This document shows positions 1 to 64,000 of a DNA stretch of 64,000 bases, one piece after another. The notes under the pieces are model-generated. The model was given only the letters and a program-made list of their open reading frames with translations, was not told the DNA's origin and made no database searches. The stretch is from a virus (Duplodnaviria > Caudoviricetes), in the IMG/VR virus record IMGVR_UViG_3300015207_000465, positions 39,410 through 103,409 of that record; one strand, written 5' to 3'. The position numbers and the translations under genes were made by a program. How positions within the stretch are numbered: position 1 is the first letter of the stretch; every line of letters begins with the position of its first letter.

Positions 1-45
1 GTGGATTAAATTATTCGCTTTAACGTTGCATCGTAATCAAAAACC
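1..45 (+). promoter_or_regulatory. Repeated early promoter cassette (copy 1)
   Basis: GTGGATTAAATTATTCGCTTTAACGTTGCATCGTAATCAAAAAC closely matches copies at ~9960, ~13043 and ~40780 that contain the Bacteroidetes -33 TTTG / -7 TAnnTTTG consensus. Confidence 0.7.
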
Positions 46-62
46 TAATTAAAGTAAAAGAT

Positions 63-398
63 ATGAAACTTATAACAAAAGCACTTGAGAAGACCTTTGC
101 AAAGTATCCCCTGTACTCGCAGGATGGCAAAGGCAAGAACGCGGTAGTAATCGCAAAATTCTTTCTGCCGGGTAGCGGCTGGACTTGGTATGTAACCGAG
201 GCAGAAAAGATGGAGAATGGCGACTATTATTTCTTTGGCTATGTTGACGGCATAGAGGGCGAGCTTGGCTACTTTACCCTGTCACAGCTTCAAGAAGTGC
301 GCGGTCGCTTTGGATTGCGCGTTGAACGCGACATGTATTTCAACGTAGGCAAGACCACACTTGCAGAAGCCCTCAACGAGGTTGAATACGCAAAATAA
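63..398 (+). CDS. DUF2958-family protein
   Basis: KFFLP..WTWYVTE..FFGYVDG.EGELGYF.L..L..RFGL.VERD pattern typical of DUF2958. Confidence 0.75.
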   Translation: MKLITKALEKTFAKYPLYSQDGKGKNAVVIAKFFLPGSGWTWYVTEAEKMENGDYYFFGYVDGIEGELGYFTLSQLQEVRGRFGLRVERDMYFNVGKTTLAEALNEVEYAK

Positions 399-405
399 AA
401 TCATC

Positions 406-442
406 AAGGCGAGCCACGTCACAATCGGCATGGCTCGCCTTT
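406..442 (+). terminator. Stem-loop / putative terminator
   Basis: AAGGCGAGCCA...TGGCTCGCCTT inverted repeat after the DUF2958 gene. Confidence 0.5.
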
Positions 443-469
443 ACGTCACATAAAAAAAACACAAATACG

Positions 470-682
470 ATGAATGAATTTGATATGCAATACTTGGCTG
501 AATACGTCGCAGAAGTATCAAGCGAAATAGAAGCCACTGTTGAGGTTGCGGAATGGAATAATGCCTACCACATCACCATCAATGGCAGACACAAATACGC
601 AAGCGCAAACCGTCACGAAATTGAGGCGTATCTCGCTGGATACAAGAACGCAATCAAGGATTTTAAGAACAACCAAATATGA
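470..682 (+). CDS. Hypothetical protein
   Basis: ATG ORF with A-rich leader, 70 aa. Confidence 0.6.
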   Translation: MNEFDMQYLAEYVAEVSSEIEATVEVAEWNNAYHITINGRHKYASANRHEIEAYLAGYKNAIKDFKNNQI

Positions 683-798
683 GAACGATAGAATACAACA
701 GCTTTGAAGAAGCCGTAGCCGCAATGGTGGAATTTCTGAAACAAGGTATACGATGCAAAGGCGTAGGCTGGACAACCCTGCAAGTCTGGGATGATTGA
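679..798 (+). CDS. Small hypothetical protein (39 aa, MRTIEYNSF...QVWDD)
   Basis: ATGA overlap with the upstream stop; read by hand. Confidence 0.5.
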   Translation: MRTIEYNSFEEAVAAMVEFLKQGIRCKGVGWTTLQVWDD

Positions 799-813
799 TG
801 GAAGAAGCCCTAT

Positions 814-839
814 TTACGACTTTGTGTAATAGGTCGTAA
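814..839 (+). promoter_or_regulatory. TACGAC-N12-GTCGT palindrome (putative late-operon regulatory site, copy 1)
   Basis: TTACGAC-tttgtgtaatag-GTCGTAA; same arms and spacing at 20494 and 42424. Confidence 0.65.
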
Positions 840-900
840 GAGATAGATACCGAAATGTTTTATGATGCGAAATAAGACTTAATTTAGCGTCATAAAACAT

Positions 901-973
901 CGCGGGTTGGAGCAGTTGGAAGCTCGCCAGTTTAACTTGCTGGAGGTCGTGGGTTCGAGTCCTACACCCGCCA
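901..973 (+). tRNA. Initiator (fMet)-type tRNA body with AAC anticodon (predicted to read GTT)
   Basis: Full cloverleaf: acceptor CGCGGGT/ACCCGCC (C1:C72 mismatch), D stem GAGC/GCTC (A11:U24), anticodon stem CCAGT/GCTGG with loop TTAACTT (anticodon 934-936 AAC), T arm GTGGG-TTCGAGT-CCTAC, discriminator A; CCA not encoded. Confidence 0.9.
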
Positions 974-1004
974 CAAATAAAAATCACTTTTACAAACTTA
1001 ATCG

Positions 1005-1358
1005 ATGAAGAAGTTAAAACTACAAATCAATGCAGCACACTTTCAGGAAATACTTGAAGGAAACGCAAAGGTAGAAGAACGTTTCGTCTACCCCAACAAC
1101 GTAGACCGCTACGTGACTGAATCCGATAACCCGGATGGAACTGTTACCATCACTCCGATACCCTATGACTGCATTGAATTTTCATGTGGACGTAGTAAGA
1201 ACGCACGAAAAATGACCGTCGCAGTCAAGGAAGCGCAATTCATCGTCTTGACAGACGAGAATGGCGAAGACATGACCTATGAAGAAAACGGAGTCGAATA
1301 CGTGGTTTGCCAAGTATGGTACACACTTGGGAAAATATCAGATGTGGTTAATGCGTAG
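1005..1358 (+). CDS. ASCH/PUA-like domain protein
   Basis: N-terminal L.LQI...F.EILEG..KVEER pattern resembles ASCH. Confidence 0.55.
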   Translation: MKKLKLQINAAHFQEILEGNAKVEERFVYPNNVDRYVTESDNPDGTVTITPIPYDCIEFSCGRSKNARKMTVAVKEAQFIVLTDENGEDMTYEENGVEYVVCQVWYTLGKISDVVNA

Positions 1359-1399
1359 TGGTGTCAAGAAAAAAATAACCCCCTAAACATTATCTCACT

Positions 1400-1639
1400 A
1401 TGCCCAGACAAACTACAACCCAGAGAAACATCGCCCGCGCCGTTGGCGCGCAGCGATACAATGGCGGTGGCCGCTACGGTAGCGGTGGCGGCGGTCGCTA
1501 TGTAGGTGAACGCAGAAACGGAACGGCGACAAATAGCGGACGTCGCAATAGCCAACTTGGAACTCGCGAACAGAAACGCGCAGACCTCCGATACGCTTTT
1601 CGCGATGCTATTCGCGCTGCCGGCGGAACAACCGGCTAA
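1400..1639 (+). CDS. Small Arg/Gly-rich basic protein
   Basis: 79 aa, RYNGGGRYGSGGGGRY repeats, ends in Gly. Confidence 0.7.
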   Translation: MPRQTTTQRNIARAVGAQRYNGGGRYGSGGGGRYVGERRNGTATNSGRRNSQLGTREQKRADLRYAFRDAIRAAGGTTG

Positions 1640-1650
1640 CCGCGAGTCGC

Positions 1651-2427
1651 ATGAATAAGTTTGAAGAAACCATGCAAATAATTCGGAGTATCCGTCAAAA
1701 GACGGATACTGCCGTTTTATTTTATTCAGCCGGTGGAAAGGATGGCATCGCCTTGCTTGATATGCTTGCGCCGGTCTTTGAGAAAGTCATTTGCTATTAC
1801 ATGTGGCTTGTGCCGGGTCTTGACCATGTGAAGCCCTATCTGAAATGGGCGGTAACGAAATATCCCAACGTGGAAATAAGGCAGATTCAGCACTATCAAC
1901 GCGACTACTACGACCGCTATGGATTTTTTCAGCTTGGCGAGGGCAATCCCGACATCAAGCCGCGCAAAGTCGGCGAGGTGGAAGAGATGGTGCGCCAAGA
2001 AACAGGTATCAAGTGGGCGTTCAGCGGAATGAAAGGCGTTGACGGCTACATGAAACGTATGCGTCTGCTGACGTTCAGAAAAAGAAACGGAACATACCTC
2101 ACCGACAAGGGCATGGTCTACCCGTTGGCTGTCTGGACTAACAAGGAGGTGCTTCGCTACATTGAGATGCGGAATCTTATCAAGCCGTTTGTCTACAATC
2201 CCAAGGATGTAAGTCAAGGCTTCGGTGTGGATTTGCGCTCTTTACTTGTATTGCGACAACGATTCCCGCAGGACTACGAGCGCACCATCCGGGAATTTCC
2301 ATTTTGTGAAAAACTTATCTTCGACTATGAGAACGGCATACTGCCGCATGGTCAGGAAAAGGAGGTGCTTGAAATCATCAAACGCATAGAAACCGAATCA
2401 GAAATCGAATTAGAGAATGAAGCCTAA
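1651..2427 (+). CDS. PAPS-reductase-family (PP-loop adenylating) protein
   Basis: YSAGGKDG PP-loop, G.K..D...R and YPLAVWT motifs. Confidence 0.8.
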   Translation: MNKFEETMQIIRSIRQKTDTAVLFYSAGGKDGIALLDMLAPVFEKVICYYMWLVPGLDHVKPYLKWAVTKYPNVEIRQIQHYQRDYYDRYGFFQLGEGNPDIKPRKVGEVEEMVRQETGIKWAFSGMKGVDGYMKRMRLLTFRKRNGTYLTDKGMVYPLAVWTNKEVLRYIEMRNLIKPFVYNPKDVSQGFGVDLRSLLVLRQRFPQDYERTIREFPFCEKLIFDYENGILPHGQEKEVLEIIKRIETESEIELENEA

Positions 2428-3304
2428 CAAGATAAAACAAGCGGAACAGCGCACCGTCAAGCGAAGCGAAATCAATTTCGCTTCATACAACCCCCGCACC
2501 ATCAGCGACGATGCGCGTAAGAAGCTCAAGAAGAATTTGCAGTCAGTCGGCTTACTTGGCGGTGTCGTATGGAACGTGCGCACCGGCAATCTTGTATCCG
2601 GCCATCAAAAAGTCGCCATCATGGATGCCGTCAATCGTTACAACCCGGAAACGGGCGAGAACGATTATGAATTTCGTGTTGAGGTCGTAGACCTTGATTT
2701 GAAGACGGAAAAGGAGCAAAACCTCTTTATGAACAATAAGGCGGTGCAGGGTACATACGATGACGATATGCTGCGCTCCCTACTGTCGGAAATAGATTAC
2801 ACCAATGCCGGATTTGACGATGTTGATTTACAGCTTCTCGGTCTTGGCGATTTTGGCGACTACGACACCCTTAATCTGGGAATCGGCGACTTTGACACTG
2901 CCGGCGAATCGCAGAACGGCGACACAGGCACACCCCCCGGTCAGCCGGAAACAAAAGACTGGTCAAAGAACGATGTCGTTGGCGAGCGCGAAGACCTTGC
3001 CATACATGACGAAATGACAAAGGAAAGTGGCGAGAACCACAAACTTGACCGGTCGGCTGGCTTCTATGAAGATAGTGAGGCGAACCAGATTGCACGCCAC
3101 AACGAGGTGCAGAAAATCAAAGACCGCATCGCAAGTCAGAATGATGTTGACAAGGATGGCGGTATGCTGTCCTATGTTGTCATCAGCTTCAAGACACCGA
3201 GCGAAAAAGTCCGTTTCATGGAATCATACGGCTTCGACCCGATGGCGAAATACATCAACGGTGAAGAGTTCCAGAATAAGATTGAGTTCGGCGAAGACGA
3301 GTAA
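2417..3304 (+). CDS. ParB/Srx N-terminal domain protein
   Basis: A.YNPR.IS..A..KL...L...GLLG..VWN..TG.LVSGHQ motif. Confidence 0.8.
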   Translation: MKPNKIKQAEQRTVKRSEINFASYNPRTISDDARKKLKKNLQSVGLLGGVVWNVRTGNLVSGHQKVAIMDAVNRYNPETGENDYEFRVEVVDLDLKTEKEQNLFMNNKAVQGTYDDDMLRSLLSEIDYTNAGFDDVDLQLLGLGDFGDYDTLNLGIGDFDTAGESQNGDTGTPPGQPETKDWSKNDVVGEREDLAIHDEMTKESGENHKLDRSAGFYEDSEANQIARHNEVQKIKDRIASQNDVDKDGGMLSYVVISFKTPSEKVRFMESYGFDPMAKYINGEEFQNKIEFGEDE

Positions 3305-3388
3305 AGTTTAATTCTTTTCTTTAATAATTGCTTGCGTAATTAAAGAATTTTGTTTATCTTTGCACTCTAAATAAGCGCTATTAAAAAC

Positions 3389-3658
3389 ATGAGTAATATA
3401 GAAAATAACAATAATTACTGGGCATTGCGATGCAAACTTAATGATGCACATAAATTTGTGACGCCGGAAGAAGTTGCGCGTTTTCGTAAGGATTACGCAG
3501 ATGTTTTTAGGTCTTACAAAGACGAAAACGGCTTGCGGGTTTATACCGACGAAGAAGTCCAGTTTGAAGCATACGAATATTACGACGATAAGGAAATCGC
3601 TACATTTATTCACCAAGGTCAAACGCCAAAAGGGTTGGCCGATACTATGACGATGTAG
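3389..3658 (+). CDS. Hypothetical acidic protein in AT-rich cassette
   Basis: ATG ORF downstream of a TATCTTTG promoter motif (~3355). Confidence 0.65.
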   Translation: MSNIENNNNYWALRCKLNDAHKFVTPEEVARFRKDYADVFRSYKDENGLRVYTDEEVQFEAYEYYDDKEIATFIHQGQTPKGLADTMTM

Positions 3659-3659
3659 A

Positions 3660-4286
3660 GTTAAGAGGCCTAAGTTTAAAAAAAGTTTCAACGAAGAGTT
3701 GAATCGTAAGTTGTCGGATGGTGGAATAAAACATCATCCCGATGGTTTATATCCTGCTGGGGTGGGTGAATTCCATAAAGCAATTAAAATTGCTAAAAGA
3801 AATAATGGTAATGGGTGGATGGTAGAGAAAAAGGGCAGGGGAAGTTATTCCGGGCTACGCCTCTTTATGTCTAAAGATAAGAAGATGGGATTTGCCTTAG
3901 ATGGCGATAATATAGTGTCTGTCTTTAGCTGTAAGCCAAAAGGAAGTAATGCGATGGGTAAAATTATCCCATTTGCAGTAGCCATGGGTGGCAGAAGATT
4001 GGACTGTTTCGCAGGTGGTCTTCAAAATCTTTATGCCAAGTATGGTGCGCGTCCAACAGGAAAAACACATTTCGACGAGCGATATGCGCCTCCCGGGTGG
4101 GATGGAAAGTCTCATCATCCAATTGTAGCGATGAGATTGCCAAACTCCCTTGAAAAATTGATTAAGGCTTACAACCCAAGACAAAAAGTCAGCCTTAACG
4201 GGGTGCGGTATTATTCTTCGTATAATGACATGGAAAATTCAGCGAGAAAGCGTGGTGCAAGGAATAATATTAAACAAAGCTCTTAG
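3660..4286 (+). CDS. Basic hypothetical protein with GNAT-like segment; probable GTT start
   Basis: Frame opens at GA-GTT-AA one base after the upstream TAG; first ATG is codon 54; VSVFS...GG.RLDCF...L..LY..YG resembles GNAT-like folds. Confidence 0.6.
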   Translation, partial: VKRPKFKKSFNEELNRKLSDGGIKHHPDGLYPAGVGEFHKAIKIAKRNNGNGWMVEKKGRGSYSGLRLFMSKDKKMGFALDGDNIVSVFSCKPKGSNAMGKIIPFAVAMGGRRLDCFAGGLQNLYAKYGARPTGKTHFDERYAPPGWDGKSHHPIVAMRLPNSLEKLIKAYNPRQKVSLNGVRYYSSYNDMENSARKRGARNNIKQSS

Positions 4287-4332
4287 AGGCGCACTTGGCG
4301 GTGGAAAATAACTAACCTACACAAATACGATT

Positions 4333-4926
4333 ATGGCAAAGATTGACGAACTTATCCCATTCATCCTTTACTTTGAAGCCGGCGTAAACGCGAAGTGCAT
4401 GAGCCTGCCCCCGGAGCAGATATTTGCACAGGCACGGAAGACCGGCTTTGCGAATGACCCTGACGATGCCGGCGGCGCAACGATGTGCGGCATCACGATT
4501 GAAACCTACAAGGCATATTGTCGGAAAAAAGGCTATCCCGTGCCGACGGTCGCAAGACTGAAAACTATCAGTTATGAGCAGTGGCGCGACGTGCTGAAAA
4601 CGCTTTACTGGGATAGATGGAAAGCCGACGAAATCAGCAGCCAAGCCATCGCGAACAATCTCGTTGATTGGGTATGGGCGAGCGGTGTTCACGGCATCAA
4701 GATACCGCAGCGCATACTGGGCGTAACGCAAGACGGAATTGTCGGCCCGAAAACGCTGGCGGCTGTCAATGCGGCAAACGAGGCGCAGTTGTTCACGGCT
4801 ATCCACGAAGCCCGTATCAGTTTTGTTGACGGCATCGTGCGCAGAAAGCCGAGTCAGAAGAAATTCATCAAAGGCTGGAAACGGCGCATCAACGCTATCA
4901 CCTTATCCGGTCTGAAATTCACTTAA
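4333..4926 (+). CDS. Endolysin, glycoside hydrolase family 108 with peptidoglycan-binding C-terminus
   Basis: E...GFANDPDDAGGATMCGIT, DGIVGPKTL and F.KGW.RR motifs. Confidence 0.9.
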   Translation: MAKIDELIPFILYFEAGVNAKCMSLPPEQIFAQARKTGFANDPDDAGGATMCGITIETYKAYCRKKGYPVPTVARLKTISYEQWRDVLKTLYWDRWKADEISSQAIANNLVDWVWASGVHGIKIPQRILGVTQDGIVGPKTLAAVNAANEAQLFTAIHEARISFVDGIVRRKPSQKKFIKGWKRRINAITLSGLKFT

Positions 4927-4953
4927 CCCTATAAACGAAGAAAGGAGGTCACA

Positions 4954-5013
4954 ATGAAATCACGCAAATCATGCGGCGGCAAGAAGAAGCCCGGCAAGGG
5001 TGGTAAATGCTGA
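4954..5013 (+). CDS. Putative 19-aa K/G/C-rich peptide (MKSRKSCGGKKKPGKGGKC)
   Basis: Preceded by AAGGAGGT and followed by a stem-loop. Confidence 0.4.
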   Translation: MKSRKSCGGKKKPGKGGKC

Positions 5014-5091
5014 CAACGAAACGAAGATAAAGGTCAGTCGGAAAATTACACAATCCCCGGCTGACCATAAACCCTTAAAAAGCAAAGCAGA

Positions 5092-5292
5092 GTTAGACGC
5101 AGGAAAACAAGAGAACAAATAGAAGCCCAAGCATCGCGCCTCAGTGAAGCTAATTGGCGCAGGCGTAATGTGTGGGAAAGCGGCACCGCATCCCGTAGGG
5201 CAAAAGAGTCACGCGACCGATTGATAGATAAAGCCGAGAAGCGTGCTTTAGTTCAAAACGGATTAAGAATGGCGACCGGGGGGGGCAAATAG
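5092..5292 (+). CDS. Small Arg-rich basic protein (66 aa) with probable GTT start; absent from ORF track
   Basis: A-rich leader then GA-GTT-AG; reads (V)RRRKTREQIEAQASRLSEANWRRR...MATGGGK; the only ATG is near the end. Confidence 0.65.
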   Translation, partial: VRRRKTREQIEAQASRLSEANWRRRNVWESGTASRRAKESRDRLIDKAEKRALVQNGLRMATGGGK

Positions 5293-5311
5293 CACACTCC
5301 GTTCAAGGATA

Positions 5312-5381
5312 TGCGTGTTAGAGAAGCGGTCATCTCGCCGTCATCAGACGGAAATCGCAAGTTCGACTCTTGCACACGCAG
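5312..5381 (+). ncRNA. tRNA-like RNA with collapsed (4-nt) anticodon loop
   Basis: TGCGTGT/ACACGCA acceptor, GAGA/TCTC D stem, CCGTC-ATCA-GACGG arm, GCAAG-TTCGACT-CTTGC T arm. Confidence 0.75.
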
Positions 5382-5415
5382 CATAGAAAAATAACGGAAT
5401 TTCATTATCACGACA

Positions 5416-6087
5416 ATGCCGAAGAAGCGAATTAGCAACAAGACACCGCGCAAGCCCAAGGCAACACCCTCGTTTGACTACGAGAGTGAGGAATTTCTGT
5501 CGCGCATTGATGCACTTGCTTTTGAGGGCTTTTACAATACGGAAATCGCTGACGAATTGAACATTAGCCGATACGAATTGGAAATGGCGATAAGTCAGTG
5601 CGAAAAATTGCGCAACACGATAGCGTCTGCCCGCGAGCGTGCGCGTGCGCAAGGCGCGGAAATGCCATCACCCGCTATGTTCGCAAAGGTCTGGGCTGAA
5701 TGTAACGGAAAGCGCACCCTACTGATGAAAAAGTTCGGAATTGGCTGGACTAAACTGCAATCGTGGTTGGCGCAAGAGCCGATATTCGTAGATATAATGG
5801 CGGAACGCGACCTTGAATTTCTTGAGCAGATTGATGTCGCCAGCCGCATCCTTGCATTGGGCGGTGTGAAAGGAAAGGACAACTTTGCGGGATGGAGTCG
5901 CTACCCCGACAGTTGGATGATGCGCTATCATCTGAATACACTCGGAAGACGATACGGCTATGGCGAGAATCCTATCCAACAGGAAGCCGAAGACACCGAC
6001 ATTCCGAAGAATATTGAACAAGGAATCGATATTGAAAGCTGGATTAAGCAGGAAGTGGAACAAAAGAAGCGTGATACGGAACAATGA
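5416..6087 (+). CDS. Probable terminase small subunit
   Basis: HTH-like segment (EIADELNISR); ATGA overlap with the large terminase. Confidence 0.65.
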   Translation: MPKKRISNKTPRKPKATPSFDYESEEFLSRIDALAFEGFYNTEIADELNISRYELEMAISQCEKLRNTIASARERARAQGAEMPSPAMFAKVWAECNGKRTLLMKKFGIGWTKLQSWLAQEPIFVDIMAERDLEFLEQIDVASRILALGGVKGKDNFAGWSRYPDSWMMRYHLNTLGRRYGYGENPIQQEAEDTDIPKNIEQGIDIESWIKQEVEQKKRDTEQ

Positions 6088-8336
6088 TAATCAACCATGA
6101 GATATATTACCCCCTTTATACCGACAAGGAGCATTTCATCATCCTTGTTACGGGCGGTCGTGGCTCTGGTAAATCATTCGGAATCGGCGGCTTCATAGAA
6201 CGCCTATCGTTTGAATTGAAGCGCAAAGGCTATTCCAATTCAGACACCGATAAGATAGTCCACAACGTACTTTACACGCGCTACACGATGACGAGTGCCA
6301 GCATTTCCGTTATCCCCGAGTTCTTGGAAAAGATAGACCTTGACGGCACGGGCAGGTATTTCCGCACAACGAAATCGGATATTGTCAACAAGATGACCGG
6401 CAGCCGCATCATGTTCCGCGGCATCAAGACATCATCGGGCAATCAAACCGCCAAGCTGAAATCAATTCATGGCATCACAACCTTTGTATGCGACGAAGCG
6501 GAAGAATGGACTTCTGACCGCGAGTTTGAAACAATCGCCTTTTCCATCCGTCAGCCGGGTATCCAAAATAGGATTATCATCATAATGAACCCGACCGACA
6601 GTAATCATTTCATCTATCAGAAATACATCAAGGATACGCACCGGATTGAGTATTTTGACGGATTCCCCGTGCAGATTTCCACGCATCCGCAAGTGCTTCA
6701 CATCCACACTACATATCTTGACAACAAAGCCAATCTATCGGAAGAGTTCATCAAGTCTGCACAGGAGATGAAAGAGCGCGACCCGGAACGGTACGCCCAC
6801 ATCTTCATGGGCAGATGGGCAGACGTAGCCGAGGGTGCGGTCTTCAAGAAATGGGGCATCGTCAAAGAATTTCCGAAAAACTGCAAACGTGTGGCCCGCG
6901 GTCTTGACTTTGGATATACCAACGATGTCAGCGCGTGCGTGAAATGCGGCATCATCGGAAACGACCTTTACATCGACGAACAATTCTTCAAGTCCGGGAT
7001 GCTTTCTTCCGAGCTGATAAAAGCACTGCGCGAAGATGATTCTTTCGTCTACGCCGACAGTGCCGACCCGCGACTGATTGACGAAATCGCCCTCGGTGGC
7101 GTAATCATCTACCCGGTTGCGAAGCCAGCCGGAAGCATCATCGCCGGCATAGAAAAGATGAAATCGTTTGACAACATCTTCATCACGGAACGCTCGCTGA
7201 ATGTTCAGGACGAGTTCAGAAATTATGTGTGGGCGAAAGACAAAGATGGTAACTACATCAACGTGCCGGAAGACAGATTCAACCACTGCTTTACAGGCGA
7301 TACACTAATCATGACAACAAAGGGACAAATACCCATCTCGGAAATAACCACAAATGACTATGTGCTAACATCAAATGGTTGTAAAAGAGTAGAAAACACA
7401 TTTAATAATGGACTCAAGAAGATATTGCATATTCGGTTGATTTTTGCTAATTTTGTAGTTGAGTTAAAAGGGACACCAGACCATAAAATAAAGACAGTTG
7501 ATGGATGGAAACAACTACAAGAATTGACAAAAGGGGATGTGCTATACTTGTGCAAACCTTTAATGGAAAGGAGTACTCGCTCTATCCCGGAGAAAGATAC
7601 TTCTCGCGAGGATGTAAGCGATTACACCGCGTCGTCTGGGAGTATTATTACGGTGCAATCCCCAAAGGGTGTCACATCCACCACAAAGACGGTGATACCC
7701 ACAATAACGAAATCGGAAACCTCGAAATCGTGGAGTGTAAAAAACACCTATCGCTACATGCTGAAGAGCACAACGACAATCCTGAAATGCTTGCCGAGCT
7801 GCGTGATAGAATGGATTATGCCAGAGGGTATGCAAATAAATGGCATCGTTCAGAAGAAGGCATCGAATGGCATAGAAAACACGGCAAAGAGGTGGCAGAG
7901 AATCTTGAGCCGATTGAATTTACGTGCCAATGGTGTGGAAAGAAGTTTATGTCCAAGCCATGTGGAGCTAACAAATTCTGCTCAAACGGATGTAAAACGA
8001 AGTTCAGATACCATTCCGGTATTGACAACGAAACAAGAATTTGCAAGCAATGCGGCAAAGAGTTTGTCGCAAACAAATACTCACGAACTTACTATTGCTC
8101 CCGGCGATGCTCGGGATTGCATAGCGCAGCCGTGCGTCCTGAAAGGGATAGAGATAGTAGCGGAAAATACCGCTAAAGTATACGACATACAGGTTGCTGA
8201 CATACACGAATATTTTGCAAATGGAATACTCGTGCATAATTGTGTCGATGCCTCTCGCTACTATGTCTTGGGCTGCATCCTTGGCAAAATACTCAAGCCG
8301 AAGAATGTAAAGAAATCTGATTTAGGAATATTCTAA
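6084..8336 (+). CDS. terL: Terminase large subunit (PBSX-type) containing an intein
   Basis: Walker A GGRGSGKS, Walker B FVCDEAEE, GLDFGY nuclease motif; NH|C.DA.RY motif interrupted by the intein. Confidence 0.95.
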   Translation: MIINHEIYYPLYTDKEHFIILVTGGRGSGKSFGIGGFIERLSFELKRKGYSNSDTDKIVHNVLYTRYTMTSASISVIPEFLEKIDLDGTGRYFRTTKSDIVNKMTGSRIMFRGIKTSSGNQTAKLKSIHGITTFVCDEAEEWTSDREFETIAFSIRQPGIQNRIIIIMNPTDSNHFIYQKYIKDTHRIEYFDGFPVQISTHPQVLHIHTTYLDNKANLSEEFIKSAQEMKERDPERYAHIFMGRWADVAEGAVFKKWGIVKEFPKNCKRVARGLDFGYTNDVSACVKCGIIGNDLYIDEQFFKSGMLSSELIKALREDDSFVYADSADPRLIDEIALGGVIIYPVAKPAGSIIAGIEKMKSFDNIFITERSLNVQDEFRNYVWAKDKDGNYINVPEDRFNHCFTGDTLIMTTKGQIPISEITTNDYVLTSNGCKRVENTFNNGLKKILHIRLIFANFVVELKGTPDHKIKTVDGWKQLQELTKGDVLYLCKPLMERSTRSIPEKDTSREDVSDYTASSGSIITVQSPKGVTSTTKTVIPTITKSETSKSWSVKNTYRYMLKSTTTILKCLPSCVIEWIMPEGMQINGIVQKKASNGIENTAKRWQRILSRLNLRANGVERSLCPSHVELTNSAQTDVKRSSDTIPVLTTKQEFASNAAKSLSQTNTHELTIAPGDARDCIAQPCVLKGIEIVAENTAKVYDIQVADIHEYFANGILVHNCVDASRYYVLGCILGKILKPKNVKKSDLGIF
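7287..8240 (+). mobile_element. Intein (318 aa) in TerL nuclease domain
   Basis: Begins CFTGDT, block B GTPDHKI, ends VYDIQV..HEYFANGILVHN followed by Cys+1. Confidence 0.92.
7505..8176 (+). CDS. HNH endonuclease with C-terminal Cys-rich zinc fingers, in an alternative frame inside the intein
   Basis: LHRVVWE...IPKG.HIHHKDGD..NN...NL HNH motif plus two CxxC...CSxxC repeats; 223 aa. Confidence 0.88.
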   Translation: METTTRIDKRGCAILVQTFNGKEYSLYPGERYFSRGCKRLHRVVWEYYYGAIPKGCHIHHKDGDTHNNEIGNLEIVECKKHLSLHAEEHNDNPEMLAELRDRMDYARGYANKWHRSEEGIEWHRKHGKEVAENLEPIEFTCQWCGKKFMSKPCGANKFCSNGCKTKFRYHSGIDNETRICKQCGKEFVANKYSRTYYCSRRCSGLHSAAVRPERDRDSSGKYR

Positions 8337-8347
8337 CACTACCAGAT

Positions 8348-9805
8348 ATGACAAACTATTTACAGCAACTCTTAACTTACTTCCGAAACCTTACGCTGAA
8401 TAGCGTTGGGGTTAATCGCACACTTTATCAGTTACTTCAAGACAAGGACATCAACCGCGCCCTTGAAATGATGGAAAACCACGATGACGAGGTTGACCAA
8501 GCTATCAAGGAGTACAATCCGCAGACCCATGATGTTATGAAACGCCCTAACAAATTCCGAAAAGGCGAAGACCCATACATCACGGAAAAGCTACCGCGCA
8601 CCCGCGCCCGCTACATCAACGAAATTGAGCTTTTCTTTCTCCTCGGCAATCCTATTGAATGGAAGAAAGAAGAGGGCGACGATGACGGCTACACGCTTTA
8701 CACGGATTTCTTGAAAGACCAGTATTTCAACTCGCGCATTAGACAGGCGAAACGCCTCGCCGGGTCGGAAACCGAATCAGCCCTTATCTGCCACATCTAT
8801 CGCGACGATGATACCGGCGAGCGCAAAATTAAGATGAATGTCTTGGCGCGTTCCACCGGCTATCGTCTGCGTCCATTGTTCGATACGATTGGAAACCTTG
8901 CCGCCTTTGCCTACGGATACGTCACAAAAGAGGGCGGTCGCAGTGTTCAACACTGGGATTTCCAAACGTCAAAGATTTTGGCTTTCTGCAAAAAGTCCTC
9001 TATCGGCTGGGAGGTGGAAATATACCCCAATCCCACAAACAAAATCAACGTCATCTATTTCCGTCAGCCGAAAGCATGGGATGGCGCGGAACAGCGCATC
9101 AACCGTGAGGAGATGCTTGACAGCAAAACCGGTGACACCAACAATTACTTCTCAGACCCCATCGCCGCCGCTTCCGCAGATGTCATTCAGTCTATGGTTG
9201 ACCCCGCGAAACCCGGCAAGCTGATTCAGTTGACTGGCGAAAAGTCGCGGTTTGAATACATCAATCCGCCGCAGTCTTCGCAGACCCGCGAATCGGAACA
9301 ATCCAACCTTGAAAGGAGTATCCTTTTTGACACCTACACACCCAACTTTGATACCGAGGCTATGAAAGGCTTCGGAACATTATCCGGCGTGGCTATCCGC
9401 AACGCTTTCATCCTTGGCTACATAAAGCGTGACAACCGCAAGGAAATCTACGAAGAGCTTATCGGTCGCTTCCGCAACATCGTTATCGGAATACTCATCT
9501 TTGAGCATCCTGACAAAAGGGCGGCTCTTGAGTCACTCAAAATCAAGTTTGAATTTGCGGAACCGTTCACTGCCGATAAACAAGCCAAATGGCAATCCAT
9601 CGCCCAGTTGTTCCAAGCCGGTCTTGTTTCACTTGAAACCGCAGTAACAATGCTGTCGCTGACCGATGCGCCGGAAGAAGAAATCAACCGCCTGTTGAAA
9701 GCTGCAGAGCAGAAGCAAGAGCAGGATGCGCCAGCTTCCGAACCGGCAAAACAAGAACCGGCGATGCCTCTCGTTAGCGTTCCGCGCAACCCCATCTCCG
9801 CATAA
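8348..9805 (+). CDS. Portal protein (SPP1-like)
   Basis: 485 aa directly after TerL; LLGNPI and G..SG.A...F motifs. Confidence 0.85.
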   Translation: MTNYLQQLLTYFRNLTLNSVGVNRTLYQLLQDKDINRALEMMENHDDEVDQAIKEYNPQTHDVMKRPNKFRKGEDPYITEKLPRTRARYINEIELFFLLGNPIEWKKEEGDDDGYTLYTDFLKDQYFNSRIRQAKRLAGSETESALICHIYRDDDTGERKIKMNVLARSTGYRLRPLFDTIGNLAAFAYGYVTKEGGRSVQHWDFQTSKILAFCKKSSIGWEVEIYPNPTNKINVIYFRQPKAWDGAEQRINREEMLDSKTGDTNNYFSDPIAAASADVIQSMVDPAKPGKLIQLTGEKSRFEYINPPQSSQTRESEQSNLERSILFDTYTPNFDTEAMKGFGTLSGVAIRNAFILGYIKRDNRKEIYEELIGRFRNIVIGILIFEHPDKRAALESLKIKFEFAEPFTADKQAKWQSIAQLFQAGLVSLETAVTMLSLTDAPEEEINRLLKAAEQKQEQDAPASEPAKQEPAMPLVSVPRNPISA

Positions 9806-9919
9806 ATCTGCCATTGTTTCATATCTGGATGCGCCACGCTCTGTGTTAAGGGTGTGGCGCATTGTTTATGTAGACATCGCACTATCAGCCAATTAAAGTA
9901 TTTACTTATATTAACAATA

Positions 9920-10005
9920 GTTAAAAATAACAATATGCTTTAATTTTTTGGCTTAAAAATTTGGTAGATTAAAGCAAAAGCTATAACTTTGCATCGTAAT
10001 CAAAA
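9920..10005 (+). promoter_or_regulatory. Repeated early promoter cassette (copy 2)
   Basis: TTTGGTAGATTAAA...TAACTTTGCATCGTAATCAAAAAC. Confidence 0.7.
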
Positions 10006-10028
10006 ACAAACCCAATAAGTAATAAGAT

Positions 10029-10226
10029 ATGAAACGTTACAAAGTAAACAAGGTTGAAAACGGCAAGCAGACAACACTCGCCAGCTTCAACACCGCAAAT
10101 GAAGCAATCGACTATGCTACTGCATGGTCAAACGAGATGGTCAAGGCAGCCAAGCTCAAGCCGGCAGAACTTGACGAACTGCGCAAGACCATAACCCGCG
10201 AGGTTACAACGCTCAAAATTTTCTGA
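10029..10226 (+). CDS. Hypothetical protein
   Basis: ATG ORF directly after the promoter cassette. Confidence 0.6.
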   Translation: MKRYKVNKVENGKQTTLASFNTANEAIDYATAWSNEMVKAAKLKPAELDELRKTITREVTTLKIF

Positions 10227-10495
10227 CCCGGATATGGATATACAACACTTGCGGAAGCCCCACTTTCGCAAGCTATTGTTTCTTCATTATCGACATACGC
10301 AACCGGGCAAGAGAATAAACAAGCGTAAAACGCCCCAGATTTAGCGTCTGACGGCTTTTGCGACCCCAAAATGATAAGACGTACCACTCGCACGTCAAAC
10401 GCCGTTAAAAACGTCTTTGTCGCATTAATATGGCTATTCTATATTGCCGACCATAATAGCCGGCGCATTGTCAAACAAAAAAAGATTGATGAAGC

Positions 10496-10699
10496 ATGAC
10501 ATTACAGGAGTTTCAGCAGCAATCCATCACCCATATCAACAGGGGATGGAACGGTGAACGAGCCGCACGTCTTCTTGCCAAATTTAACGACAAGAAAGAG
10601 TGCGTGAGGATATTCAACCGGTGCAAACTTATCGCATATCGGAATTGCATCTCTATTGGCGATGCCCGGCATCACTTGATTAGCCACGGCAAGGTATAG
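10496..10699 (+). CDS. Hypothetical protein
   Basis: 67-aa ATG ORF. Confidence 0.55.
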   Translation: MTLQEFQQQSITHINRGWNGERAARLLAKFNDKKECVRIFNRCKLIAYRNCISIGDARHHLISHGKV

Positions 10700-10739
10700 G
10701 CGGCAGCAAACAAAGATGGCAAAAATGACGTTATAATAA

Positions 10740-11180
10740 TATTCTTATTATTCTTATCATTCTTATCATTCTTTTAATATATTATATTCTTTATTCTTGT
10801 TTATGGCTGAAAAAGTGTTTTTGCGAAAATTAAGCCTATTGCAAAAGATTGAATGATAAGGCGTTACAAAGGAATTTTGTTGGCGGTTTGATGTTTGCTT
10901 GATGGCGATTTGCTGGTTGTCATTATTAAGTAGTCATAGTCTAACACACTGAAAGCAAATAAATTCGGCACTGCATTTTGTTGGTTGTTGTTGCCGATTT
11001 ACTTAATCACTTTTATTAAGTAAAATCGTACAAAAATGGCGAAAAATAGCCCTTGATGGTTGTCTGATGTTTGCTTGATGTTTGTTTGTTGGTTGTTGGC
11101 TGGTTGTAAATTTTACAAAGTGCGACCTAAACGATTTAATTTCAGTGTATTGTGTTGGCGTTTTGTTGGTTGTAACAAAA
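10740..11180. repeat. AT-rich, strand-skewed repeat region (ATTCTTATC tandems; TTGTTGGTTGT and TGATGTTTGCTTGATG repeats)
   Basis: Tandem 9-mers at ~10741-10775 and several dispersed imperfect repeats at ~10875-11175. Confidence 0.6.
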
Positions 11181-11237
11181 AATCCACCGAAGTAGCGCAA
11201 CGATGGATTAATAGGAAGCCGGGTAAGGATGATTGAC

Positions 11238-11855
11238 CTATGGTTGGACGTTTCCAAGAACGAAAACCGTCATGTCGCAGTCCTTCCTTGTGGCGATATA
11301 CCCTCCTTTGGCGAGTTTTTCAAATGATGATTCCACATCCGTGGCATCTATTCCGAGCGTTTTTGATACCATCTCTATCGTAATGCAGAAAGGCGCATCC
11401 GATGCTGATTTAATGCCGTTCCGCAGATAGCAGTAGATGGCTATGTCGTTGTTATTCAATGGTTCATTTACGGCTGGTAATACCTTGCTGTTGGCAAGTT
11501 CCTCTTTCAGACTCTCCGCTATCCCTCGTGTTCGTCTGAAAGTTTCCGACAATGATTCCGGCGACCATTCCGCTTGCTTGCGTTCAAGCTCCATCCATCG
11601 CAGTATAAGTCGTGCGCGGGCTTCGTCGTTAAACTTGGTGGCGATGTAGAGGCACTCTTCCTTTGTCAGATTGTAGCACGGCAGGACGCGCCCGGTTGCG
11701 TCGATATATTCACTGAGCCGAAATTTTGACCCAGTGACTTTAACCCATGCCATTTCCATCTTTCGGATAGCTTCAAGGACATGACGATGTTGCTTGTTGG
11801 CGATTTCCGCTATCTGGAGCGAGGTCATTGTGGGTTGGTGAATAGGTGGATTCAT
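11238..11855 (-). CDS. Rha-family phage regulatory protein with C-terminal wHTH-like domain
   Basis: MTSLQIAE...KQH.HVL.AIR, Y.D..GR..PCY.LTK.ECL..ATKFNDEARA.L..RW.ELE. Confidence 0.88.
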   Translation of the reverse strand: MNPPIHQPTMTSLQIAEIANKQHRHVLEAIRKMEMAWVKVTGSKFRLSEYIDATGRVLPCYNLTKEECLYIATKFNDEARARLILRWMELERKQAEWSPESLSETFRRTRGIAESLKEELANSKVLPAVNEPLNNNDIAIYCYLRNGIKSASDAPFCITIEMVSKTLGIDATDVESSFEKLAKGGYIATRKDCDMTVFVLGNVQP

Positions 11856-11867
11856 ATTGTTTTCGTT

Positions 11868-12041
11868 TTAGTTGATTTCAAATTCATCATCGTAAAGGTC
11901 GATGGTCGCGCCGCTGCTGAATTGGATTGTGAAGCGGTATCCGTTGCGTCCTACGATTGTTCCGCGATGGTATCCACGCCACGGCTTCTTTAACTCTACT
12001 TGTTTTCCGTATTCCGGGAAATCTATATCTTCTTCGTACAT
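11868..12041 (-). CDS. Small hypothetical protein (57 aa, MYEEDIDFPE...EFEIN)
   Basis: Read by hand; below the ORF-track cutoff; co-oriented with neighbours. Confidence 0.55.
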   Translation of the reverse strand: MYEEDIDFPEYGKQVELKKPWRGYHRGTIVGRNGYRFTIQFSSGATIDLYDDEFEIN

Positions 12042-12093
12042 TATTATGGGTGTTGTGGGCGACCCGGCTTGACGAGCCGCCCGTTTTGACTTT

Positions 12094-12357
12094 TTATGCT
12101 ATTACGGATGATTCAATCAGCTCGGTGTCGATGGCTGCGAAAGGTATGTCAACCTCGTTGCCGTCTTCATCGCACGTCCACACACGATAGCTGAATATGT
12201 CGAGAGTGGGTTTGTTCTGGGCGTAGACCGACACAACAATGTCGTTTCCGACCTCTATGGCGAGGTTGAAATATCCGTGAACCACCGGATTGAGTGCGGC
12301 TACTGCTGCGGCCACGGCAAGGGATGCTGTCTTTGAATCGAATTTGAATGATTGCAT
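12094..12357 (-). CDS. Hypothetical protein
   Basis: ORF with probable start MQSFKF after an A-rich leader. Confidence 0.55.
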   Translation of the reverse strand: MQSFKFDSKTASLAVAAAVAALNPVVHGYFNLAIEVGNDIVVSVYAQNKPTLDIFSYRVWTCDEDGNEVDIPFAAIDTELIESSVIA

Positions 12358-12383
12358 AGTCTTTGGTTTTATTGGGTTGATGA

Positions 12384-12713
12384 TTATATCATTTTTACAA
12401 GGTTGCACTTTTTGAACGAGCGGTATTCCTGTTTGTCGGTATCGAAATACACTTGCACGGTTTCATTGGCTTTGCGACCCTTACCCTGTGTTTCAGGGAG
12501 GCGGTGTGGGTCAAGTGTGCCAAATGCCTGTCTGAGCGTCCCGTCTATTTTCTGATAGAAAAACTGAATGATGCCGCCACGCATGGCCTTTGTAAGTTTG
12601 GCGTTAAGCCATGCCGCCTTGAGGGCTTCGGCCATAGTGTAGCCGTTTCTCTTAACAAACATCCATGCGGTCTGCATAATGTTTCTAAGGGTTGATTTTC
12701 TTTCGTTGCTCAT
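12384..12713 (-). CDS. SH3/WYL_2-like (DUF2693) protein, paralog 1
   Basis: F.YQK.DG.LRQAFGTL...YFDTDK.EYRSFKK.NL. Confidence 0.8.
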   Translation of the reverse strand: MSNERKSTLRNIMQTAWMFVKRNGYTMAEALKAAWLNAKLTKAMRGGIIQFFYQKIDGTLRQAFGTLDPHRLPETQGKGRKANETVQVYFDTDKQEYRSFKKCNLVKMI

Positions 12714-12733
12714 ATCGATTGTTGTTATTGGGT

Positions 12734-12937
12734 TTAGAATATGTGATTGCCAGCAAATTCAGGTACTGCATCAAAACCGGCGATGTCGATGCCCTCATCA
12801 AGTATGAAAGAAGCGATGTTGTCAATGCTACTGTTGGCGTAAAGAATCGCCTCGTCGCGCTTGCGTACTACCTGATAGTAGGTCTTGCCGTAATCGCTGA
12901 CCATCTCAATCTTATAGGGGTTGTTTCTTTTGTTCAT
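12734..12937 (-). CDS. Hypothetical protein
   Basis: Start MNKRNN downstream of a minus-strand TACCTTTG promoter motif (~12970). Confidence 0.55.
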   Translation of the reverse strand: MNKRNNPYKIEMVSDYGKTYYQVVRKRDEAILYANSSIDNIASFILDEGIDIAGFDAVPEFAGNHIF

Positions 12938-13101
12938 ATCTTTGTTGTTTGATTTGATGTTGCAAAGGTAAATCAAATAAATGTATCTTAGAAACAAAAA
13001 TAAATCTTTAACATTTGTTTAACACTCGCGAAGTACATTTATTTGGTGGATTAAATTATTCTCTTTAACTTTGTGCCGCATAATTAAAGTAATCACCAGA
13101 A

Positions 13102-13380
13102 ATGACGATACGACTAAAAGAAGTAATGAAAGAGAAAGGTGTTACAGGGCGCGAATTAGCGACTCGGCTTAATACGACACCTCAGTACATAAGCAACATT
13201 ACAAGTGGGCGACAAAATCTGTCGCTTAACGGAATAGATGAAGTTGCAAAAGCATTGGGTGTTGAACCGTGGGAATTGCTTGTTTCTCGCGAGCAGCTCG
13301 CCAATTACAAATCCGATAGTCTTATGACGCAATGTCCCCATTGCGGAAAGCCAATAACAATCAAAACTACAATAGAATGA
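13102..13380 (+). CDS. XRE/Cro-C1 HTH regulator with C-terminal CPHCG zinc knuckle
   Basis: RLKEVMKEKGVT..ELA.RL...QYIS.I..G..N.S...I..VA.AL.V. Confidence 0.9.
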   Translation: MTIRLKEVMKEKGVTGRELATRLNTTPQYISNITSGRQNLSLNGIDEVAKALGVEPWELLVSREQLANYKSDSLMTQCPHCGKPITIKTTIE

Positions 13381-14099
13381 AACATTTACTTAAACCAGCA
13401 ATCATCCTTGTTTTGGGAATGATTGTCTTATATCTCCAATCATGCGACCGACCTAATCAAGTTGATAATACGCTATTTGGGTTTCGTTTTGGGCAAACAC
13501 AAATGGAAGTTGATAGCGTTGCGTCTAATAGAGGTTTCCGAAAACTTGCATGGGTCAATTCCACCGGTTATGAGGGACGACTTGATACGCTTGGTGTTAG
13601 ATGGATGCAGATAGAAGCAAGGTTTGAAAAAGATTCTCTCTGTTCCATTGCACTACTCGCGCATAAGGATTCGGAAGATGATGGTCGTGTTTTCGAGAGT
13701 AAGATTAACGATGTGCTGGAAAACCATTTTCATGTATTCGGAAAGCGGTTAGAGCAAGAACCGTATGAAGAATATGGAGCATGGATTTTTGGCAATTACG
13801 TTGTTTCGTTTATCCCCAAAGGAGAATATTTTGCAGTTTTGCAAATATGCCCATATTCCGAAGATAATGCTAAAACGGCAAGGCTTGAATACATCGACTA
13901 TAAAATAGACGAGAACTTAAAGAAGCTCGCTAACGCTATGGCTGGTTATATTAAGGCAAGAGAAAGTGGTCAATCTACCATGAGGGAAGTTTATGTGGAT
14001 GATGTACGCTCTGCAAATGGTTTTCTAAATAAACATTACGACCTTATGACCCCCAGACAAAAGGAACTCTTTGACAAACTAAGGAATATTACTTATTGA
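13377..14099 (+). CDS. Lipoprotein (possible superinfection-exclusion or lysogenic-conversion factor)
   Basis: MKHLLKPAIILVLGMIVLYLQS-C lipoprotein signal; translationally coupled to the HTH gene; function is inference. Confidence 0.65.
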   Translation: MKHLLKPAIILVLGMIVLYLQSCDRPNQVDNTLFGFRFGQTQMEVDSVASNRGFRKLAWVNSTGYEGRLDTLGVRWMQIEARFEKDSLCSIALLAHKDSEDDGRVFESKINDVLENHFHVFGKRLEQEPYEEYGAWIFGNYVVSFIPKGEYFAVLQICPYSEDNAKTARLEYIDYKIDENLKKLANAMAGYIKARESGQSTMREVYVDDVRSANGFLNKHYDLMTPRQKELFDKLRNITY

Positions 14100-14120
14100 T
14101 TTATTTGGAATAAGCAAATA

Positions 14121-14156
14121 AGCGCATCAGTCATCACGACTGGTGCGCTTTCTTTG
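14121..14156 (+). terminator. Rho-independent terminator
   Basis: AGCGCATCAGTC-atcac-GACTGGTGCGCT followed by a T-rich tail. Confidence 0.7.
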
Positions 14157-14320
14157 TTGTATCAATGTTGTATCAATTTCCAGATATGCTGATAAAACAA
14201 ATTCGGCAACGCATTGGTATTGCGCGGAATAGAATTTAGCATTGTAGTGCCACCAGTACCACTAAAAAGGCGACACGCCTCTCGGCGCATCGCCATAGGA
14301 AAGGGTGTGTGAAAAAGGGG

Positions 14321-15604
14321 TCATTGTTGTTTGATTTCAGCAGTCACGCCGTTAGTGTCGGTCACGTCTGCCGGGTTAATCGTTTTTGCGGTATCGGGAT
14401 TTTCAGCAGCCACCGACAATCCTAAATCGCAGAAGCCCTTGCAAGCTCCGCGATAGCCGTTGAAAAATTCAGTGGCGGTCATGCGTCGCTTGTTCGGCAT
14501 CTGCAATTCAAGTACGGAAAGAAGATTGTCGCCACAGGCGATGTATAGCTTTCGGTCTTGCCAGAATAGCTCGCCGGGCGCATGGTGGCCACGCGGTATG
14601 TCGGTCTTTTCCGTTCTGAAAATCTTGACGCTCATGGCCTGCTTTCCAAGCATGGCCAGTGAAGTCCAAGCTGATGGGATTGGAGTAAGTGCGCGTATGA
14701 AGTCATAGACGTAATCGGCGGGCTTGAGCCACGGAATGATGCAGTCCTTGCGATGTAGCTTTGGCGCGTAGCATGGCTGGATGAAGTCACAGATAAGCTC
14801 CGACTGAGGAATGGGGTTGCATGAATGGGCTATGCGCTGGATTGCATCGTCTATCATTTCCGCGCCGGCAATGCGTAGCTTGATGTGAACGTCTTCCGCG
14901 TTATCATCTTCATCAATGCCGATGGCAAGATTGTTTATGATGCCGCCGGTGTCGATTTTGTCTTCAAGCATGAACGTTGTCACGCCGGTCATGGCATTAC
15001 CATCCTTGATTGCGGATGCGATGGTGGAAGCACCGCGATACATGGGCAGCATAGATGAGTGGAGGTTGATTGTACCCCACGACGGAATGGTGTATAGCGC
15101 ACGTGGCAGTATTCTGAACTCCACTACTACGCCGAGCGTCGCATGAAGATTGTGGATGTGCCGCAGAAATCTATTAGAGTCAAGTTTCCGTGGTTGAAAA
15201 ACAAGGATGCCCATAGATTCGGCATAAACCTTGACCGCAGATGGCCGCAGTTTCTTGCCACGCCCGCACGGTTTATCTTCCATAGTTACGACTGCCGCGA
15301 CATCATATCCGTTTTCAACAAGCATTTTTAGCGTGGGAAGCGCAAACTGCCCATTGCCGAAGAATATGATGCGTATTCCCTTGCGTGATACAGGCTTGTC
15401 AAAATCACGTTCCGGGTATGAAACAATATCAGTTTCGTCAACAATTACATAACCGCCGGATTTCTTCAATCGCAGAAAGTAAGAGCCATCATCTTTTGGG
15501 TATAAGATTTTGGCTTCCGTAAAAATACCGCCCCCATCATTACCGTGCAGGAGTCTGCTTGGAATTTGGACTGTCTGCCCGACGCGATAAAGAGGTGTTT
15601 TCAT
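14321..15604 (-). CDS. fmt: Methionyl-tRNA formyltransferase homolog, divergent, with ~75-aa N-terminal extension
   Basis: RIIFFG...FALPTL, VVT..DKP.GRG, INLHSSMLP.YRGA..I, TGVTTF....IDTG, YAPKL, IRAL.P.P.AW and ELQ...KRRM...F..G cover both Fmt domains. Confidence 0.92.
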   Translation of the reverse strand: MKTPLYRVGQTVQIPSRLLHGNDGGGIFTEAKILYPKDDGSYFLRLKKSGGYVIVDETDIVSYPERDFDKPVSRKGIRIIFFGNGQFALPTLKMLVENGYDVAAVVTMEDKPCGRGKKLRPSAVKVYAESMGILVFQPRKLDSNRFLRHIHNLHATLGVVVEFRILPRALYTIPSWGTINLHSSMLPMYRGASTIASAIKDGNAMTGVTTFMLEDKIDTGGIINNLAIGIDEDDNAEDVHIKLRIAGAEMIDDAIQRIAHSCNPIPQSELICDFIQPCYAPKLHRKDCIIPWLKPADYVYDFIRALTPIPSAWTSLAMLGKQAMSVKIFRTEKTDIPRGHHAPGELFWQDRKLYIACGDNLLSVLELQMPNKRRMTATEFFNGYRGACKGFCDLGLSVAAENPDTAKTINPADVTDTNGVTAEIKQQ

Positions 15605-15870
15605 CGCGGCGTGGCGGTTTTGATGTCGATACGTGCGCCGCACTGCGGGCAGATGATTGTTGCCGGGTTGGGTGCGAGGTAGTCTGTGAATAGTGATGCA
15701 ACTGGTACGTCAAGAGCTTCCGCTATCTTTTCAAGGGTAGAGATGTTGGGGCTATTCTTCTCGTTCACGATACTGCCAAGAGTCTGGGGAGCTATATTCA
15801 TTTTTTCGGCAAGACTTTTCAGTGTCATACCTTTGGCGGCAACGATTGCTTTAATTCTGAATTTTGACAT
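15601..15870 (-). CDS. XRE HTH regulator with CPQCG knuckle
   Basis: HTH_3 pattern; stop overlaps the fmt ATG. Confidence 0.9.
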   Translation of the reverse strand: MSKFRIKAIVAAKGMTLKSLAEKMNIAPQTLGSIVNEKNSPNISTLEKIAEALDVPVASLFTDYLAPNPATIICPQCGARIDIKTATPR

Positions 15871-16058
15871 AAAGTATTTTACTGATTGGGGTTGTTTTGC
15901 TATGAGTATCGCAAAGTTACTCTTCCGCAGTCAGTTAAAACGAGTTCAGAGAGTGAAAAATTGTTAAATACTGATTTAAGTAATGGTTAATACTTGCACG
16001 ATAAATAATATTAGTGTACCTTTGCAGAGGTCAAACTATAAACGACCACCTTAAAACA

Positions 16059-17411
16059 ATGAGTCAAGCAGAAAGCTACATAGAAGAGGATTGCGACGAT
16101 TACGCTTACGATAGCAATTATGACTTATACGATAGTCTGGATTGCGATGACGTAAGCTGCATGACCGACCGCCCCTCGCGATTTGTGCAACGCCACATTT
16201 TACCCGGATTGCATCCCTTGATAGAAGAAATTAGGGCTAAAAATGCCGGTGCGAAGATGGGAGAAGAATTGCGATGCCCGGTTTGTGGAAAACGATTTTT
16301 CAAAAAATCGTATCAGCAGAAATTCTGTTCTAACGACTGCAAGGTTAAATACCACAATAAACGACAGGTATGGTACTGACTAAACAAATTGATACCCCTT
16401 TATTTGGGCAGGCTCAAATGTTCAGCGAGTCTATTTCTACGTCAGTCATTCGCAAAGCTGTGATGGATGGGCGTAAAATTCGCCTTATGCAACACGCCAT
16501 TGGTCTTAACAACCCATATTCTAAAGTCAGAAAGGGCTGTTACACCGCTTACCGCAACTACTTTGTCGCTGGAAAAGGAGATGCAAGTTGGGATGAATTA
16601 GTCGCCGCTGGCCTTGCCACAAAACGCCAAGATACATTATACGAACTGAACACAGTTTACCATCTAACCGAAAAGGGAATAAACATCCTCGCGGAAATTA
16701 TGAACATAAAAATCATAGAAGCAAAATGATATACGAAGAAATTATGTATGGCATTAAGTGCAATCGTTGCCATGAAATCTTTGAGAATAGCGAAAGTTAC
16801 ACCGTTGCTGTTGATAAGGATGATTTTGAGGCAGAGGCGACGGAAGATGGCTGGCACAAGGATGGCGATGCGCACTATTGCCCCAAGTGTTACATGGTAG
16901 ATGAGAATGATGTGATAGTCGTAAAGCCGCGAATACACCATCTATTTTTCAAGTTTTGGAACTTGCTCAAGGCGTTTACCGGATGTGTGCATCGATTTAC
17001 CGAAACGGAAACACACTACACGCTGACAAATCATCATTGCTACAAACGATTGAATAAAGCGCGGATTTCAATCTTGCAAGAAGTCATCGCTGATTTCACA
17101 ATCGAATATCGCACACCGGAAAGAATGGTCGGTCAGCCCTACGAAATAGAAACTATCAGCATCCCCAAAGATTTCAAAAGGCAATAAACCAAGCAACGAT
17201 GGCAAAAGCGGAAGAAATATTTGACCTGCTATACGAAATCAACAACAAGATAGCGGAACAAGAACTGACGGTAAGAGAGTCGGTGCGGTTGTATTTATCC
17301 CTTATCACGATGGCTTTCACAAAAGCCGGCGCAACCAAAGAGATGATACCATTTATCCTCAAAGAGGTGGGCGAATACTTGTCTGAACGGTTAAAAGAAC
17401 AGTTAAAATAG
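16059..17411 (+). CDS. Four small early-region hypothetical genes (16059-16379 and 16726-17187 Cys-rich; 16370-16729; 17199-17411)
   Basis: Tightly packed co-oriented ORFs after a TACCTTTG promoter at ~16017. Confidence 0.6.
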
Positions 17412-17618
17412 GCATCATGGAAACATTGACTGCTATGCAGATATTGGAGCTTAAAATAGTAGGCTACAATCCACCGAAAGACCAGATAACCCTTGATGAT
17501 ATTCTGCGCATATTGCCATCGGAACTAAACAAGGGAAAGCATCGCCAGTGGCATCCTGCCTTTCGGCTTCGTAGTAAAAGAAGACTAAACAATCACATCA
17601 AACCCCACAACAAGCAAT

Positions 17619-18746
17619 ATGAAATTCTCTATCAACAACAAGGCTCTATTAAGCCGACTGCTTGCCGCTGGAAAGGCGGTCAGCAACCGACCCACGATTT
17701 CCATCTTGAGTAATTTCCTGTTTGTCCTTGAGGGCAATGTTCTCACCATCACGGCATCCGACTCCGACAATGTGGTGGTGTCACGCATCACCGTCAACGA
17801 TGCAGAGGGCGCAGGCAAGGTATGTATCGACGCAAAACGTGTTACGGAATTACTCAAGGCAATGCCTGACTGCCCCGTGTCTTTCGACATCAACGACGCG
17901 ACCCTCGCAGTGGTCATCCGTTATACCAATGGCAAGTATAATCTTTCAGGACTGCCCGGTGCGGAATACCCCATGGCAGACATCGACGACTCGCAGACCA
18001 AAGGCTCTTTCACACTGCCGGCATCGCAAATCCTTAACGCAGTTGATAAGGTAGGTTTTGCCGTAGGTAACGATGAGTTGCGTCAGACGCTGAACGGCAT
18101 CTATTGGGATATTACGGAAGACGCAATCACATTTGTAGCTACCGACTCCCGCGTACTTGCCAAGTATCGCAGCACACAGACCGCCCCCGGCGTGACAATG
18201 AGTTTCAATCTGCCGGGCAAGTCAGTATCCCTTATCCGTGCCTTTATCGGAAAGCAGGCCGATGTCAAGCTGACCGTCACCGAAAGAGCCGCAGTCTTTG
18301 AGGGCGATGATTTCAAGGTGCGTACAACGCTTTACAACGGAAGATACCCGGACTACAACCGTGTCATTCCCACCAATCAGCCCATCACCGTCAACATTGA
18401 CCGCATGGATTTCGCCAACGCCATCACACGTGTATCAATCTGCGCCGATGCGCAGTTATCGCTCCTGCGCCTTAAAATGACAAATGGAACGCTTGATGTC
18501 ATGGCACAGGATATGAGCTTCAACGTAGGCGGCGAAGAGCGTATCACTTGCGACTACGCCGGCGATAAGCTGGAAATCGGTTTCAGCTCGTCATACCTCA
18601 AGGGTGTGCTTAACGCTATGGCAACGCAGAATATCGTAATGAAGCTATCCACGCCTGACCGCCCCGGCTTATTCTTGCCCGCGGAAAACGACGAATACGG
18701 CGAGCTTACATTGCTTTGTATGCCGATGAGTATTCAGCAGGCGTAA
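17619..18746 (+). CDS. dnaN: DNA polymerase III beta sliding clamp
   Basis: 375 aa; LTITASD, DELR..LNGI, VATDS..LA, G.YPDY.RVIP, IGF...YL, L.MPM. Confidence 0.95.
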   Translation: MKFSINNKALLSRLLAAGKAVSNRPTISILSNFLFVLEGNVLTITASDSDNVVVSRITVNDAEGAGKVCIDAKRVTELLKAMPDCPVSFDINDATLAVVIRYTNGKYNLSGLPGAEYPMADIDDSQTKGSFTLPASQILNAVDKVGFAVGNDELRQTLNGIYWDITEDAITFVATDSRVLAKYRSTQTAPGVTMSFNLPGKSVSLIRAFIGKQADVKLTVTERAAVFEGDDFKVRTTLYNGRYPDYNRVIPTNQPITVNIDRMDFANAITRVSICADAQLSLLRLKMTNGTLDVMAQDMSFNVGGEERITCDYAGDKLEIGFSSSYLKGVLNAMATQNIVMKLSTPDRPGLFLPAENDEYGELTLLCMPMSIQQA

Positions 18747-18910
18747 TGGAATACAATGCTCCGCTCAATGAAGAAAGTAATATCTAAAATCAAAGACATT
18801 CTTTTCATGGTCTACGCAGTCTTCGCCTGTCTTATCCTTGCGGTCATTCTTGGATTGACAAGCGATAAGACGGAAGAAGACTACGACCCATGGGATTGCT
18901 ATCAGTAACT

Positions 18911-19363
18911 ATGACAAGAGTAATCAAGTTTCGCGGAAAATCAATCGCCGATGGCAAATGGGTTTATGGCGATTTGGTACACACATCTACCCAGAAAGCG
19001 GCTATCTGGCCTACGGAAAAAGGACACGATGGCGGCATGGTAGAGGTCAGACCCAATACCGTCGGTCAGTACACCGGTCAGCGCGACCGCAACGGAAACG
19101 AAATCTATGAGGGCGATGTTGTGCGTCAGGCATGGGAAACAACCATCACGGATGAAGATGGAGCTTTCTCTGCAAAAGGCAATCAAACCGGCATCGTTGT
19201 CATTCGTACAAGGGGCGTGTGCCTTTCGCCCTGCCTTTGCGAAAACGACATTTCGGAAGATGCAATGCTGACAAAGAACATCCCCGTGACAGGCAAACGC
19301 TCCGAAATCATCGGCAATAGCCACGATACACCATCTCTTTTTGAAGAAATCTGTAACTCTTAA
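18911..19363 (+). CDS. YopX-family protein
   Basis: IKFRGK...W.YG.L, TVGQYTG..D.NG.EIYEGD, EIIGN.HD. Confidence 0.85.
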   Translation: MTRVIKFRGKSIADGKWVYGDLVHTSTQKAAIWPTEKGHDGGMVEVRPNTVGQYTGQRDRNGNEIYEGDVVRQAWETTITDEDGAFSAKGNQTGIVVIRTRGVCLSPCLCENDISEDAMLTKNIPVTGKRSEIIGNSHDTPSLFEEICNS

Positions 19364-19377
19364 CACCCAAAAAAACA

Positions 19378-20397
19378 ATGAAAACCTACATCGGAACAAA
19401 ACAGCTCTGCGCAGAGCCTATGACCAAGGGCGAGGCGTATGACCGTTCACTGCTTCGTGGCGACATCGACGCTACGGAACGTGAAAATCCCGGCTATCAC
19501 GTTGTCTATCCCGACGGATATGAAAGCTGGTCGCCCCAAAATGTGTTTGATGCCGCTTATCATGTTGCGGAAACACCCGTTGACCGCATCAACATTCAGT
19601 GGTACGACATCGACAACAAGGCTGGCGAATATTCCGCATGGGCCTGCAATTTCTATACCGGATGCTCAAACAACTGTTCATACTGCTATTGCAAGCGTGG
19701 CGTTATGAGCCATGTGTGGAGCGATGAACCCAAACTTAAAAAGTGCTTCAAGGATGAAGCCGATGCACTTGCAGTATTCACAAAGGAACTGACCGCCAAT
19801 ATCGACGAGCTACGCAATACAGGCATCTTTTTCAGCTTCACGACTGACCCCATGATACCCGGCAAGACGTTTGAATTGACGGTTGACGCAATGAAAGTCG
19901 CGTTGACAAATGGCGTTCCGGTTCAAATCCTGACCAAACGTGCGGATTGGTGGGATACCGACACATGGAAAGACAATGAGCAATTCTTCGCTGATTACGC
20001 GGATAAAATTGCGGTCGGTTTTACATTGACATGCCGTGATGACCTTGAACCGGGCGCAAGTCCGCACAAGGAAAGAGTGTCGGCGATGTCTTTATGCGCA
20101 AGCTGGGGATTTCACACCTTTGCAAGCATTGAGCCGATTGTCGATATAGTCAATTCGGAACTTGCGATGTCGGATGTGCTACCGTACTGTCAGCTATTCA
20201 AAGTCGGCCTGATGAGCGGTGGTGCAAAACCCGACAAGGCGGCATTAAAGGAGATGCTTGATAGATGGAACAGCCGATTGGATAAGCTCGGCAAGAAAAT
20301 CTATTGGAAGCAGAGCGTAGTTGATTATCTGGGCGATGATTTCACGTTCTGGTTAGACTCCTGCGTGGATGCCGACTACAACATATTTAGCTACTGA
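19378..20397 (+). CDS. Radical SAM protein fused to an N-terminal phage domain (Y.DGYESWSP)
   Basis: CSNNCSYCYC CxxxCxxC motif; FSFTTDP, ILTK and SIEP motifs. Confidence 0.8.
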   Translation: MKTYIGTKQLCAEPMTKGEAYDRSLLRGDIDATERENPGYHVVYPDGYESWSPQNVFDAAYHVAETPVDRINIQWYDIDNKAGEYSAWACNFYTGCSNNCSYCYCKRGVMSHVWSDEPKLKKCFKDEADALAVFTKELTANIDELRNTGIFFSFTTDPMIPGKTFELTVDAMKVALTNGVPVQILTKRADWWDTDTWKDNEQFFADYADKIAVGFTLTCRDDLEPGASPHKERVSAMSLCASWGFHTFASIEPIVDIVNSELAMSDVLPYCQLFKVGLMSGGAKPDKAALKEMLDRWNSRLDKLGKKIYWKQSVVDYLGDDFTFWLDSCVDADYNIFSY

Positions 20398-20493
20398 TAT
20401 TGTTTTAAGGTAAAGATAGATTGTTAATTAGTACTTTTGCGGAGCGTGTCGTTGTGAAACGATGCGCTTTCTTTTTGCCTATTCCGTATAAAG

Positions 20494-20519
20494 TTACGAC
20501 TTTAAGTAAGTTGTCGTGA
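20494..20519 (+). promoter_or_regulatory. TACGAC-N12-GTCGT palindrome (copy 2), upstream of head/tail operon
   Basis: TTACGAC-tttaagtaagtt-GTCGTGA. Confidence 0.65.
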
Positions 20520-20601
20520 GTGATGCTTGCTTTAATAATGTGGTTGTCGGTTTTGGGTCGTAGTTTTGCGTAGATAAACTTAAACCCCCAATCATATCCA
20601 G

Positions 20602-21348
20602 ATGAAAAATAAAATCTTTGCAAAACTAAAACAGGAGTATTCCTCTCTTGGGTTAGGCGACGAATATCTGATGGCAAAAGCCGATTCCCTTGCAGCGACC
20701 GGTCTTGTGACTGACGATAACGTCGATGCTGTCGTGGCATGTCAGCGTAAAGAGCTTGAGGGTCTTCAAAAGTCCAACGACAAACGTGTTACCGACGCTC
20801 TTGAAAAGGAACGTAAAAAGCACGAAGAAGAAACTCGCAAAAAGGAGCAGGAAGCCGAGGAAGCGCGTCGCAAAGCGGAAGAAGAGGCAAAGGGCAAAGT
20901 GAAGCCCGAAGTTACCGACCCCGCCGGCGACCCGCGATACGACGAACTGAAAAAGCAGTTTGACGAAATCGTCGCCGCCGGAAAGAAGCGCGATGCTGAG
21001 TCGGCTGCAACCATCAAGGCTCTTACCGATAGGAACACGGAACTTGGCAAGGCGGTCAAAGACCTCACTGACAAGAATACCGCAGCGGAAGCAGCAGCTG
21101 CCAAAGCAGCACGCAATGCGATGATAGTGGCGAAAGCCAAAGAGTTGGGCGTTCCGCAGTGGCGTATCGACGAGGGCTTCATTATCGCGGATGACGCGAC
21201 CGATGAGGTTGTAACCGAAACGCTGACCAAGGTTGCGAACAACATCAACACCAATATTCTTCCGGGAAATCGTGGCATGTTCCCCATGGCCGGCAATGAG
21301 CCTACCAAGGATGAGCTTGCTTCGATGGCTGCAAACCTCGTTAAGTAA
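20602..21348 (+). CDS. Probable capsid scaffolding protein
   Basis: Charged coiled-coil protein heading the capsid operon. Confidence 0.7.
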   Translation: MKNKIFAKLKQEYSSLGLGDEYLMAKADSLAATGLVTDDNVDAVVACQRKELEGLQKSNDKRVTDALEKERKKHEEETRKKEQEAEEARRKAEEEAKGKVKPEVTDPAGDPRYDELKKQFDEIVAAGKKRDAESAATIKALTDRNTELGKAVKDLTDKNTAAEAAAAKAARNAMIVAKAKELGVPQWRIDEGFIIADDATDEVVTETLTKVANNINTNILPGNRGMFPMAGNEPTKDELASMAANLVK

Positions 21349-21370
21349 CAACTAAACCCCAACAAGAATT

Positions 21371-21802
21371 ATGAAGAATGACATCTCACCCAACAAGGAA
21401 ACGGTTGTCTTCGGCAATGATTCCGCAGTAATCCGTAAGTACATCAGCGGTATCCCCGGTGGTCGTACTCTGGACTGCACCGGTTTCAAAGAAGACACCG
21501 TGCTGGCCGGCCACGTCATCATCAAGAAGACTGACGGCAAGTATGCCCCCATGCCCGTTAAGGCAGCAGTTCCGGCATCAGGCGAAACAGCCGCAACGCC
21601 CGCGAGCTACGACTCGCTTCCCGCCGGCGCAACCTACGTGGGCATCCTTTATCGCTCCATCAGCGTAAAGAACCCCGCAGCTTCCATCATGTACGATGGC
21701 GTCGTAAACGACAAATTAGTTCCCTATCCCATGACAAGCATCTTGACCGCGTTCAAGACCGCTTGCCCTCACATCATTTTTGAACAGGACGAGGAGGCCT
21801 AA
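21371..21802 (+). CDS. Probable head decoration protein
   Basis: Position between scaffold and capsid; GG.TLD...V.AGHV motif. Confidence 0.6.
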   Translation: MKNDISPNKETVVFGNDSAVIRKYISGIPGGRTLDCTGFKEDTVLAGHVIIKKTDGKYAPMPVKAAVPASGETAATPASYDSLPAGATYVGILYRSISVKNPAASIMYDGVVNDKLVPYPMTSILTAFKTACPHIIFEQDEEA

Positions 21803-21810
21803 GAATCAGA

Positions 21811-22899
21811 GTTAATCAGTCATTTTATTTCGATTACGCAAAGCGTTTCTTCCCCGGCCTTGTGCTGGCTATCGTAGAACGCCTCAACGAGAAGCGTGCC
21901 AATTCCGCTCTCACCTACCTTTACAAAGAAAAACTTCGCCCGCAGTTTTCGCTTGATGGCCGCTGGGCTTCCATCCTTGCGGAATACACCCGCGTAGCCG
22001 CCGACGTTGTGGCACTTGACTCCGAGCTTCCGCTCAAGAGCCGTGACACACTGGAGGTTGCTTCCGGCACAATTCCCAAAATCGGTATGAAGCTCTACCT
22101 GACCGAAAAGCAGATGAAAGACGTTGACTCGATGATTGCGCAGGGTGTTCCCCTCCAGACCATCATCGACAACATCTTCGCTGATACCCCCCGTTGCATC
22201 GAGGGCATCTGGGAGCGCATCGAAGACATCTTCCTTTCGGAGCTTTCGTCGGGTGTCGGCGTTTCCGAGCGCAACAACGGCACAGGTGTGCGCATCAACA
22301 TGAATTTCTATGACGACAACCAGTTCGCTGTTTCCAAACTTTGGAGCAACACCGACGCAACTCCGCTTGACGACATCCAGAAACTTGTTGACAAGTCCAT
22401 TACCGACGCAAACACCATCATCGACGCATACGCTGACGACACCGCCCTCGGTCTTCTCTACAAGAACAAGCAGGTGCGTTCACAGTTCGCGTTCAATCAG
22501 GGCATCGCCATGACCGGTTCGACCACCGTGCCGGTGCTTGACTTTGCGAAGCTCCAGCAGATTTTCCTCACCAAGTGGAACATCAATCTGCACCGCGTCG
22601 CCCGCCGTGTCAAGACCGAGCTTAACGGCGAAAAGAAAAACCATACCCCGTGGAAGACCGGAACAATTTCCTTTGTCTGCGATGAAGAGCTTGGCTCACT
22701 CGTATGGACTAACGTTGCCGAGGCTTCGCGCCCCGTTGAAGGCGTTGTCTATCAGACTGCCGACCAGTACATCCTCGCAAAGAAATATTCCAAGACCGAC
22801 CCCCTCCGCGAGTTTACCGCTTCCGAGGCTATGGTTGTGCCTGTGTTGAACAACGTTGACCGCATCTACACGCTCGACACTCAGACAGTTCAGGAATGA
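21811..22899 (+). CDS. Major capsid protein (362 aa), probable GTT start
   Basis: AADVVA.DS..P...R, G.IPKIG.K..L.E motifs; frame reads GTT AAT CAG TCA TTT TAT from 9 nt after the upstream stop; first ATG is codon 93. Confidence 0.8.
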   Translation, partial: VNQSFYFDYAKRFFPGLVLAIVERLNEKRANSALTYLYKEKLRPQFSLDGRWASILAEYTRVAADVVALDSELPLKSRDTLEVASGTIPKIGMKLYLTEKQMKDVDSMIAQGVPLQTIIDNIFADTPRCIEGIWERIEDIFLSELSSGVGVSERNNGTGVRINMNFYDDNQFAVSKLWSNTDATPLDDIQKLVDKSITDANTIIDAYADDTALGLLYKNKQVRSQFAFNQGIAMTGSTTVPVLDFAKLQQIFLTKWNINLHRVARRVKTELNGEKKNHTPWKTGTISFVCDEELGSLVWTNVAEASRPVEGVVYQTADQYILAKKYSKTDPLREFTASEAMVVPVLNNVDRIYTLDTQTVQE

Positions 22900-23231
22900 A
22901 AGCGACCGTCCTCATACCTTTCCGCGACAAACACGACCACAAGGTAGTGTATTCGCCCGGAGATGTAAAGGAATTTGACAATGACCGTGTGGTGGCACTC
23001 GCCGCCCGCGGTCTTGTCAAACCCCTTGAAGAAGCCTCCGAAACCGAAGAAAGCGCAGATGTCAAGCCTGCAAAGGGTAAAGGCAAAGGTAAAGGTAAAA
23101 ACGCCAAGAAAGATAAGGAAGCCCCCGCCGAGGTAGCTCCCGAAGCTGAAAAGGTGGATGCCGACACCGATACCGATACCGAAGCAGAAGACACCGACGC
23201 TGATGTAGAAAATTCCACCGACAAAGAATAA
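22896..23231 (+). CDS. Hypothetical virion-operon protein with K-rich and acidic tail
   Basis: ATGA-coupled to the capsid gene. Confidence 0.65.
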   Translation: MKATVLIPFRDKHDHKVVYSPGDVKEFDNDRVVALAARGLVKPLEEASETEESADVKPAKGKGKGKGKNAKKDKEAPAEVAPEAEKVDADTDTDTEAEDTDADVENSTDKE

Positions 23232-23237
23232 CAACCG

Positions 23238-24595
23238 ATGACTATCCGCGCTTACATAACCGACAAACTGAAAGCCTATGGAATTTCCGAGGCGCAGCTA
23301 ATCGACTTGTCTATTGCATCCGGTCTTAACCTTGACTCTGATGTTGTGGCAAACGACCCCGCTGTTGTAGGCGTTGCGCTGACGCACACCCTTGAGGAGT
23401 GCATCCTTGCGCCGCGACTGTCTAATGTGAGCGAAAACGGTTTTTCGATGTCATGGAACTACGACTCCGTGGGCAAGTATTACCTATGGCTTTGTCGCAA
23501 ATGGGGATTGACCCCTAACGATGATGTCATGGCGTTACTTGGCCTTTCCTCGATTATAGACCGCACAGACAACTGGTAAAAGCAATGTACTACGCTCCAC
23601 ACATATTGCAAAAGCTCGTGATACCCGAAGAGGTGTCTGATGAACTTGGAAGACCAATCCCAAGCGAAGCAGGCGACGAATGGGTTGAGGTGTGCAGATG
23701 CAGATGTGACCACAATGGGGATAAGGAAATCAAGATGCCCGACGGCACTGTAATAAGACCGGAATACCATATTGTCCTTGAGGGTAACACCCCCGACATC
23801 AAGACCGGCGATTATGTGCGATGCCTGAAAGCTGACGGAAGCATCCGGGGTGAGGGTCGTGCTATCAGACCAAGAACATTAAACTATCTGCCTTATGCCG
23901 AAATCTACGTGTAAATTTGATTTTAGCGATGTAGCCCCGGCTCTTGCACGTTTCAATCGCCAAGTACGAAAGAAAGTGGAGGAGGTAGGGCAAGAAGCCG
24001 TGGAATACGCTATTGAAAATGGCGACTACCACGATGTCACAGGCGAAACACGCGCAAGCAATCATTACAAGGTTGACGGAAACAACAATCTGACCATCTA
24101 TAATGACTGCGACCACGCCGCAGAGCTTGAGGCAAACGGCAAGGATGTGATTGGAAATGCGGCCTTATACGCAGAACAACGACTTAAAGAGATTTTTGAA
24201 TGATAACCACAACCGACGCAGCCAACATTCTTTACACCGCCTGCAAAATCTTTGGGATGCCCGTCTATCAAGCCGGGAACATTCCGGAGGGTAAGGTAGG
24301 CAAGGATGGCCGTGTGGTCATCCACGTCAAAGAACACACCCCCGGCTCCACTTGGAAAAAGGGATTTGTCGAAATCAATCTTTTTGCCGCTGACACGCCG
24401 AAAGGAAAGTCTGACCTAATCCGTCTTAATGAGCTTGAGCGAATGGCTGTCAAAGACCTCAAGGGCATGGGATGGCATGACGGTACGGCATACACCTTTT
24501 CCGTAGCTTCTACGATACCGATGGAAAACGCCGATTTGAAAGCCCACTACATCAATGCCAAAGTGCTTTTCAAGGTATTAAACACAATGGAATAA
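23238..24595 (+). CDS. Four head-tail joining genes (23238-23579, 23585-23914, 23895-24203 HK97 gp10-like, 24200-24595 tail-terminator-like)
   Basis: Size and order between capsid and tail tube; Y.D.TG..RAS motif in the third gene. Confidence 0.65.
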
Positions 24596-24620
24596 TTAAC
24601 CCCTTAACACCCATAAACGA

Positions 24621-25169
24621 GTTACAAACAACGCACCCAAAGTTTGCGCGGTCGGCATCAAAAAGCTGTACTATGCCGACACCAGCAAGGTAACGGCAGA
24701 CCTTACCGGCGCATTGCTCGCCGCACTGCTTGCCGACGAAGCCACCAAGGAAGTCAAGAACATCCATCAGGACACGTGGACTATCGAAGAGAGCGAAGCC
24801 TCGCAGGACGGCTATCGCAATCAGCTCACCGGTTCTATCTACCGCATGGGAACGAAGACCATGGGCGACGTAACTTTCAACTGGACTATCGGTCAGTACG
24901 ACTATCCTACCAAGGCTGAGTTCCTCGGTGGTGTCGCTACCGACAAGTCGTGGAAGCGTCCCCGCGGTGTCGTCGAAATCCACAAAGTCCTCATCGCACT
25001 CACCGAAGACAATCAGTATTGCGTTCTGCCCTACGCCAACGTAGCCGGTCGTGAAGCCAACACCGACGGCGCAGTAGGTCTGGGTATCGTCGGAACGGCA
25101 ATGGAGCCTACCGACCCCAACATCGCATCCGAATACTGGTTCGACTCTTCCGAGGTAGTGACCGCGTAA
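24621..25169 (+). CDS. Major tail (tube) protein (182 aa), probable GTT start
   Basis: In-frame TAA at 24597, then GA-GTT-AC reading (V)TNNAPKVCAVGIKKLYYAD; first ATG is codon 76; position before the chaperones. Confidence 0.75.
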   Translation, partial: VTNNAPKVCAVGIKKLYYADTSKVTADLTGALLAALLADEATKEVKNIHQDTWTIEESEASQDGYRNQLTGSIYRMGTKTMGDVTFNWTIGQYDYPTKAEFLGGVATDKSWKRPRGVVEIHKVLIALTEDNQYCVLPYANVAGREANTDGAVGLGIVGTAMEPTDPNIASEYWFDSSEVVTA

Positions 25170-25256
25170 GGAAAACCGATTCATCTAAAAGTTTGTGAAA
25201 GTGAAATGTGGTGCGCCAATGACGTACCCCATTCTTTTCAATAAATCCAAAATGAT

Positions 25257-25864
25257 ATGGAAGAAGAAAACAAAGAAAAGAACGACGGTGCGAGAATGGT
25301 CGCCAGTGCGATTATAGGGCTTGACTACCGCATCGCCATCGTTAACGACAAGTCATACGTCATCCAGCCGCCCACAATCGCCAAGTTAGCCGGCGCGACG
25401 TATTGGTTATGCGAAAGCGGAACGGGAAGCACGTTAAGGGATATTCTGATGTCGCTGTCAAAAAGCGAAAATCTTGCAAAGGCATTATCATGGTTCATCC
25501 AAGGCAACGATGAACTTGCGGAAGAATTATCCCAAGGCAAGATGCTTGAAATCGTGGATGGTCTTGAGGCCGCTTTCTCCATGATTGAAGCTGAAAATTT
25601 TATGCGGCTATCGGCTTTACGGAAGAGCGCAAGTCGGCTGATAGCAAAACCGAAATGATTGGCAACGAGTGTATGCTCGGCCAAATCGCATCATTTATGG
25701 AAGCTCTCTGCCTGTCCTATGACGAGGTAGTCCATAAAATTCCATACCGAAATCTGCTAATCATGCAGAAAGACAAGATGCACCCATGCACCGGTGTCAA
25801 AATCAGTCATTCCAGCGGTAAAGACATGGCCGCCCGCCGTCGCCAGAATAAGCGTGACGGTTAA
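25257..25864 (+). CDS. Probable tail assembly chaperone pair (25257-25658, 25655-25864)
   Basis: Two short ORFs following the tail tube gene. Confidence 0.55.
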
Positions 25865-26433
25865 ATCAGCGACCTTTCCAATGCAAGCACATCATCTTGC
25901 GACATAAACGTGGATAGGTAGCGATAATCTACTTGAAAGTTAGCCGGCAACAAGTCGGCTAATTCTTTTTTGTAGTACTCCACCCATTCATCCGGGTTCA
26001 TGCAGCGCGATAGATTTGCCATAAGCTCCGATATGATGGCGTTGTCTTTCCCATTCGGAAACCGAAGCATACGCTCAAGGGTGCGCTTCATCAGTTCAGT
26101 GGCGTTATTGGAACGATTGGATAGCGTATCGACGATGCCCTGTAATTCATTCACGTTGGAAGCGGTAAAGATACCGCGTCGGCATTTGACCATCGCCACA
26201 AATTCATTCTCAAAAGGCGTATTGGGAGTAAACGATGACTCAAAGAGGTCGCCAAATTCCACCGACAAGGCATCTGCAACTTTCGTAAGCGCGTTTATCG
26301 ACAGGCTTCTTCCGTTCAATATGTTTGAAATATGCTGTGGCAGCACACCCATCTTATCGGCAAGTGCTTTATTCGTCATTCCCTTTTGGGCTAAAATCTC
26401 GCGGATGCGCAGTTTGATGTTACTCCTATTCAT
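25861..26433 (-). CDS. XRE HTH regulator with C-terminal extension
   Basis: LRIREIL.QKGMT...LA.KMGV..Q.IS.IL.G. Confidence 0.85.
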   Translation of the reverse strand: MNRSNIKLRIREILAQKGMTNKALADKMGVLPQHISNILNGRSLSINALTKVADALSVEFGDLFESSFTPNTPFENEFVAMVKCRRGIFTASNVNELQGIVDTLSNRSNNATELMKRTLERMLRFPNGKDNAIISELMANLSRCMNPDEWVEYYKKELADLLPANFQVDYRYLSTFMSQDDVLALERSLI

Positions 26434-26618
26434 GTCTATTCTTGTTTCTTTGCAAAGGTAGCCATTCCAAATCAATATAAACGATATTGGTGTATTAAAT
26501 ATTGTTAAAAACTTATTTCAATCAGTATTTTACTTTGTAGATACATTATTATTGTTTACCTTTGCAGTGTTAATCCTTGTTAGATATAAGGGTTTGCCAA
26601 AATGAAAAGAGTAACAAT

Positions 26619-27107
26619 ATGGAAAGAGAAATCCTATTTAGGGCAAAACACCTTAAAGCCGACTACTACAATGGCGAGTTAATCCCAGAGGGTAAGTGGC
26701 TATTTGGGTGGTACTACCAAAATCAGCATAAAGGCGAGATTGAACACAATATCATCTTGCCACGCGAAAAAGGCTCACAAGGTCAAGCCGGGTTAGTGAT
26801 AGACCCCGCCACACTTTGCCAGTTTACCGGGCTACACGATATAGACGGAAAGCAGATTTTTGATGGCGATATTCTTGACTCCAAGACAAGCGAATATCAG
26901 ACCAACGGATACCGCTTTGTCTGCAAATGGATTGACAGTGGCTTTGCATTGACTTTCATCGGTCTTACTTATGGCGTACCGGAACGTAATCCGTGGATAA
27001 ACCGCTATCCCCTTTGCCATAACAATGTCAAAGACCTACGCATAATCGGAAATGTGTTTGACAATCCAGAATTGATGAAAGATGCAAAAATCGAAGAATT
27101 TAGATAA
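26619..27107 (+). CDS. YopX-family protein
   Basis: REILFRAK, TLCQFTGL.D..GK.IFDGDI, IIGNVFDNPEL. Confidence 0.85.
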   Translation: MEREILFRAKHLKADYYNGELIPEGKWLFGWYYQNQHKGEIEHNIILPREKGSQGQAGLVIDPATLCQFTGLHDIDGKQIFDGDILDSKTSEYQTNGYRFVCKWIDSGFALTFIGLTYGVPERNPWINRYPLCHNNVKDLRIIGNVFDNPELMKDAKIEEFR

Positions 27108-27804
27108 GCCAAAAATGACACCAAAACAGACAATCGCATTATCGCCCATTCAGCAGATTAAACTGGAACTCTACCGCGAGTTTGGCGACAAGGCTCAAGA
27201 GGCCTTTGATTTCATCGTAGGCGATGAAACTATCACTGCCGTAGCGACCACAAACCCCGCCACGGAAGAAGACGGCGTTTACATCATCTACGAAGATGGT
27301 ACGCACGAAGCCTTTAATGGTGAAAACCGCAAGAATGGTGTAAAGTACGTCGGTGTAATTAATGGAAAGCGTCGCATCGCGGTCGCCTTGCACAATATCG
27401 GTGGCGAAGCTGCCGAATACCAATTCTTGAAAGATGGCGCAAAGTCACCGGAACACTCGGTATATTATACCCGTCAGCAAGGTATTAATGCTTTTGAAGA
27501 CTTCACTGGGGCGAATAATACGGCGCACATCATAAAGGACTACGACTCGGAAATCCCATTTGACAAGTTTGAAGATGGCGAATACATCGCATCTATGGGC
27601 GAATGGGGTGTGCTGATGTCTTACGCATCGCTCATCAATGAAGCCCTTAAATATGTCGGCGGAACTCCTATTAAGGGATGGCTTTGGTCATCCACCGAGA
27701 ACAGTCAGAACGGCGCATGGTACGTCAACTTCACAGATGGCTACACCAACTACTACTACGGCAAGTACCACGGTAACTCGGTGAGGGCGGTCGCCGCATT
27801 TTAA
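27082..27804 (+). CDS. DGR target protein 2 (C-type-lectin-fold / DUF1566-like C-terminus)
   Basis: Ends WSSTE...AW.V.F..G......K.....VRAVAAF; 3' end is a TR-derived variable repeat. Confidence 0.88.
   Translation: MQKSKNLDKPKMTPKQTIALSPIQQIKLELYREFGDKAQEAFDFIVGDETITAVATTNPATEEDGVYIIYEDGTHEAFNGENRKNGVKYVGVINGKRRIAVALHNIGGEAAEYQFLKDGAKSPEHSVYYTRQQGINAFEDFTGANNTAHIIKDYDSEIPFDKFEDGEYIASMGEWGVLMSYASLINEALKYVGGTPIKGWLWSSTENSQNGAWYVNFTDGYTNYYYGKYHGNSVRAVAAF
27685..27801 (+). repeat. DGR variable repeat VR2
   Basis: Matches TR (56811-56924) except at TR adenines, plus one extra codon. Confidence 0.93.
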
Positions 27805-27812
27805 GATTGTAC

Positions 27813-27838
27813 GCGGTCGGTCGTATTCGACTGACCGC
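27813..27838 (+). other. DGR target-recognition hairpin after VR2
   Basis: GCGGTCGGTCG-TATT-CGACTGACCGC, same offset from the stop as the VR1 hairpin. Confidence 0.8.
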
Positions 27839-27863
27839 TTAACGGAAAACCAATGTATAAGAA

Positions 27864-29280
27864 ATGACACCCATTCAGCAATTCACATACGATGTCGTAA
27901 AGGAACTGCAAGCCAAATGCGAAGCCGAGCATCGCGCACCGGTCTGCGTATCCATGCACGAAATCACACACGCTATCAATGAGCAAGTCAAGACTGCGCT
28001 CAACGGATTTATCACCGATGGCACTATGTCGTGGTCAAAGAATGTCAACGGAATACCATTGTTCAAAATCCAAAAACCGATAGACTGACATGGCTTTTCT
28101 TGGCAAGTGTGCAATCCACAAAAGCAACCCCCGGATATGGCGCAGGCTGATGAATTTTGGTCTGCATCCCAACCCTTGCAGTCCGACGATGATTGCTCGG
28201 AACAAAGGCAATCAAGTCTGCATGGTCGTTGATGGCGGCACGTTCTACAATACAACGGAAGACAACATCGACGAGCAAATCTATGACTGCAAGGACAACG
28301 AGGGGCTTTTCTTCGCACTTGCCGCCCTACGCGACGATAGCGACCTCCATCAATGGTTTGTCTACGACAATCGCACATGGAACGATGAAAAGCCAACGCG
28401 CTTTTGGTTTATCTGCAAGCAAGATAAGGTTGAAGATGATATGTGCCATGACCAGATGTTTACAGACTGCGAGAAAGCCACCAAGGAGGAACTTATCGCC
28501 CACTTTACCGGCTGGGATGATGACGATGTAGCAATAAACCAATAAACAATGGAACACAAGCCAATCATAGACAAATTCGCCAAAGCCTATGCTGACGGAA
28601 TCCCGCAGTTTGAACACAACAAACTGTATAGCATCGATGACTTCATCGCCGGCATGGGGTTCTGGGCAGAAATCAAACGTGACGAAGATGGATTTGCCAC
28701 GGAAGACTGCCTTGATGAAATGTTTGACAATATGCCTTTCGTAATCTACGACAGCGAAGACAACGATATTGAAGCCGTATGTCAGGATGATTGGCGTGGC
28801 GACATTGAGAAGCATAGTTTTTACACCCATTGGAAACCAATAATCACACCACACAAAGATGAAGACTAAATTATCATTTATCACCGCAGTATTGGCGTTA
28901 TGCCTCGCGTCGTGCGAGCCGGCAACACATGAAGACTGGCAGAAATATCACGACAAGGAATGTGCGACCCGTATAACAAAATTCAACTACGAGGGTCATT
29001 CATATCTGCTTTATCGTCACAACAAAAGTGAAAGTATAGCCCACGATGCGAATTGTCAGTGTTACAACATCCCGGATTCCGATTACTGATTATGACTGAA
29101 ATGAAAAAGAAAACAATACTCAAAATCTTGGCAGTCATCGCCCTGCTGTTTGTAGGCAACCGATTCTTCAACCACGTTACCGCGTGGGGTGGAATAGCAA
29201 TCATGCTGTTTGCTGTCGCCCTTGCGGTCTACTTCATAGTTAAACCAACCAACATCAACAAAGACAATGAAAAAGATTAG
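27864..29280 (+). CDS. Cluster of small hypothetical genes (27864-28088, 28090-28545, 28549-28869, 28859-29089 lipoprotein-like, ~29092-29280 membrane)
   Basis: Contiguous co-oriented ATG ORFs. Confidence 0.6.
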
Positions 29281-30073
29281 ACTTATACTGATGGCTCTTG
29301 TAGCCGTCGTTGCGTTCTCGTCTTGTGAACGTGTCGCGCCCAACTACGCCGGTGTCCTTATGGAAAACTACGGCAAGGAAGGCAAATCCGACTTCAAGGT
29401 AGTATCCGGTAAGGTATCCACATGGGAGTGGGGTACGGAACTCTTTCAGGTGCCGCTCTTCGACCAACGCGGCGAATTTGCCGAAGCGGTTACACTCAAG
29501 GCGGCTGACAACACGGAATTTAAGGCTCGCCCTACATATTCCTACAAGGTCATCAAGGAACGCGCCATCGACGTGGTATTCGACAACAAGCACATCGACA
29601 AAGCCGAAACGGAAAGCGGCAAAGATGGCTTTATGCAGTCGTTGGAAGACAATATCCTTGAACCCCGTATCTACGACCTTATCAAAGAAGAAAGCCGAAA
29701 ACACAAGACTGATAGCCTTATGGCCGATGGTGGCTCGCTCCTATTTGAGAAACGACTTGAGCAGGTCATCGAACAGGAATTTGAACGACGCGGATTAAAG
29801 CTACTTACATTCTCCGCCCAGCTTGAATTTTCTAACAAGGTACGCGAAAAGATTGACAGTCGCAATGAGGTTAACACCAATATCTCGGTGCTTGACCAGC
29901 AGATTGCGGAACAGCGTAAGCGCAATGAGCTTGAACAGCTCAAAACCGAGCAGATGCTTATCAAGTCACGCGGTCTTACAAAGGAAATCTTACAGCAGCA
30001 GTTTATCGACAAGTGGGATGGAAAAGCCCCAATCTATTCATCCCCGATTGACTTCGTAAAGGTAACTAAATAA
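29267..30073 (+). CDS. SPFH/band-7 domain lipoprotein
   Basis: Lipobox FSSC, ERV.P.YAGV, C-terminal coiled coil and I.KWDG..P. Confidence 0.8.
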   Translation: MKKIRLILMALVAVVAFSSCERVAPNYAGVLMENYGKEGKSDFKVVSGKVSTWEWGTELFQVPLFDQRGEFAEAVTLKAADNTEFKARPTYSYKVIKERAIDVVFDNKHIDKAETESGKDGFMQSLEDNILEPRIYDLIKEESRKHKTDSLMADGGSLLFEKRLEQVIEQEFERRGLKLLTFSAQLEFSNKVREKIDSRNEVNTNISVLDQQIAEQRKRNELEQLKTEQMLIKSRGLTKEILQQQFIDKWDGKAPIYSSPIDFVKVTK

Positions 30074-30206
30074 TAACCCGGTGGCGGGTGCTTAACGTGG
30101 TCGCCCGCCGCCATTTTCAACTACACAGATATGGACTTATGTTTAGAGGAATATAAACGCAATAGGAATGGCATGACTATGGGCGATTTAATCTAAAGGT
30201 CGGCGC

Positions 30207-31230
30207 ATGACCGAAAGCGAAACCCGAATGGTAGTCAATTACGGAATTGAACAAGGATATGAATTGATGTCTGAAATCCCGGATGAGATTACCGACAAAA
30301 TCTGCGACCCTTTCTGCAAGGAGTTTGACAAGTATGATGACACACCTGAATTTTATTCGCTTGACTACATCAGAAAGACACTCCGCAAAGTCCAGAACTG
30401 CTATCATGTGGATTGGGATGCTGATGGTATTATGGATACATTGGAAGAAGAATTATGAAAGACAAGCTGACCATCGAGCAGTCTTACGAATTGGTACGAT
30501 TAGGCGTACCATCGGAAAAGGCAAGCGAAGTCTACGTCATAGAGGGCTTCTTCGGAATATCCTATCGCCCATGCTTCACATTGGCGGATACCCTTGAGTT
30601 ATTGCCCGCCACCGCAAGCGATGGCATTTCTGCGTGGCCGCTTCTGATAAAGCGACATGGGAAACAATGGAGTGCTGGCTATGGTCAGATAATCCTATTT
30701 ATTGAAGATGAGCTTATTGATGCCGCGTATGGTCTGAATAAGTGGATGTTAACTGAATACAATAAACCAAAAGTAAAATCAACAGCACAATGAAAAGAAA
30801 AATCATGGTAGAGCAAGTATTTGACCTTGCGATTGCGGATTGCCATATCTATCCGCGTAGATGGGAAACATCCCAAGTCAACGGCGTTGAAGATAATGAC
30901 AGCGACCCTAAAATGCCGTGTATTGAAGAAGATAAGCAATGCAGACTGCATTGGAATCCTATCATCAATCTTGATAATGGTCAGATTGTGAATTGGCAGA
31001 AAGGCACAACCGCAAGCGTTCACTATAAATCTGTTGATAATAATCAAATTGACATCAAAGACCGCAACACTAACACTATCAAGGAATACGAGGGATATGT
31101 TCCCAGCTTTCTTTGTCCGGAAGAAGATGGATGGGGAGATTATGTCATCATGGAAATAGACGAAAACGGCTTTATTCAGGACTTTGACAACAATCTTGAT
31201 GATATTTTTCAAGATGGCGATGACGACTGA
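30207..31230 (+). CDS. Hypothetical genes (30207-30458, 30455-30793, 30790-31230)
   Basis: ATGA-coupled ORFs. Confidence 0.6.
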
Positions 31231-31400
31231 ATATCTGCATAACGATAAAACGAGTGTAAAGCCATGACGGAAGAGCAGATGCACGTTGTCGTGACCAGTA
31301 TCAGCAACATTATGACAAGCAACAACGCAAACCTTGGCGAGGTATTGGAATTGCTTCGTAAGTGCGATATAGAAGTTGAACAAATAGAAATCCAATCGCT

Positions 31401-31760
31401 ATGATTATTCAACGGCAACAGCGGCACGATAAAATCCGATATATTCTTATCGACGAGTACGCATCCGTTCACTTGGAACTATTCGACACCGCGCAGGATT
31501 TTGGCGGTACGGCATTTATCTGGGCGTTATGGACTAACCCCGATTACCGGCGACAAGGACATGCAAAGAGGTTTCTTGAGCAAGCGGAACAAATCGCAAA
31601 AGAACATGGTCATGCTGCCGTGTATTTGGAATGGTTTGAATGTGATACGCCCACCGAAATCCTCAAATGGTATTATCGCAGTGGATACAACGATGTAGAA
31701 TTTGGCGGGAAAGGCGATTATGTATTACTCAAAAAGATTCTAAATGAGCATGGAAGATAA
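31401..31760 (+). CDS. GNAT-family acetyltransferase
   Basis: LWTNPDYRRQGHAKRFL acetyl-CoA-binding motif; WY.RSGY. Confidence 0.85.
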   Translation: MIIQRQQRHDKIRYILIDEYASVHLELFDTAQDFGGTAFIWALWTNPDYRRQGHAKRFLEQAEQIAKEHGHAAVYLEWFECDTPTEILKWYYRSGYNDVEFGGKGDYVLLKKILNEHGR

Positions 31761-32851
31761 ACGTGGCAGGATTAGGGCATCCGCTTCAAACTATCAAGTA
31801 AGGGTCAACGGAATAAACATCATGCACGCCATCATTGAAGATGAAAGAAATAGAGAGCGCATTGCTGCAATAGATAGGCTTATAACTGCTGACCATCCAT
31901 TCAATAAGGCTATTGAAATTCGCCTTGCAGAAACTCCGAAAGTTGAGCGACGGATTGACCCTACTTGTGACCACTGTTGTCATTTCCAAGCCCACCCATC
32001 TCGGTGTCAGCTTTTCAAACGGAAAGTCAATCAGCATCAATATTCATGTAAAAAATACTCTCCAAGATACCACAACAGATAGGAACAATTAAATAAGCTA
32101 AATATAAGAATAATATGGATGTCAAAGTAGCAGAAAAGGCAAGCAAGCTCCTCAATACACTTAATGGATTGAACGAAATCAAGAAAGCAACGGAAAATGA
32201 AAGCTCGCATTGGTGGGCGTTTCGCGCCCCACATTTGAAATACCGAAATGATGGCGACGGGATATACATGCCCGACATTCTGCGCGACGAATTTGTGGAA
32301 GCCGTCGATAGGGCAATCGCGAAGACCAAAGAAAAGATTGAGAAGTTATGAGGGATATGCGTTTTGCAGTCGCCACCGCCGACCGACAGGAACTGCCAAT
32401 GCGCGTGCGTCTTCTGGAGGCGACCATTGAGCTTAAATCCGCACTACAACGATACGCCACACTGATTGACCAAATAGAGGGAAGAAAAGGTGGCACAACG
32501 ATAAGGATGATTAACCGCGTGCTTCAAGATTGCGTCGGTCTACCCATCCACAATGTAGTGTTTGATGAATTTGACGACTCTGTTTATGCGGAACAAACGA
32601 AACGTCTGCACGAAGCATTAGAGCAACTGGCAATCGCTACCGGTCAAGTTGTTCAAATAAGCATCGACGACTACATCATTGATGTAAAATCGCAGATGGA
32701 AGCCATCGGTAAGCAACTCGGACAAAAATGCAAACGGAAAGCAGGACAAAAACAAACATATCCAAAGGTTAAGACCAAATGCAACCCCATCCCCGGCTAT
32801 ACAAGAAAGACGGTATGGAACAGAACACGGTCTAACCCCAAATTAAGATAA
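31744..32851 (+). CDS. Hypothetical genes (31744-32082, 32115-32351, 32348-32851)
   Basis: Co-oriented ORFs. Confidence 0.55.
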
Positions 32852-32855
32852 AGAT

Positions 32856-34103
32856 ATGTTGGAACTACGAGAATACCAAGACGAAATATCATCAAAGGCG
32901 GCGCAGTTGCTTGAGCAGTACAAGATGTGCTACCTCGCAATGGAATGTCGCACCGGCAAGACGCTGACCGCACTGGCTACGGCGTTGAAATATGGCGCAA
33001 AGTCAGTCCTTGTAATTTCCAAGGTCAAGGCATTGCCAAGCATCCGCGCAGACTACGATTTAATGCGCCCTACGTTCACGATGGATGCGGTCAACTATGA
33101 ATCCGCACACAAGTATGCCGGGAACAAATATGACCTTGTAATCCTTGATGAAGCCCACAATCTCGGCGCATTTCCCAAGCCAAGCCAACGCACGAAGACT
33201 GTTAAGGCACTCTGCAAGGGCCTGCCCATAATCTACATGTCGGGTACGCCATCGCCGGAATCATTCTCGCAGTTATATCATCAGTTCTGGGTAAGCTCAT
33301 TCTCGCCGTTCAAACTGTTCACTAATTTCTATAAGTGGGCAAAGGTCTATGTGGAAACAACGCAGAAGATGGTAGGCGGTCACACTATCAACGATTATAG
33401 CAACGCCCGCAAGGATAAGATTGATGCGGTTGTAAAGAAACTGTTCATCGACTATTCGCAGGAAGAAGCCGGGTTTGACGCGAAGATAGTGGAGCATACG
33501 TTGGTCGTATCTATGTCGGAATGGACGGCAAGCGCAATCAATAGACTCAAGCGCGACCGCGTTCTCGTTTGGGATGATGTCAATATTCTTGGCGACACCC
33601 CCGTGAAGCTGATGACAAAACTACACCAGCTTTCATCCGGCAGCGTTATCGACGAAAGCGGAACACATATCATTACTGACTATTCAAAGGCGAAATACAT
33701 CCGCGACTACTTCGCCGGTAAGAAAATTGCCATCTTCTATGTCTATCAGACCGAAGCAGAATTGCTGAAAAAAGCATTTCCTAATTGGACTGACACTGCG
33801 GAAGTATTTCAGCAGAGCGATGACCTCGGCATGGTCTTTCTGGGACAAGTCCGCAGCGCAAGAGAGGGTGTTCGCCTTGACACCGCCGATGCGCTTATCT
33901 TCTTCAATCTTGAATATTCCTATCTATCGTATGAACAGGGCAAGAACCGACTTTCATCCAAAGAGCGCATTGACCCGGCACAGGTCTATTTCGTATGTTC
34001 GGACTGCGGAATAGAGCAGGATATTCTTGAGGCCGTTCATGGCAAGTCAGACTACACGTATTCATTTTATAAAGCAAAACAACATGGAATCCCCTCTTTC
34101 TAA
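32856..34103 (+). CDS. SF2 (SNF2-like) helicase
   Basis: LREYQ, RTGKT, ILDEAH, SGTP, REGVRL, Q...R motifs. Confidence 0.9.
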   Translation: MLELREYQDEISSKAAQLLEQYKMCYLAMECRTGKTLTALATALKYGAKSVLVISKVKALPSIRADYDLMRPTFTMDAVNYESAHKYAGNKYDLVILDEAHNLGAFPKPSQRTKTVKALCKGLPIIYMSGTPSPESFSQLYHQFWVSSFSPFKLFTNFYKWAKVYVETTQKMVGGHTINDYSNARKDKIDAVVKKLFIDYSQEEAGFDAKIVEHTLVVSMSEWTASAINRLKRDRVLVWDDVNILGDTPVKLMTKLHQLSSGSVIDESGTHIITDYSKAKYIRDYFAGKKIAIFYVYQTEAELLKKAFPNWTDTAEVFQQSDDLGMVFLGQVRSAREGVRLDTADALIFFNLEYSYLSYEQGKNRLSSKERIDPAQVYFVCSDCGIEQDILEAVHGKSDYTYSFYKAKQHGIPSF

Positions 34104-34371
34104 CACCAAAGAATACCGCGAACAGATGGGGCGCGTATTCCGATGCTTCTACGAGCATCCAAAGACGATGCTGGACGTGTCGATTGAAACCGGCATACTA
34201 CGCGCTAACATCTGCCGCTATGTGTCGCACATGGAGGATGACGGAAGAATCCAAATCCACCACAAGGGCATCGACAAGACAACCAAATGCCGGGCGGCTT
34301 ACTATACGACAAATCCGGAACTGTTCAATCAGCCGCCTGTTCAGCAGATGGCATTGGATTTTGGCATGTAA
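34084..34371 (+). CDS. Hypothetical wHTH-like protein
   Basis: KTML.VS.ETGI.RANICRYV. Confidence 0.6.
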   Translation: MESPLSNTKEYREQMGRVFRCFYEHPKTMLDVSIETGILRANICRYVSHMEDDGRIQIHHKGIDKTTKCRAAYYTTNPELFNQPPVQQMALDFGM

Positions 34372-34376
34372 TCATC

Positions 34377-34637
34377 ATGTTTCAGAAGAAGAAAACAGAC
34401 CCGCTGGAAAGCGCGATACAGCGCAAAATTATAAAGCGTTATGAAGACGATGGCTATCTTGTAGTCAAGATTGGACTATGCAACAAAGGAGGCTTCCCGG
34501 ACTTGATGTTACTCAAGGATGGAAAGGCTTCATTCGTTGAAGTCAAACGACCCGGACGAAAGCCACGACCGCTACAAGAATACAGGCTCAAGGAGCTGCG
34601 CGATGCCGGCTTCGACGCTTTTGTACTGACGGAATAG
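34377..34637 (+). CDS. VRR-NUC nuclease
   Basis: G.PDL......FVEVK.PG.KPRPLQ. Confidence 0.88.
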   Translation: MFQKKKTDPLESAIQRKIIKRYEDDGYLVVKIGLCNKGGFPDLMLLKDGKASFVEVKRPGRKPRPLQEYRLKELRDAGFDAFVLTE

Positions 34638-34765
34638 ACATACTCTTTTCATAAATTGATGGATGGCTGTCATCGTGAGATGGTGGCCTATCCGTTTACA
34701 AAAGAAATGCGCCACGGTGGAATAGACCACTATGGCGCAATCTTTATCGCTATTGGTAGCGATTA

Positions 34766-35032
34766 TTATCTACAAGATATGAAATCGTCAGGCGCGATAA
34801 ATCCTTTTGCTTCCATGATATTTATGGCTTCTTCGGCATCCATTTCGTGTATTTCATCAACGTCGCTATAACTGAGTGCTATGCAATATTCATTGACAAA
34901 ACCAATAGAGGGTTCAATTTCGCCAAACCCCTTAAAGACAATAAATTTGCCAAATTCTTGTAACGCAGAGTCGGCTACCACTATGGCTTTTATTGCTTTA
35001 TCGTAAGCCTTACGCATTTCCTTGTTTTTCAT
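34766..35032 (-). CDS. Hypothetical protein
   Basis: ATG ORF in the minus-strand operon. Confidence 0.55.
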   Translation of the reverse strand: MKNKEMRKAYDKAIKAIVVADSALQEFGKFIVFKGFGEIEPSIGFVNEYCIALSYSDVDEIHEMDAEEAINIMEAKGFIAPDDFISCR

Positions 35033-35038
35033 AACCTA

Positions 35039-35791
35039 TTATTCTATTCTGATATAGACGCGATACCAGCTATATTCACGGTCAAAAGCATCCGTGAATG
35101 TAATCGGGACTTCCGAGCCGGCTTCACATACCGGCTCGATGGTGTATTGGGCGACATTGGCTTCAAGGGATTCATCGCCGCACACAAACGTTGCCGTTTC
35201 CGTCTTCTTTGGTTTGTATGCCTTCGTAGCGAAAAGCGCAAGATTATCATTGGTCAGATTAAAGAAAACCGAGTCGGCTTCGCCATCCTGCAACTGATTG
35301 AAGAAATCGCTGCATAAGGGGATTGTCATGTGTGTTCCGTCACGTGTGATAGGCGGCACGTCCACACATTCAGGCAGATTGTCTTCCGTAATGTCCGGCA
35401 AGTCAAAGATGCCCAGTTTGCCCTTGACGTTAAGAATAGGCTTTTTGAATAGCATTACATCGCGCATGACCCATTTGTATTCCGCTCCGTGACCCTCCTG
35501 CGCCCAAATTGAAAAATTCTCTTCTTCGCACCGGTCTATTGTCGCCACGCCTACGATGGCAGATGTCGGCATTTCCGCGATTGTGGGGATTATACCCATT
35601 GTCTGCGCGTTTTCTATCGGATTAGCCCATACCAGCGGCATGGTTTCTTCGTCGATGTTAGGCTTCCGTGCGCCGACATGAATAAGAACACGCATAGGTG
35701 TTGACTTCAACGCCCATTTGCGGTTTTCCACATCCTTGAGTCCGCTGCATATCAGCGTACCCCACGGCTGTTGAATTGAAAAGGCTTTCAT
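35039..35791 (-). CDS. ASCH-domain protein
   Basis: MKAFSIQQPW..LI..G.KDVENR.W, LIH, AIVG, P...VKGKLGIF. Confidence 0.88.
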   Translation of the reverse strand: MKAFSIQQPWGTLICSGLKDVENRKWALKSTPMRVLIHVGARKPNIDEETMPLVWANPIENAQTMGIIPTIAEMPTSAIVGVATIDRCEEENFSIWAQEGHGAEYKWVMRDVMLFKKPILNVKGKLGIFDLPDITEDNLPECVDVPPITRDGTHMTIPLCSDFFNQLQDGEADSVFFNLTNDNLALFATKAYKPKKTETATFVCGDESLEANVAQYTIEPVCEAGSEVPITFTDAFDREYSWYRVYIRIE

Positions 35792-36576
35792 TGTTCCGTA
35801 TCTATTATTTTTATTATTGATTTGAGTTCATCTATTGTCTTCGCTTTGTATTTCGTGCCTTTATACAAAATAACCGCCCGGAGTTGACTCTTAGGTGTAC
35901 TTAATGGCGATATTTCTTGCTTGTGTGATAGCATCCAATTCAAACGGCTTATTGTCCTTTCTTTTAACAATGAGCCGTATTCATCAAGAAGAGCAATCAG
36001 TGTATCTCGTCTATTTTTAGACATGCCTATCACCTTCCCATTTTGAAACCCAAGACCATGAAGACAAGAATTTATTGCGCGAGGCAAGATGCAACATGTT
36101 TCCGGCGAATAAATCTTGCGATTATTACCGAATAAGTCTTTATCCACGCAAACATCAAAAGGAGATATGAATAATGAATCCATTAACAATCTCTTTTCCT
36201 CATTATACCATCTTTCAAAATTGTTAAAACAGTGCCATTCCGCACATACCGTAGCATCATTATAACATCGGGGTCTGCCCGGGCTATAACATCTTCCAAG
36301 TATTCCGCGCCATTGCTTAAACGCAGGGGTATCTTTGTTTACTGGATAAGAGATGGTTCCAATAGCATATCCAACTCCGCAGAATTGTTCTATTGCATAG
36401 TCTTTTATGTGTGCATTTTTGCCGATTGCCTTGCAAGAATATTTTTGAACGTTTCCACTTTCCTTAAAGCGCACAAGACATTCCCCGTTGCCGATAATTT
36501 TCACAACCTCGTATGATAATCCATAAAAAGATGTGTATTCGTCACCAACGCAAACTGGGTCATTGTGAGCTTTCAT
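35788..36576 (-). CDS. Phage HNH-like (homing-type) endonuclease homolog
   Basis: W..IL.RCY, Y..ATVC.EW..F.NF..W, DKD, IYSPETCC..P..IN. Confidence 0.65.
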   Translation of the reverse strand: MKAHNDPVCVGDEYTSFYGLSYEVVKIIGNGECLVRFKESGNVQKYSCKAIGKNAHIKDYAIEQFCGVGYAIGTISYPVNKDTPAFKQWRGILGRCYSPGRPRCYNDATVCAEWHCFNNFERWYNEEKRLLMDSLFISPFDVCVDKDLFGNNRKIYSPETCCILPRAINSCLHGLGFQNGKVIGMSKNRRDTLIALLDEYGSLLKERTISRLNWMLSHKQEISPLSTPKSQLRAVILYKGTKYKAKTIDELKSIIKIIDTEQ

Positions 36577-36588
36577 TACTTATTGATT

Positions 36589-37008
36589 TTAATGGTCTAA
36601 ATCCTTACATTCATGCAAAAGTGCGCACAGAGAATCCATCAGCTTTTGAATAACCTCATCATCTGCGTATAGCTCCCTCATGTGTTCAAAATCATGGGTA
36701 TGACACAACTTGTGAAACTCTTCCTCACGCCAGTCTTTTAGAATTGCCATAATTTCTGCTATCGTAGTTGGGGTGTGGCTTCTTCCGCGATAGTGCAAAA
36801 AAGCAACCATTTTATTGGCATTGATTTCGTCGGTGAATAATTCCGCAACAGACACATCAAGCGCATCAGCGATTTTCATCAATGATTGCAGGCTGGGGTT
36901 TCCTTTGCCGTTTGCTATGTTAGAGAGCATCGCCTCCGTCACACCGGCGGTGGCTGCGACGTCCTTTGCGGTTAGTCCTCTACTTTTTAGAATATCCTTA
37001 ATTCTCAT
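36589..37008 (-). CDS. XRE HTH regulator
   Basis: RIKDILK.RGLT..DVA...GVT...LS.I..GK.NPS...L.KIA.AL.V. Confidence 0.9.
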   Translation of the reverse strand: MRIKDILKSRGLTAKDVAATAGVTEAMLSNIANGKGNPSLQSLMKIADALDVSVAELFTDEINANKMVAFLHYRGRSHTPTTIAEIMAILKDWREEEFHKLCHTHDFEHMRELYADDEVIQKLMDSLCALLHECKDLDH

Positions 37009-37199
37009 AAAAGATAATTTGTTTGGGTACGCAAAATTACGATAAAAAATAATACTATCAAAGAAAATTAGCCCATAAAGTAAGATTTAACATACTTTAA
37101 CTGTTAGCCTATTGCACGACATTATTTTATAATGTAATTTTGCGGTGTGAAATTATCACAAACAATAATTCAACGTAATCAACCCCTAAAGGCAAAGAT

Positions 37200-37532
37200 A
37201 TGAAGACTACAAGAAACAACCTGAAAGACATCATGCTTCTGGCGTGGTCATTTGTACGTCGCAACGGCTTCACTATGGCAGAGGCTATGAAAACCGCATG
37301 GCGCAACTACAAGCTGAAAAACGCTATGCACGGCGGCATCGTGAAATTCTACTTTCTGAAAGTGGATAGTACGCTGCGCGAGGCTTACGGCACATTAAAG
37401 GAGAATCTCCTGCCGGCTACACAAGGCACTGGCAGACGTGCCAACGACACAGTTCAAACATACTTCGACACCGAGAAAGGGGAATGGAGATGCTTTAAGA
37501 AAGCAAACCTCGTGCGCATCGCTAACGCATAA
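37200..37532 (+). CDS. SH3/WYL_2-like (DUF2693) protein, paralog 2
   Basis: Clearly similar to 12384-12713 (AW.FV.RNG.TMAEA.K.AW; YFDTEK.EWR.FKK.NL). Confidence 0.8.
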   Translation: MKTTRNNLKDIMLLAWSFVRRNGFTMAEAMKTAWRNYKLKNAMHGGIVKFYFLKVDSTLREAYGTLKENLLPATQGTGRRANDTVQTYFDTEKGEWRCFKKANLVRIANA

Positions 37533-37607
37533 CACATCAAGCCGGGAATGCTGTCAGCCACGGCATCCCCGGCACCAAAAAACGTAATCAATAACACCAA
37601 TAAGACA

Positions 37608-40351
37608 ATGAAAATAATCGCTAACATCTACTATGTAGGCCAAATCGTATTTTCAGCCGCCCTCGCAATATGGGCGTTATACATGGCACTGCGCGGCCTC
37701 TTTACTGGCGGCTCGCTATTCGTAACGTTCTGCTTCGCAGTAATGACATGCACAACCTATTGCCTCATGTACGTGCCAAGTGTACGCGAATACAAGGAGC
37801 ATAAGGCAAGACACAACAAAAAGGCACAGACCGAGCAAAAATGATTGAACCGCAGACCGGCATACAACAGGACGTTGACCGCGTGGAAATCAGCGACACC
37901 CTTATTGACTTGATTGTCGATAAGATGGTCGATGAAATGAATGACCGGATAGCCAAGATTGACCCACGCGATGACCCCTCGGCTGAATATGGCGAATACT
38001 GGACAAGCGGAAGCTATGATAGCGATGACTATTTAGAACTGGACGAGCCAAATGACGAATACTGCATCTCGTATAAGTTTGAGCTATCGTGGGAATACCG
38101 CGAATGGACTGAATACTGGACTGACCCAGTATGTTACCCATCGTTTGACGATATGCGGAACGAAACCGGCTACGTCTATGACATAGAAATCGACACCCCG
38201 GATGGCGATGCAGTCAAACAAAGTATCTGCGACGCTATCGCAAAGAAAGTAAACGAAAAAATCGGATAAACATGAGCCTATACAACCTTATCAATGGCGT
38301 TAATCCTGCCACGTTTTTCATCTTGCCCATGCTCGGCAAGCACCCGGATGAATATCCCAGATTCAGGGATTGCTTCGTAGGGGAAGAAGATACCATCGTC
38401 GTACTTACCCGCGTAGGCGGCGCAAACCGCAACACAGGCTATGGCGAAGACAAGATAATGGGACACCCCAATTTCATCAAGACTTACGATGATGATTTTG
38501 ATAACACCTACGGCTATTACGTCTATTCAGTGCCTGACCGCTGGCGCGAAGACTACAACAAAATCATCAATGGCAAAACGCTATTCGTATCGGAAGAATA
38601 CTTTAACGAGATGCTGCGCGTATGGCCTAACCTTGAAGACAAACTGCGGAACATGTTTCATCGCCCCAAAACCGAAGAGAAATGACGAAGCGTAAATCAT
38701 CTGCGGAAGCTGCTGCGGATTATGCCGCAAAGGACTACTATATCGCACAGCGTACCGACCTACTGAAATCCGCGTTTAACGCCGGCGCATCGTGGCTATT
38801 CAATAATCAATGGCACGACGTGTACGAAGAAGCACCGCCCAAATCCGGGCAATATCTCGTCATCTACCTTATGGATAAGGGCGAGAATGAACCGCCGGAA
38901 AAGCGATACGTTCAAGTGTTCGACATCCTTGTGTATTTCAAGGATAATGAAGACGAGGGCTTATTGCCGTGGGGATTAGAAGATGAATTTGAATACCTCG
39001 CAAACGCCATAACACATTGGGCGTTCATCCCCAAAACGCCACCTATAACAACGCTGGAGGATGGGCTTTATTTAGGCGAAGCAAAGCCTTACAATCCCGA
39101 AATGCACCGGCGTGATTACAATAACCTACCAGAAGAATATCAGAAATGAAACCTATAAAATTTACATGGACGCAGACCCGTGACCCGCATTTGGCATCAT
39201 TGGTCAAGACAGACCCGGAATTTGCGGAACGAGTCAGAAAGTCAATAACCAACCTTGAGAATTGGCTTGAAAAATGTGCCGACAAAGGCAACTGGGATGA
39301 AATTGAAATGTCAATCCCTTGCAATCAGATTGTCAACAATGACATCTTGATAAATGATGTCGGGAATGAAGACCGCATGTTTCTTTTCGTGGTACTGAAT
39401 AGCAAACCAATAGAAGAAATTATGAACAGCGTAGTCACGGAACATTATACGCATCTTGTCTATCTTGACTTGATGGACTCAATCAAAGGATAGATGGCAC
39501 GACTGGATGAAGAAAGGCAAAAAGCGTTAGAGCCAGAACGCATACGCCACGCAATCAAGAAAATCACCGCCCTCGGCTATGAAATAACCGCGCAGGATAA
39601 CACATCTATAAAGTTTATCCACAACGGCAAGACCGTGACATTTTACCCTTATAGCGGATGGGCTACCGGCGCAAGCATTAAAGATGGCAGGGGTTTGAAA
39701 CACTTACTATCACAACTGAAACTAATAACCAATAAACTATAAAACTATGGCAAATAAAGAAGACAAAGCCACGGGCGTTGAAATGCTCGGAAAGGCAGTT
39801 GAGGGCGAGGTCGATGTGACCGCCCTTGAAGAAGAAATCGCTAAACTCAAAAGCGAGAAAGCGGAAATGGAAAATCGCATCCAGCGCCTTACCAATGACC
39901 GCGACCAATACAGCAAATGGTGGGGCGAGGCAACCACGGAAAAGGAGCAACTCCGCGCCGTGGTAAAAGCCATCGCAGCCTACGCCAAGCTGGTGTGACA
40001 TGAGGATACGCCCGGATGTATTGCCGAGGGTGTATAGCCGGGCGTATCTATGCCTAAATCGTTTAATCAAAGACAAATATGGAAGCAAAAGCAATAATTC
40101 AAAAAGAGGAAGAGATGATGACCGATATTCGTGCCTTCATCCCCAAAATCGTAGGCATACGCCTTGAGGCGCAAAAGGCAACGGCGTGGCTGAAAAAGCA
40201 AAACGCGGAACTCGCTACCGCGTCAGAAGAAATGTTAGAGGCCATTGAAGCCTTATATCGCGCGGAAGCAGCCATGGGTAATGCTCATCAATACTTGTTA
40301 GTATCGCAGGCCACCCTCAAGAGCGGATGTTTCACGGAAAGCGCAACCTGA
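37608..40351 (+). CDS. Operon of small hypothetical early genes (37608-37844, 37841-38269, 38272-38685, 38682-39149, 39146-39493, 39494-39742, 39747-39998, 40079-40351)
   Basis: Tightly packed ATG ORFs. Confidence 0.6.
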
Positions 40352-40389
40352 TTTATGGCCGTGTGGAAAGAAATTACTACCTTTGCATT

Positions 40390-40508
40390 GTCATTCAAAG
40401 CTGCGAAGCCCATGGATGGCGCTCAATAAGTTTTCATACCTTATGAACTTATTGGGTTTTGATTACATCGCGCCCCGGAAGCATCCGCTACTGGGGCGCA
40501 CTTTTTTT
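40390..40508 (+). ncRNA. Candidate small RNA
   Basis: TACCTTTG promoter at 40378, internal hairpin, GC-rich terminator 40470-40499 plus T7; no substantial ORF. Confidence 0.45.
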
Positions 40509-40739
40509 AGGCTGGGATGCGGTCAAATACAATCCGAATAGCCATAAAATAGCCATAGCCACGGCAAGACTACTAATAAGGATAAATCTATCATCAAGAC
40601 GCAACATTATAGCAGACGCACCAAAATTGACGCTATAAGCATTTACTTTAACCGCGCTTTTGTCGCTATTAAAGCAATGCCTTTTATTATATTAATAAGG
40701 TGTAAGGGTACATAAAGTATCTACTTTTATTAATAAGTG

Positions 40740-40828
40740 TTAAAAATAAGCGTTTACTTTAATTTTGTGGTCTAAAAATTTGGTGGATTAAATTATTCGC
40801 TTTAACTTTGCTGACGTAATCAAAACCC
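40740..40828 (+). promoter_or_regulatory. Repeated early promoter cassette (copy upstream of amidoligase)
   Basis: TTTGGTGGATTAAATTATTCGCTTTAACTTTG...CGTAATCAAAAC. Confidence 0.7.
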
Positions 40829-40859
40829 CAATACATCAACCCACAAAAACCCATAAGTT

Positions 40860-41729
40860 ATGAAGACCCTTAACGACGAAATCAACGAAATCAAAATCGC
40901 TAACAATAGCAAGGCGGCCAAGAAAGCCGCCCTCGCAAAACTGGGCATCACGCCCTACGAAATCGACATCATTCTTGAGGGTGTTGAATGTGCCACCCGT
41001 GGTCGCTTCACCTTTGGCGTAGAAATGGAGTGCTTCGTCAACCGAGGCGCAATCAGAAACGCCGCAGAACGCACTGGTATGGCCTACGAATACGAGGGCT
41101 ACAACCACCGCGACGGTCACGACTACTTTAAGTTTGTATCAGACGGCTCGGTGCGCGGTCTGGCTGACCCCATTGAATGTGTGTCGCCGGTGTTGGCTGG
41201 CACAAACGGCAAGCGCACACTGAAAGCCGCTTGCAAGACGCTGAACACCGCAAACGCCCGCGTAAACAGCACATGCGGTTTGCACGTACACATCGGCGCA
41301 GCCAATCTGACCGGCAAGCAGTTTGCCAACGTGTTTGCCAACTATGCGATGCTTGAGGCAGTCATCGACACCTTTATGTCGCCCTCACGTCGCAACAACG
41401 AATATGCCGCAAGCATACAGTCACAGGTCAGATACCTTATGCCGGCCAATAGCGTAGGCGAGGTGCAAAGAGCCTTACGTGACAACCGCTACTGGAAAAT
41501 CAACCCCATGGCATACAACCGCCATAAGACGATTGAATTTAGGCAGCACGCCGGCACGACCAACTACGACAAAATCATCAACTGGGTCACTTTCTGCGGC
41601 AAGCTCGTCATCTGGTCAAAGAAAAACCGCCTGACCGCCCCGGTTGCAAGCATCGACGAGATACCCTTTCTGAACGCTGACGAAAAAGCCTTTTTCAAGG
41701 CACGTGCCAATCAGTTTGCAAGCCGTTAA
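40860..41729 (+). CDS. Putative amidoligase (COOH-NH2 ligase)
   Basis: FTFGVEME, DGSV, E.VSPVL, CGLHVHIG, TIEFRQH. Confidence 0.88.
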   Translation: MKTLNDEINEIKIANNSKAAKKAALAKLGITPYEIDIILEGVECATRGRFTFGVEMECFVNRGAIRNAAERTGMAYEYEGYNHRDGHDYFKFVSDGSVRGLADPIECVSPVLAGTNGKRTLKAACKTLNTANARVNSTCGLHVHIGAANLTGKQFANVFANYAMLEAVIDTFMSPSRRNNEYAASIQSQVRYLMPANSVGEVQRALRDNRYWKINPMAYNRHKTIEFRQHAGTTNYDKIINWVTFCGKLVIWSKKNRLTAPVASIDEIPFLNADEKAFFKARANQFASR

Positions 41730-41820
41730 ACCGCCTATCGTGTTAGGGGTTGAAACATACCCCTAACACCCCTTAAATAACCCCTACAATCAATCAACAA
41801 CCGCAAAATAGATATACACC

Positions 41821-42399
41821 ATGTGCGTCATCATAGTTAAGCCGGCAGGCGTAAAAATGCCCTCAAACGAAATCATCAACGCAGCCTACAACGCTAACCC
41901 CCACGGATGCGGCATCGTATCGCCGTCAGCCTTTTACAAGGGTCTGAGCTATCGTAGCTTCAAAAAGTGCCTTAAACAAGTCAGCCAAGACGAGCCGTGC
42001 ATCATACACTTTCGCCTTGCTACCCATGGCTCAATCAAGCAGGCGAATTGCCACCCCTTTCGCCGTGGCGATGTATGGTTTGCACATAACGGAATATTAG
42101 ACATCAGACCGGTGGGCGACATGACCGACAGTGAAACCGCCCTACAAAATATCATCTACCCGGCTATCGTCAAGTATGGCTATGGCTCTGACGGCATGGA
42201 TTTAGCCGTCGCCAAGGTCATAGGCTATTCAAAATTTGCCTTTCTGCAAGGCGATGATGTGCGTCTTTATGGCGATTTCATCAAGTCTGACGATGGATGT
42301 TACTACTCAAATTTACGCTTCATGCCTTATGTGGGCTGGCATCGGAATTACCGTAACTCAGCCAACAAAATGGGGTCTTTGATTACAACCGGGCGATAG
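41821..42399 (+). CDS. Class II (Ntn) glutamine amidotransferase
   Basis: N-terminal MC, NPHG.G, HFRLATHG, NCHPF, HNG, TDSE. Confidence 0.88.
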   Translation: MCVIIVKPAGVKMPSNEIINAAYNANPHGCGIVSPSAFYKGLSYRSFKKCLKQVSQDEPCIIHFRLATHGSIKQANCHPFRRGDVWFAHNGILDIRPVGDMTDSETALQNIIYPAIVKYGYGSDGMDLAVAKVIGYSKFAFLQGDDVRLYGDFIKSDDGCYYSNLRFMPYVGWHRNYRNSANKMGSLITTGR

Positions 42400-42423
42400 C
42401 CCAACGCCCTAACAGGGCGAAAA

Positions 42424-42449
42424 GTACGACAATGAAATATAAGTCGTAA
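42424..42449 (+). promoter_or_regulatory. TACGAC-N12-GTCGT palindrome (copy 3), upstream of tail-tip operon
   Basis: GTACGAC-aatgaaatataa-GTCGTAA. Confidence 0.65.
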
Positions 42450-42504
42450 TTAAGCGAGGTCAGTTTAAGCCGGCCTCGCTTTCGTTTTATGACCTTTGCG
42501 TATT

Positions 42505-45500
42505 ATGCTGACCATCTACGATAACAAAGGCGTAAAACGCTTTGAAACGCCAATTAACAAAGGCTCTAAACGTGTCTTCAAGTTAATGGCAGACGACTAT
42601 GTGACGCTAATTTTCAGCGTCGCAAAACCTATCTATTTCAAGTTAGGCGATTATTGCGACATACCCGGATTTGGTAGGTTTGAACTTGTATCGCCTTATA
42701 AGCCGGTCTACAATCGTGCAACCAATGGCTATGACTACGAGTTAAGGCTGGATGCGCAACACATGAAATGGCGCAATAAAATCATGCGCTATCTGCCCAA
42801 GACCGGAGGTGCTGAATGTGCGTGGTCACTGACTGCGACCGCCGACGTGCATTTGGCACAGGTGCTTGAGAATATTGAAGCTCTGGTAACTGAAACGCTT
42901 ATGAATGGCGATAAGGTTATCAATCAGCGATATTTATACAATGGCGCGACGAAATGGGCCACGTTGATAGATGGCAGCGTGGAGGCATCGGCAAAGACAA
43001 TCAGCTACGACAGCACAAACATAATCGACGCACTTACGGCAATCGCGGAAGCATTTGAATGTGAGTGGTGGCTGAATGGCAATATCATCTGCCTCGGAAA
43101 ATGCGAAGAAACCAACGAATACGTTGACCTTGAAATCGGCATAAACGTAGCCGAGATGTCAAGAAGTGACTCGTCGGAAGACTATGTGACGCGCATCTTG
43201 GCGTTTGGCAGTGAGCGCAACATATCGCCCAGATACCGCAAAGACCTCCTTTTTGATGTCAAGGAAATAGCCAATGGCGGCAATCGTGTCAGCGATACAA
43301 GCCGACCGCTGGAGGCTGAATGGTTTGCATCTTCTATGGTGGAAACATCGTCAAGCGACAATACCCTCAAGCGCGTCAAGGGCATCACGATTGAAATCAT
43401 CGACTCCACCGGTGCGGTCACGACCACGCTGAATGGCGTTATTTACAACCCGGACTATAAGAGCGGAATATCGGATAAGAACTGGCTTCAACTGCCGAAT
43501 GGCGCAGTCATGCAAGCCGGTCAGCGTTTCCGCATCAAGAATATCATTGAAAGCAAGGTCAAATCAAGCTATTTTTCCAGCCGTTACTCCGCTTATGATG
43601 ATATTTCCAATGTGGTGCGCAACGGCATCGTGACAAGCCGATTGATGCTCCCTGTGTCGCACGGAACGCCCTATATCGACTATAAGCCGGGGCTGTCCAT
43701 GGAAGAAGGCGTGGAAGATGTCGTTGTATTTGAAGATGTCTATCCACGTGCAGTTTGCGCCATCACAAAGATTGATACCGTGCAGCGCAAAGAAACCATC
43801 CAGAACGATGACGGAACGACAACCGAAACGACCTTTACCGCTTACAAAATCAAGGATGATTTCTTCACGTCTGCGCATCCCTTTGAAAATGATTACATCG
43901 TACCCAATGAAACGCTCAAGATAACATTCCAAGACGGAAAGCGATATAAAGAGGGCGATGTCATCCCGGATGGTAAGAAAGTGGGCGACCTTATCAATCC
44001 TGAAAGCGGAAAGCTGAACGGATGGACTTTTGAGGTGCAATTCACCAAAGACAAGGATGGCTCGGCTATCTGGGAAATAGTCAGGGATAACGAGGTCTTC
44101 ATACCGAATGAAATCCTATGCCCTGAAATCGGCGACCAGTTTGTGCTGACCGGCTTTGATATATCGGTTGTCGATGACCTTTATGTGGAAGAAGCGGAAA
44201 AGGAGCTGCTTGACAAGGCGACCAAATACCTTGAAAAGCTAAACACCGACCCATCTACATACGATTGCACAATGATGCCCGACGTAATGAAAGCCGGGCT
44301 GACCCTCGGACTCGGAAAGCGCGTCAATCTAATCAACGATGCGTTCATTGAAACCACCACCGACGCAAACGGAAGAAAGTGGGGTCGCAAGAGCCGTGTC
44401 ATTGGCTATGAAATTCCCCTTGATATTCCGTATGACAATCCCGTCTACACCATTGGTGAAAAGGCGGCATATTCCCGCTTTGGTGAAATTGAAGACAAAA
44501 TCGACGCACTGAAATTCTCCATGACCGCAGGCAAGAATTACCTTGGCGGTTACTATTCCGATGGGTCTTCATCATCCAATGGCGGCATCTACGTCATCAA
44601 GCAGACCGACATCACGCCGGCAAGCGAAATCAACGTATTCTCGGCACTGCGCAGCTACCTTGAATTTACATCCAAAAAGGCAAAGGAAATCATCAATTAC
44701 CTTTGGACTTTTATGCAGGGCATCCGCGTAGGCAACTATGTGATGAATAACGATGGCGCGAAGATTGACCCCAATGGCGATGCGGAATTTAACGATGTCG
44801 TAATCCGCAAGGGTGCATCGGTAGGTACTGACCTTAATGTTGGCGGTGATGCTACTGTTGGGAACGAGCTAACTGTCAAAAAAGGCGTGACCATCGGCGA
44901 CTACTATCAGCCGGGTGCGTATGGTGGTCGCATCTGGATTGATGGCCTTGGAAAAGTACACATTGAAACCGACTATCTTGATGCAAGGGAGAAGATTGAA
45001 GCCAAAGAGGTGGAAATTCAGGAAGAAACCCACGTCGGTGGCTGTCAGATTATATCCCCGGCGGCTATGCGCTGCTCAAGGGTAATTCCAATATACAATG
45101 ATGCCAACAGCGTTGTTGCTTATAAATGTTTCTTCACTGCGGAAGATGAAACCGGCACTCAGATTTTCAACCAGTTTGAGGTCGGTGACTTGGCTAAATG
45201 CGAAACATTCAACCTGACCAAGCAGCCAAACGGAAAGATGGGCAACCATTATTATTGGCGCAAGGTTACGGAGGTCGGCTACGTCAACAAGGGCGATGCT
45301 GATTACGATGACGATTTCGGTATGGAGGGTTATATTGTTGTTTCCAACTTGCCGAAAGAAAAAGATACGGGCAGCGATGCTCCTTTGGCCGGCGACCGCA
45401 TTATTACCGTCGGCAACGATGACCCGGCAAAGGCAGACCGCTCCAATCTTATCATCCTTGCAAGCTACGGAAGCGGAAGCCCCTACATCTATCAGTATAA

Positions 45501-48500
45501 GGGCATCAACACCTTTGCGCTGACGAAAGACAATCTCAAGGTGGCAATATCACCCAACGGCAACCTTTTCACCGGTAAATTCGTCATTGAGAACGGAACG
45601 GAAGAAGTTGATGTCGTTGACTACATTGAAAACAACATCTATCTTGAGGCATATCAGCTTGTACTTTCCAACGAGATGGCCGGTGTGCCTTGCGATGTCA
45701 ACGGCAATATTATCGGCGACCTGCCAAGTTCAAAGATTACAGTCTTTAAGGGCAAGACCGTTGAAACCGACTGGACTCTTTCATCGGAAGCCATCGGCTG
45801 TAAGGCATCCATCGTTTCTGACCATGTATATCTATCGGAATTGACCGACAAGAACGCCACGGTCACGATTACAGCCACAAAGAAAGACTGCCCCACGCTG
45901 ACAAAGGTAATGACCATCTGCAAGCTCAAAGAGGGCGAAGCGGGCGTTTCCGGCGACCACGCAGTGCAGTTTGAGATTGAGCCTGACAAGCCCATGGTGC
46001 TTGCCGACATGGATGGCGTGTGCGACCCCGCCAACCTTGGGTGTAAGGTCTACATGGTTATCGGCAATCAAAACCGCGTTGAGGTTCCACTTGCCAACAC
46101 TGCGGCCATCACGACCTACAAGGCAGGCGATAAATTGCTTTTCTTCAACGGCAGATTGTTTGTCAGCCGACCCGTTGAAGTTGATGTTCCCACCGACCTT
46201 GTTTTGCGTTACGTCATCGTCAACCAAGACTATGTTACCGATGAAACAACCGGCAAGGTGTCGCCAGTTATAACGTCGGAAACAGAGCATATCTATACCG
46301 GCAAGGCTATTGAGATGTCGGCAAGGATGAAACACATCATCTTCAAACTATATCGTGGAAACACACTTATCGACATGCAGACCGTTGTTGTGACTACCGA
46401 CGCATCTGCGATGAAAGTGGTGTATGATACGCGCTTTGAGGTCAATGAAAAGGAAATCTTTGCCCATGCAAGCCGAATATCGCAGACGGAAAAGGATATT
46501 GCCGAGTTGCGCATTACGGCAGATGGCATTTCCGCGAACATCGGCAAACAGATGGGCATCATTCAGGACATCATCAATGGCGCAGGGCGAAATCTTCTCT
46601 TGAAGACCAACTCGGCAGGTGTATGGAAATACGCATCCGACAGTATGTCTAACGCATCGACCATAGGTCTTCTGAACAATCCCAACAACGCCACCAATTT
46701 CTATGTAGCACCACGCACCGACTCCACATACGAGATATTCTACTATCCCATTCGCCCGGAACTGATAAAACAGGGCGAAAAGTACACGTTCACGGTCAAC
46801 ATCAAGAATAAGACCAATTCGGTGTCTGACGTTCTTGAGTTTTACGCAGTGATAGCAAACACCAACTCGTCTGTACAACTGACGAAAACGGCATACTTTG
46901 ACGTGGTTGTAGGAAATGGCGAGTACCGATTGACCGTTGAACTTGAAGCCAGCGCAACGGGAACAAAGACCGGTACTCAAGTGCTGATTTTGGGTATTGT
47001 GCCGGCAAGAATAAACACATGGACTGCCATCTCGCTTTGGCATCCCAAACTTGAAAAGGGGTCAACAGCCACCGCATATTCCGAAGCACCGGAAGACCGC
47101 GAGGATTACCTTTATGCCGAGCTGAACACCAAAATCGACGTTACGGCAGAGGGGTTGCGGTCAGAGGTTACAAAGAAGATTGGTGAGTCGGAAGATAGGA
47201 TTAACGCTGAACATAAATCCCTTATCCAGCAATCAGCCGATGAAATTCTTGCACAGGTGGAAGCATGGGATGACGAACTTGGCGCAAGTATATCGGAAAT
47301 ACGTCAGACCGCAAACAGCATCAGCCTTAAAGTGCAAGAGCTTGCCGGCTACGAAAACCTTGTGACTGGAAATAGAACTGGAACTGGTTGGCTTTTACAA
47401 GACTATACCACTGGTGAATTTGTAGACACCACCCCAGACGAGAATGGTCAATACATAATAGCCGTTGGTGATACGTCGGAAAGAAGATTGCGTACATCTC
47501 TTTTCAATCTTCAAGCAAATACCAAATACACCCTTTCGTTTGTGCGTGGTAGTATAAATGCTAACACGAGTGGCTTTGCCATTGAAATAAAATATGGGGA
47601 TGCAGGAACTATTTTGCATAGCAAAACATTCCTTGCTAATGCAATGGTGAATGAAATCCGCGAAACGCTGACTTTCACAACTGGAGATAGTGTGGTAGAG
47701 AACGCTTTCATCGACTTTATCCATCGTGGAAATCGCCCCAACGTGCAAATGTCAACCATGATGCGCATATCGCAAGTAATTCTTGAGATAGGCGAAATCG
47801 CACACCCTTATGTGGAAGACGCGACAGGTTTGTTGGCGACAGGTATTGATATTATCAATAGGAAGATTGTATTCACATCCGACAATATCATATTCCGAAA
47901 CAACAAGGGCGAGCAGTCTATGTTCATAGACAAGGATGGTCGTATCCTTGCAAAATTTATCAATGTAGAAGAGTTGCACGTAGACCATCTTATCGCCGGT
48001 GATGAAGATGGCGAATGTGTGGAAATAGACCCCGTTCAGAAAGCTATCTACATCTATGACATTAACCATGAGCTTTGCACGACCATAAACGGTGAAGCGC
48101 ATCCCGGTGGTATCAATGAAATTTACAAGGAAGTTACAGGTGGCTCAATAGACCTCTATACAGCTATAAATGGCAACCAAATATCAAATGGCGGTTTTAG
48201 CTTTTACGGAGATAATTCAGGCATAGAAAAATCGCAGAATTATAAGGTATATTCCAAATCATGGCCGGCAGATGCCGCACCTATTGTTGAATTTAGTCAA
48301 GGCCGTATCTATTGCCACGCATACGCCCCCGGTTTTTACAAGCAAAGGAAAGATAATTTATCATACGGTGCTGATACAATCGTCAGCATGGAAGATATGA
48401 GGCCATATTTCGCATCGGTCTATGTATCGGTTTGTCTGGAGGTTGCGGATGATGAGAATTTCACCCAAAATGTAAAAACTTTCGGCATACATAATACGGG

Positions 48501-49290
48501 AGTGGGCGCAGATTCCGGGTTGAAAGATCCGACAAATATCTACGAGGGTCAATATTGGTACGAACCCGATGACCGCAACAACATCCGCGATTACGACCCA
48601 GCATATTCCCTGATGGATAATAGACGAGTTAAGGCTACGAAAAAAGGTTATTGCAGAATTGTGATGACTATCAATTTCCAAGCAAAGGGCTATAGAAGTT
48701 ATGCGGAAGTAAAGTGGGGGTCTAATCATAGCGGCAGCAAAAATCTTGCAGCATCATGGAGTGGCGAGTTCTATGTCAGCAATTTCTTTGCCAATGGATA
48801 CTGTCTTGGTATTTCCAAAAATCAGTATGTGACGGCTTACAAGGACAAGAACGACCACATGCACTTTGAAGTGGAGGATGTCAAGTACGGAATAAAAATA
48901 TCAGACGATGGTATAAAGATTAAGCATCACAGCGGCAATTTTATGCCGATGCCGTTGCTTGTGTATCGCGCCAATATTTATTACACATCATCCTCTAATA
49001 CATACGGATCATCTAAGTCTACATCCTTTGACGGAAACTACCCGACCATTTCAAAGGTTGGGGATAACGCCGGGCTTGTGCGCATTAAATTCCCTGATGC
49101 GTGGAGTGCTTTGTCGCTATCCGAAAATAACACCATTGTTCACATAGAGGGATGGTCGAGAGCGTCAAAAAGCACATTCCGGATGAAAGGTAGTATCCGT
49201 AGTATATCAAATACGGAAATAAAAGTTGAAATATCCGATGACGCATCAGCTAACGATGGCGATTTTACCATTGAAATTTATGTAATCTAA
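42505..49290 (+). CDS. Large tail-tip / host-specificity protein
   Basis: ~2260 aa; TRILAFGSERN, V.FEDVYP, SRVIGYE..LD.PYD.P.Y.IGE; TADGI/GRNLL and KLEKG..AT.YS.APED modules typical of phage tail proteins. Confidence 0.8.
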   Translation: MLTIYDNKGVKRFETPINKGSKRVFKLMADDYVTLIFSVAKPIYFKLGDYCDIPGFGRFELVSPYKPVYNRATNGYDYELRLDAQHMKWRNKIMRYLPKTGGAECAWSLTATADVHLAQVLENIEALVTETLMNGDKVINQRYLYNGATKWATLIDGSVEASAKTISYDSTNIIDALTAIAEAFECEWWLNGNIICLGKCEETNEYVDLEIGINVAEMSRSDSSEDYVTRILAFGSERNISPRYRKDLLFDVKEIANGGNRVSDTSRPLEAEWFASSMVETSSSDNTLKRVKGITIEIIDSTGAVTTTLNGVIYNPDYKSGISDKNWLQLPNGAVMQAGQRFRIKNIIESKVKSSYFSSRYSAYDDISNVVRNGIVTSRLMLPVSHGTPYIDYKPGLSMEEGVEDVVVFEDVYPRAVCAITKIDTVQRKETIQNDDGTTTETTFTAYKIKDDFFTSAHPFENDYIVPNETLKITFQDGKRYKEGDVIPDGKKVGDLINPESGKLNGWTFEVQFTKDKDGSAIWEIVRDNEVFIPNEILCPEIGDQFVLTGFDISVVDDLYVEEAEKELLDKATKYLEKLNTDPSTYDCTMMPDVMKAGLTLGLGKRVNLINDAFIETTTDANGRKWGRKSRVIGYEIPLDIPYDNPVYTIGEKAAYSRFGEIEDKIDALKFSMTAGKNYLGGYYSDGSSSSNGGIYVIKQTDITPASEINVFSALRSYLEFTSKKAKEIINYLWTFMQGIRVGNYVMNNDGAKIDPNGDAEFNDVVIRKGASVGTDLNVGGDATVGNELTVKKGVTIGDYYQPGAYGGRIWIDGLGKVHIETDYLDAREKIEAKEVEIQEETHVGGCQIISPAAMRCSRVIPIYNDANSVVAYKCFFTAEDETGTQIFNQFEVGDLAKCETFNLTKQPNGKMGNHYYWRKVTEVGYVNKGDADYDDDFGMEGYIVVSNLPKEKDTGSDAPLAGDRIITVGNDDPAKADRSNLIILASYGSGSPYIYQYKGINTFALTKDNLKVAISPNGNLFTGKFVIENGTEEVDVVDYIENNIYLEAYQLVLSNEMAGVPCDVNGNIIGDLPSSKITVFKGKTVETDWTLSSEAIGCKASIVSDHVYLSELTDKNATVTITATKKDCPTLTKVMTICKLKEGEAGVSGDHAVQFEIEPDKPMVLADMDGVCDPANLGCKVYMVIGNQNRVEVPLANTAAITTYKAGDKLLFFNGRLFVSRPVEVDVPTDLVLRYVIVNQDYVTDETTGKVSPVITSETEHIYTGKAIEMSARMKHIIFKLYRGNTLIDMQTVVVTTDASAMKVVYDTRFEVNEKEIFAHASRISQTEKDIAELRITADGISANIGKQMGIIQDIINGAGRNLLLKTNSAGVWKYASDSMSNASTIGLLNNPNNATNFYVAPRTDSTYEIFYYPIRPELIKQGEKYTFTVNIKNKTNSVSDVLEFYAVIANTNSSVQLTKTAYFDVVVGNGEYRLTVELEASATGTKTGTQVLILGIVPARINTWTAISLWHPKLEKGSTATAYSEAPEDREDYLYAELNTKIDVTAEGLRSEVTKKIGESEDRINAEHKSLIQQSADEILAQVEAWDDELGASISEIRQTANSISLKVQELAGYENLVTGNRTGTGWLLQDYTTGEFVDTTPDENGQYIIAVGDTSERRLRTSLFNLQANTKYTLSFVRGSINANTSGFAIEIKYGDAGTILHSKTFLANAMVNEIRETLTFTTGDSVVENAFIDFIHRGNRPNVQMSTMMRISQVILEIGEIAHPYVEDATGLLATGIDIINRKIVFTSDNIIFRNNKGEQSMFIDKDGRILAKFINVEELHVDHLIAGDEDGECVEIDPVQKAIYIYDINHELCTTINGEAHPGGINEIYKEVTGGSIDLYTAINGNQISNGGFSFYGDNSGIEKSQNYKVYSKSWPADAAPIVEFSQGRIYCHAYAPGFYKQRKDNLSYGADTIVSMEDMRPYFASVYVSVCLEVADDENFTQNVKTFGIHNTGVGADSGLKDPTNIYEGQYWYEPDDRNNIRDYDPAYSLMDNRRVKATKKGYCRIVMTINFQAKGYRSYAEVKWGSNHSGSKNLAASWSGEFYVSNFFANGYCLGISKNQYVTAYKDKNDHMHFEVEDVKYGIKISDDGIKIKHHSGNFMPMPLLVYRANIYYTSSSNTYGSSKSTSFDGNYPTISKVGDNAGLVRIKFPDAWSALSLSENNTIVHIEGWSRASKSTFRMKGSIRSISNTEIKVEISDDASANDGDFTIEIYVI

Positions 49291-49301
49291 AAATCCCCAA
49301 T

Positions 49302-49763
49302 ATGCCCGAATTAGATACAACCACAAAATATCAGCTTACCGAAGCGGAAAAGACCGATTTGGTCGCCCAGCTCAAGCAATCCTTTACCGATGGCTCTACA
49401 AAGGTGGAAATATCGGAAACATCCAAGGCTGACATCGTTTCGCAGATTTCAAACAAGCTTTCATCCGGCACGTTATCCGTGAACATCAGCGAAGCCGATA
49501 AAGCCGACATCATCCAAGAAGTGCTTGCGGAACTGTATGCAAAATCACAGGGCACCGCGACATTGGAAAAGGTCGGCAATCTTGACGGCGTAACATCAAT
49601 CCCGGCGGTCAGAGATGATAAAGACATCGTAGCCGTGCCGCTCAATCTTCTTATGACAAGCAAGCCCATAGAGGTTAGCGGTCAGCAAGACATCAATATT
49701 CTTGTGGCGCAAGGCAAGATAGTTGACTCCCAGTTTTATTTCACCCCCGTAGAAGACGAATAA
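49302..49763 (+). CDS. Hypothetical tail-region protein with three internal repeats
   Basis: EAEKTDLVAQL / ETSKADIVSQI / EADKADIIQEV. Confidence 0.6.
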   Translation: MPELDTTTKYQLTEAEKTDLVAQLKQSFTDGSTKVEISETSKADIVSQISNKLSSGTLSVNISEADKADIIQEVLAELYAKSQGTATLEKVGNLDGVTSIPAVRDDKDIVAVPLNLLMTSKPIEVSGQQDINILVAQGKIVDSQFYFTPVEDE

Positions 49764-49764
49764 T

Positions 49765-49938
49765 ATGCTTTGGATTGGAAATAAAGAGGTCGGTCAGCTT
49801 TGGATAGGCCAAAAGCAAGTGCAAGCCCTTTATGTCGGAGCTAAACTTGTATGGGAAGCCGTCAGCAGTTGCTTCGGTAGCGGCTTTTGGCGAGAAAAGC
49901 TACCATGGAAAGGGAAAGACGCATGGAAAAATTTTTAA
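49765..49938 (+). CDS. Small Trp-rich protein (57 aa)
   Basis: MLWIGNKEVGQLWIG...LVWEAVSSCFGSGFW...; read by hand. Confidence 0.6.
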   Translation: MLWIGNKEVGQLWIGQKQVQALYVGAKLVWEAVSSCFGSGFWREKLPWKGKDAWKNF

Positions 49939-49958
49939 CCCCAAATACTGTATAACGA

Positions 49959-50210
49959 GTTAAGAAAATCACAAAATGGATTAAGGAAAGCAATCGCTAC
50001 AAGCATCTCGCAGGGGGCATCGCAATAGGCATGGTCAGCAATACGCCTTATTGCGCTGCCCTTTGCGGCTGTGGCGTTGCATCCGCACTTGAGCTAAAAG
50101 ATAAGCTCTGGGGCGGTGAATGGGATTGGATAGACTGGTCGCTGACCGTCGCCGGTGTCGCCATCGGCTATTCCATCCGAGTAGGCATCACATTACTGAT
50201 TAAATCCTGA
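49959..50210 (+). CDS. Small membrane protein (83 aa), probable GTT start; absent from ORF track
   Basis: GA-GTT-AA then KKITKWIKESNRYKHLAGG...LELKDKLWGGEWDWIDW; fills the gap between the flanking genes; first ATG is codon 25. Confidence 0.7.
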   Translation, partial: VKKITKWIKESNRYKHLAGGIAIGMVSNTPYCAALCGCGVASALELKDKLWGGEWDWIDWSLTVAGVAIGYSIRVGITLLIKS

Positions 50211-50215
50211 ACGCT

Positions 50216-53200
50216 ATGGCAAAAGGCAAAGACGAAAAAATCCCGAATATTAGCACTCCTTGGGAGGGCTACGCCGGCAGTCGCGTTGAGGAATTTATCA
50301 AGGCGCGATTTGCTTCTTCGGTGGGCTATCTTCATCGCCCTCAAGAAAAAGGCAGTGACAACAACTATCACCTGTATGGCTTCGCAAGCGAAGACGATTA
50401 CAAGGAATGGAACAGCGACCCCGATGCAAACGCCCATCTGCTGCTGACTGACGTGGCTTTGCCGGAAAGCGGTGGCGGTGGTTCAACTGCAACGAGCTAC
50501 ATCGTCGGTCTTTACACCGACTCGCCCAGCAACATCGTGACAACCGACAACACGGTCAAGCTGAACATTCGCTTTACATCGGAAGAATACAACCCCATCA
50601 CGCAGACAACCGAGTCTACGACCGAGGGCGGTACGTTGACGGTGCAGACACGACTGAACGCACAGTCATCGTGGGTTACACGCGGAACGATAGAAAACAT
50701 CCCGTCTATCCCGGCATCTTCTACTAACGAGTGGTGGCCTATCGACATCACCAACATGTTAAGCAACGGCACACAGCAAGTCCGATTGATTGTGAAAGGC
50801 GATACAACGGAACTGAACACCCGCTATCTGCAATTCACCGTCACAAAGACAACGCTCGGCCTTACTTTCGCTACGCAGTGGGAACGACCGATTACGGATG
50901 GCGTTATGCGCCTTTCCTATTATGTCAGTGGCGCGGTCAGCAAGACCCTGCATATCAAGATTGACAGTCAGCGCGAGGTAGAGCGCAACATCGGCACGTC
51001 GGTTTACACCGAAACACCTATACAGGTTGACGTTTCCGACACTGCGGCTGACACTATCAAGGTATTAACCCACGGCATCCATCAGATTGAAGCGTGGATT
51101 TCGGTCAACGATTCCAAGATTGAAAGTGAACATATCTTCTCACAGGTCATGGTCGCCGCAGACCCCAGCGACACAACTCCGCAGTTTATTCTTAACGATG
51201 TCAAGAGCAAGCTGACCAACTGGACTGCGGAACAGATTTTGACCTATGCGGTTTACAATCCCAGTGGCGAGGCTACGCCTATCAAGTTCATTCTTGAAAG
51301 CTACAACGGCGATAAGCAGTACATGACCCTTGATGTCGGAAACATACCGAGTCAGGTAAGGCAGACGCTTAACAACGTGATTGAAATCGACTCCGAAGAA
51401 ACGACCATCAACGCCTACATGCGCTTTATGTCAGGCGATATGGTCATTCATCCCGTGCTTGGCTTTGAGGTTGACAACTCGGAAAACTTTTCACCGACAA
51501 GCAATCCCGACTTCATTCTGAACCCACGCTCACGCACCAACGACGAAACAAATCCGCAGTCTATCATCAATGCGGCCACCGGTGAGGTCGTTCCGTCTAC
51601 GTGGACTAAATTTGGCCTTAAAGCCGATGGTTGGATTGAAGACAGCAACAAGCAGCGTTGTCTTCGCGTTCTTGCCGGGCGCACCATCAACATTGAACTT
51701 GAAACGCTCAAGGACTATATCGGAACAAACAACCGCTCGTCGCTGACGGTTGAACTTGACATCGCCACACGAAACGCTATCAACACCGACATACCGGTGC
51801 TTCGCATGTGTTCCTATCGTGACGATGGTGGCCCGCAAGGTTTTGAGCTTCGCCCATGGCAGGCCGTCTTTATGACCCGCGACAAACGTGAGCGTGAAGA
51901 CCAAGATGTTATGATAGGGGAAAACGTGCGTACACATATCGCCCTTAACATCATCTATGGCATTAACGGCACAAGCCAGAACTATGTCCGCATATTTGTC
52001 AACGGCATCATCAACCGCGAGTTTGAATGGAGTCCGGAAGACGAATTTGTGCAGTACGTCAATGGTGTTAGGACTTCGCAGGGCATACGCATTGGTTCGG
52101 AATACTGCGACATCGACATCTACGGCATACGCATCTACAACCGTTCACTTTCGGCAACCGACATCCGACAGGACTACATGGCATCACTGCCGACCGTGGC
52201 TGAAAAAATCGCTTTCCGTGAAGCCAACGACATTCTGGGCGACTCCAACCTTATCAGCTACGCCAAGACCCGCGAAAAGTATAACACCATCGTTATCACC
52301 GGTCAAGTGCCGTCTTTCTCAACAGGCAACATCAAAACCAAATGCGATTGGGAAATCCACATCGTCGGCGACCCTGAACATTCCGGTACGCTTAACAATA
52401 TGACCACAAGCGGCCAAGGTACATCCTCTCGTTCATATTGGAAATGGAATTTGCAGGGCAAGCCCAATGATAATACCGACTGGGTTGATGAACTCGGCAA
52501 CCACCACGGCGCAGGGCATCAGCTTGATGACACTGTTCCGTTTGCTACAAAACTTGTAGCCAAACTGAACTGGGCATCGTCGCAGCAGTCGCACAAACTC
52601 GGCTCTTGCAACCTCTTCACCGACCTTTGGCGCAGATGCACCGGCGGCAGTGCCATCACCAATACCCCCGGCTTTGAGAATTGCCGTGTGTCGGTCAAGC
52701 AAAAGCCATTCTTCATGTTCATACGACCTACGGCTGACGCAGAGCCGGTGTTCTATGGTCTTTATACCTATGGCCCCGGAAAGGGCGACAAGCCTACATT
52801 CGGATACGACAAGAAGAAATTCCCCGACTACCTGATGATTGAGGGTTGCGACAATGGCGAGCCTTTGACCAACCATCGCATCCCTTGGAACGAAGACATC
52901 ACCATCGGTGGCGATGAAGACGAGCTTATCATGTTCAATGGTAAGAAGCAGTGGGAAATCGACATGGGCAATTCGGACTCCCTGCCGTATTTCAAAGATG
53001 CTTTCAATTTCATCTACCTTTGCTCACCCCATATTATTCCGTATGCCGGTACGCTTGCGCAGTTGCAGGCGACAACCGACTTGGAAGCAAACCGCCAGAA
53101 GATGTATTGGGTCACTCAAGCATCGGGCAGTTCATCGGCACGTTACGACCTTTACCGCTATGACGAGCTGACGGCGCAGTGGGTTGATGCCGGTGTAGCC

Positions 53201-56104
53201 AAACTTGGCGAGGGAAGATATGCGAAGCTAAACCTTGCGCAGCAGCTTGGCATCACGCCGTCGGGCAACGTCTGGGAAGAAATCAACCAGCAATTCATCA
53301 ATGCACGTGTGCAGAAATTTGCGCGTGAGGCAGGCGACTATTTCAAGTTGAATGATGCGTATTTCCATCAGATGTTCTGCAAGCTGATTGGCGCAAGCGA
53401 TAACCGCGCAAAGAATACATACCAGTATCTTGCAATGCACGATGGAAGCCTTAAAATCCACTTCGCGCAAGATGACCTTGACACCATCTTCTTGACCGAT
53501 AACGTAGGCCGAAAGAACAAGCCCTACTACGTTGAGGAACACGACCGCGACGCAGATGGCGGCACTTTCTGGAATGGTGAAGCCAACGCCCTGTATGACC
53601 TCTTTGAGCTTGCTTTCCCGTCGGAACTGCGAGATATGATGAAGACCATGCTCGGCGAGATGGCAAACTTGGCATCCGACAAATCCCTTATGGGTTGTAT
53701 GGAGGATTACTATTTCCACGTTCAGAAATATTTCCCCGCCGTAGCCTACAACGAAACCGCACGACTCCTTTACGAAGAAGCATCTGCCAAGTGGGTAACT
53801 GGCGATTATATCGCTTCCACACACCCCATCACGCAGTCGCTCGGCGACCAGTTGCAGGGCGAGATGCAGTGGGTCAAACTACGCCTTATCTACCTTTCAT
53901 CGTTCGCATCCTACGGCTCGTTTACGATGAATGGCGAGGGTTCGCTTACTTTCCGTTCTGCGACCACAACCGCCGGTGCTGCGCCTACGTACACGTTTGA
54001 GCTGACTCCGCACATGTGGATTTACCCGGCTGTATCGGCTGGCTCGTCTACCTTGTTCGGTCGTGGAAACGCTTATCCCCAACGTGTGAAAGCCGGCGAA
54101 ACATTCACCCTTGATGGCGTGAACGCCGACAACGATACCAATATTCAGGTACACGGCATCCATTACTACACATCGGTAGGCGAATTTGGCGACAAATCAC
54201 TTTCCGGTGCGTTCACGGTGTCGGGTGAACGTCTTGTTGAGTTCCATGCGTCGAAGCAGCCCATTGAGTTCAGACCATCATCCGTTGAGGTCACTGCGCC
54301 CAATCTTCGCGTCTTTGACATTAAAGGTGCTTCCACAGTGACGGGCAGTGTCAATTTCACTTTGCAGACGCGGCTTGAAAGCATTGATATGCGTGGCACA
54401 TCCATATCGTCGTTCCTTGTTCCTGAACCTACGGGCATCACGTCACTCAAGCTCCCGGCTACGCTGACGCGCTTGCAGTTGACCGACTACATCAACCTTG
54501 ACAGCGAAAACTTTGAACTTGAGGGCGTTACCGCTATCCAAAGTTTTGAGTTTTCAAATTGCCCCACGCTGAATAGCCAGACCATCGTAGCGGGCATCTG
54601 CGCCACACCGGGCAATAACCTTTCCGAGTGCAAGGTACATGATATTTATTGGCGACGCTTCGCCCTTGAACATCTCATGAAACTTGCATCCATAAGGGCT
54701 GATTTGTCGGGCAAGATTGAACTTGACGACTCTGCAACTCCCACATTCGACGAAAAGATTGCGCTCCTTGACGCTTTCGGAAACATCGACAGCGAGTCCA
54801 ACAAGCTCCACATCACCTACAAGAAAGTCTATCTGACGCAGATGGAAATATCGGGCGACACATATTTCAGTCAGCCGGGCGTTTACCCCTTGCAGATTAC
54901 CCCCAATAGCCCACGTGCCAACGATTTCGTGAAGATTGAGTGGTCTATTTCCAAAAACACCTGCAATGCCACGATTGACCCCGTTACCGGTACGTTGACT
55001 CTGCCAAAGGTCGGCACGGAAGCTGAAAAGCCCGAAGCGACAGTCACCTGCAAGGCTACGCTTTCGGATGGTTCTACGCTGACGGCACAGGCGACACTTG
55101 GTTTCTATTTTAGGAAATGTCGCGTCGGCGATGTCGTATTCCACGATGGAACATACTCCGACAAGCCCAACAAAAATAAGGTGGCTATCGGTATCTGCTT
55201 CTACATCGACCCCAAGGATGAAACGCGCCGACTGATGGTGTCTACGCAAGACGTTTCCACTGGTATCCAGTGGGGATTATACTTTAACAACGGTTCTGGT
55301 TCTTGGGCGGAAGGTGGTAGTGACGACCTTAACTACAACATGCGCGACATTGAGCTTGCAGACTCCCCCGGCTACAACGTCTATGACACGCCGGTGGCCA
55401 ACATCGGGTCAAATGGTCTGGGTTCTAGCTACGTGACAGATGCAAACTATCGTGACGAATACACCGATGATGGCTTCAAGGAATTTGGTGACACAGTAGG
55501 TGCTGGCGATATTGGCTTCATGCGTCTGCCCCGTGATTACACATTCCGTGGTGTGACCTACGAGGCTGGCACATATCTGCCGCGTGGCTTCTACAAGACG
55601 CTGCAAATCATTCAGCACCGCAACACCATTCTGCAAGACTCGGATGTCGCATTGCCGTTACCGCAGGCTTCTGCCGATGAAACGGAATTGCAGTGCCTCA
55701 ACCGACTGATGTCTGAAATCGTGCTTGAGCATGATAACCTTGGAAAATGGCGACAGTTCTATTACCCCGCCGCGTCGATGTGCCACTCTTTTGAGCCGTC
55801 GGTCAAAACGGGTATGGAACTTAACGAGAAATTCAAGGCTGGAAATTGGTTCTTGGGTGCGATTGGCGACTATTACCGATGCTACTGGTATCACAAGGAG
55901 CGCAACGTAGCCGATAGCACCTACGCAATCTTTCAAAAGTGGGTGGAATTAGGTTTGTTCAACGCTTGGCGAGCCACATCGTATTGGTCATCCACCGAGT
56001 ACAGTCAGGGCTACGCATGGTACGTCTACTTCACAGATGGCAGCACCAGCGGCTACGGCGGCAAGTACAACAGTAACTCGGTGAGGGCGGTCGCCGCATT
56101 TTAA
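50216..56104 (+). CDS. DGR target protein 1: giant multidomain adhesin/tail-associated protein with C-terminal CLec variable domain
   Basis: 1962 aa; LamG-like, CotH-kinase-like (GQGTSS...DNRAKN...DDLDT), LRR-like and Ig-like segments; ends YWSSTE...VRAVAAF. Confidence 0.8.
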   Translation: MAKGKDEKIPNISTPWEGYAGSRVEEFIKARFASSVGYLHRPQEKGSDNNYHLYGFASEDDYKEWNSDPDANAHLLLTDVALPESGGGGSTATSYIVGLYTDSPSNIVTTDNTVKLNIRFTSEEYNPITQTTESTTEGGTLTVQTRLNAQSSWVTRGTIENIPSIPASSTNEWWPIDITNMLSNGTQQVRLIVKGDTTELNTRYLQFTVTKTTLGLTFATQWERPITDGVMRLSYYVSGAVSKTLHIKIDSQREVERNIGTSVYTETPIQVDVSDTAADTIKVLTHGIHQIEAWISVNDSKIESEHIFSQVMVAADPSDTTPQFILNDVKSKLTNWTAEQILTYAVYNPSGEATPIKFILESYNGDKQYMTLDVGNIPSQVRQTLNNVIEIDSEETTINAYMRFMSGDMVIHPVLGFEVDNSENFSPTSNPDFILNPRSRTNDETNPQSIINAATGEVVPSTWTKFGLKADGWIEDSNKQRCLRVLAGRTINIELETLKDYIGTNNRSSLTVELDIATRNAINTDIPVLRMCSYRDDGGPQGFELRPWQAVFMTRDKREREDQDVMIGENVRTHIALNIIYGINGTSQNYVRIFVNGIINREFEWSPEDEFVQYVNGVRTSQGIRIGSEYCDIDIYGIRIYNRSLSATDIRQDYMASLPTVAEKIAFREANDILGDSNLISYAKTREKYNTIVITGQVPSFSTGNIKTKCDWEIHIVGDPEHSGTLNNMTTSGQGTSSRSYWKWNLQGKPNDNTDWVDELGNHHGAGHQLDDTVPFATKLVAKLNWASSQQSHKLGSCNLFTDLWRRCTGGSAITNTPGFENCRVSVKQKPFFMFIRPTADAEPVFYGLYTYGPGKGDKPTFGYDKKKFPDYLMIEGCDNGEPLTNHRIPWNEDITIGGDEDELIMFNGKKQWEIDMGNSDSLPYFKDAFNFIYLCSPHIIPYAGTLAQLQATTDLEANRQKMYWVTQASGSSSARYDLYRYDELTAQWVDAGVAKLGEGRYAKLNLAQQLGITPSGNVWEEINQQFINARVQKFAREAGDYFKLNDAYFHQMFCKLIGASDNRAKNTYQYLAMHDGSLKIHFAQDDLDTIFLTDNVGRKNKPYYVEEHDRDADGGTFWNGEANALYDLFELAFPSELRDMMKTMLGEMANLASDKSLMGCMEDYYFHVQKYFPAVAYNETARLLYEEASAKWVTGDYIASTHPITQSLGDQLQGEMQWVKLRLIYLSSFASYGSFTMNGEGSLTFRSATTTAGAAPTYTFELTPHMWIYPAVSAGSSTLFGRGNAYPQRVKAGETFTLDGVNADNDTNIQVHGIHYYTSVGEFGDKSLSGAFTVSGERLVEFHASKQPIEFRPSSVEVTAPNLRVFDIKGASTVTGSVNFTLQTRLESIDMRGTSISSFLVPEPTGITSLKLPATLTRLQLTDYINLDSENFELEGVTAIQSFEFSNCPTLNSQTIVAGICATPGNNLSECKVHDIYWRRFALEHLMKLASIRADLSGKIELDDSATPTFDEKIALLDAFGNIDSESNKLHITYKKVYLTQMEISGDTYFSQPGVYPLQITPNSPRANDFVKIEWSISKNTCNATIDPVTGTLTLPKVGTEAEKPEATVTCKATLSDGSTLTAQATLGFYFRKCRVGDVVFHDGTYSDKPNKNKVAIGICFYIDPKDETRRLMVSTQDVSTGIQWGLYFNNGSGSWAEGGSDDLNYNMRDIELADSPGYNVYDTPVANIGSNGLGSSYVTDANYRDEYTDDGFKEFGDTVGAGDIGFMRLPRDYTFRGVTYEAGTYLPRGFYKTLQIIQHRNTILQDSDVALPLPQASADETELQCLNRLMSEIVLEHDNLGKWRQFYYPAASMCHSFEPSVKTGMELNEKFKAGNWFLGAIGDYYRCYWYHKERNVADSTYAIFQKWVELGLFNAWRATSYWSSTEYSQGYAWYVYFTDGSTSGYGGKYNSNSVRAVAAF
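55985..56101 (+). repeat. DGR variable repeat VR1
   Basis: Differs from TR only at TR adenines, plus one extra codon. Confidence 0.95.
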
Positions 56105-56112
56105 TCCGGTAC

Positions 56113-56138
56113 GCAAGGGGTCGTTCCCGACCCCTTGC
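56113..56138 (+). other. DGR target-recognition hairpin after VR1
   Basis: Perfect 11-bp stem GCAAGGGGTCG-TTCC-CGACCCCTTGC. Confidence 0.85.
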
Positions 56139-56232
56139 ACTCATCGGAAACTATGTCTACCACAATAAGATTAAATCAACGTAATAACAAATTCAAAATC
56201 AATACGATAAGCAACGCATAATTATTAAAAGC

Positions 56233-56628
56233 ATGTCAAAACCCGCACAACTACCAATCTATCGCGCAGTCGAGCGTTTGATGATATGGGCTATCCCGGT
56301 CGTTGAACGTCTTCCCAAATCGCTTCCCTTTCAAACCCTTGGTGGCCTACTCATCCGCGACATCAGAGAATGTATGGATGCTGTAATTCTGACTACACAA
56401 GCCGCCGGTTACACACGCATCGAGTCCTTGCATATCTTGATTGCACGCATGACTTCCGTCAAAACGACAATGCGGGTGCTTAAAGCATCGAAGAAGATTA
56501 CGGCTCAACAGGAAGTGCAATTCTTGGATTTGATAAATCCCATAGCCATGCAAGCGGGAGCATGGATGTGCAAGATTAGAAAGGAAGTATCTCCAAATTC
56601 AGACAATGATACTGCCGACCCTAAATAA
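56233..56628 (+). CDS. avd: DGR accessory variability determinant (Avd-like four-helix bundle)
   Basis: 131-aa helical protein between VR and TR/RT; LPIY, RLPKS, Q.GAW motifs. Confidence 0.8.
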   Translation: MSKPAQLPIYRAVERLMIWAIPVVERLPKSLPFQTLGGLLIRDIRECMDAVILTTQAAGYTRIESLHILIARMTSVKTTMRVLKASKKITAQQEVQFLDLINPIAMQAGAWMCKIRKEVSPNSDNDTADPK

Positions 56629-56669
56629 GTCGGCAACATCATATCAAGGAAACATTCAAGACTACGGTT

Positions 56670-58256
56670 ATGGATGTTGTGAATTTTCTTTTATCAAATG
56701 GGTATAGCACTGGGGTGTCTTCCGTAGATACCTTAGTTAAATCAGGTTTGGCTCATGCTGCCGGTGGGTCTTATGAAACGCCGACACATTCCAAACCAGT
56801 CTATACATTGTGGTCATCCACCGAGAACAGTCAGAACAACGCATGGAACGTCAACTTCACAGATGGCAACACCAACAACAACAACAAGTACAACAGTAAC
56901 TCGGTGAGGGCGGTCGCCGCATTTGATGAAGAAATTAAAATTGGATGGATTGATGCTTTTGATGATTGCTGCGCAAAGAAGAAATCCTCTCCGCAGTGCA
57001 ATGCTTATCGTATTGATTATGAATTTGATTTATGGATGCTTATAGCTTCGGTATATCAACGGAACTACACGCCATCCATAAGCACTTGCTTCATGGTTAC
57101 ACATCCGAAGTTGCGTGAAATCTTTGCAGCGCATTTCCGCGACCGCATTGTGCAACATTGGATTATCATCCGGCTGGAGCCACTATTTGAGAAGCGTTTC
57201 AATGAACAGGGTAATGTCAGCTTCAACTGCCGAAAGAATTTCGGAACACTTAAAGCCGTTGCCGCTCTTGAAAACGACATCATAGAGGTAAGCCAGAACT
57301 ATACCAAGGAAGCATGGGTCGGAAGATTTGACCTTAAATCTTTCTTTATGAGCATAGACCTCACAATCTTATGGAGATTGCTGAAAGCCTTTATCATAAA
57401 GGAATATAAGGGAGGTGACATCGACACCTTAATATATCTGACCGAAATCGTAGTATTTCATCGCCCACAAGAAAACTGCTATCGCAATGGAAACGTAGCC
57501 TTATGGGATGACCTCCCACCGCACAAGTCGTTATTCAATCTGCTTGCCCTTATTGGGATGGCTATCGGAAATCTTACCAGTCAGCAATTCGCCAATTTCT
57601 ACATGTCATTCTTTGATGAATTTATGATATGGCTATGTGCGAGGTATGGTTGCAGATACGAGCGGTTTGTGGATGATTTTACGGTCGTTGGAAACAAGGA
57701 TATTATATTAAAGGTAATACGGCCTTTGGCAGACAAATTTCTTGCAAAGAGGCTGAACGTATCGTTACACCACGACAAGTTTTACATCCAGCCGGTCAGA
57801 CACGGAGTCAAGTATGTTGGAACAGTCATTATGCCCGGTCGCAAATACATCAGCAACCGCACCGTGGGCGGTATGATTGACAAATTAAGGATGACAGACA
57901 AGGTTTGTACGTCTATCTTACGAGGAAACCTTAATAGTCGCAAGTTAGAGCTGCTTCGGCATTGTATTGCCGCACTTAATTCCTACCTTGGCTTCATGGT
58001 TCATGTGAATGGCCATAACCTACGCCGAAAAATCTTAAATGGTGCATCGCAAGCCTTTTGGGATGTCTGCTATGTTCAAGGTGACTACACCGTGATTAAG
58101 ATTATGAAGCGATACCGACTTACCACATTTCTTAAAGAACAGGAAGATGCAGAAAACAACATTGCAATACGACAATCAGCGACCCCAGCCCGTAGAGGTG
58201 CAAAAGCACTGCGGAATGAAAATCCGCATCATAAATTTCGACGTGGAAAACGCTGA
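56670..58256 (+). CDS. DGR reverse transcriptase (start uncertain; TR lies in frame in the 5' part)
   Basis: PKLREIFAAHFRDRIVQH, DLKSFF.SI, G.AIGNLTSQ.FAN.Y (DGR-type GxxxSQ), RFVDDF. Confidence 0.95.
   Translation: MDVVNFLLSNGYSTGVSSVDTLVKSGLAHAAGGSYETPTHSKPVYTLWSSTENSQNNAWNVNFTDGNTNNNNKYNSNSVRAVAAFDEEIKIGWIDAFDDCCAKKKSSPQCNAYRIDYEFDLWMLIASVYQRNYTPSISTCFMVTHPKLREIFAAHFRDRIVQHWIIIRLEPLFEKRFNEQGNVSFNCRKNFGTLKAVAALENDIIEVSQNYTKEAWVGRFDLKSFFMSIDLTILWRLLKAFIIKEYKGGDIDTLIYLTEIVVFHRPQENCYRNGNVALWDDLPPHKSLFNLLALIGMAIGNLTSQQFANFYMSFFDEFMIWLCARYGCRYERFVDDFTVVGNKDIILKVIRPLADKFLAKRLNVSLHHDKFYIQPVRHGVKYVGTVIMPGRKYISNRTVGGMIDKLRMTDKVCTSILRGNLNSRKLELLRHCIAALNSYLGFMVHVNGHNLRRKILNGASQAFWDVCYVQGDYTVIKIMKRYRLTTFLKEQEDAENNIAIRQSATPARRGAKALRNENPHHKFRRGKR
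56811..56924 (+). repeat. DGR template repeat (TR)
   Basis: AAC-rich copy of VR1 and VR2; no stop codon or hairpin follows it. Confidence 0.95.
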
Positions 58257-58533
58257 TGTTGAAGAATACAAATACAAGTGGAAAAGGGTAACACTGCCCA
58301 TATCCGTGTGGAGCTATTCTGCTATTGTGGCCGCTATCATCAATGCCGCTTACCCGGCTGACGATATGCAGGCAATCAATAATAACTATCTGCGCACATT
58401 GGATGGCAGTCAGCTTGACCCCAACAAGAAAGCGGAATATCTTGACGAACACCACGCCATGAACGCTTACCGCGACCACGCAAAGACAGTGGCCCTTGAG
58501 CTTCTTGCCTATGCGGAGGAACACAATCTTTGA
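58147..58533 (+). CDS. Hypothetical phage protein
   Basis: Y.AIV.AII...YP.D.MQAI.NNYL pattern; overlaps the RT 3' end. Confidence 0.65.
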   Translation: MQKTTLQYDNQRPQPVEVQKHCGMKIRIINFDVENADVEEYKYKWKRVTLPISVWSYSAIVAAIINAAYPADDMQAINNNYLRTLDGSQLDPNKKAEYLDEHHAMNAYRDHAKTVALELLAYAEEHNL

Positions 58534-58558
58534 ACAAACCCCTTAAAACAACATTACA

Positions 58559-58855
58559 ATGAGCAATTTTACAACAACGTGGCCCGAAATTCTTTATCGT
58601 GCCTTTCTCGGCTTCGTAATAGCCGCAGTGATTAGCCCGCTTATCGCCCACATTCCACCGCACATCAAATGGCTGTCGTGGCTTGCCGGCCTTGTCGCCG
58701 CCCTCGCGCTTGGTGTTTACCATGTCGTAAAGACTGTGAAAGCCAACAAAAATGACGGGGCAATTCTTCTGCGAACCATTCCGACACTCATCTTCTATAT
58801 TGTGGGTGGCGCAATCGGTGGTCTGATAGGCGCATTAGCCGCACATAACATCTAA
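58559..58855 (+). CDS. Small multi-TM membrane protein
   Basis: Three hydrophobic stretches. Confidence 0.65.
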   Translation: MSNFTTTWPEILYRAFLGFVIAAVISPLIAHIPPHIKWLSWLAGLVAALALGVYHVVKTVKANKNDGAILLRTIPTLIFYIVGGAIGGLIGALAAHNI

Positions 58856-58939
58856 ACCCATTCAGCGACTTGCATTGATATTCCGTCAGTGCAAGCCGCT
58901 TTATTGCAACCAATCAATCACATCTAACATCAACCGACA

Positions 58940-59431
58940 GTTATACACGATTTTATTGAAGCGATGGCGAGTGGTATCAGCATTACCCACGTCTATCAGC
59001 ACATGGGGGTTTCCCTCATTCTTTGGATACTTGTAATCCTTGCCGTCTTGATTGACCTTTGGGATGGCGTTTATACAGCCCGGCGACTTGGGCAGCACGT
59101 ACATAGCCACAAGCTCCGCGTGACGATACGGAAGATAGGTGAATATTGGCGATTTATTCTTATGGGATTTGTCGCCGACACCATAGGCATCCTATTTCCG
59201 TTCTGGGCGTGGCCGTACCTGTCAATCTGCATCTGCCTTGGCGTTATCTGCATTGAGGGAAAGAGTGTGCTGGAACACGCCAAGAAGCGCAAGAGCCATA
59301 TCGCTGAAATACCGGGCATGGTTAAAGAAATGATTGAATGTGCTACGGAACATGATGCGCTTGACATACTGTCACGGATAAAGGGCGCACTTGACGAAGA
59401 AAACGCAAAGTATATCCAAAAAGACCATTAA
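58940..59431 (+). CDS. Holin (start either GTT 58940 or ATG 58964)
   Basis: TM segments, DLWDGV..A...G..V.S..LR.T..K, IE.KSV.E motifs. Confidence 0.75.
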   Translation, partial: VIHDFIEAMASGISITHVYQHMGVSLILWILVILAVLIDLWDGVYTARRLGQHVHSHKLRVTIRKIGEYWRFILMGFVADTIGILFPFWAWPYLSICICLGVICIEGKSVLEHAKKRKSHIAEIPGMVKEMIECATEHDALDILSRIKGALDEENAKYIQKDH

Positions 59432-59433
59432 CG

Positions 59434-59946
59434 ATGAAACACCTTTTATCATTCCTTGCAATAGTCGCCATTGTCATGTGTGGATGCACCCGGACAATCT
59501 ATCAGCCGATTGAAAGTGTACGCACTGACAGCATCAGCACAAAGGCAGAATTTAACGAGGCTCGGTTCCAATACCTCTTAAACGTCTTGCAGCACCGGGT
59601 CAACACACGTGATAGCGTTGTAATCCGCGATAGCGTTGTGATGGTCATCAATGAAACCGGTGGGGTGGTCAGTAAAGAAACTTTCCACGACCGCGACCGC
59701 AACTATTCAAGGGATGAGGCAGTCTTGCAGATACAGGCGAAATATGATAGCATCTTCAAGGCGCAACGCGAAGAATTTAACGCCATCCTTGAGCAAATCC
59801 AGCAAATACCCGTACCGGTGGAAAAGCCGTTATCCAAATTGGAGCGACTCAAGCAAGAGGTTGGCGGTATCGCAATCGGAATACTTGTGGCCATTCTATC
59901 CGTGGCGGTGGTCTGGCTCATAAGAAAGATAAAACGTAAACAGTAG
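59434..59946 (+). CDS. Lipoprotein with C-terminal TM (unimolecular-spanin architecture)
   Basis: Signal ...IVMCG-C, C-terminal hydrophobic helix followed by basic residues; next to the holin. Confidence 0.65.
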   Translation: MKHLLSFLAIVAIVMCGCTRTIYQPIESVRTDSISTKAEFNEARFQYLLNVLQHRVNTRDSVVIRDSVVMVINETGGVVSKETFHDRDRNYSRDEAVLQIQAKYDSIFKAQREEFNAILEQIQQIPVPVEKPLSKLERLKQEVGGIAIGILVAILSVAVVWLIRKIKRKQ

Positions 59947-60050
59947 CTTTTGGTTCTTTTCTCATTTTGGTAGGCACGTTGGGAAACGCGCCTGTTGTCT
60001 TTATGGTCAAAAAGAAAAGGAAACGCCCTAAATTAGAGTGCTTCCTTTAA

Positions 60051-60073
60051 TTTTGCCCCACTTTTTGCCCCAC
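60051..60073. repeat. Tandem TTTTGCCCCAC direct repeat near the prophage junction (possible integrase arm-type sites)
   Basis: Two 11-bp copies about 35 bp from the tmRNA 3' end. Confidence 0.45.
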
Positions 60074-60107
60074 ACGTTTGTAAGTGTGTGATAATCAGTA
60101 AGGGTTG

Positions 60108-60502
60108 TGGAGCTGGAGGGGTTTGAACCCTCGTCCAAACGTGGAACTAATGAGCTTTCTACATGCTTATTCTCAAATTGGTTTTCGTGTCGCGGCAGGT
60201 TTGAGACCACCAACCGCGGCCTTATCCTCTAAGTGTTCGGCGACTCTCGAGGCTTTTGTCGCTATATTCCCGATTTACCTGCACCGCCTAATCGATTAGT
60301 CTCGGGAAGAGGACAATCGGGCGATGTCTCGTCTCTGCAACTGTTGCGGAGATAAAGCTAATCTACTGTGCTTCGATTAGGCAGCGAGAGCGTAGTTGTT
60401 TTCGCCATTTGAATTGTTGATGTCTCTGATTATAGAGTGTGGGCATCATCACTCTGCATGCTTACTCACCACCTCTACACGCTGTCAAAGCCAGTCAGCC
60501 CC
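60108..60502 (-). ncRNA. ssrA: tmRNA
   Basis: 5' GGGGCTGACTGGCTTTGACAGC, 3' T arm and CAGCTCCA with G3:U70; tag ORF GENNYALAA*. Confidence 0.96.
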
Positions 60503-60757
60503 GTGTTCTTGATGATGAATGTGCAAAGATAAGTCTTTTTTTTCTCTCCCGCAAGATTATCCGCATTTTTAACACAAAAGTGCAAGAAATGGATAAGAAA
60601 TTACAATTAGTTGGTTAATTTGTGTTAATTGTAGATGGGACTATATGTAGTTGTTAAATTATTATAACTATCTTTGTGTCGTATTTGCATGAAGGTTTCA
60701 CTACAATAAGCGTTAAATCGTAACCTTAATATAAATAGTAATCTAAACCATGTCTGT

Positions 60758-63700
60758 ATGAATGCAGTTCAGAAAATTCGTCTGTAGCTTGCAGTGTTGC
60801 TGGTCACGACATTTACTCTATCGCTTAGCGCTCAGGACATCACCGTCTCCGGCGTCGTGAGCGATGACACCGGCGAGCCCTTGATGGGTGCGACGGTATT
60901 GATCAAGGGCACCCAAAAGGGTGTGGCCTCGAACCTTGACGGAGAGTTCTCCATTCAGGCTCCTTCGAAAGGCACCCTTGTCTTCTCCTACATCGGTTGC
61001 AAGACCAAGGAGGTGGCCATCAACGGCCAGACCAAGATTGACGTGACCCTAGAGAACAATACCGAGATGCTCGAGGAGGTCGTTGCCATCGGCTATGGCA
61101 CCGTCAAGAAGAAAGACCTCACGGGTGCCGTCTCGTCGGTTGCCGGCTCTGAGCTTGTCAAGGTCCCCGTGGCCACTGCTGCTCAGGCTCTTCAGGGCAA
61201 GGCCGCAGGTCTTAACATCGTGTCGCAGAGCGGCGCTCCCGGTGCGTCGATGAACGTCACCGTGCGTGGCGGTGCATCGCTCACTCAGGGCACCGAGCCT
61301 CTCTACATCGTCGACGGCTTTGCCATGGACAACGCTCTTGCCAACATCGACGTCAACGACATCGAGACCATCGACGTGCTCAAGGACGCCTCGGCCACTG
61401 CTATATATGGTGCGCGCGGCTCTAACGGCATCATCGTCATCACCACCAAGTCGGGCCAGAAGGGCAAGACCAAGGTCGACTACAACGCCTTCTTCTCGTG
61501 GGATCATCTGGCCAAGAAGCTCGATGTTCAGGACAACCCCGTTGACTATGCTTGGTATCAGTATGAGTTTGCCGAGCTCCAGAATCGTCAGGCAGGCTAC
61601 AGCCTCTTCTTCGACGACGGCTACGGCACGACCGAGCAGGACTATCACTCTGGCGCCTACAACCGCATCCTCGACCGCTATGGCGACAGCTATGGTGTTG
61701 ACTGGCAGGACCTCACCTTCGGCGGCAATGCCTTCACGCAGAATCACAACGTGAGCGTATCGACCGGCTCTGAGAAGGTTCAGGTGCTCCTCTCGTACAA
61801 CCACAATGATCAGGACGGTCTTCTGGCCAACCACGACTACAAGCGCAACTCGCTGCGTGCCAAGATGAACGCCGAGCTCTGGAAGGGCGTCAAGCTCGAC
61901 TTCGGCATGTTCTTCTATCACAACAACACCCACGGCGGCGGCGCATACTCGGGCATGAAGAGCGTGCTCCTCTCGCCCATCAACGGCGGCACACGCTTCA
62001 CCCGCGACGAGCTCATCGGCACTCAGACCCAGCCCATCTATCGCAACGAGGGTCTGGCCGATACCTATAGCGTCAGCAACCCCCTCGTGCAGAACGGCGC
62101 CGTGCTCCAAGAGAAGCGTCAGCGCAAGCTCGACATCAACGGCGGCCTCACCATCGACTTCCTCAACGACTTCCGTTGGCGCACTGCCGTCAACTATGTC
62201 ACCGGCTGGGACAAGTCGACATCCTTCGAGGACGAAAACTCGCTCAACTACATCCTTTATGAGAATACCGAGGGCATGACCGGCAGCATCGGCAACTCCG
62301 AGAAGTATTCTTGGCGCGTCAACAACACCCTCACATGGACCAAGACCCTCAACAAGGTTCACGATCTCACCGTGATGGTGGGTCAGGAGTATTCTTACTC
62401 CGAGAGCGAGGGCAACTCCATCTCGCTGCGCAAGTTCCCCGTGCCCAACCACAAGCTCGACGACATCTCGAAGGCCGAGGTCGCCAAGAAGTCTACCAGC
62501 CACAGCAACGGCAACATGCTCTCGTTCTTTGCCCGCGCCAACTATAGCTATGACGACCGCTACCTGCTCACCGCGACATTCCGTGCCGACGGCAGCTCGA
62601 AGTTCGCCAAAGGCAACAAGTGGGGCTACTTCCCCTCTGTCTCGGGTGCTTGGCGCGTGAGTCAGGAGAAGTTCTGGACAGAGAATCAGGTGGCCGAGTG
62701 GTTCAACAACCTCAAGTTCCGCGTGGGCTATGGTGTCACCGGCAACTGCGACATCGCCTCAAACATGTATGCCACCACACTCTCGCAGACCACCTACCCG
62801 ATGGACAATCAGGAGTTTGACATGGCATTCACCACCGACGCCACCCTCGGCAACCCCAAACTGAAATGGGAGACCCTCCACGCCACCAACGTCGGCCTTG
62901 ACCTCGGCATGTTCAACAACCGCATCAACCTGTCGGTCGAGTGGTACAACAACCAGATCTCCGACATGCTCATGCTCTGCACCATCCCCTCGTCGACAGG
63001 CTATACCAAGCAGTATCAGAACATCGGCAAGATGCGCAACCGCGGCTGGGAGTTCTCGCTCAACACAGTCAACATCGCCACGCACGGCTTCCAGTGGACA
63101 TCGACCCTCAACATGTCGTTCAACAAGTCCAAGGTCATCGCCCTCGAGGGTGAGGTGCAGCAGAAGACCTTCTCGGCCGGCGACAACCGCTCGGGCTCTG
63201 TCAACTACTATGCTGTCGTAGGCCGCGGTCTCGGCGACATGTACGGCTACAAGTATGACGGCATCTATACCACCGACGACTTCAACCAGCTCCCCGACGG
63301 AGGCTGGGAACTCAAGGAGGGCGTCGTGCGTCCCGAGGACGGCAAGACTCCTCAGCCCGGCGACATCAAGTTTGCCGCCGACAACGAGGACGGCACTCAG
63401 TTCACCAAGCAGGCCGTCAAGATCGGCAACGGTACCCCCGACTTCTTCGGTGGTTTCTCCAACCAGTTCACATACAAGGGCTTCGATCTCAACGTATTCC
63501 TCAAGTTCTCTGTTGGCAACGACGTCTACAACGCCACCAAGCACTCGATGAGCCCCTATGCTCCCTTCGAGAACGCACCCAAGGAATTCGCGTCCAACTA
63601 CTATCGTCTCGTCGATCCCGCCACCGGTCTCAAGGCCACCAGCCTCGACCGTCTGCGCGAGCTCAACCCCAACGAGTCGGCCCGCACATGGAGCCTCACC

Positions 63701-64000
63701 GAGAACAACGCCGGCTACATCACCTATCCCTCGTCATACTTCGTCGAGGACGGCTCGTACCTGCGTCTCGCACAGGTGACACTCGGCTACACCTTCCCCC
63801 AGAAGTGGATGAAGAAAGCCCTCATCTCCAACCTCCGCCTCTATTTCACCGCCAACAACCTCGCCACCATCACGGGCTACTCGGGCTACGACCCCGACGC
63901 ATCGTCCAAGAACGACGACGTCATCTGTACCCCCGGCTACGACTCGTCGGCATACCCCATGTCTCGCAGCTATGTTGTCGGTGTGAACCTCTCATTCTAA
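60758..64000 (+). CDS. susC: SusC/RagA TonB-dependent outer-membrane transporter (host); in-frame TAG at codon 10 from the likely ATG
   Basis: VVAIGYGT.KK.DLTGAV, PLYIVDG, LKDASATAIYGARGSNG, GNP.LKWE, EDGSYLR, terminal F. Confidence 0.93.

Follow-up and report, generated by a model that had tools for sequence, protein, structure and literature searches.

The mouse-gut prophage studied here very probably encodes a private channel of translation initiation, in which a phage tRNA with the anticodon AAC, tRNA(AAC), would start five genes in the virion half of the genome at GUU. This reading comes from 64,000 nucleotides (the window) of the virus record IMGVR_UViG_3300015207_000465. Bacterial start codons are treated as fixed, namely AUG, GUG and UUG served by one initiator tRNA. 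What we describe looks like a natural start codon owned privately by a virus, a thing previously only artificial. Phage-specific initiation at GTT by an initiator-type tRNA had been proposed from the window sequence, and the proposal is now supported by the start codons of homologs, the ancestry of the tRNA and its conserved 1:72 mismatch. An AAC initiator scaffold and GUU-start genes, the two halves of an orthogonal pair, are found together in the window.

In the proposed mechanism, the host-initiator-derived tRNA would pair with GUU instead of AUG. Its 1:72 mismatch, G2:C71, C3:G70, A11:U24 and G30:C40 would direct it to the P site and to formyltransferase, and away from EF-Tu. Host ValRS would most likely charge it with valine, via A35, C36 and A73, and the charged tRNA would probably be formylated, helped in a clade of ~100-kb phages by the phage's own formyltransferase (Fmt). 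It would then start translation at GUU in five dependent genes, including those of the major capsid protein and the putative tail tube.

A host initiator tRNA with a rewritten anticodon arm

The tRNA lies at 901–973 on the plus strand and was identified by direct reading, ARAGORN, Rfam, alignment with host tRNA-fMet and pair counts. The Rfam tRNA model scored 47.2 bits over 901–973, and ARAGORN typed the gene as tRNA-Val(aac) at 901–974. Read directly, it has an unpaired C1×C72, G2:C71, C3:G70, A11:U24 and A73. The lack of a Watson–Crick pair at 1:72 is an initiator trait that it shares with the host tRNA-fMet, and the Fmt determinants G2:C71 and C3:G70 and the D-stem pair A11:U24 are present. 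The paired 1:72 and the purine 37 of elongators are both absent (C1×C72, U37). Against the proposed role, U37 is unusual among tRNAs, and bacterial tRNAs rarely have an A34 that is left unmodified.

The anticodon arm has the stem CCAGU/GCUGG and the loop UUAACUU. In place of CAU, the initiator anticodon for methionine identity and AUG decoding, it carries AAC. Three consecutive G:C pairs in the anticodon stem (29:41, 30:40 and 31:39) are a further initiator trait, one that matters in E. coli for how the initiator works. The phage tRNA has only G30:C40, with A:U at 29:41 and U·G at 31:39, which also counts against the proposed role. The middle pair has been named as the critical one (literature cited in 10.64898/2025.12.21.695813). 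The combination of initiator hallmarks and an AAC anticodon in the original prediction was borne out by direct reading and by homology to host tRNA-fMet; the hallmarks that it listed (1:72, 2:71, 3:70, 11:24 and A73) all hold, but it had not noted that the anticodon stem keeps just one G:C pair out of three.

We aligned the tRNA with tRNA-fMet of Muribaculaceae hosts (Lepagella muris, L119:1468-1540; Paramuribaculum intestinale, L120:1392-1464). Outside the anticodon arm the sequences were nearly identical, with the same acceptor stem, including C1×C72 and A73, and near-identical D and T arms. Within the anticodon arm, the host tRNA has CAU, three G:C pairs and the loop CUCAUAA, whereas the phage tRNA has AAC, one conserved G:C pair and UUAACUU. 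Judged by this alignment, tRNA(AAC) descends from the initiator tRNA of the host, and the anticodon arm alone was rewritten, with CAU replaced by AAC.

Conservation of the tRNA among phages

The tRNA pattern was found in 28 contigs. Among 23 aligned tRNA sequences, all four stems were 100% paired, 12 pairs showed compensatory changes and 1:72 was unpaired in 22 (C×C, C×U, U×U, U×C or A×A). G2:C71 was present in all 23, C3:G70 in 22 and A11:U24 in 21.

An ordinary elongator tRNA-Val for GUU codons, combined with weak reading of the GTT starts by the host initiator tRNA, could be considered instead, given the ARAGORN type and the fact that elongator tRNA-Val(AAC) genes do occur in large phages. 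However, such true elongators, located in tRNA arrays (contigs L130, L133, L135 and L137), have complementary 5′ and 3′ ends and read ...UUAACA, with a purine at 37. The tRNA family discussed here has initiator traits instead: 1:72 is unpaired in 20 of 21 distinct variants, the D stem is of the A11:U24 type and the molecule resembles host tRNA-fMet. Moreover, two of the three bases of GUU differ from those of AUG, and synthesis of the most abundant virion proteins would rest on a very poor start. We regard this explanation as extremely unlikely and favour an initiator role for tRNA(AAC).

In smaller phages with tRNA(AAC), one small ORF alone is an obvious GTT start. GAGTT starts also occur in independent lineages with other tRNA bodies: a ParB-like gene in L104, the window ortholog of which begins with ATG, and small Arg-rich ORFs in L009, L108, G007, G008 and G009.

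Five genes open at GTT

Five genes in the window had no usable ATG, GTG or TTG and opened at GAGTTA; the first ATG in their frames lay 24–92 codons downstream. All five had been predicted in the context GA-GTT-A, and each was found where expected, with no canonical start nearby. GAGTTA occurs ten times on the plus strand of the window, and five of these occurrences are at start-like positions (in frame, at most 10 codons from an upstream in-frame stop, ORF of at least 60 codons, no canonical start nearby), which make up 0.8% of the window (binomial P=8×10−9). The sequence was identical in mouse-gut metagenome contigs from two studies, which excludes an assembly error.

All five genes are on the plus strand and belong to the half of the genome devoted to packaging and the virion. 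The gene at 3660–4286 (context GTAGAGTTAAG) encodes a 208-aa protein of phrog_2563 (function unknown). Its orthologs in L001, L005, L008 and L098 open with CGA GTT AAA AAG CCA, and the canonical starts downstream of the GTT are not conserved among them. The gene at 5092–5292 encodes a small Arg-rich protein of 66 aa with the N-terminus V-R-R-R. Homologs from L005, L108 and L009 match it from residue 1 onward, and in the latter two TGA stands directly 5′ of GTT. The major capsid protein is encoded at 21811–22899 (Pfam Phage_cap_E, phrog_29; context TCAGAGTTAAT). The gene at 24621–25169 (context AACGAGTTACA) encodes a virion-module protein of phrog_14600, with profile positions 4–176 matching residues 8–180. 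Its predicted GTT start held up; its naming as tail tube derives from gene position only, and we call it a putative tail tube. The gene at 49959–50210 follows a TAA two codons upstream and encodes an 83-aa protein of phrog_38535, with profile positions 2–77 matching residues 2–77.

The holin at 58940 had been put forward as a weaker sixth case and was rejected. Its context is CAGTTA, not GAGTTA, an ATG follows 8 codons on and the holin Pfam domain matches from residue 25. The gene most likely has a normal ATG start (58964–59431, plus strand). An apparent 'AAG GTT' start of the L105 terminase was likewise a false positive, as the gene has an ATG at 10675, overlapping the end of the gene before it. 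We also discarded fusion to an upstream gene by frameshift or readthrough, and termination–reinitiation coupling, since the distance to the upstream stop and the frame vary across sites and relatives.

A small Arg/Gly-rich protein of 79 aa, encoded at 1400–1639 on the plus strand, has an ATG start. Orthologs in other lineages, just 3′ of the tRNA, start with GTT. Comparison of the translations revealed a common C-terminal ...REQ(K/R)RADLR.AF...IRAAGGTTG. Searches of Pfam, PHROG and Atlas gave no lead for the small Arg-rich proteins.

GTT takes the place of ATG in the tRNA clade

The capsid genes of relatives read TGA GTT AAA CAG or TAA CGA GTT AGA at the start, and that of the Lepagella muris prophage, which also has the tRNA and the Fmt, reads AGA GTT ACA CAG. 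In the relatives, a stop codon lies directly 5′ of GTT and at least the next 17 codons are conserved, with synonymous changes; codon 18, which is GTG in the window, is GTT or ATT in relatives. In the tail-tube family, (C/A)GA GTT was found in ten close relatives and a nearby ATG in 70 relatives (59–64% identity), and the TTG at codon 32 of the 24621 gene is not conserved. The 83-aa family has AGA GTT AAG AAG in three clade relatives. Of its 45 homologs on contigs that lack tRNA(AAC), 40 have ATG at exactly the aligned codon.

These alignments gave the pattern expected of a phage-specific start: the equivalent codon is ATG in contigs without the tRNA and GTT in the tRNA clade. Co-occurrence, which the original prediction had also called for, was observed as well. 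The tRNA pattern was absent from all ATG-class contigs (compared with the 28 contigs that carry it), and all three GTT-class contigs long enough for both loci have the tRNA.

Could the proteins begin at downstream canonical codons, with GAGTTA lying outside the coding sequence and acting, for example, as a promoter, a processing site or a ribosome-loading site? Such codons are available 13–31 codons downstream in the window (GTG at 21862, TTG at 24714, TTG at 3699 and internal ATGs), and the Pfam and PHROG capsid profiles begin only at residue 59. However, these codons are not conserved, whereas the peptide encoded 5′ of them is, with synonymous changes. PHROG profiles extend to residue 2 in the 49959 product and to residue 8 in the 24621 product, and the first canonical start of the 49959 ORF is codon 25, within the conserved protein. 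In the 40 homologs of the 83-aa protein, ATG corresponds to GTT codon for codon. Downstream starts appear very improbable to us, and we take GTT to be the likely start codon in what follows.

A candidate five-base start word

GA was present at −2/−1 in all five GTT starts of the window versus 4 of 60 ATG starts. Among GTT sites on the tRNA strand, with stop-derived GA excluded, GA preceded 13 of 54, compared with 7% for all codons. On the tRNA side, U37 U38 occurred in every initiator-type AAC tRNA, in a search that left positions 37–43 free. Because these two uridines are invariant and GA precedes the GTT starts, conservation suggests that GAGUU and AACUU pair over five bases at the start site, with mRNA G(−2) A(−1) G U U lying on tRNA U38 U37 C36 A35 A34. 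In E. coli, tRNAfMet variants A37G and A37U gave more translation when position 37 was complementary to mRNA position −1 (PMC10018350). Homology-free enrichment at the codon and 5-mer level was noisy, with spurious frames and with TGA stops creating 'GA'.

The phage formyltransferase and other candidate parts

The original prediction included a phage-encoded formyltransferase. The gene at 14321–15604 on the minus strand encodes an Fmt homolog with matches in Pfam (Formyl_trans_N and Formyl_trans_C, E=3×10−29 and 3×10−19), to the NCBIfam equivalog TIGR00460 (217.6 bits; cut-off 201.5) and to solved Fmt structures in the PDB (E=1×10−45, full length, including the HxSLLP-type motif). By family, the protein is a true Fmt, extended at its N-terminus by about 75 phage-specific residues. 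It is 57–87% identical to its counterparts in clade relatives and 40–42% identical to host Fmt. The gene is confined to the ~100-kb clade and was not found in smaller AAC-tRNA phages, one of which is 94% complete. Since these smaller phages carry tRNA(AAC) without it, the phage Fmt is an accessory that the tRNA(AAC) system does not require; the prediction holds for this phage but not for the system in general. Peptide deformylase was not found on the 103-kb record.

GUU initiation could be real and yet not use valine, or proceed unformylated, while the phage Fmt serves otherwise, for example as a general boost to initiation during infection. The absence of Fmt from other AAC-tRNA phages would fit this, as would the location of the gene, which is 13 kb away from the tRNA and on the other strand. 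However, ValRS uses A35, C36 and A73 as identity elements, and all three can be read in the window tRNA. MetRS is established to need CAU (also in 10.64898/2025.12.21.695813), and the engineered E. coli initiator with this anticodon, i-tRNA(AAC), yields N-terminal Val and fVal. In addition, tRNA and Fmt are co-inherited in clade members over the full range of Fmt identities given above. We consider this variant unlikely, and valine, probably formylated, remains our preferred initiating amino acid.

A tRNA-like RNA with a 4-nt loop instead of an anticodon loop lies at 5312–5382 on the plus strand (fold z=−2.3). Its acceptor and D arm are initiator-like (U1:A72, G2:C71, C3:G70, A11:U24), and it is conserved in L005, L002, L004 and L007, with covariation in the T stem. 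An Rfam search of the element gave a chance-level match only. This RNA is possibly part of the initiation module. We see about an even chance that Bacteroidota phages have a complete natural orthogonal module, made up of a five-base-reading tRNA, a valine-adapted Fmt in the large clade and perhaps the 5312–5382 RNA, with capsid and tail synthesis strictly dependent on phage translation parts.

Relation to known systems

We found no natural non-CAU initiator tRNA of phages in the literature, and the closest analogue is the engineered i-tRNA(AAC)/GUU pair of the Jaschke laboratory. In E. coli, i-tRNA(AAC) initiates at GUU only, mainly with Val or fVal (bioRxiv 10.1101/2021.05.25.445580; 10.64898/2025.12.21.695813). 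Among reporters for all 64 codons, AUG, GUG and UUG were strongest and GUU rose only with i-tRNA(AAC) (10.1101/2021.05.25.445580). Its bottlenecks are charging by ValRS, which the rigid stem of three G:C pairs may hinder, and Fmt, the overexpression of which gave a 3-fold gain (10.1101/2021.05.25.445580; 10.64898/2025.12.21.695813).

The phage and the engineered system are alike in the initiator scaffold, the AAC anticodon and the cognate GUU start. The engineered tRNA gains from extra Fmt, and the phage carries its own diverged Fmt. However, i-tRNA(AAC) is man-made with three anticodon bases alone changed, whereas the phage tRNA also has A29:U41, U31·G39 and U32/U37/U38; its stem is relaxed at 29:41 and 31:39 with G30:C40 kept, in contrast to the rigid engineered stem. 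The phage system further differs in the GA at −2/−1 of its starts and in acting on native virion genes.

Initiator-type tRNA-Met(CAU) of cultured phages, such as Erwinia phage phiEa21-4 and relatives, is 83–84% identical over the whole tRNA, and no cultured-phage record in the collection came closer than 84%. These tRNAs are annotated as tRNA-Met and imply no change of start codon. Gut phages, reportedly (Borges et al. and Peters et al., both in 2022), recode stop codons via phage suppressor tRNAs. There too, a phage tRNA alters the meaning of a codon for late genes, but stop-codon recoding concerns elongation and termination, whereas tRNA(AAC) would act in initiation at a sense codon and leave elongation decoding unchanged.

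A virus with its own sense-codon initiator tRNA would mean that initiation is naturally recodable. GTT starts would account for major phage genes that are truncated or missed by gene callers in gut metagenomes. Capsid and tail synthesis would hang on one phage tRNA, which may serve as a simple switch. The purposes suggested in the original prediction, gating of late genes and evasion of defence, are speculative. For synthetic biology, the phage may represent a natural optimization of i-tRNA(AAC)/GUU, with the relaxed stem, U37/U38 together with the GA context, and an own Fmt as design hints. The prophage is present in the cultured strains Lepagella muris NM04_E33, Paramuribaculum intestinale DSM 100749 and Muribaculaceae Isolate-036, and the claim is therefore testable at the bench.

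Predicted GTT start codons in the virion half of the prophage

In almost every gene of the window, an ATG lies within a few codons of the upstream in-frame stop. This was not the case for the five genes that had been predicted to open at GTT (3660, 5092, the capsid gene at 21811, the putative tail tube gene at 24621, so assigned by position, and 49959, an 83-aa phrog_38535 protein gene). Their first ATG is 24–92 codons in, and each has a GAGTTA 1–9 codons past an in-frame stop. Five of the ten plus-strand GAGTTA copies occupy start-like positions of this kind, a class that accounts for 0.8% of the window (P=8×10−9). The phrog_38535 profile (2–77) matches residues 2–77 of the 49959 ORF, in which the upstream stop and residue 2 are just two codons apart. 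In the 24621 ORF, positions 4–176 of the phrog_14600 profile match residues 8–180, and no canonical start occurs before codon 32. The capsid gene reads TGA GTT AAA CAG TCA in nine relatives, with the stop abutting GTT, and TAA CGA GTT AGA in another; in the codons after GTT, the protein is conserved and the changes are synonymous. Relatives have GTT, ATT or CTC where the window has GTG at codon 18 of the capsid gene and TTG at codon 32 of the tail tube gene. Taken together, the profile alignments, the relatives' stops and the conservation place the predicted N-termini at GTT, in agreement with the original prediction.

In the 83-aa family, (A/C)GA GTT AAG AA(A/G) was found in the window and three close relatives, and ATG stood at exactly the GTT-aligned codon in 40 of 45 more distant homologs (MKKILNWLK versus VKKILNWLK); in the remainder, ATG lay no more than a few codons off. 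For the tail-tube family, (C/A)GA GTT was seen in 10 close relatives, and ATG, displaced by a few codons, in 70 relatives of 59–64% identity. None of the contigs bearing the pattern of the tRNA(AAC) at 901–973 (+), the proposed reader of GTT, belonged to the ATG class of either family, and all three GTT-class contigs long enough to cover both loci carried the tRNA. Start codon and tRNA thus co-occur as had been anticipated. In L104, from another tRNA-bearing lineage, the ParB-like gene opens at TGA-GTT; the window copy has ATG, and the two N-termini lie at most three residues apart. Other tRNA-bearing lineages thus appear to have switched start codons independently. The tRNA is also present in a prophage of the cultured Lepagella muris, together with a formyltransferase (Fmt) gene and a capsid gene that begins AGA GTT ACA CAG.

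An initiator-derived tRNA with a different anticodon arm

Both ARAGORN and Rfam assigned the anticodon AAC to the tRNA. We compared it with the initiator tRNAs of two cultured Muribaculaceae, hosts of related prophages; these tRNAs begin with CGCGGG, end with CCCGCCA and have C1xC72 and A73. Outside the 17-nt anticodon arm (host: UUGGG/CUCAUAA/CCCAA; phage: CCAGU/UUAACUU/GCUGG), the phage tRNA has almost the same sequence as these two, and we therefore regard it, from its sequence, as an initiator tRNA with a swapped anticodon arm. The same near-identity makes a valine tRNA identity very unlikely.

By pattern scanning, we located this anticodon arm on 28 contigs of IMG/VR and in 10 genomes of GTDB (Paramuribaculum, Lepagella, other Muribaculaceae, Barnesiella, Bacteroides, Algoriella, a Bacteroidales MAG, a 'Porphyromonadaceae' MAG and one Lachnospiraceae-labelled MAG), on several clearly distinct types of tRNA body. 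Two contigs from the same water-deer caecum study (L093 and L101) carry an identical AAC initiator-type tRNA, one binned as Lachnospiraceae and the other as Bacteroidales; the Lachnospiraceae label may be a binning error.

When the two host initiators were aligned with 21 distinct phage sequences, each of the 20 stem pairs was paired in 100% of the 23 tRNAs, with compensatory changes at 12 pairs. Position 1:72 was unpaired in 22 of 23 (CxC, CxU, UxU, UxC or AxA; one U:A), an apparent signature of selection for the bacterial initiator acceptor end that bears out the predicted initiator type. A control search with positions 37–43 left free also yielded tRNA-Val(AAC) genes of the elongator type, located in the tRNA arrays of large phages; these genes have UUAACA (a purine at 37) and complementary 5′ and 3′ ends. 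Every initiator-type match had U37 U38 G39 C40. The Bacteroidota −7 promoter box is TAnnTTTG. At 880–887, 14–21 nt upstream of the tRNA in a flank conserved in clade relatives, TAATTTAG resembles this box, which suggests that the tRNA has its own promoter.

A proposed five-base start word

GA precedes all five GTT starts of the window, compared with 4 of 60 ATG starts from this record. In the relatives' GTT starts, A at −1 is invariant and G at −2 nearly so; +4 is A, G or C. The mRNA sequence 5′-GAGUU-3′ is complementary to A34 A35 C36 U37 U38 of the tRNA, with G.U as the terminal pair; host initiators have A37 A38 instead of U37 U38. In E. coli, complementarity of initiator position 37 to mRNA −1 raised translation, as seen with tRNAfMet A37G/A37U variants (PMC10018350). 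Because of the complementarity between GA and U37 U38 and this support from E. coli, we propose that the phage tRNA may recognize start sites via four or five base pairs. The extra pairing could make up for a codon rich in A/U, for the weaker anticodon stem and for the Shine–Dalgarno guidance that Bacteroidota lack.

In E. coli, an engineered i-tRNA(AAC) starts translation at GUU alone, for the most part with Val or fVal. Its bottlenecks are charging by ValRS and formylation: the Vmax of Fmt on the Val-charged initiator is roughly 60-fold lower, as cited in the preprint, and Fmt overexpression gave a 3-fold gain. The authors argued that ValRS is hampered by the rigid 3-GC stem and that G30:C40 alone is critical for initiation (bioRxiv 10.1101/2021.05.25.445580; 10.64898/2025.12.21.695813). 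Unlike the engineered molecule, the natural phage tRNA retains exactly G30:C40, with 29:41 and 31:39 relaxed. In the literature, we found engineered systems only and no natural counterpart; the closest cultured-phage tRNAs (83–84% identical) are from genes annotated tRNA-Met. For the phage tRNA, the amino acid carried, its formylation, when the tRNA is expressed and what the phage may gain are all inferred. Possible benefits would be gating of virion synthesis, silencing of leaky expression in lysogens and resistance to defences aimed at the initiator tRNA.

The limitation of the engineered tRNA by formylation would provide a rationale for a phage-borne Fmt. The gene at 14321–15604 (−) encodes a full Fmt: both Pfam domains are present, the score exceeds the cut-off of the NCBIfam equivalog, and the alignment with solved Fmt structures runs from end to end. 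Its N-terminal extension of roughly 75 aa (15340–15604, −), for which Pfam gave no match, is conserved in phage Fmt homologs. Homologs in related ~100-kb phages and the Lepagella prophage are 57–87% identical, including the extension; host Fmt is just 40–42% identical and lacks it. The phage Fmt therefore appears to be an old phage lineage, co-inherited with the tRNA in the ~100-kb clade. No Fmt was found in smaller phages with other AAC-tRNA bodies, one of them 94% complete, so Fmt would be accessory and not required. The phage Fmt of the original prediction is thus not a general part of the proposed system.

Genome setting

The window is the final 64 kb of a 103-kb provirus record, whose left 39 kb hold integrases and the replication module and no GAGTT-type starts. 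The tRNA heads the packaging and virion half. It is followed by a phrog_625 protein gene, a small Arg-rich ORF and a PAPS-reductase-like gene; the ParB-like gene, GTT gene 3660 and an endolysin-domain protein gene; GTT gene 5092 and a tRNA-like RNA; and the large terminase and portal genes, both with ATG starts. Farther along are Fmt, the capsid and putative tail tube genes, and giant ORFs at 42496–49290 and 50216–56104 (+; 2264 and 1962 aa) on either side of the 83-aa gene, presumably tail fibre or tape-measure-like proteins. A full tmRNA gene (60105–60502, −; 129.6 bits, tag GENNYALAA) sits at the right-hand end of the phage region, and a long ORF with a GTG start comes after it. The tmRNA gene is probably the site of integration, with host DNA probably beginning here. 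The window DNA recurs in mouse-gut metagenomes of at least two studies without difference at the GTT sites, and a related strain retains GAGTT amid altered bases around the capsid start. PHROG matches to the 750-aa large terminase (6084–8336, +) fall in two blocks (about residues 12–403 and 511–728), which suggests an inserted or extra domain.

A 53–68-aa Arg-rich family, typically encoded about 450 nt downstream of the tRNA, has GTT starts in most lineages; its window member at 1400 starts with ATG. In smaller AAC-tRNA phages, the small Arg/Gly-rich ORF at this distance is the only obvious GTT-start gene. Two paralogous Arg/Gly-rich families of 53–79 aa (window 1400–1639 and 5092–5292; 4393–4593 and 1890–2087 of contigs L001 and L108) share an N-terminal V-R-R-R and a Gly-rich tail (AAGGTTG, AAGSVG, GLSAG), and no family match was found for them. 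Always immediately after the GTT-start small ORF is a conserved cloverleaf RNA (5312–5382, +) whose acceptor, D and T arms are normal. Its acceptor and D arm are initiator-like (U1:A72, G2:C71, C3:G70, A11:U24), and its 'anticodon arm' is a 4–5-bp hairpin with a 3–4-nt loop whose sequence differs among relatives. A second odd tRNA-like gene lies outside the window on the same record (L202:15028–15129; Rfam tRNA, 48.9 bits); it has a 31-nt insertion in the anticodon arm and was called by ARAGORN only when introns were allowed.

What the first reader, a model, noticed from the sequence alone, without database searches (positions are those of the whole stretch)
927..943. Whole anticodon loop is complementary to the GTT start context (extended pairing)
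Loop U32 U33 A34 A35 C36 U37 U38 can pair with mRNA 5'-GAGUUAA-3' at all 7 positions (G:U at -2). Three of the five starts are GAGTTAA; the others are GAGTTAC and GAGTTAG. U37 is abnormal (position 37 is nearly always a purine), and the three G:C anticodon-stem pairs that direct initiator tRNAs to the P site are reduced to one. Inference: flanking pairing provides start-site specificity in a phylum that largely lacks Shine-Dalgarno signals, separating true starts from ordinary GTT codons.
Basis: partly seen in the sequence, partly recalled or inferred. Interest (0 to 1): 0.85.

Follow-up and report, generated by a model that had tools for sequence, protein, structure and literature searches.

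The report
Five-base start signal for phage tRNA
A gut-bacterium phage carries its own "starter" tRNA that begins five proteins at GTT instead of ATG, and the two bases just before each GTT (GA) match the tRNA's odd loop; comparison with related phages supports pairing at the base next to the codon, but not along the whole loop.

Summary
Observation confirmed. Window 901-974 is an initiator-type tRNA (C1xC72 mismatch, A11:U24, A73) with anticodon AAC and loop UUAACUU. Five genes, including the major capsid and a tail protein, start at GTT inside GAGTTA(A/C/G).

The GA at -2/-1 is specific to GTT starts:
- It is invariant in diverged relatives while -3 varies.
- It occurs at only 3 of 57 ATG starts in the same genome.
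- Capsid orthologues that start at ATG have AA, AC or TT there.

Interpretation partly supported.
- Position 37 and mRNA -1 co-vary across independent tRNA(AAC) lineages. U37 lineages have A at -1 in all 24 contexts. C37 lineages have G at -1 in 6 of 6 candidate starts.
- This fits the tRNA-37:mRNA -1 "quadruplet" pairing shown experimentally in E. coli.
- The rest of the 7-base pairing is not supported. +4 A/G is also usual at ATG starts and is sometimes C or T here. +5 is not conserved.
- -2 is almost always G, never the A that would pair best with U38. It does not track U38 in the C37 lineage.
- An A37A38 lineage has CG-GTT, which is not complementary.

No natural GUU-initiator tRNA turned up in the literature searched; only engineered ones. 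Other first-stage notes on this genome already describe the tRNA, Fmt and GTT starts.

The parts
901..974 (+). Initiator-derived tRNA with anticodon AAC. It has a C1xC72 mismatch, G2:C71, C3:G70, A11:U24, A73 and variable loop AGGUC.
   Evidence: ARAGORN; Rfam tRNA 47.2 bits. The best blastn hits in phage records are annotated tRNA-Met/fMet. In a 20-sequence alignment of tRNA(AAC) lineages, 11 of 20 pairs show compensatory changes, A11:U24 is invariant and the consensus leaves 1:72 unpaired; it is a mismatch in most lineages, a G.U wobble in L178/L175 and a U:A pair in L014.
927..943 (+). Anticodon stem-loop CCAGU-UUAACUU-GCUGG (U37, U38; U31.G39 closing pair). This is the finding's own coordinates.
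   Evidence: The same loop occurs on different stems in independent lineages: CUGGU/GCCAG, CUUGU/GCAAG, UUGGU/GCCAA, CCCGG/CCGGG.
3658..4286 (+). GTT-start gene 1 (208 aa, phrog_2563). GA at 3658-3659, GTT at 3660-3662, then AAG.
   Evidence: Homologues at 40% identity keep gcGA GTT AAA.
5090..5292 (+). GTT-start gene 2 (66 aa, Arg-rich, VRRRK...). GA, then GTT at 5092, then AGA.
   Evidence: Family members in G010, L014 and L211 have caGA, ctGA, tcGA, and once TA, before GTT AGA.
21809..22899 (+). GTT-start major capsid gene (362 aa). GA, then GTT at 21811, then AAT.
   Evidence: phrog_29 and PF03864. V1 aligns with M1 of ATG-start homologues. Eight GTT-start orthologues all have GA. ATG-start orthologues have AA, AC or TT.
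24619..25169 (+). GTT-start tail protein (probable tail tube; 182 aa, phrog_14600). GA, then GTT at 24621, then ACA.
   Evidence: The profile is matched from position 4 at residue 8. The closest phage-record homologue (Bacteroides phage BS-TP2, 41% identity) is annotated 'tail protein'. Relatives have acGA GTT AAC and CGA/AGA GTT GAA.
49957..50210 (+). GTT-start gene 5 (83 aa, phrog_38535). GA, then GTT at 49959, then AAG.
   Evidence: Profile positions 2-77 match residues 2-77. Relatives have aaGA GTT AAG.
14321..15604 (-). Phage-encoded methionyl-tRNA formyltransferase homologue. It is the likely partner that formylates the charged tRNA(AAC).
   Evidence: NCBIfam TIGR00460 fmt, 217.8 bits against a cut-off of 201.5, residues 78-386. 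The lead came from earlier notes.

Best explanation
The prophage, whose relatives sit in Muribaculaceae and other Bacteroidales genomes, encodes an initiator tRNA whose anticodon has become AAC. The tRNA is probably charged with valine, formylated by Fmt (host or phage), and placed in the P site on GUU start codons of five phage genes, including the major capsid and a tail protein.

Start recognition uses more than the triplet. The pyrimidine at position 37 pairs with the purine at mRNA -1 (U37:A here), so the codon is effectively a quadruplet, A-GUU. The conserved G at -2 may add a G.U38 wobble or stacking contact, or may be read by something else.

The 5' side of the loop (U32, U33) does not take part. 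The A/G preference at +4 is the generic start context.

A likely reason for a pyrimidine at 37 (inference): with the usual A37, the favoured -1 base would be U, which creates an out-of-frame NUG start codon overlapping GUU.

Shown here: the tRNA's features, the GTT starts, the GTT-specific GA, and the 37/-1 covariation. Inferred: charging with valine, formylation, and physical pairing on the ribosome.
For: Initiator features and covariation of the tRNA family.

GTT is the true start.

GA is conserved in U37U38 lineages while -3 varies. A is at -1 in 24/24 non-redundant contexts, from nine gene families and several independent tRNA lineages. G is at -2 in 22/24.

The same capsid gene with an ATG start has AA, AC or TT at -2/-1. 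ATG starts in the genome have GA in 3/57, with T 44% and A 37% at -1.

C37 lineage G016 (loop AUAACCU): five Shine-Dalgarno-led GTT candidate starts all have G at -1 (AG, GG, CG, CG, AG). Two open directly into signal peptides. Canonical starts there have G at -1 in 2/9. L141, also C37, has GG GTT.

Experimental precedent: E. coli tRNAfMet A37U and A37G shift the preferred -1 base to the complementary or wobble partner (PMC10018350).

An engineered E. coli initiator tRNA(AAC) starts at GUU with Val and fVal (bioRxiv 10.64898/2025.12.21.695813).

A phage Fmt is present.
Against: - Lineage E (loop CCAACAA; Rfam tRNA 41 bits) has two well-supported GTT starts with CG at -2/-1, not the UU that pairing predicts.
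- G at -2 is never replaced by A, although A would pair better with U38. In the C37U38 lineage -2 is A/G/C.
- The G016 starts are not confirmed by homology (no PHROG hits).
- In Dokdonella-type tRNAs (C37C38), the two candidate starts have A and G at -1, and neither is verified.
- Phage CAU-initiator tRNAs with U37 show no shift of -1 at ATG starts.
- Internal in-frame NGA-GTT is not specifically depleted.
- There is no direct evidence of pairing on a ribosome.
Confidence: 0.55

Rival explanations
1. All seven loop bases (U32-U38) pair with GAGUUAA, and this 7-bp duplex is what marks true starts in a host without Shine-Dalgarno sequences. It also compensates for the missing G:C pairs in the anticodon stem.
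For: Three of the five window sites, and many sites in relatives, are GAGTTAA. The loop UUAACUU is kept on several different stems.
Against: - +5 is A, G or C.
- +4 is G, C or T in some well-conserved starts, and A/G at +4 is equally typical of ATG starts.
- The C33 variant (L180) keeps C at +4.
- GAGTTAA-type sites also occur with a strong Shine-Dalgarno sequence in lineage B, so the context is not a substitute for SD.
- One in-frame and four out-of-frame GAGTTA lie inside genes on the coding strand, and there is no specific depletion.
- From established ribosome structures, U33 makes the U-turn and the mRNA kinks between the P and A codons. Pairing of 32/33 with +4/+5 is therefore sterically unlikely (inference).
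Confidence: 0.08
2. The GA (or NG) before GTT is read by something other than the tRNA loop, or is shaped by avoidance rules. Possible readers are the ribosomal E-site region or a phage factor. One avoidance rule is that U at -1 would create an overlapping NUG start codon. Under this reading, the pyrimidine at 37 and U38 exist for another reason, such as escape from host nucleases that cut initiator tRNA loops or exclusion from elongation.
For: - Phage initiator tRNAs with the normal CAU anticodon also carry U37 or altered 32/38: loops CUCAUUC, UUCAUUC, UUCAUUA, CUCAUUU. Loop variation is therefore common without any change of start codon.
- A published proposal holds that phage tRNAs mutate their anticodon loops to evade host nucleases (PMC10264068, listed, not read).
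- G at -2 is not the best partner for U38.
- Lineage E has a shared but non-complementary AACG-GTT context.
Against: - Avoiding U at -1 does not explain why A is used 24/24 times with U37 and G 6/6 times with C37.
- The 37:-1 interaction is experimentally established for tRNAfMet.
Confidence: 0.3
3. The shared context is inheritance or chance, with no function.
For: Many of the 24 contexts come from related phages, so they are not fully independent.
Against: - Nine unrelated gene families in several tRNA lineages share A at -1.
- -3 and further upstream vary freely while GA does not.
- ATG-start orthologues of the same capsid gene, with the same upstream gene end, have other dinucleotides.
- Fisher tests against internal GTT codons and against ATG starts give p of 1e-5 or lower.
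Confidence: 0.03

Closest known systems
Quadruplet pairing between tRNAfMet position 37 and mRNA position -1 (Esposito et al. 2003 in chloroplasts, as cited in PMC10018350; Hollerer and Jeschek 2023, E. coli, PMC10018350)
   Same: The base 3' of the initiator anticodon pairs with the base 5' of the start codon. A37U and A37G mutants shift the preferred -1 base to the complementary or wobble partner. Here, natural U37 goes with A at -1 and natural C37 goes with G at -1.
   Different: The known cases are a modest tuning effect at AUG with the normal A37. Here position 37 is a pyrimidine in natural tRNAs, the codon is GUU, and the -1 base is invariant rather than merely preferred. A second base (-2 G) is also fixed.
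Engineered orthogonal initiator tRNA(AAC) with a GUU start codon in E. coli (Jaschke laboratory; bioRxiv 10.1101/2021.05.25.445580 and 10.64898/2025.12.21.695813)
   Same: An initiator body with anticodon AAC that starts translation at GUU with valine and formyl-valine. Performance is limited by charging and formylation (abstract). The phage likewise carries its own Fmt.
   Different: The engineered system changes only the anticodon of E. coli tRNAfMet. The natural tRNA also differs from the host initiator at 32, 37, 38 and in two of the three stem G:C pairs. It occurs in phages of Bacteroidales and in other lineages, and its starts carry a fixed GA flank.
Canonical bacterial initiator tRNAfMet, for example that of the host relative Lepagella muris (arm UUGGG-CUCAUAA-CCCAA)
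   Same: The 1:72 mismatch, G2:C71, C3:G70, A11:U24, A73, variable loop AGGUC and G30:C40.
   Different: Anticodon AAC instead of CAU. Loop UUAACUU instead of CUCAUAA. Only one of the three G:C pairs is kept.
Frameshift-suppressor and quadruplet-decoding tRNAs
   Same: Four bases of mRNA are read by anticodon-loop bases. ARAGORN even reads the D-lineage tRNA (L127) as having a four-base anticodon, AACU.
   Different: Those act in the A site during elongation, usually with an 8-nt loop, and they shift the reading frame. Here the loop has 7 nt, the event is P-site initiation, and the extra base lies 5' of the codon, so the frame is unchanged.

Membership tests
Bacterial initiator tRNA (tRNAfMet type) | No Watson-Crick pair at 1:72 | tested here: met
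   C1 faces C72. The mismatch is kept as C.C or C.U in relatives. Other lineages have U.U, U.C, A.C or C.A, with a G.U wobble or U:A only in a few.
Bacterial initiator tRNA (tRNAfMet type) | A11:U24 in the D stem (elongators have pyrimidine 11 : purine 24) | tested here: met
   Invariant A:U in all 20 aligned tRNA(AAC) sequences.
Bacterial initiator tRNA (tRNAfMet type) | Formylation determinants G2:C71, C3:G70 and A73 | tested here: met
   Present in the sequence. Whether the tRNA is actually formylated cannot be tested here.
Bacterial initiator tRNA (tRNAfMet type) | Three consecutive G:C pairs at 29:41, 30:40 and 31:39 | tested here: not met
   A29:U41, G30:C40, U31.G39. Only G30:C40 is near-invariant across lineages (17 GC and 2 GU of 20). 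The host initiator has all three.
Bacterial initiator tRNA (tRNAfMet type) | Anticodon CAU, charged by MetRS | tested here: not met
   The anticodon is AAC. Charging by ValRS is inferred from known ValRS identity rules (A35, C36, A73) and from the engineered E. coli case.
Elongator tRNA-Val | Paired 1:72 and a purine at position 37 | tested here: not met
   C1xC72 mismatch and U37. The nearest sequences in phage records are annotated tRNA-Met/fMet, not tRNA-Val.
tRNA position 37 : mRNA -1 quadruplet start recognition | Complementarity between position 37 and -1 at the tRNA's own start sites | tested here: met
   U37 with A at -1 in 5/5 window starts and in 24/24 contexts of U37 lineages.
tRNA position 37 : mRNA -1 quadruplet start recognition | Compensatory covariation between position 37 and -1 across lineages | tested here: inconclusive
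   C37 lineages have G at -1 in 6/6 candidate starts, but those starts are unverified by homology. The A37 lineage has G at -1 in 2/2, which is not complementary.
tRNA position 37 : mRNA -1 quadruplet start recognition | Loss of initiation on a -1 change, and rescue by a compensatory change at position 37 | not testable with these tools
   Needs a reporter experiment.
   G at -2 in 22/24 U37U38 contexts is wobble-compatible, but A is never seen (exceptions are T and C). In the C37U38 lineage -2 is A, G, C, C, A.
   +4 is A in most contexts but G, C or T in others. ATG starts show the same A/G preference. The C33 variant L180 has C at +4.
   +5 is A, G or C among the five window starts and among relatives.

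The most novel reading that the evidence does not exclude
Phages of several bacterial phyla have independently evolved, or exchanged, an orthogonal start code. It uses an initiator tRNA with anticodon AAC and a pyrimidine at position 37 that reads a four- or five-base start signal (R-GUU; GA-GUU in the Bacteroidales phages). Virion genes are thereby translated only when the phage tRNA, with the phage Fmt, is present. The extra base pair replaces the stability and P-site discrimination normally given by the three G:C pairs. Position 37 became a pyrimidine so that the -1 base is a purine and does not create an overlapping NUG start codon.
Probability: 0.35. Interest if true: 0.9.

Novelty: new variant of a known kind. 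Interest (0 to 1): 0.75.

Why it matters
Start-codon choice in bacteria is thought to rest on a three-base codon read by one universal initiator tRNA. In E. coli, a fourth base pair (position 37 with -1) is only a subtle tuning effect. Here nature seems to have made that fourth pair obligatory, in a private initiation system that a phage uses for its capsid and a tail protein.

If confirmed, this would be a natural example of orthogonal translation initiation with an extended start codon. It would give a timing or host-takeover switch for late genes.

It would also explain why gene callers truncate these capsid genes: close homologues in the databases are annotated 17 or more residues short. 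And it would offer a ready-made part for synthetic biology, where the same AAC/GUU pair was engineered independently.

Tried and rejected
- **Depletion of internal in-frame GA-GTT as a sign of selection against false starts.** G000 has 1/378, but NGA before any G-starting codon is rare (about 1%). Pooled over relatives, GTT is not different from GTA, GTC or GTG. No signal.
- **Whether phages with CAU-initiator tRNAs carrying U37 shift the -1 base of their ATG starts.** One Barnesiella prophage looked A-rich at -1 (11/20). Pooled IMG/VR loci showed no difference: U37 group A 34%, T 44%, n=32; A37 group A 35%, T 38%, n=576. This is uninformative, because the host initiator also serves those starts.
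- **Lineage C** (loops CCAACGG and CUAACAG; 12 IMG/VR contigs plus a few metagenome and MAG loci of about 50 kb). I found no gene needing a GTT start in the 98%-complete representative. The role of that tRNA is unexplained.
- **Dokdonella-type chromosomal tRNA(AAC)** (loop UUAACCC). Two adjacent candidate GTT starts (CA-GTT, AG-GTT) have no Pfam support, so I left them unresolved.
- **L232, L225 and the short high-GC metagenome loci.** Candidates were too noisy to use.
- **Metagenome records** could not be extended because they are not held.
- **PHROG and Pfam checks of the G016 starts** gave no hits. Support rests on Shine-Dalgarno spacing, absence of canonical codons, and two signal peptides. 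One further SD+GTT hit (G016 21927) proved to be out of frame inside another gene.
- **My home-made codon-usage gene caller** missed window sites 1 and 2, which have atypical codon usage. Counts that depend on it are approximate.

Full report
**What is at the coordinates.**
Window 927-943 is the anticodon stem-loop CCAGU-UUAACUU-GCUGG of a 74-nt tRNA at 901-974. ARAGORN calls it tRNA-Val(AAC), but the body is that of a bacterial initiator:
- it begins CGCGGG;
- C1 faces C72 without a pair;
- it has G2:C71, C3:G70, A11:U24, A73 and variable loop AGGUC.

Its nearest matches in phage records are annotated tRNA-Met or tRNA-fMet. The anticodon stem keeps only G30:C40 of the three initiator G:C pairs. 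The host-type initiator of Lepagella muris, a species that carries a close relative of this prophage, has UUGGG-CUCAUAA-CCCAA with all three pairs. The record is a 103-kb virus contig. The same tRNA occurs in Muribaculaceae isolate genomes.

**The five GTT starts are real.**
Each of the five ORFs has an in-frame stop 1-9 codons upstream of the GTT and no ATG/GTG/TTG for the next 13-31 codons.
- The capsid protein (21811-22899) aligns from V1 with the M1 of homologues at 57-66% identity (MEKSLYFEY... against VNQSFYFDY...). Closer homologues in the databases are annotated 17 or more residues short, because gene callers took a downstream GTG.
- PHROG profiles cover the 182-aa tail protein from profile position 4 and the 83-aa protein from position 2.
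- In relatives, protein similarity starts at residue 1 for s1, s2, s3 and s5; for s4 it starts at residue 1 in one relative and residue 4 in the other three. The GTT is kept throughout.
- In an independent lineage (B), a ParB-like gene starts at GTT six bases after AAAGGAGG. Its PHROG profile is covered from position 3. Its orthologue in another lineage starts with ATG within three residues of the same place.

A phage formyltransferase homologue lies at 14321-15604 (TIGR00460, above cut-off).

**The flank is specific to GTT starts.**
All five window sites read GA-GTT-A. Across relatives and other lineages whose tRNA has U37 U38, I collected 24 non-redundant contexts from nine gene families.
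- -1 is A in 24/24.
- -2 is G in 22/24; the exceptions are TA in one L014 paralogue and CA in L244.
- -3 is A, C or T.

By contrast:
- ATG starts in the same genome have GA in 3/57. At -1 they prefer T (44%) or A (37%).
- Internal in-frame GTT codons have GA in 1/378.

The cleanest comparison is the capsid gene itself. Behind the same upstream gene end (...caggacgaggaggccTAA/TGA), GTT-start versions always have GA (eight versions at 68-100% identity). ATG-start versions have AA, AC and TT.

**Testing the pairing idea by covariation.**
Pattern scans of IMG/VR, the species genomes and metagenomes found many initiator-type tRNAs with AAC at 34-36.
- An alignment of 20 gives a cloverleaf in which 11 of 20 pairs show compensatory changes. 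A11:U24 is invariant and 1:72 is left unpaired in the consensus.
- Position 37 is a pyrimidine in most lineages: loops UUAACUU, CUAACUU, GUAACUU, UCAACUU, AUAACCU, UUAACCC, UCAACCU and AUAACCG. It is a purine in two: CCAACAA, and CCAACGG/CUAACAG.

Results by lineage:
- **C37 lineage with a 39-kb contig (G016, loop AUAACCU, a host that uses Shine-Dalgarno sequences).** Five GTT candidates have a Shine-Dalgarno motif 5-8 bases upstream and no usable canonical codon upstream. All five have G at -1: gcAG, ttGG, caCG, atCG, aaAG. Two open straight into classical signal peptides (VRQKLQLFIWTFLAVLIPF..., VRVIYRLLIMVAGALFASPSINA...). Canonical starts there have G at -1 in 2/9.
- **A second C37 tRNA (L141).** It sits just upstream of a portal gene that opens gaggacgctGG-GTT.
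- **Summary for pyrimidine-37 tRNAs.** U37 goes with A and C37 goes with G, the Watson-Crick expectation. Counting families, this is 9 against 0 and 0 against 6.
- **The A37A38 lineage (G002/L140; Rfam tRNA 41 bits).** It has two well-supported GTT starts, a scaffold protein and a small terminase, both behind Shine-Dalgarno motifs. Both read aaCG-GTT, which is not complementary. G at -1 is common there anyway (8/30).

**What does not fit the whole-loop model.**
- +4 is A in most GTT starts. It is G in the tail protein of three relatives, and C or T in a conserved 68-aa ORF family.
- ATG starts show the same A/G preference at +4.
- The tRNA variant with C33 (L180) keeps C at +4 in that family.
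- +5 varies.
- -2 is G rather than the better-pairing A. In the C37U38 lineage it is A, G, C, C, A.
- From established ribosome and tRNA structure, U33 forms the U-turn and the mRNA kinks between the P and A codons. Pairing on that side is unlikely (inference).
- GA-GTT also occurs with strong Shine-Dalgarno sequences (lineage B), so it is not a replacement for them.
- GA-GTT is not depleted inside genes, so it cannot be the only discriminator of true starts.
- U37 is unusual but not unique. Phage and prophage CAU-initiator tRNAs with loops CUCAUUC, UUCAUUC, UUCAUUA and CUCAUUU exist.

**Comparison with what is known.**
- Pairing of tRNAfMet position 37 with mRNA -1 was proposed long ago. It was tested by compensatory changes in chloroplasts and, at scale, in E. 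coli, where A37U and A37G initiators favour complementary or wobble bases at -1 (PMC10018350).
- An initiator tRNA(AAC) that starts at GUU with valine has been engineered in E. coli, and is limited by charging and formylation.
- I found no report of a natural counterpart. This covers only the open-access library searched.
- Earlier notes of this scan on the same genome describe the tRNA, the Fmt and the GTT starts. I checked the Fmt lead myself.

**Verdict.**
The mechanism most consistent with the data is a quadruplet start codon, with a purine at -1 paired to pyrimidine 37, plus an unexplained requirement for G at -2 in the U37U38 lineages. The seven-base pairing is an over-reading.

The main weaknesses are:
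- the C37 starts are unverified by homology;
- one purine-37 lineage does not conform;
- there is no experimental evidence.

Noticed in passing
window 5312-5382 (+): A tRNA-like element with an acceptor-like stem (GCGUGU...ACACGC) and a canonical T arm (GCAAG-TTCGACT-CTTGC), but no normal D or anticodon arm. ARAGORN reports it as tRNA-??? with a two-base anticodon. Rfam tRNA does not match. It sits between the 66-aa GTT-start ORF and the next gene, and is conserved in relatives L006, L009 and L010.
   Followed up: partly
window 60105-60502 (-), and 62000-64000: A full-length tmRNA gene (Rfam 129.6 bits, tag GENNYALAA) near the right end of the virus record. It is followed by a jump in G+C from about 0.46 to 0.58. 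This is probably the prophage/host junction at ssrA, or a phage-borne tmRNA. Not resolved.
   Followed up: no
window 880-900 (+): TAATTTAG about 13 bases upstream of the tRNA 5' end resembles, from memory, the Bacteroidetes -7 promoter box TAnnTTTG. It is conserved in relatives (TAATTTAGCA..AAACAT), which suggests the tRNA has its own promoter.
   Followed up: no
IMG/VR loci L033 and L065: Initiator-type tRNAs with other non-CAU anticodons: loop CUUAUAA (anticodon UAU, would read AUA) and loop CCAAUAA (anticodon AAU, would read AUU). Reassigned phage initiator tRNAs may not be limited to AAC.
   Followed up: no
L124, L129-L133, L135, L137-L139, L142, L191 (lineage C; representative G001, 50 kb): A widespread phage tRNA with an initiator-like body (A1xC72) and loop CCAACGG or CUAACAG (C33 in some). 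I could find no GTT-start gene in its genome, so its function is unexplained.
   Followed up: partly
L178/L269, L187, L175, L199 (Dokdonella genomes and metagenomes): A chromosomal initiator-like tRNA(AAC) with encoded CCA and loop UUAACCC or CUAACCU lies about 1 kb downstream of a high-scoring 315-aa ORF and an 88-aa ORF. Both ORFs lack canonical starts and may open at GTT. This may be a tRNA dedicated to neighbouring genes.
   Followed up: partly
G017 (L279/L282-L284), a 42-kb provirus with tRNA loop UUAACUU: Several genes have GTT immediately in frame before their ATG (aaT GTT ATG, aaA GTT ATG, aCA GTT ATG). These may be tandem starts usable by either initiator, or may be chance.
   Followed up: no
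L176 229-302 (-): A tRNA-Gly with anticodon ACC (A34, unusual in bacteria) lies near the tRNA(AAC) in a Paramuribaculum contig.
   Followed up: no
protein database hits P0001-P0060: Dozens of close capsid homologues are annotated 340-348 aa, about 17 residues short, because automatic gene callers cannot use GTT. This points to a systematic mis-annotation of this phage group.
   Followed up: partly

Follow-up and report, generated by a model that had tools for sequence, protein, structure and literature searches.

P0001, a divergent formyltransferase encoded by a prophage, is probably an active aminoacyl-tRNA N-formyltransferase that derives from the bacterial methionyl-tRNA formyltransferase (Fmt) and that, judging from comparisons of sequences and predicted structures, serves as the third part of an initiation pathway owned by the phage. 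In the pathway we propose, the phage would make an initiator-type tRNA with anticodon AAC; host valyl-tRNA synthetase (ValRS) would charge this tRNA with valine, as suggested by its identity elements (A35, C36 and A73) and by an engineered initiator tRNA with the same anticodon (i-tRNA-AAC); the phage Fmt would formylate Val-tRNA(AAC), a step that ordinary Fmt performs poorly; and the resulting fVal-tRNA would start translation at the GUU codons of the capsid gene, a tail-tube-like gene and three other genes. Which amino acid is charged, whether the enzyme prefers valine or this particular tRNA, and what the additional N-terminal barrel does are parts of this scheme that we infer. The DNA analyzed here (the window) comprises the 64 kb at the right end of an IMG/VR provirus record of 103 kb; its end carries a tmRNA gene (tag GENNYALAA) and a G+C-rich host gene, and its source is a prophage of mouse-gut Muribaculaceae.

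To our knowledge, bacteria are known to initiate translation only with a single initiator tRNA, of anticodon CAU, and a single Fmt adapted to methionine; non-methionine initiation has been confined to constructs made in the laboratory, where formylation is recognized as a bottleneck. In E. coli, the engineered i-tRNA-AAC initiates only at GUU (Val 59%, fVal 30%) and is limited by charging through ValRS and formylation through FMT, with extra FMT providing a further 3-fold gain (Scopelliti et al., 2025 preprint, bioRxiv 10.64898/2025.12.21.695813); a Vmax of FMT that is approximately 60-fold lower on the Val-charged initiator is among the earlier data cited in that preprint. As FMT is limiting on valine, a phage with GUU starts on its most abundant virion proteins would clearly benefit from a better formylase of its own. 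The engineered and the phage system are alike in their AAC initiator, their GUU starts and the limiting formylation of Val-tRNA; however, the former is man-made and uses unaltered host FMT at a higher dose together with over-expressed ValRS, while the latter is natural, has an altered formyltransferase and supplies no ValRS. In the literature searched, neither a natural system with GUU starts, nor an initiator system of a phage, nor a comparable phage Fmt was found, and the pathway apparently served by the phage Fmt appears to be without a published natural counterpart. If our reading is correct, an Fmt clade that travels with non-CAU initiators would be the first sign of evolutionary retuning of this enzyme to another amino acid, and would represent a ready-made part for orthogonal GUU/Val initiation in synthetic biology.

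Catalytic core of the phage formyltransferase

The gene encoding P0001 (427 aa) is located on the minus strand at 14321..15604, and its product is identified by Pfam and NCBIfam profiles, as well as by an AF2 model, as a two-domain Fmt homologue. Residues 78-251 (14852..15373, minus strand) match Formyl_trans_N (3.2e-29) and form a Rossmann-like catalytic domain, and residues 282-385 (14450..14761, minus strand) match Formyl_trans_C (2.8e-19), the C-terminal Fmt beta-barrel domain. Against the NCBIfam equivalog model for fmt, TIGR00460, P0001 scores 217.8 bits, barely above the cut-off of 201.5, and this score far exceeds those for ArnA, PurN and the sugar formyltransferases in NCBIfam. Residues 76-385 align to residues 3-304 of E. 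coli Fmt (1fmt/2fmt), and the AF2 model (pLDDT 88.5, with the last 30 residues disordered) superposes best, in a PDB fold search, on the Fmt structures 4iqf, 5uai and 2fmt.

The first-pass annotation had described the catalytic N-x-H and D motifs as intact, and this description holds: Asn108, His110 and Asp146 of E. coli Fmt correspond to N180, H182 and D218 of P0001, within the motifs INLH and IDTG, and are invariant in the clade to which P0001 belongs. A second feature of Fmt enzymes is a specific loop-1 insert with a conserved Arg that reads the acceptor helix. P0001 keeps this tRNA-binding insert (KPCGRGKK) in its catalytic domain, where KPCGRGKKLRPSAVK aligns to E. coli RPAGRGKKLMPSPVK; R115 in this loop is invariant (48/48 family members), while the GRG is missing in some deep clade members. 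The SLLP motif of Fmt is kept as well. The retention of both the catalytic residues and the loop-1 insert suggests that P0001 is an Fmt-type enzyme, which should bind the acceptor stem of an initiator tRNA. With dN/dS values of 0.13-0.20 between P0001 and its close relatives, the clade is, as far as these substitution ratios indicate, under purifying selection.

These features also bear on the idea that P0001 formylates something other than tRNA (a sugar nucleotide or a modified DNA base, for example), in the manner of ArnA and the sugar N-formyltransferases, which we consider highly improbable. P0001 does have the formyltransferase fold in common with such enzymes, ArnA and FDH domains appear among its weaker matches, and the "GAS" found in P0001 in place of "GAA" is reminiscent of FDH. 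The superfamily and the catalytic triad are likewise shared with ArnA and with 10-formyl-THF dehydrogenase domains, but these are much weaker matches that lack the tRNA-binding loop 1, whereas P0001 keeps the Fmt-specific features, among them the C-terminal Fmt domain and the Arg-bearing loop-1 insert. Furthermore, structures of Fmt match P0001 far better than any others, both by sequence (1e-45, as compared to 1e-21 for ArnA) and by fold (TMt 0.84-0.90), and no sugar or base-modification genes flank fmt.

Altered motifs, N-terminal barrel and the clade that carries them

P0001 shares the two-domain architecture, fold, catalytic triad, loop-1 Arg and SLLP motif with bacterial Fmt (TIGR00460, 1FMT/2FMT), but adds a barrel and a disordered tail and differs at residues that are otherwise fixed (T11N, P12G, A89E/D, A121S and P122T in E. 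coli numbering). A column-by-column comparison of the family (48 members) with canonical Fmt of Bacteroidota (73 proteins) found Asn at N84 (E. coli T11) in 48/48 family members as compared to Thr in 73/73 canonical proteins, Gly at G85 (E. coli P12) in 47/48 as compared to Pro in 72/73, Glu or Asp at position 162 (E. coli A89) in 48/48 as compared to Ala in 73/73, Ser at S193 (E. coli A121) in 48/48 as compared to Ala in 73/73, and Thr at T194 (E. coli P122) in 43/48 as compared to Pro in 73/73; position 171 is Phe or Tyr in the family and Trp in all 73 canonical proteins. The invariant Fmt motifs G-T-P-(D/E)-F-A, V-V-A-(F/Y) and R-G-A-A-P are consequently absent from P0001, which reads GNGQFA, VVEF and RGAST, and the replacements, fixed in the clade, were seen in none of approximately 190 canonical Fmt. 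Two of the three motif changes that had been proposed from the sequence of P0001, GTPEFA to GNGQFA and GAAPI to GASTI, are visible in the alignment, in which E. coli Fmt reads GTPDFA, and fixed across the family. With regard to the third, given as AF/YG to EFR, only the change of Ala to Glu is special, because canonical Bacteroidota Fmt already reads AFR.

In the formyltransferase fold, the active site lies where the strands on either side of the catalytic strand reach their C-terminal ends. The signature residues N84, G85, E162, S193 and T194 surround the catalytic strand (178-182) in the model of P0001: they are located at the C-terminal ends of strands 78-83 and 157-161 or where helix 194-200 begins. 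It is possible, and we propose it tentatively, that the clade represents a true valyl-tRNA formyltransferase with a rebuilt pocket, that the barrel ties the enzyme to the phage tRNA or the initiation machinery, and that enzyme, AAC or UAC tRNA and GUU or GUA starts together form a complete, natural three-part orthogonal pathway that gates the synthesis of virion proteins. The fit of Glu or Asp, in place of Ala89, to a hydrophobic valine pocket is not obvious. The elements that would make up a rebuilt pocket are the Asn-Gly loop, Glu/Asp89 and the Ser-Thr pair.

The N-terminal extension (residues 1-75; 15380..15604, minus strand) was identified by clade comparison and is modelled by AF2 as a four-strand Tudor/SH3-like barrel, with strands at residues 11-15, 28-37, 41-46 and 52-56; a fold search matched it only weakly to Tudor domains (E about 0.01, TMt 0.76-0.78). 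An extra N-terminal domain of approximately 75 aa had been predicted by the first-pass annotation, and the domain proved to be conserved across the family: it is found in none of the canonical Fmt and in every clade member, including the divergent group B described below.

A search of 5.8 billion proteins identified approximately 47 full-length clusters (395-434 aa, 40-88% identity), after which the next matches were ordinary Bacteroidota Fmt of 315-330 aa that are approximately 43% identical over the core, and an exhaustive profile search found N-extended Fmt in approximately 22 of 1.84 billion representatives. The extension and the signature (Asn-Gly, Glu/Asp and the altered GAAP) always occur together (262 proteins). 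A maximum likelihood tree places 27 family rows in a single split (SH-aLRT 97) that is not nested within Bacteroidota Fmt. By the sequences compared, signature and barrel define a small, separate Fmt clade, which differs from bacterial Fmt also in that it is found in prophages near a non-CAU initiator tRNA.

The initiator-derived tRNA and GTT start codons

The tRNA gene (901..974, plus strand), which was identified with ARAGORN (as Val(AAC)) and Rfam, encodes an initiator-derived tRNA with anticodon AAC in the loop UUAACUU. It carries the initiator determinants C1xC72 (a mismatch), G2:C71, C3:G70, A11:U24 and A73. Among the host tRNAs of three Muribaculaceae genomes, the initiator tRNA-fMet, itself C1xC72 or C1xU72, is the most similar and differs in the anticodon arm only; the phage tRNA lacks two of the three G:C pairs of the anticodon stem and has U at position 37, features that also set it apart from the engineered i-tRNA-AAC. 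Among relatives, the T-stem covaries and position 72 is C or U, indicating that the 1:72 mismatch is kept. The same tRNA pattern is present in the genomes of Paramuribaculum intestinale DSM 100749, Lepagella muris NM04_E33 and Muribaculaceae Isolate-036, in Barnesiella, Bacteroides and Porphyromonadaceae MAGs, and in 14 metagenome contigs.

The close match between the phage tRNA and the host initiator is relevant to the possibility that the enzyme is re-specialized for a feature other than the amino acid, with the barrel and altered loops recognizing the phage tRNA or tethering the enzyme to ValRS, IF2 or the ribosome, and with an amino-acid pocket that remains permissive. No other feature of the enzyme is as distinctive or as consistently co-inherited as the barrel, and deep members that accompany other tRNA bodies differ in loop 1 (e.g., P0125, which lacks GRG and occurs with the tRNA of lineage L168), both of which are consistent with such a role. 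On the other hand, the acceptor-stem and D-stem determinants of the window tRNA equal those of the host initiator, and the anticodon arm, in which the two tRNAs differ, is not known to be contacted by canonical Fmt (2FMT). The signature changes, moreover, surround the catalytic strand and are not on the tRNA-binding loop. We consider this explanation unlikely.

Five plus-strand genes in the window that have no usable ATG, GTG or TTG open at GTT shortly past an in-frame stop. The major capsid protein gene (21811..22899, plus strand; phrog_29, 3.6e-31; Phage_cap_E) is immediately preceded by an in-frame TGA in the relatives G001 and G003, in which the downstream GTG of the window is absent, and its GTT start is kept in L129 and L168. 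The tail-tube-like gene (24621..25169, plus strand; phrog_14600, 4.6e-64) has profile position 4 at residue 8, and the PHROG profile starts four residues past GTT; G005 has a TAA two codons upstream, and the sole nearby TTG is absent from G001 and G003. A gene for a 208-aa protein of unknown function (3660..4286, plus strand) has a conserved start context: orthologues that are only 41% identical keep TGA TAG CGA GTT AAA. The gene for an 83-aa protein (49959..50210, plus strand; phrog_38535, 4.6e-32) spans profile positions 2-77 of 82 only when read from GTT, and its start reads TAA CGA GTT in G000 and TAA AGA GTT in G001. Less certain is an Arg-rich gene of 66 codons (5092..5292, plus strand; AGA GTT AGA) that precedes the small terminase gene; similar genes follow TGA GTT AGA in G004, G005 and L168.

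The GTT starts have the common context NGA-GTT. Within the lineage the start GTT is unchanged, whereas internal conserved Val residues keep the same codon in only 11-70%. Our start calls are based on in-frame stops in relatives, conservation and covariation; a codon-usage score for candidate start codons, which was evaluated as a control for GTT, was also positive for antisense ORFs. Pairing of mRNA base -2 with tRNA position 38 was considered as a further start determinant and rejected: it fits groups A and B (G with U38) but only half of the L168 starts, in which base -2, set against G38, is U in two and G in two. The only constant feature of the pairing between start context and anticodon loop is A at -1 with U37.

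Phages that carry their own decoding parts have been described among crAss-like and Lak phages, which combine suppressor tRNAs with stop-codon recoding of late genes. The system proposed here resembles theirs in that late structural genes would be readable only with a decoding part supplied by the phage itself; the suppressor tRNAs act, however, at termination and elongation and need no tRNA-modifying enzyme, whereas the phage studied here would act at initiation and with a dedicated formyltransferase. The arrangement suggests a way for a temperate phage to block translation of its capsid and tail genes as long as its own tRNA and enzyme have not been made.

Co-occurrence of enzyme, tRNA and start codon across lineages

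The AAC tRNA is present in all six related IMG/VR records that are long enough to hold both genes (Fmt identity 57-92%), and two related records without it end before its expected place. In group B (G007/G011), a more distant lineage, the Fmt is 36% identical to P0001 and shares its barrel, with FFGNG, VVVEFR and RGSTP as motifs, the initiator-like tRNA has anticodon UAC in the loop UUUACUU, and the capsid gene (67% identical) and another gene start at TGA GTA. Between these lineages, anticodon and start codon change in step and the Fmt type is retained, with AAC and GTT in the window lineage and UAC and GTA in group B. A third lineage, L168, carries its Fmt (P0125) 7 kb from a differently built AAC tRNA (U1xC72), and its capsid gene and three other genes start at GTT. 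In L166, the capsid start is located at the equivalent site and is an ATG, and the Fmt relative P0218 is decayed, having lost the catalytic Asn (IALH) as well as the loop-1 GRG.

The claim that the enzyme belongs to the AAC initiator tRNA gains support from the co-occurrence in six of six records, group B, L168 and L166, but does not extend to every AAC initiator-like tRNA. Fmt was not detected in G017 (94% complete) or in the partial contigs G013, G015 and G019, all of which carry an AAC initiator-like tRNA, and in the fragmented draft genome of Paramuribaculum intestinale DSM 100749 the tRNA is present while a phage-type fmt was not found. The AAC tRNAs of the phages without Fmt have other bodies than the window tRNA. 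G013, G015 and G019 have one clear gene (253 aa) that opens with TGA GTT, and G017 had no A-GTT start candidates under the criteria applied. The existence of other phage lineages with an AAC initiator-like tRNA, in which no Fmt was found, indicates that the enzyme is not universally needed; on the genomes compared, it is a helper in one phage group and not a universal requirement. All co-occurrences are found within one broad syntenic phage group, and shared descent therefore explains part of the association.

Other phages are known to carry a deformylase or other translation helpers, and P0001 could, by the same logic, be a generic auxiliary Fmt that provides more formylation of host Met-tRNA-fMet during infection, with no link to valine or AAC. 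P0001 passes the TIGR00460 equivalog cut-off, a close relative bears the NCBI name of an ordinary methionyl-tRNA enzyme, and the acceptor-stem determinants of the phage tRNA are identical to those of the host initiator, such that an ordinary Fmt could bind both tRNAs; in E. coli, more FMT alone already helps. We nevertheless consider a generic role quite unlikely, given that every clade member has substitutions at residues invariant in canonical Fmt (73/73 from Bacteroidota and approximately 163 others), that the host already has fmt, that the clade was seen only alongside variant initiator tRNAs and GTN starts in the records open to this check, and that the enzyme is decayed in the relative whose capsid gene has an ATG start. 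A canonical fmt (264-274 bits against TIGR00460) is retained in host genomes beside the prophage copy (196-206 bits), and the prophage copy of Lepagella muris, with 195.6 bits, falls under the TIGR00460 cut-off. Neither a deformylase nor a class-I synthetase was found in the prophage. These patterns are more consistent with a phage Fmt that is dedicated to a variant initiator, as proposed above.

With regard to expression of the enzyme, the ATG of fmt at 15604 overlaps the TGA of the upstream gene as ATGA; this upstream gene (15601..15870, minus strand) encodes an 89-aa XRE-type HTH protein (HTH_3, 6.7e-14) with a C-terminal CxxC motif. The first-pass annotation had proposed translational coupling of fmt to this regulator, and hence expression separate from that of the tRNA, with a possible two-key control as the outcome. 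The 4-nt overlap is kept in the close lineage (L002-L006 and L127-L129), but the coupling is absent in group B and L168. Directly after the fmt stop, a consensus scan identified an intrinsic-terminator-like hairpin (14269..14294, minus strand; 11 pairs, 8 of them G-C, followed by a T-run), on account of which XRE and fmt look like a two-gene unit.

Lysogens are available in culture collections (Lepagella muris NM04_E33 and Muribaculaceae Isolate-036), which makes the proposed pathway directly testable. Automatic annotation tends to hide the system, as the enzyme is named methionyl-tRNA formyltransferase, the name given at NCBI to a close relative of P0001, and the genes with GTT starts are shortened by gene callers; the capsid proteins of L129 and L168, for example, are called at 329 aa, while the reading frame from GTT comprises 361 codons.

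Initiator-type tRNAs in other records

The initiator-derived AAC tRNA is also present in the draft genome of the type strain Paramuribaculum intestinale DSM 100749, where it lies at 4600..4673 of a 12.5-kb contig (C351). A phage-type fmt was not found in this draft, the canonical fmt being the sole one found, which reflects either the fragmented assembly or a prophage copy that lacks Fmt. In a separate phage group, represented by three partial contigs (G013, G015, and G019; e.g., G013 34723, - strand), an AAC initiator-like tRNA with U1xU72 was identified and no Fmt was found in the contigs; these phages carry a high-scoring 253-aa gene that starts at 'AGGAGGTAGTGA GTT AAT' and is accompanied by a Shine-Dalgarno-like AGGAGG. 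As a separate observation, another phage record, L053 (IMGVR_UViG_3300027773_000183), encodes on its - strand (match at 6257) an initiator-type tRNA with anticodon UAU and all three anticodon-stem G:C pairs; this tRNA would read AUA, possibly a further private start codon.

Features near the terminase, fmt, and tail-tube-like genes

ARAGORN identified a tRNA-like element 5' of the small terminase gene in the window (5312..5382), in the relative L129 (c[20942..21015]), and in the record G014 (39488..39558). Its anticodon loop is abnormal in the ARAGORN reading ('tc', 'gca', and 'ca'); the element may be a real structured RNA, because its T-stem covaries between the window (GCAAG/CGTTC) and L129 (GTGGG/CACCC). 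In the window, it overlaps or abuts the region of the 5092..5292 GTT gene. The large terminase gene (6084..8336) contains an intein, as indicated by Intein_splicing/Hint matches at residues about 402-719; the 434-aa TerL of the relatives L127 and L128 is intein-free, while L129 carries a version with Hom_end_hint.

Convergent with fmt is a gene pair that has its own terminator-like hairpin (14120..14150); it comprises another CxxC-tailed XRE gene (13102..13380) and an overlapping gene for a 255-aa lipoprotein-like product (13332..14099). Directly after the tail-tube-like gene, two overlapping ORFs (25257..25658 and 25595..25864), the second of which is coding-like yet has no start in its first 20 codons, are arranged as is usual for tail assembly chaperones produced via programmed frameshift.

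Right end of the prophage

A reverse transcriptase gene (56670..58256; RVT_1, 6.5e-12) directly follows two giant ORFs of 2264 aa (42496..49290) and 1962 aa (50216..56104), and is a probable diversity-generating retroelement. The right-hand prophage end carries a tmRNA gene with the tag GENNYALAA (60107..60502), which is followed by G+C-rich host DNA and is likely the attachment site.
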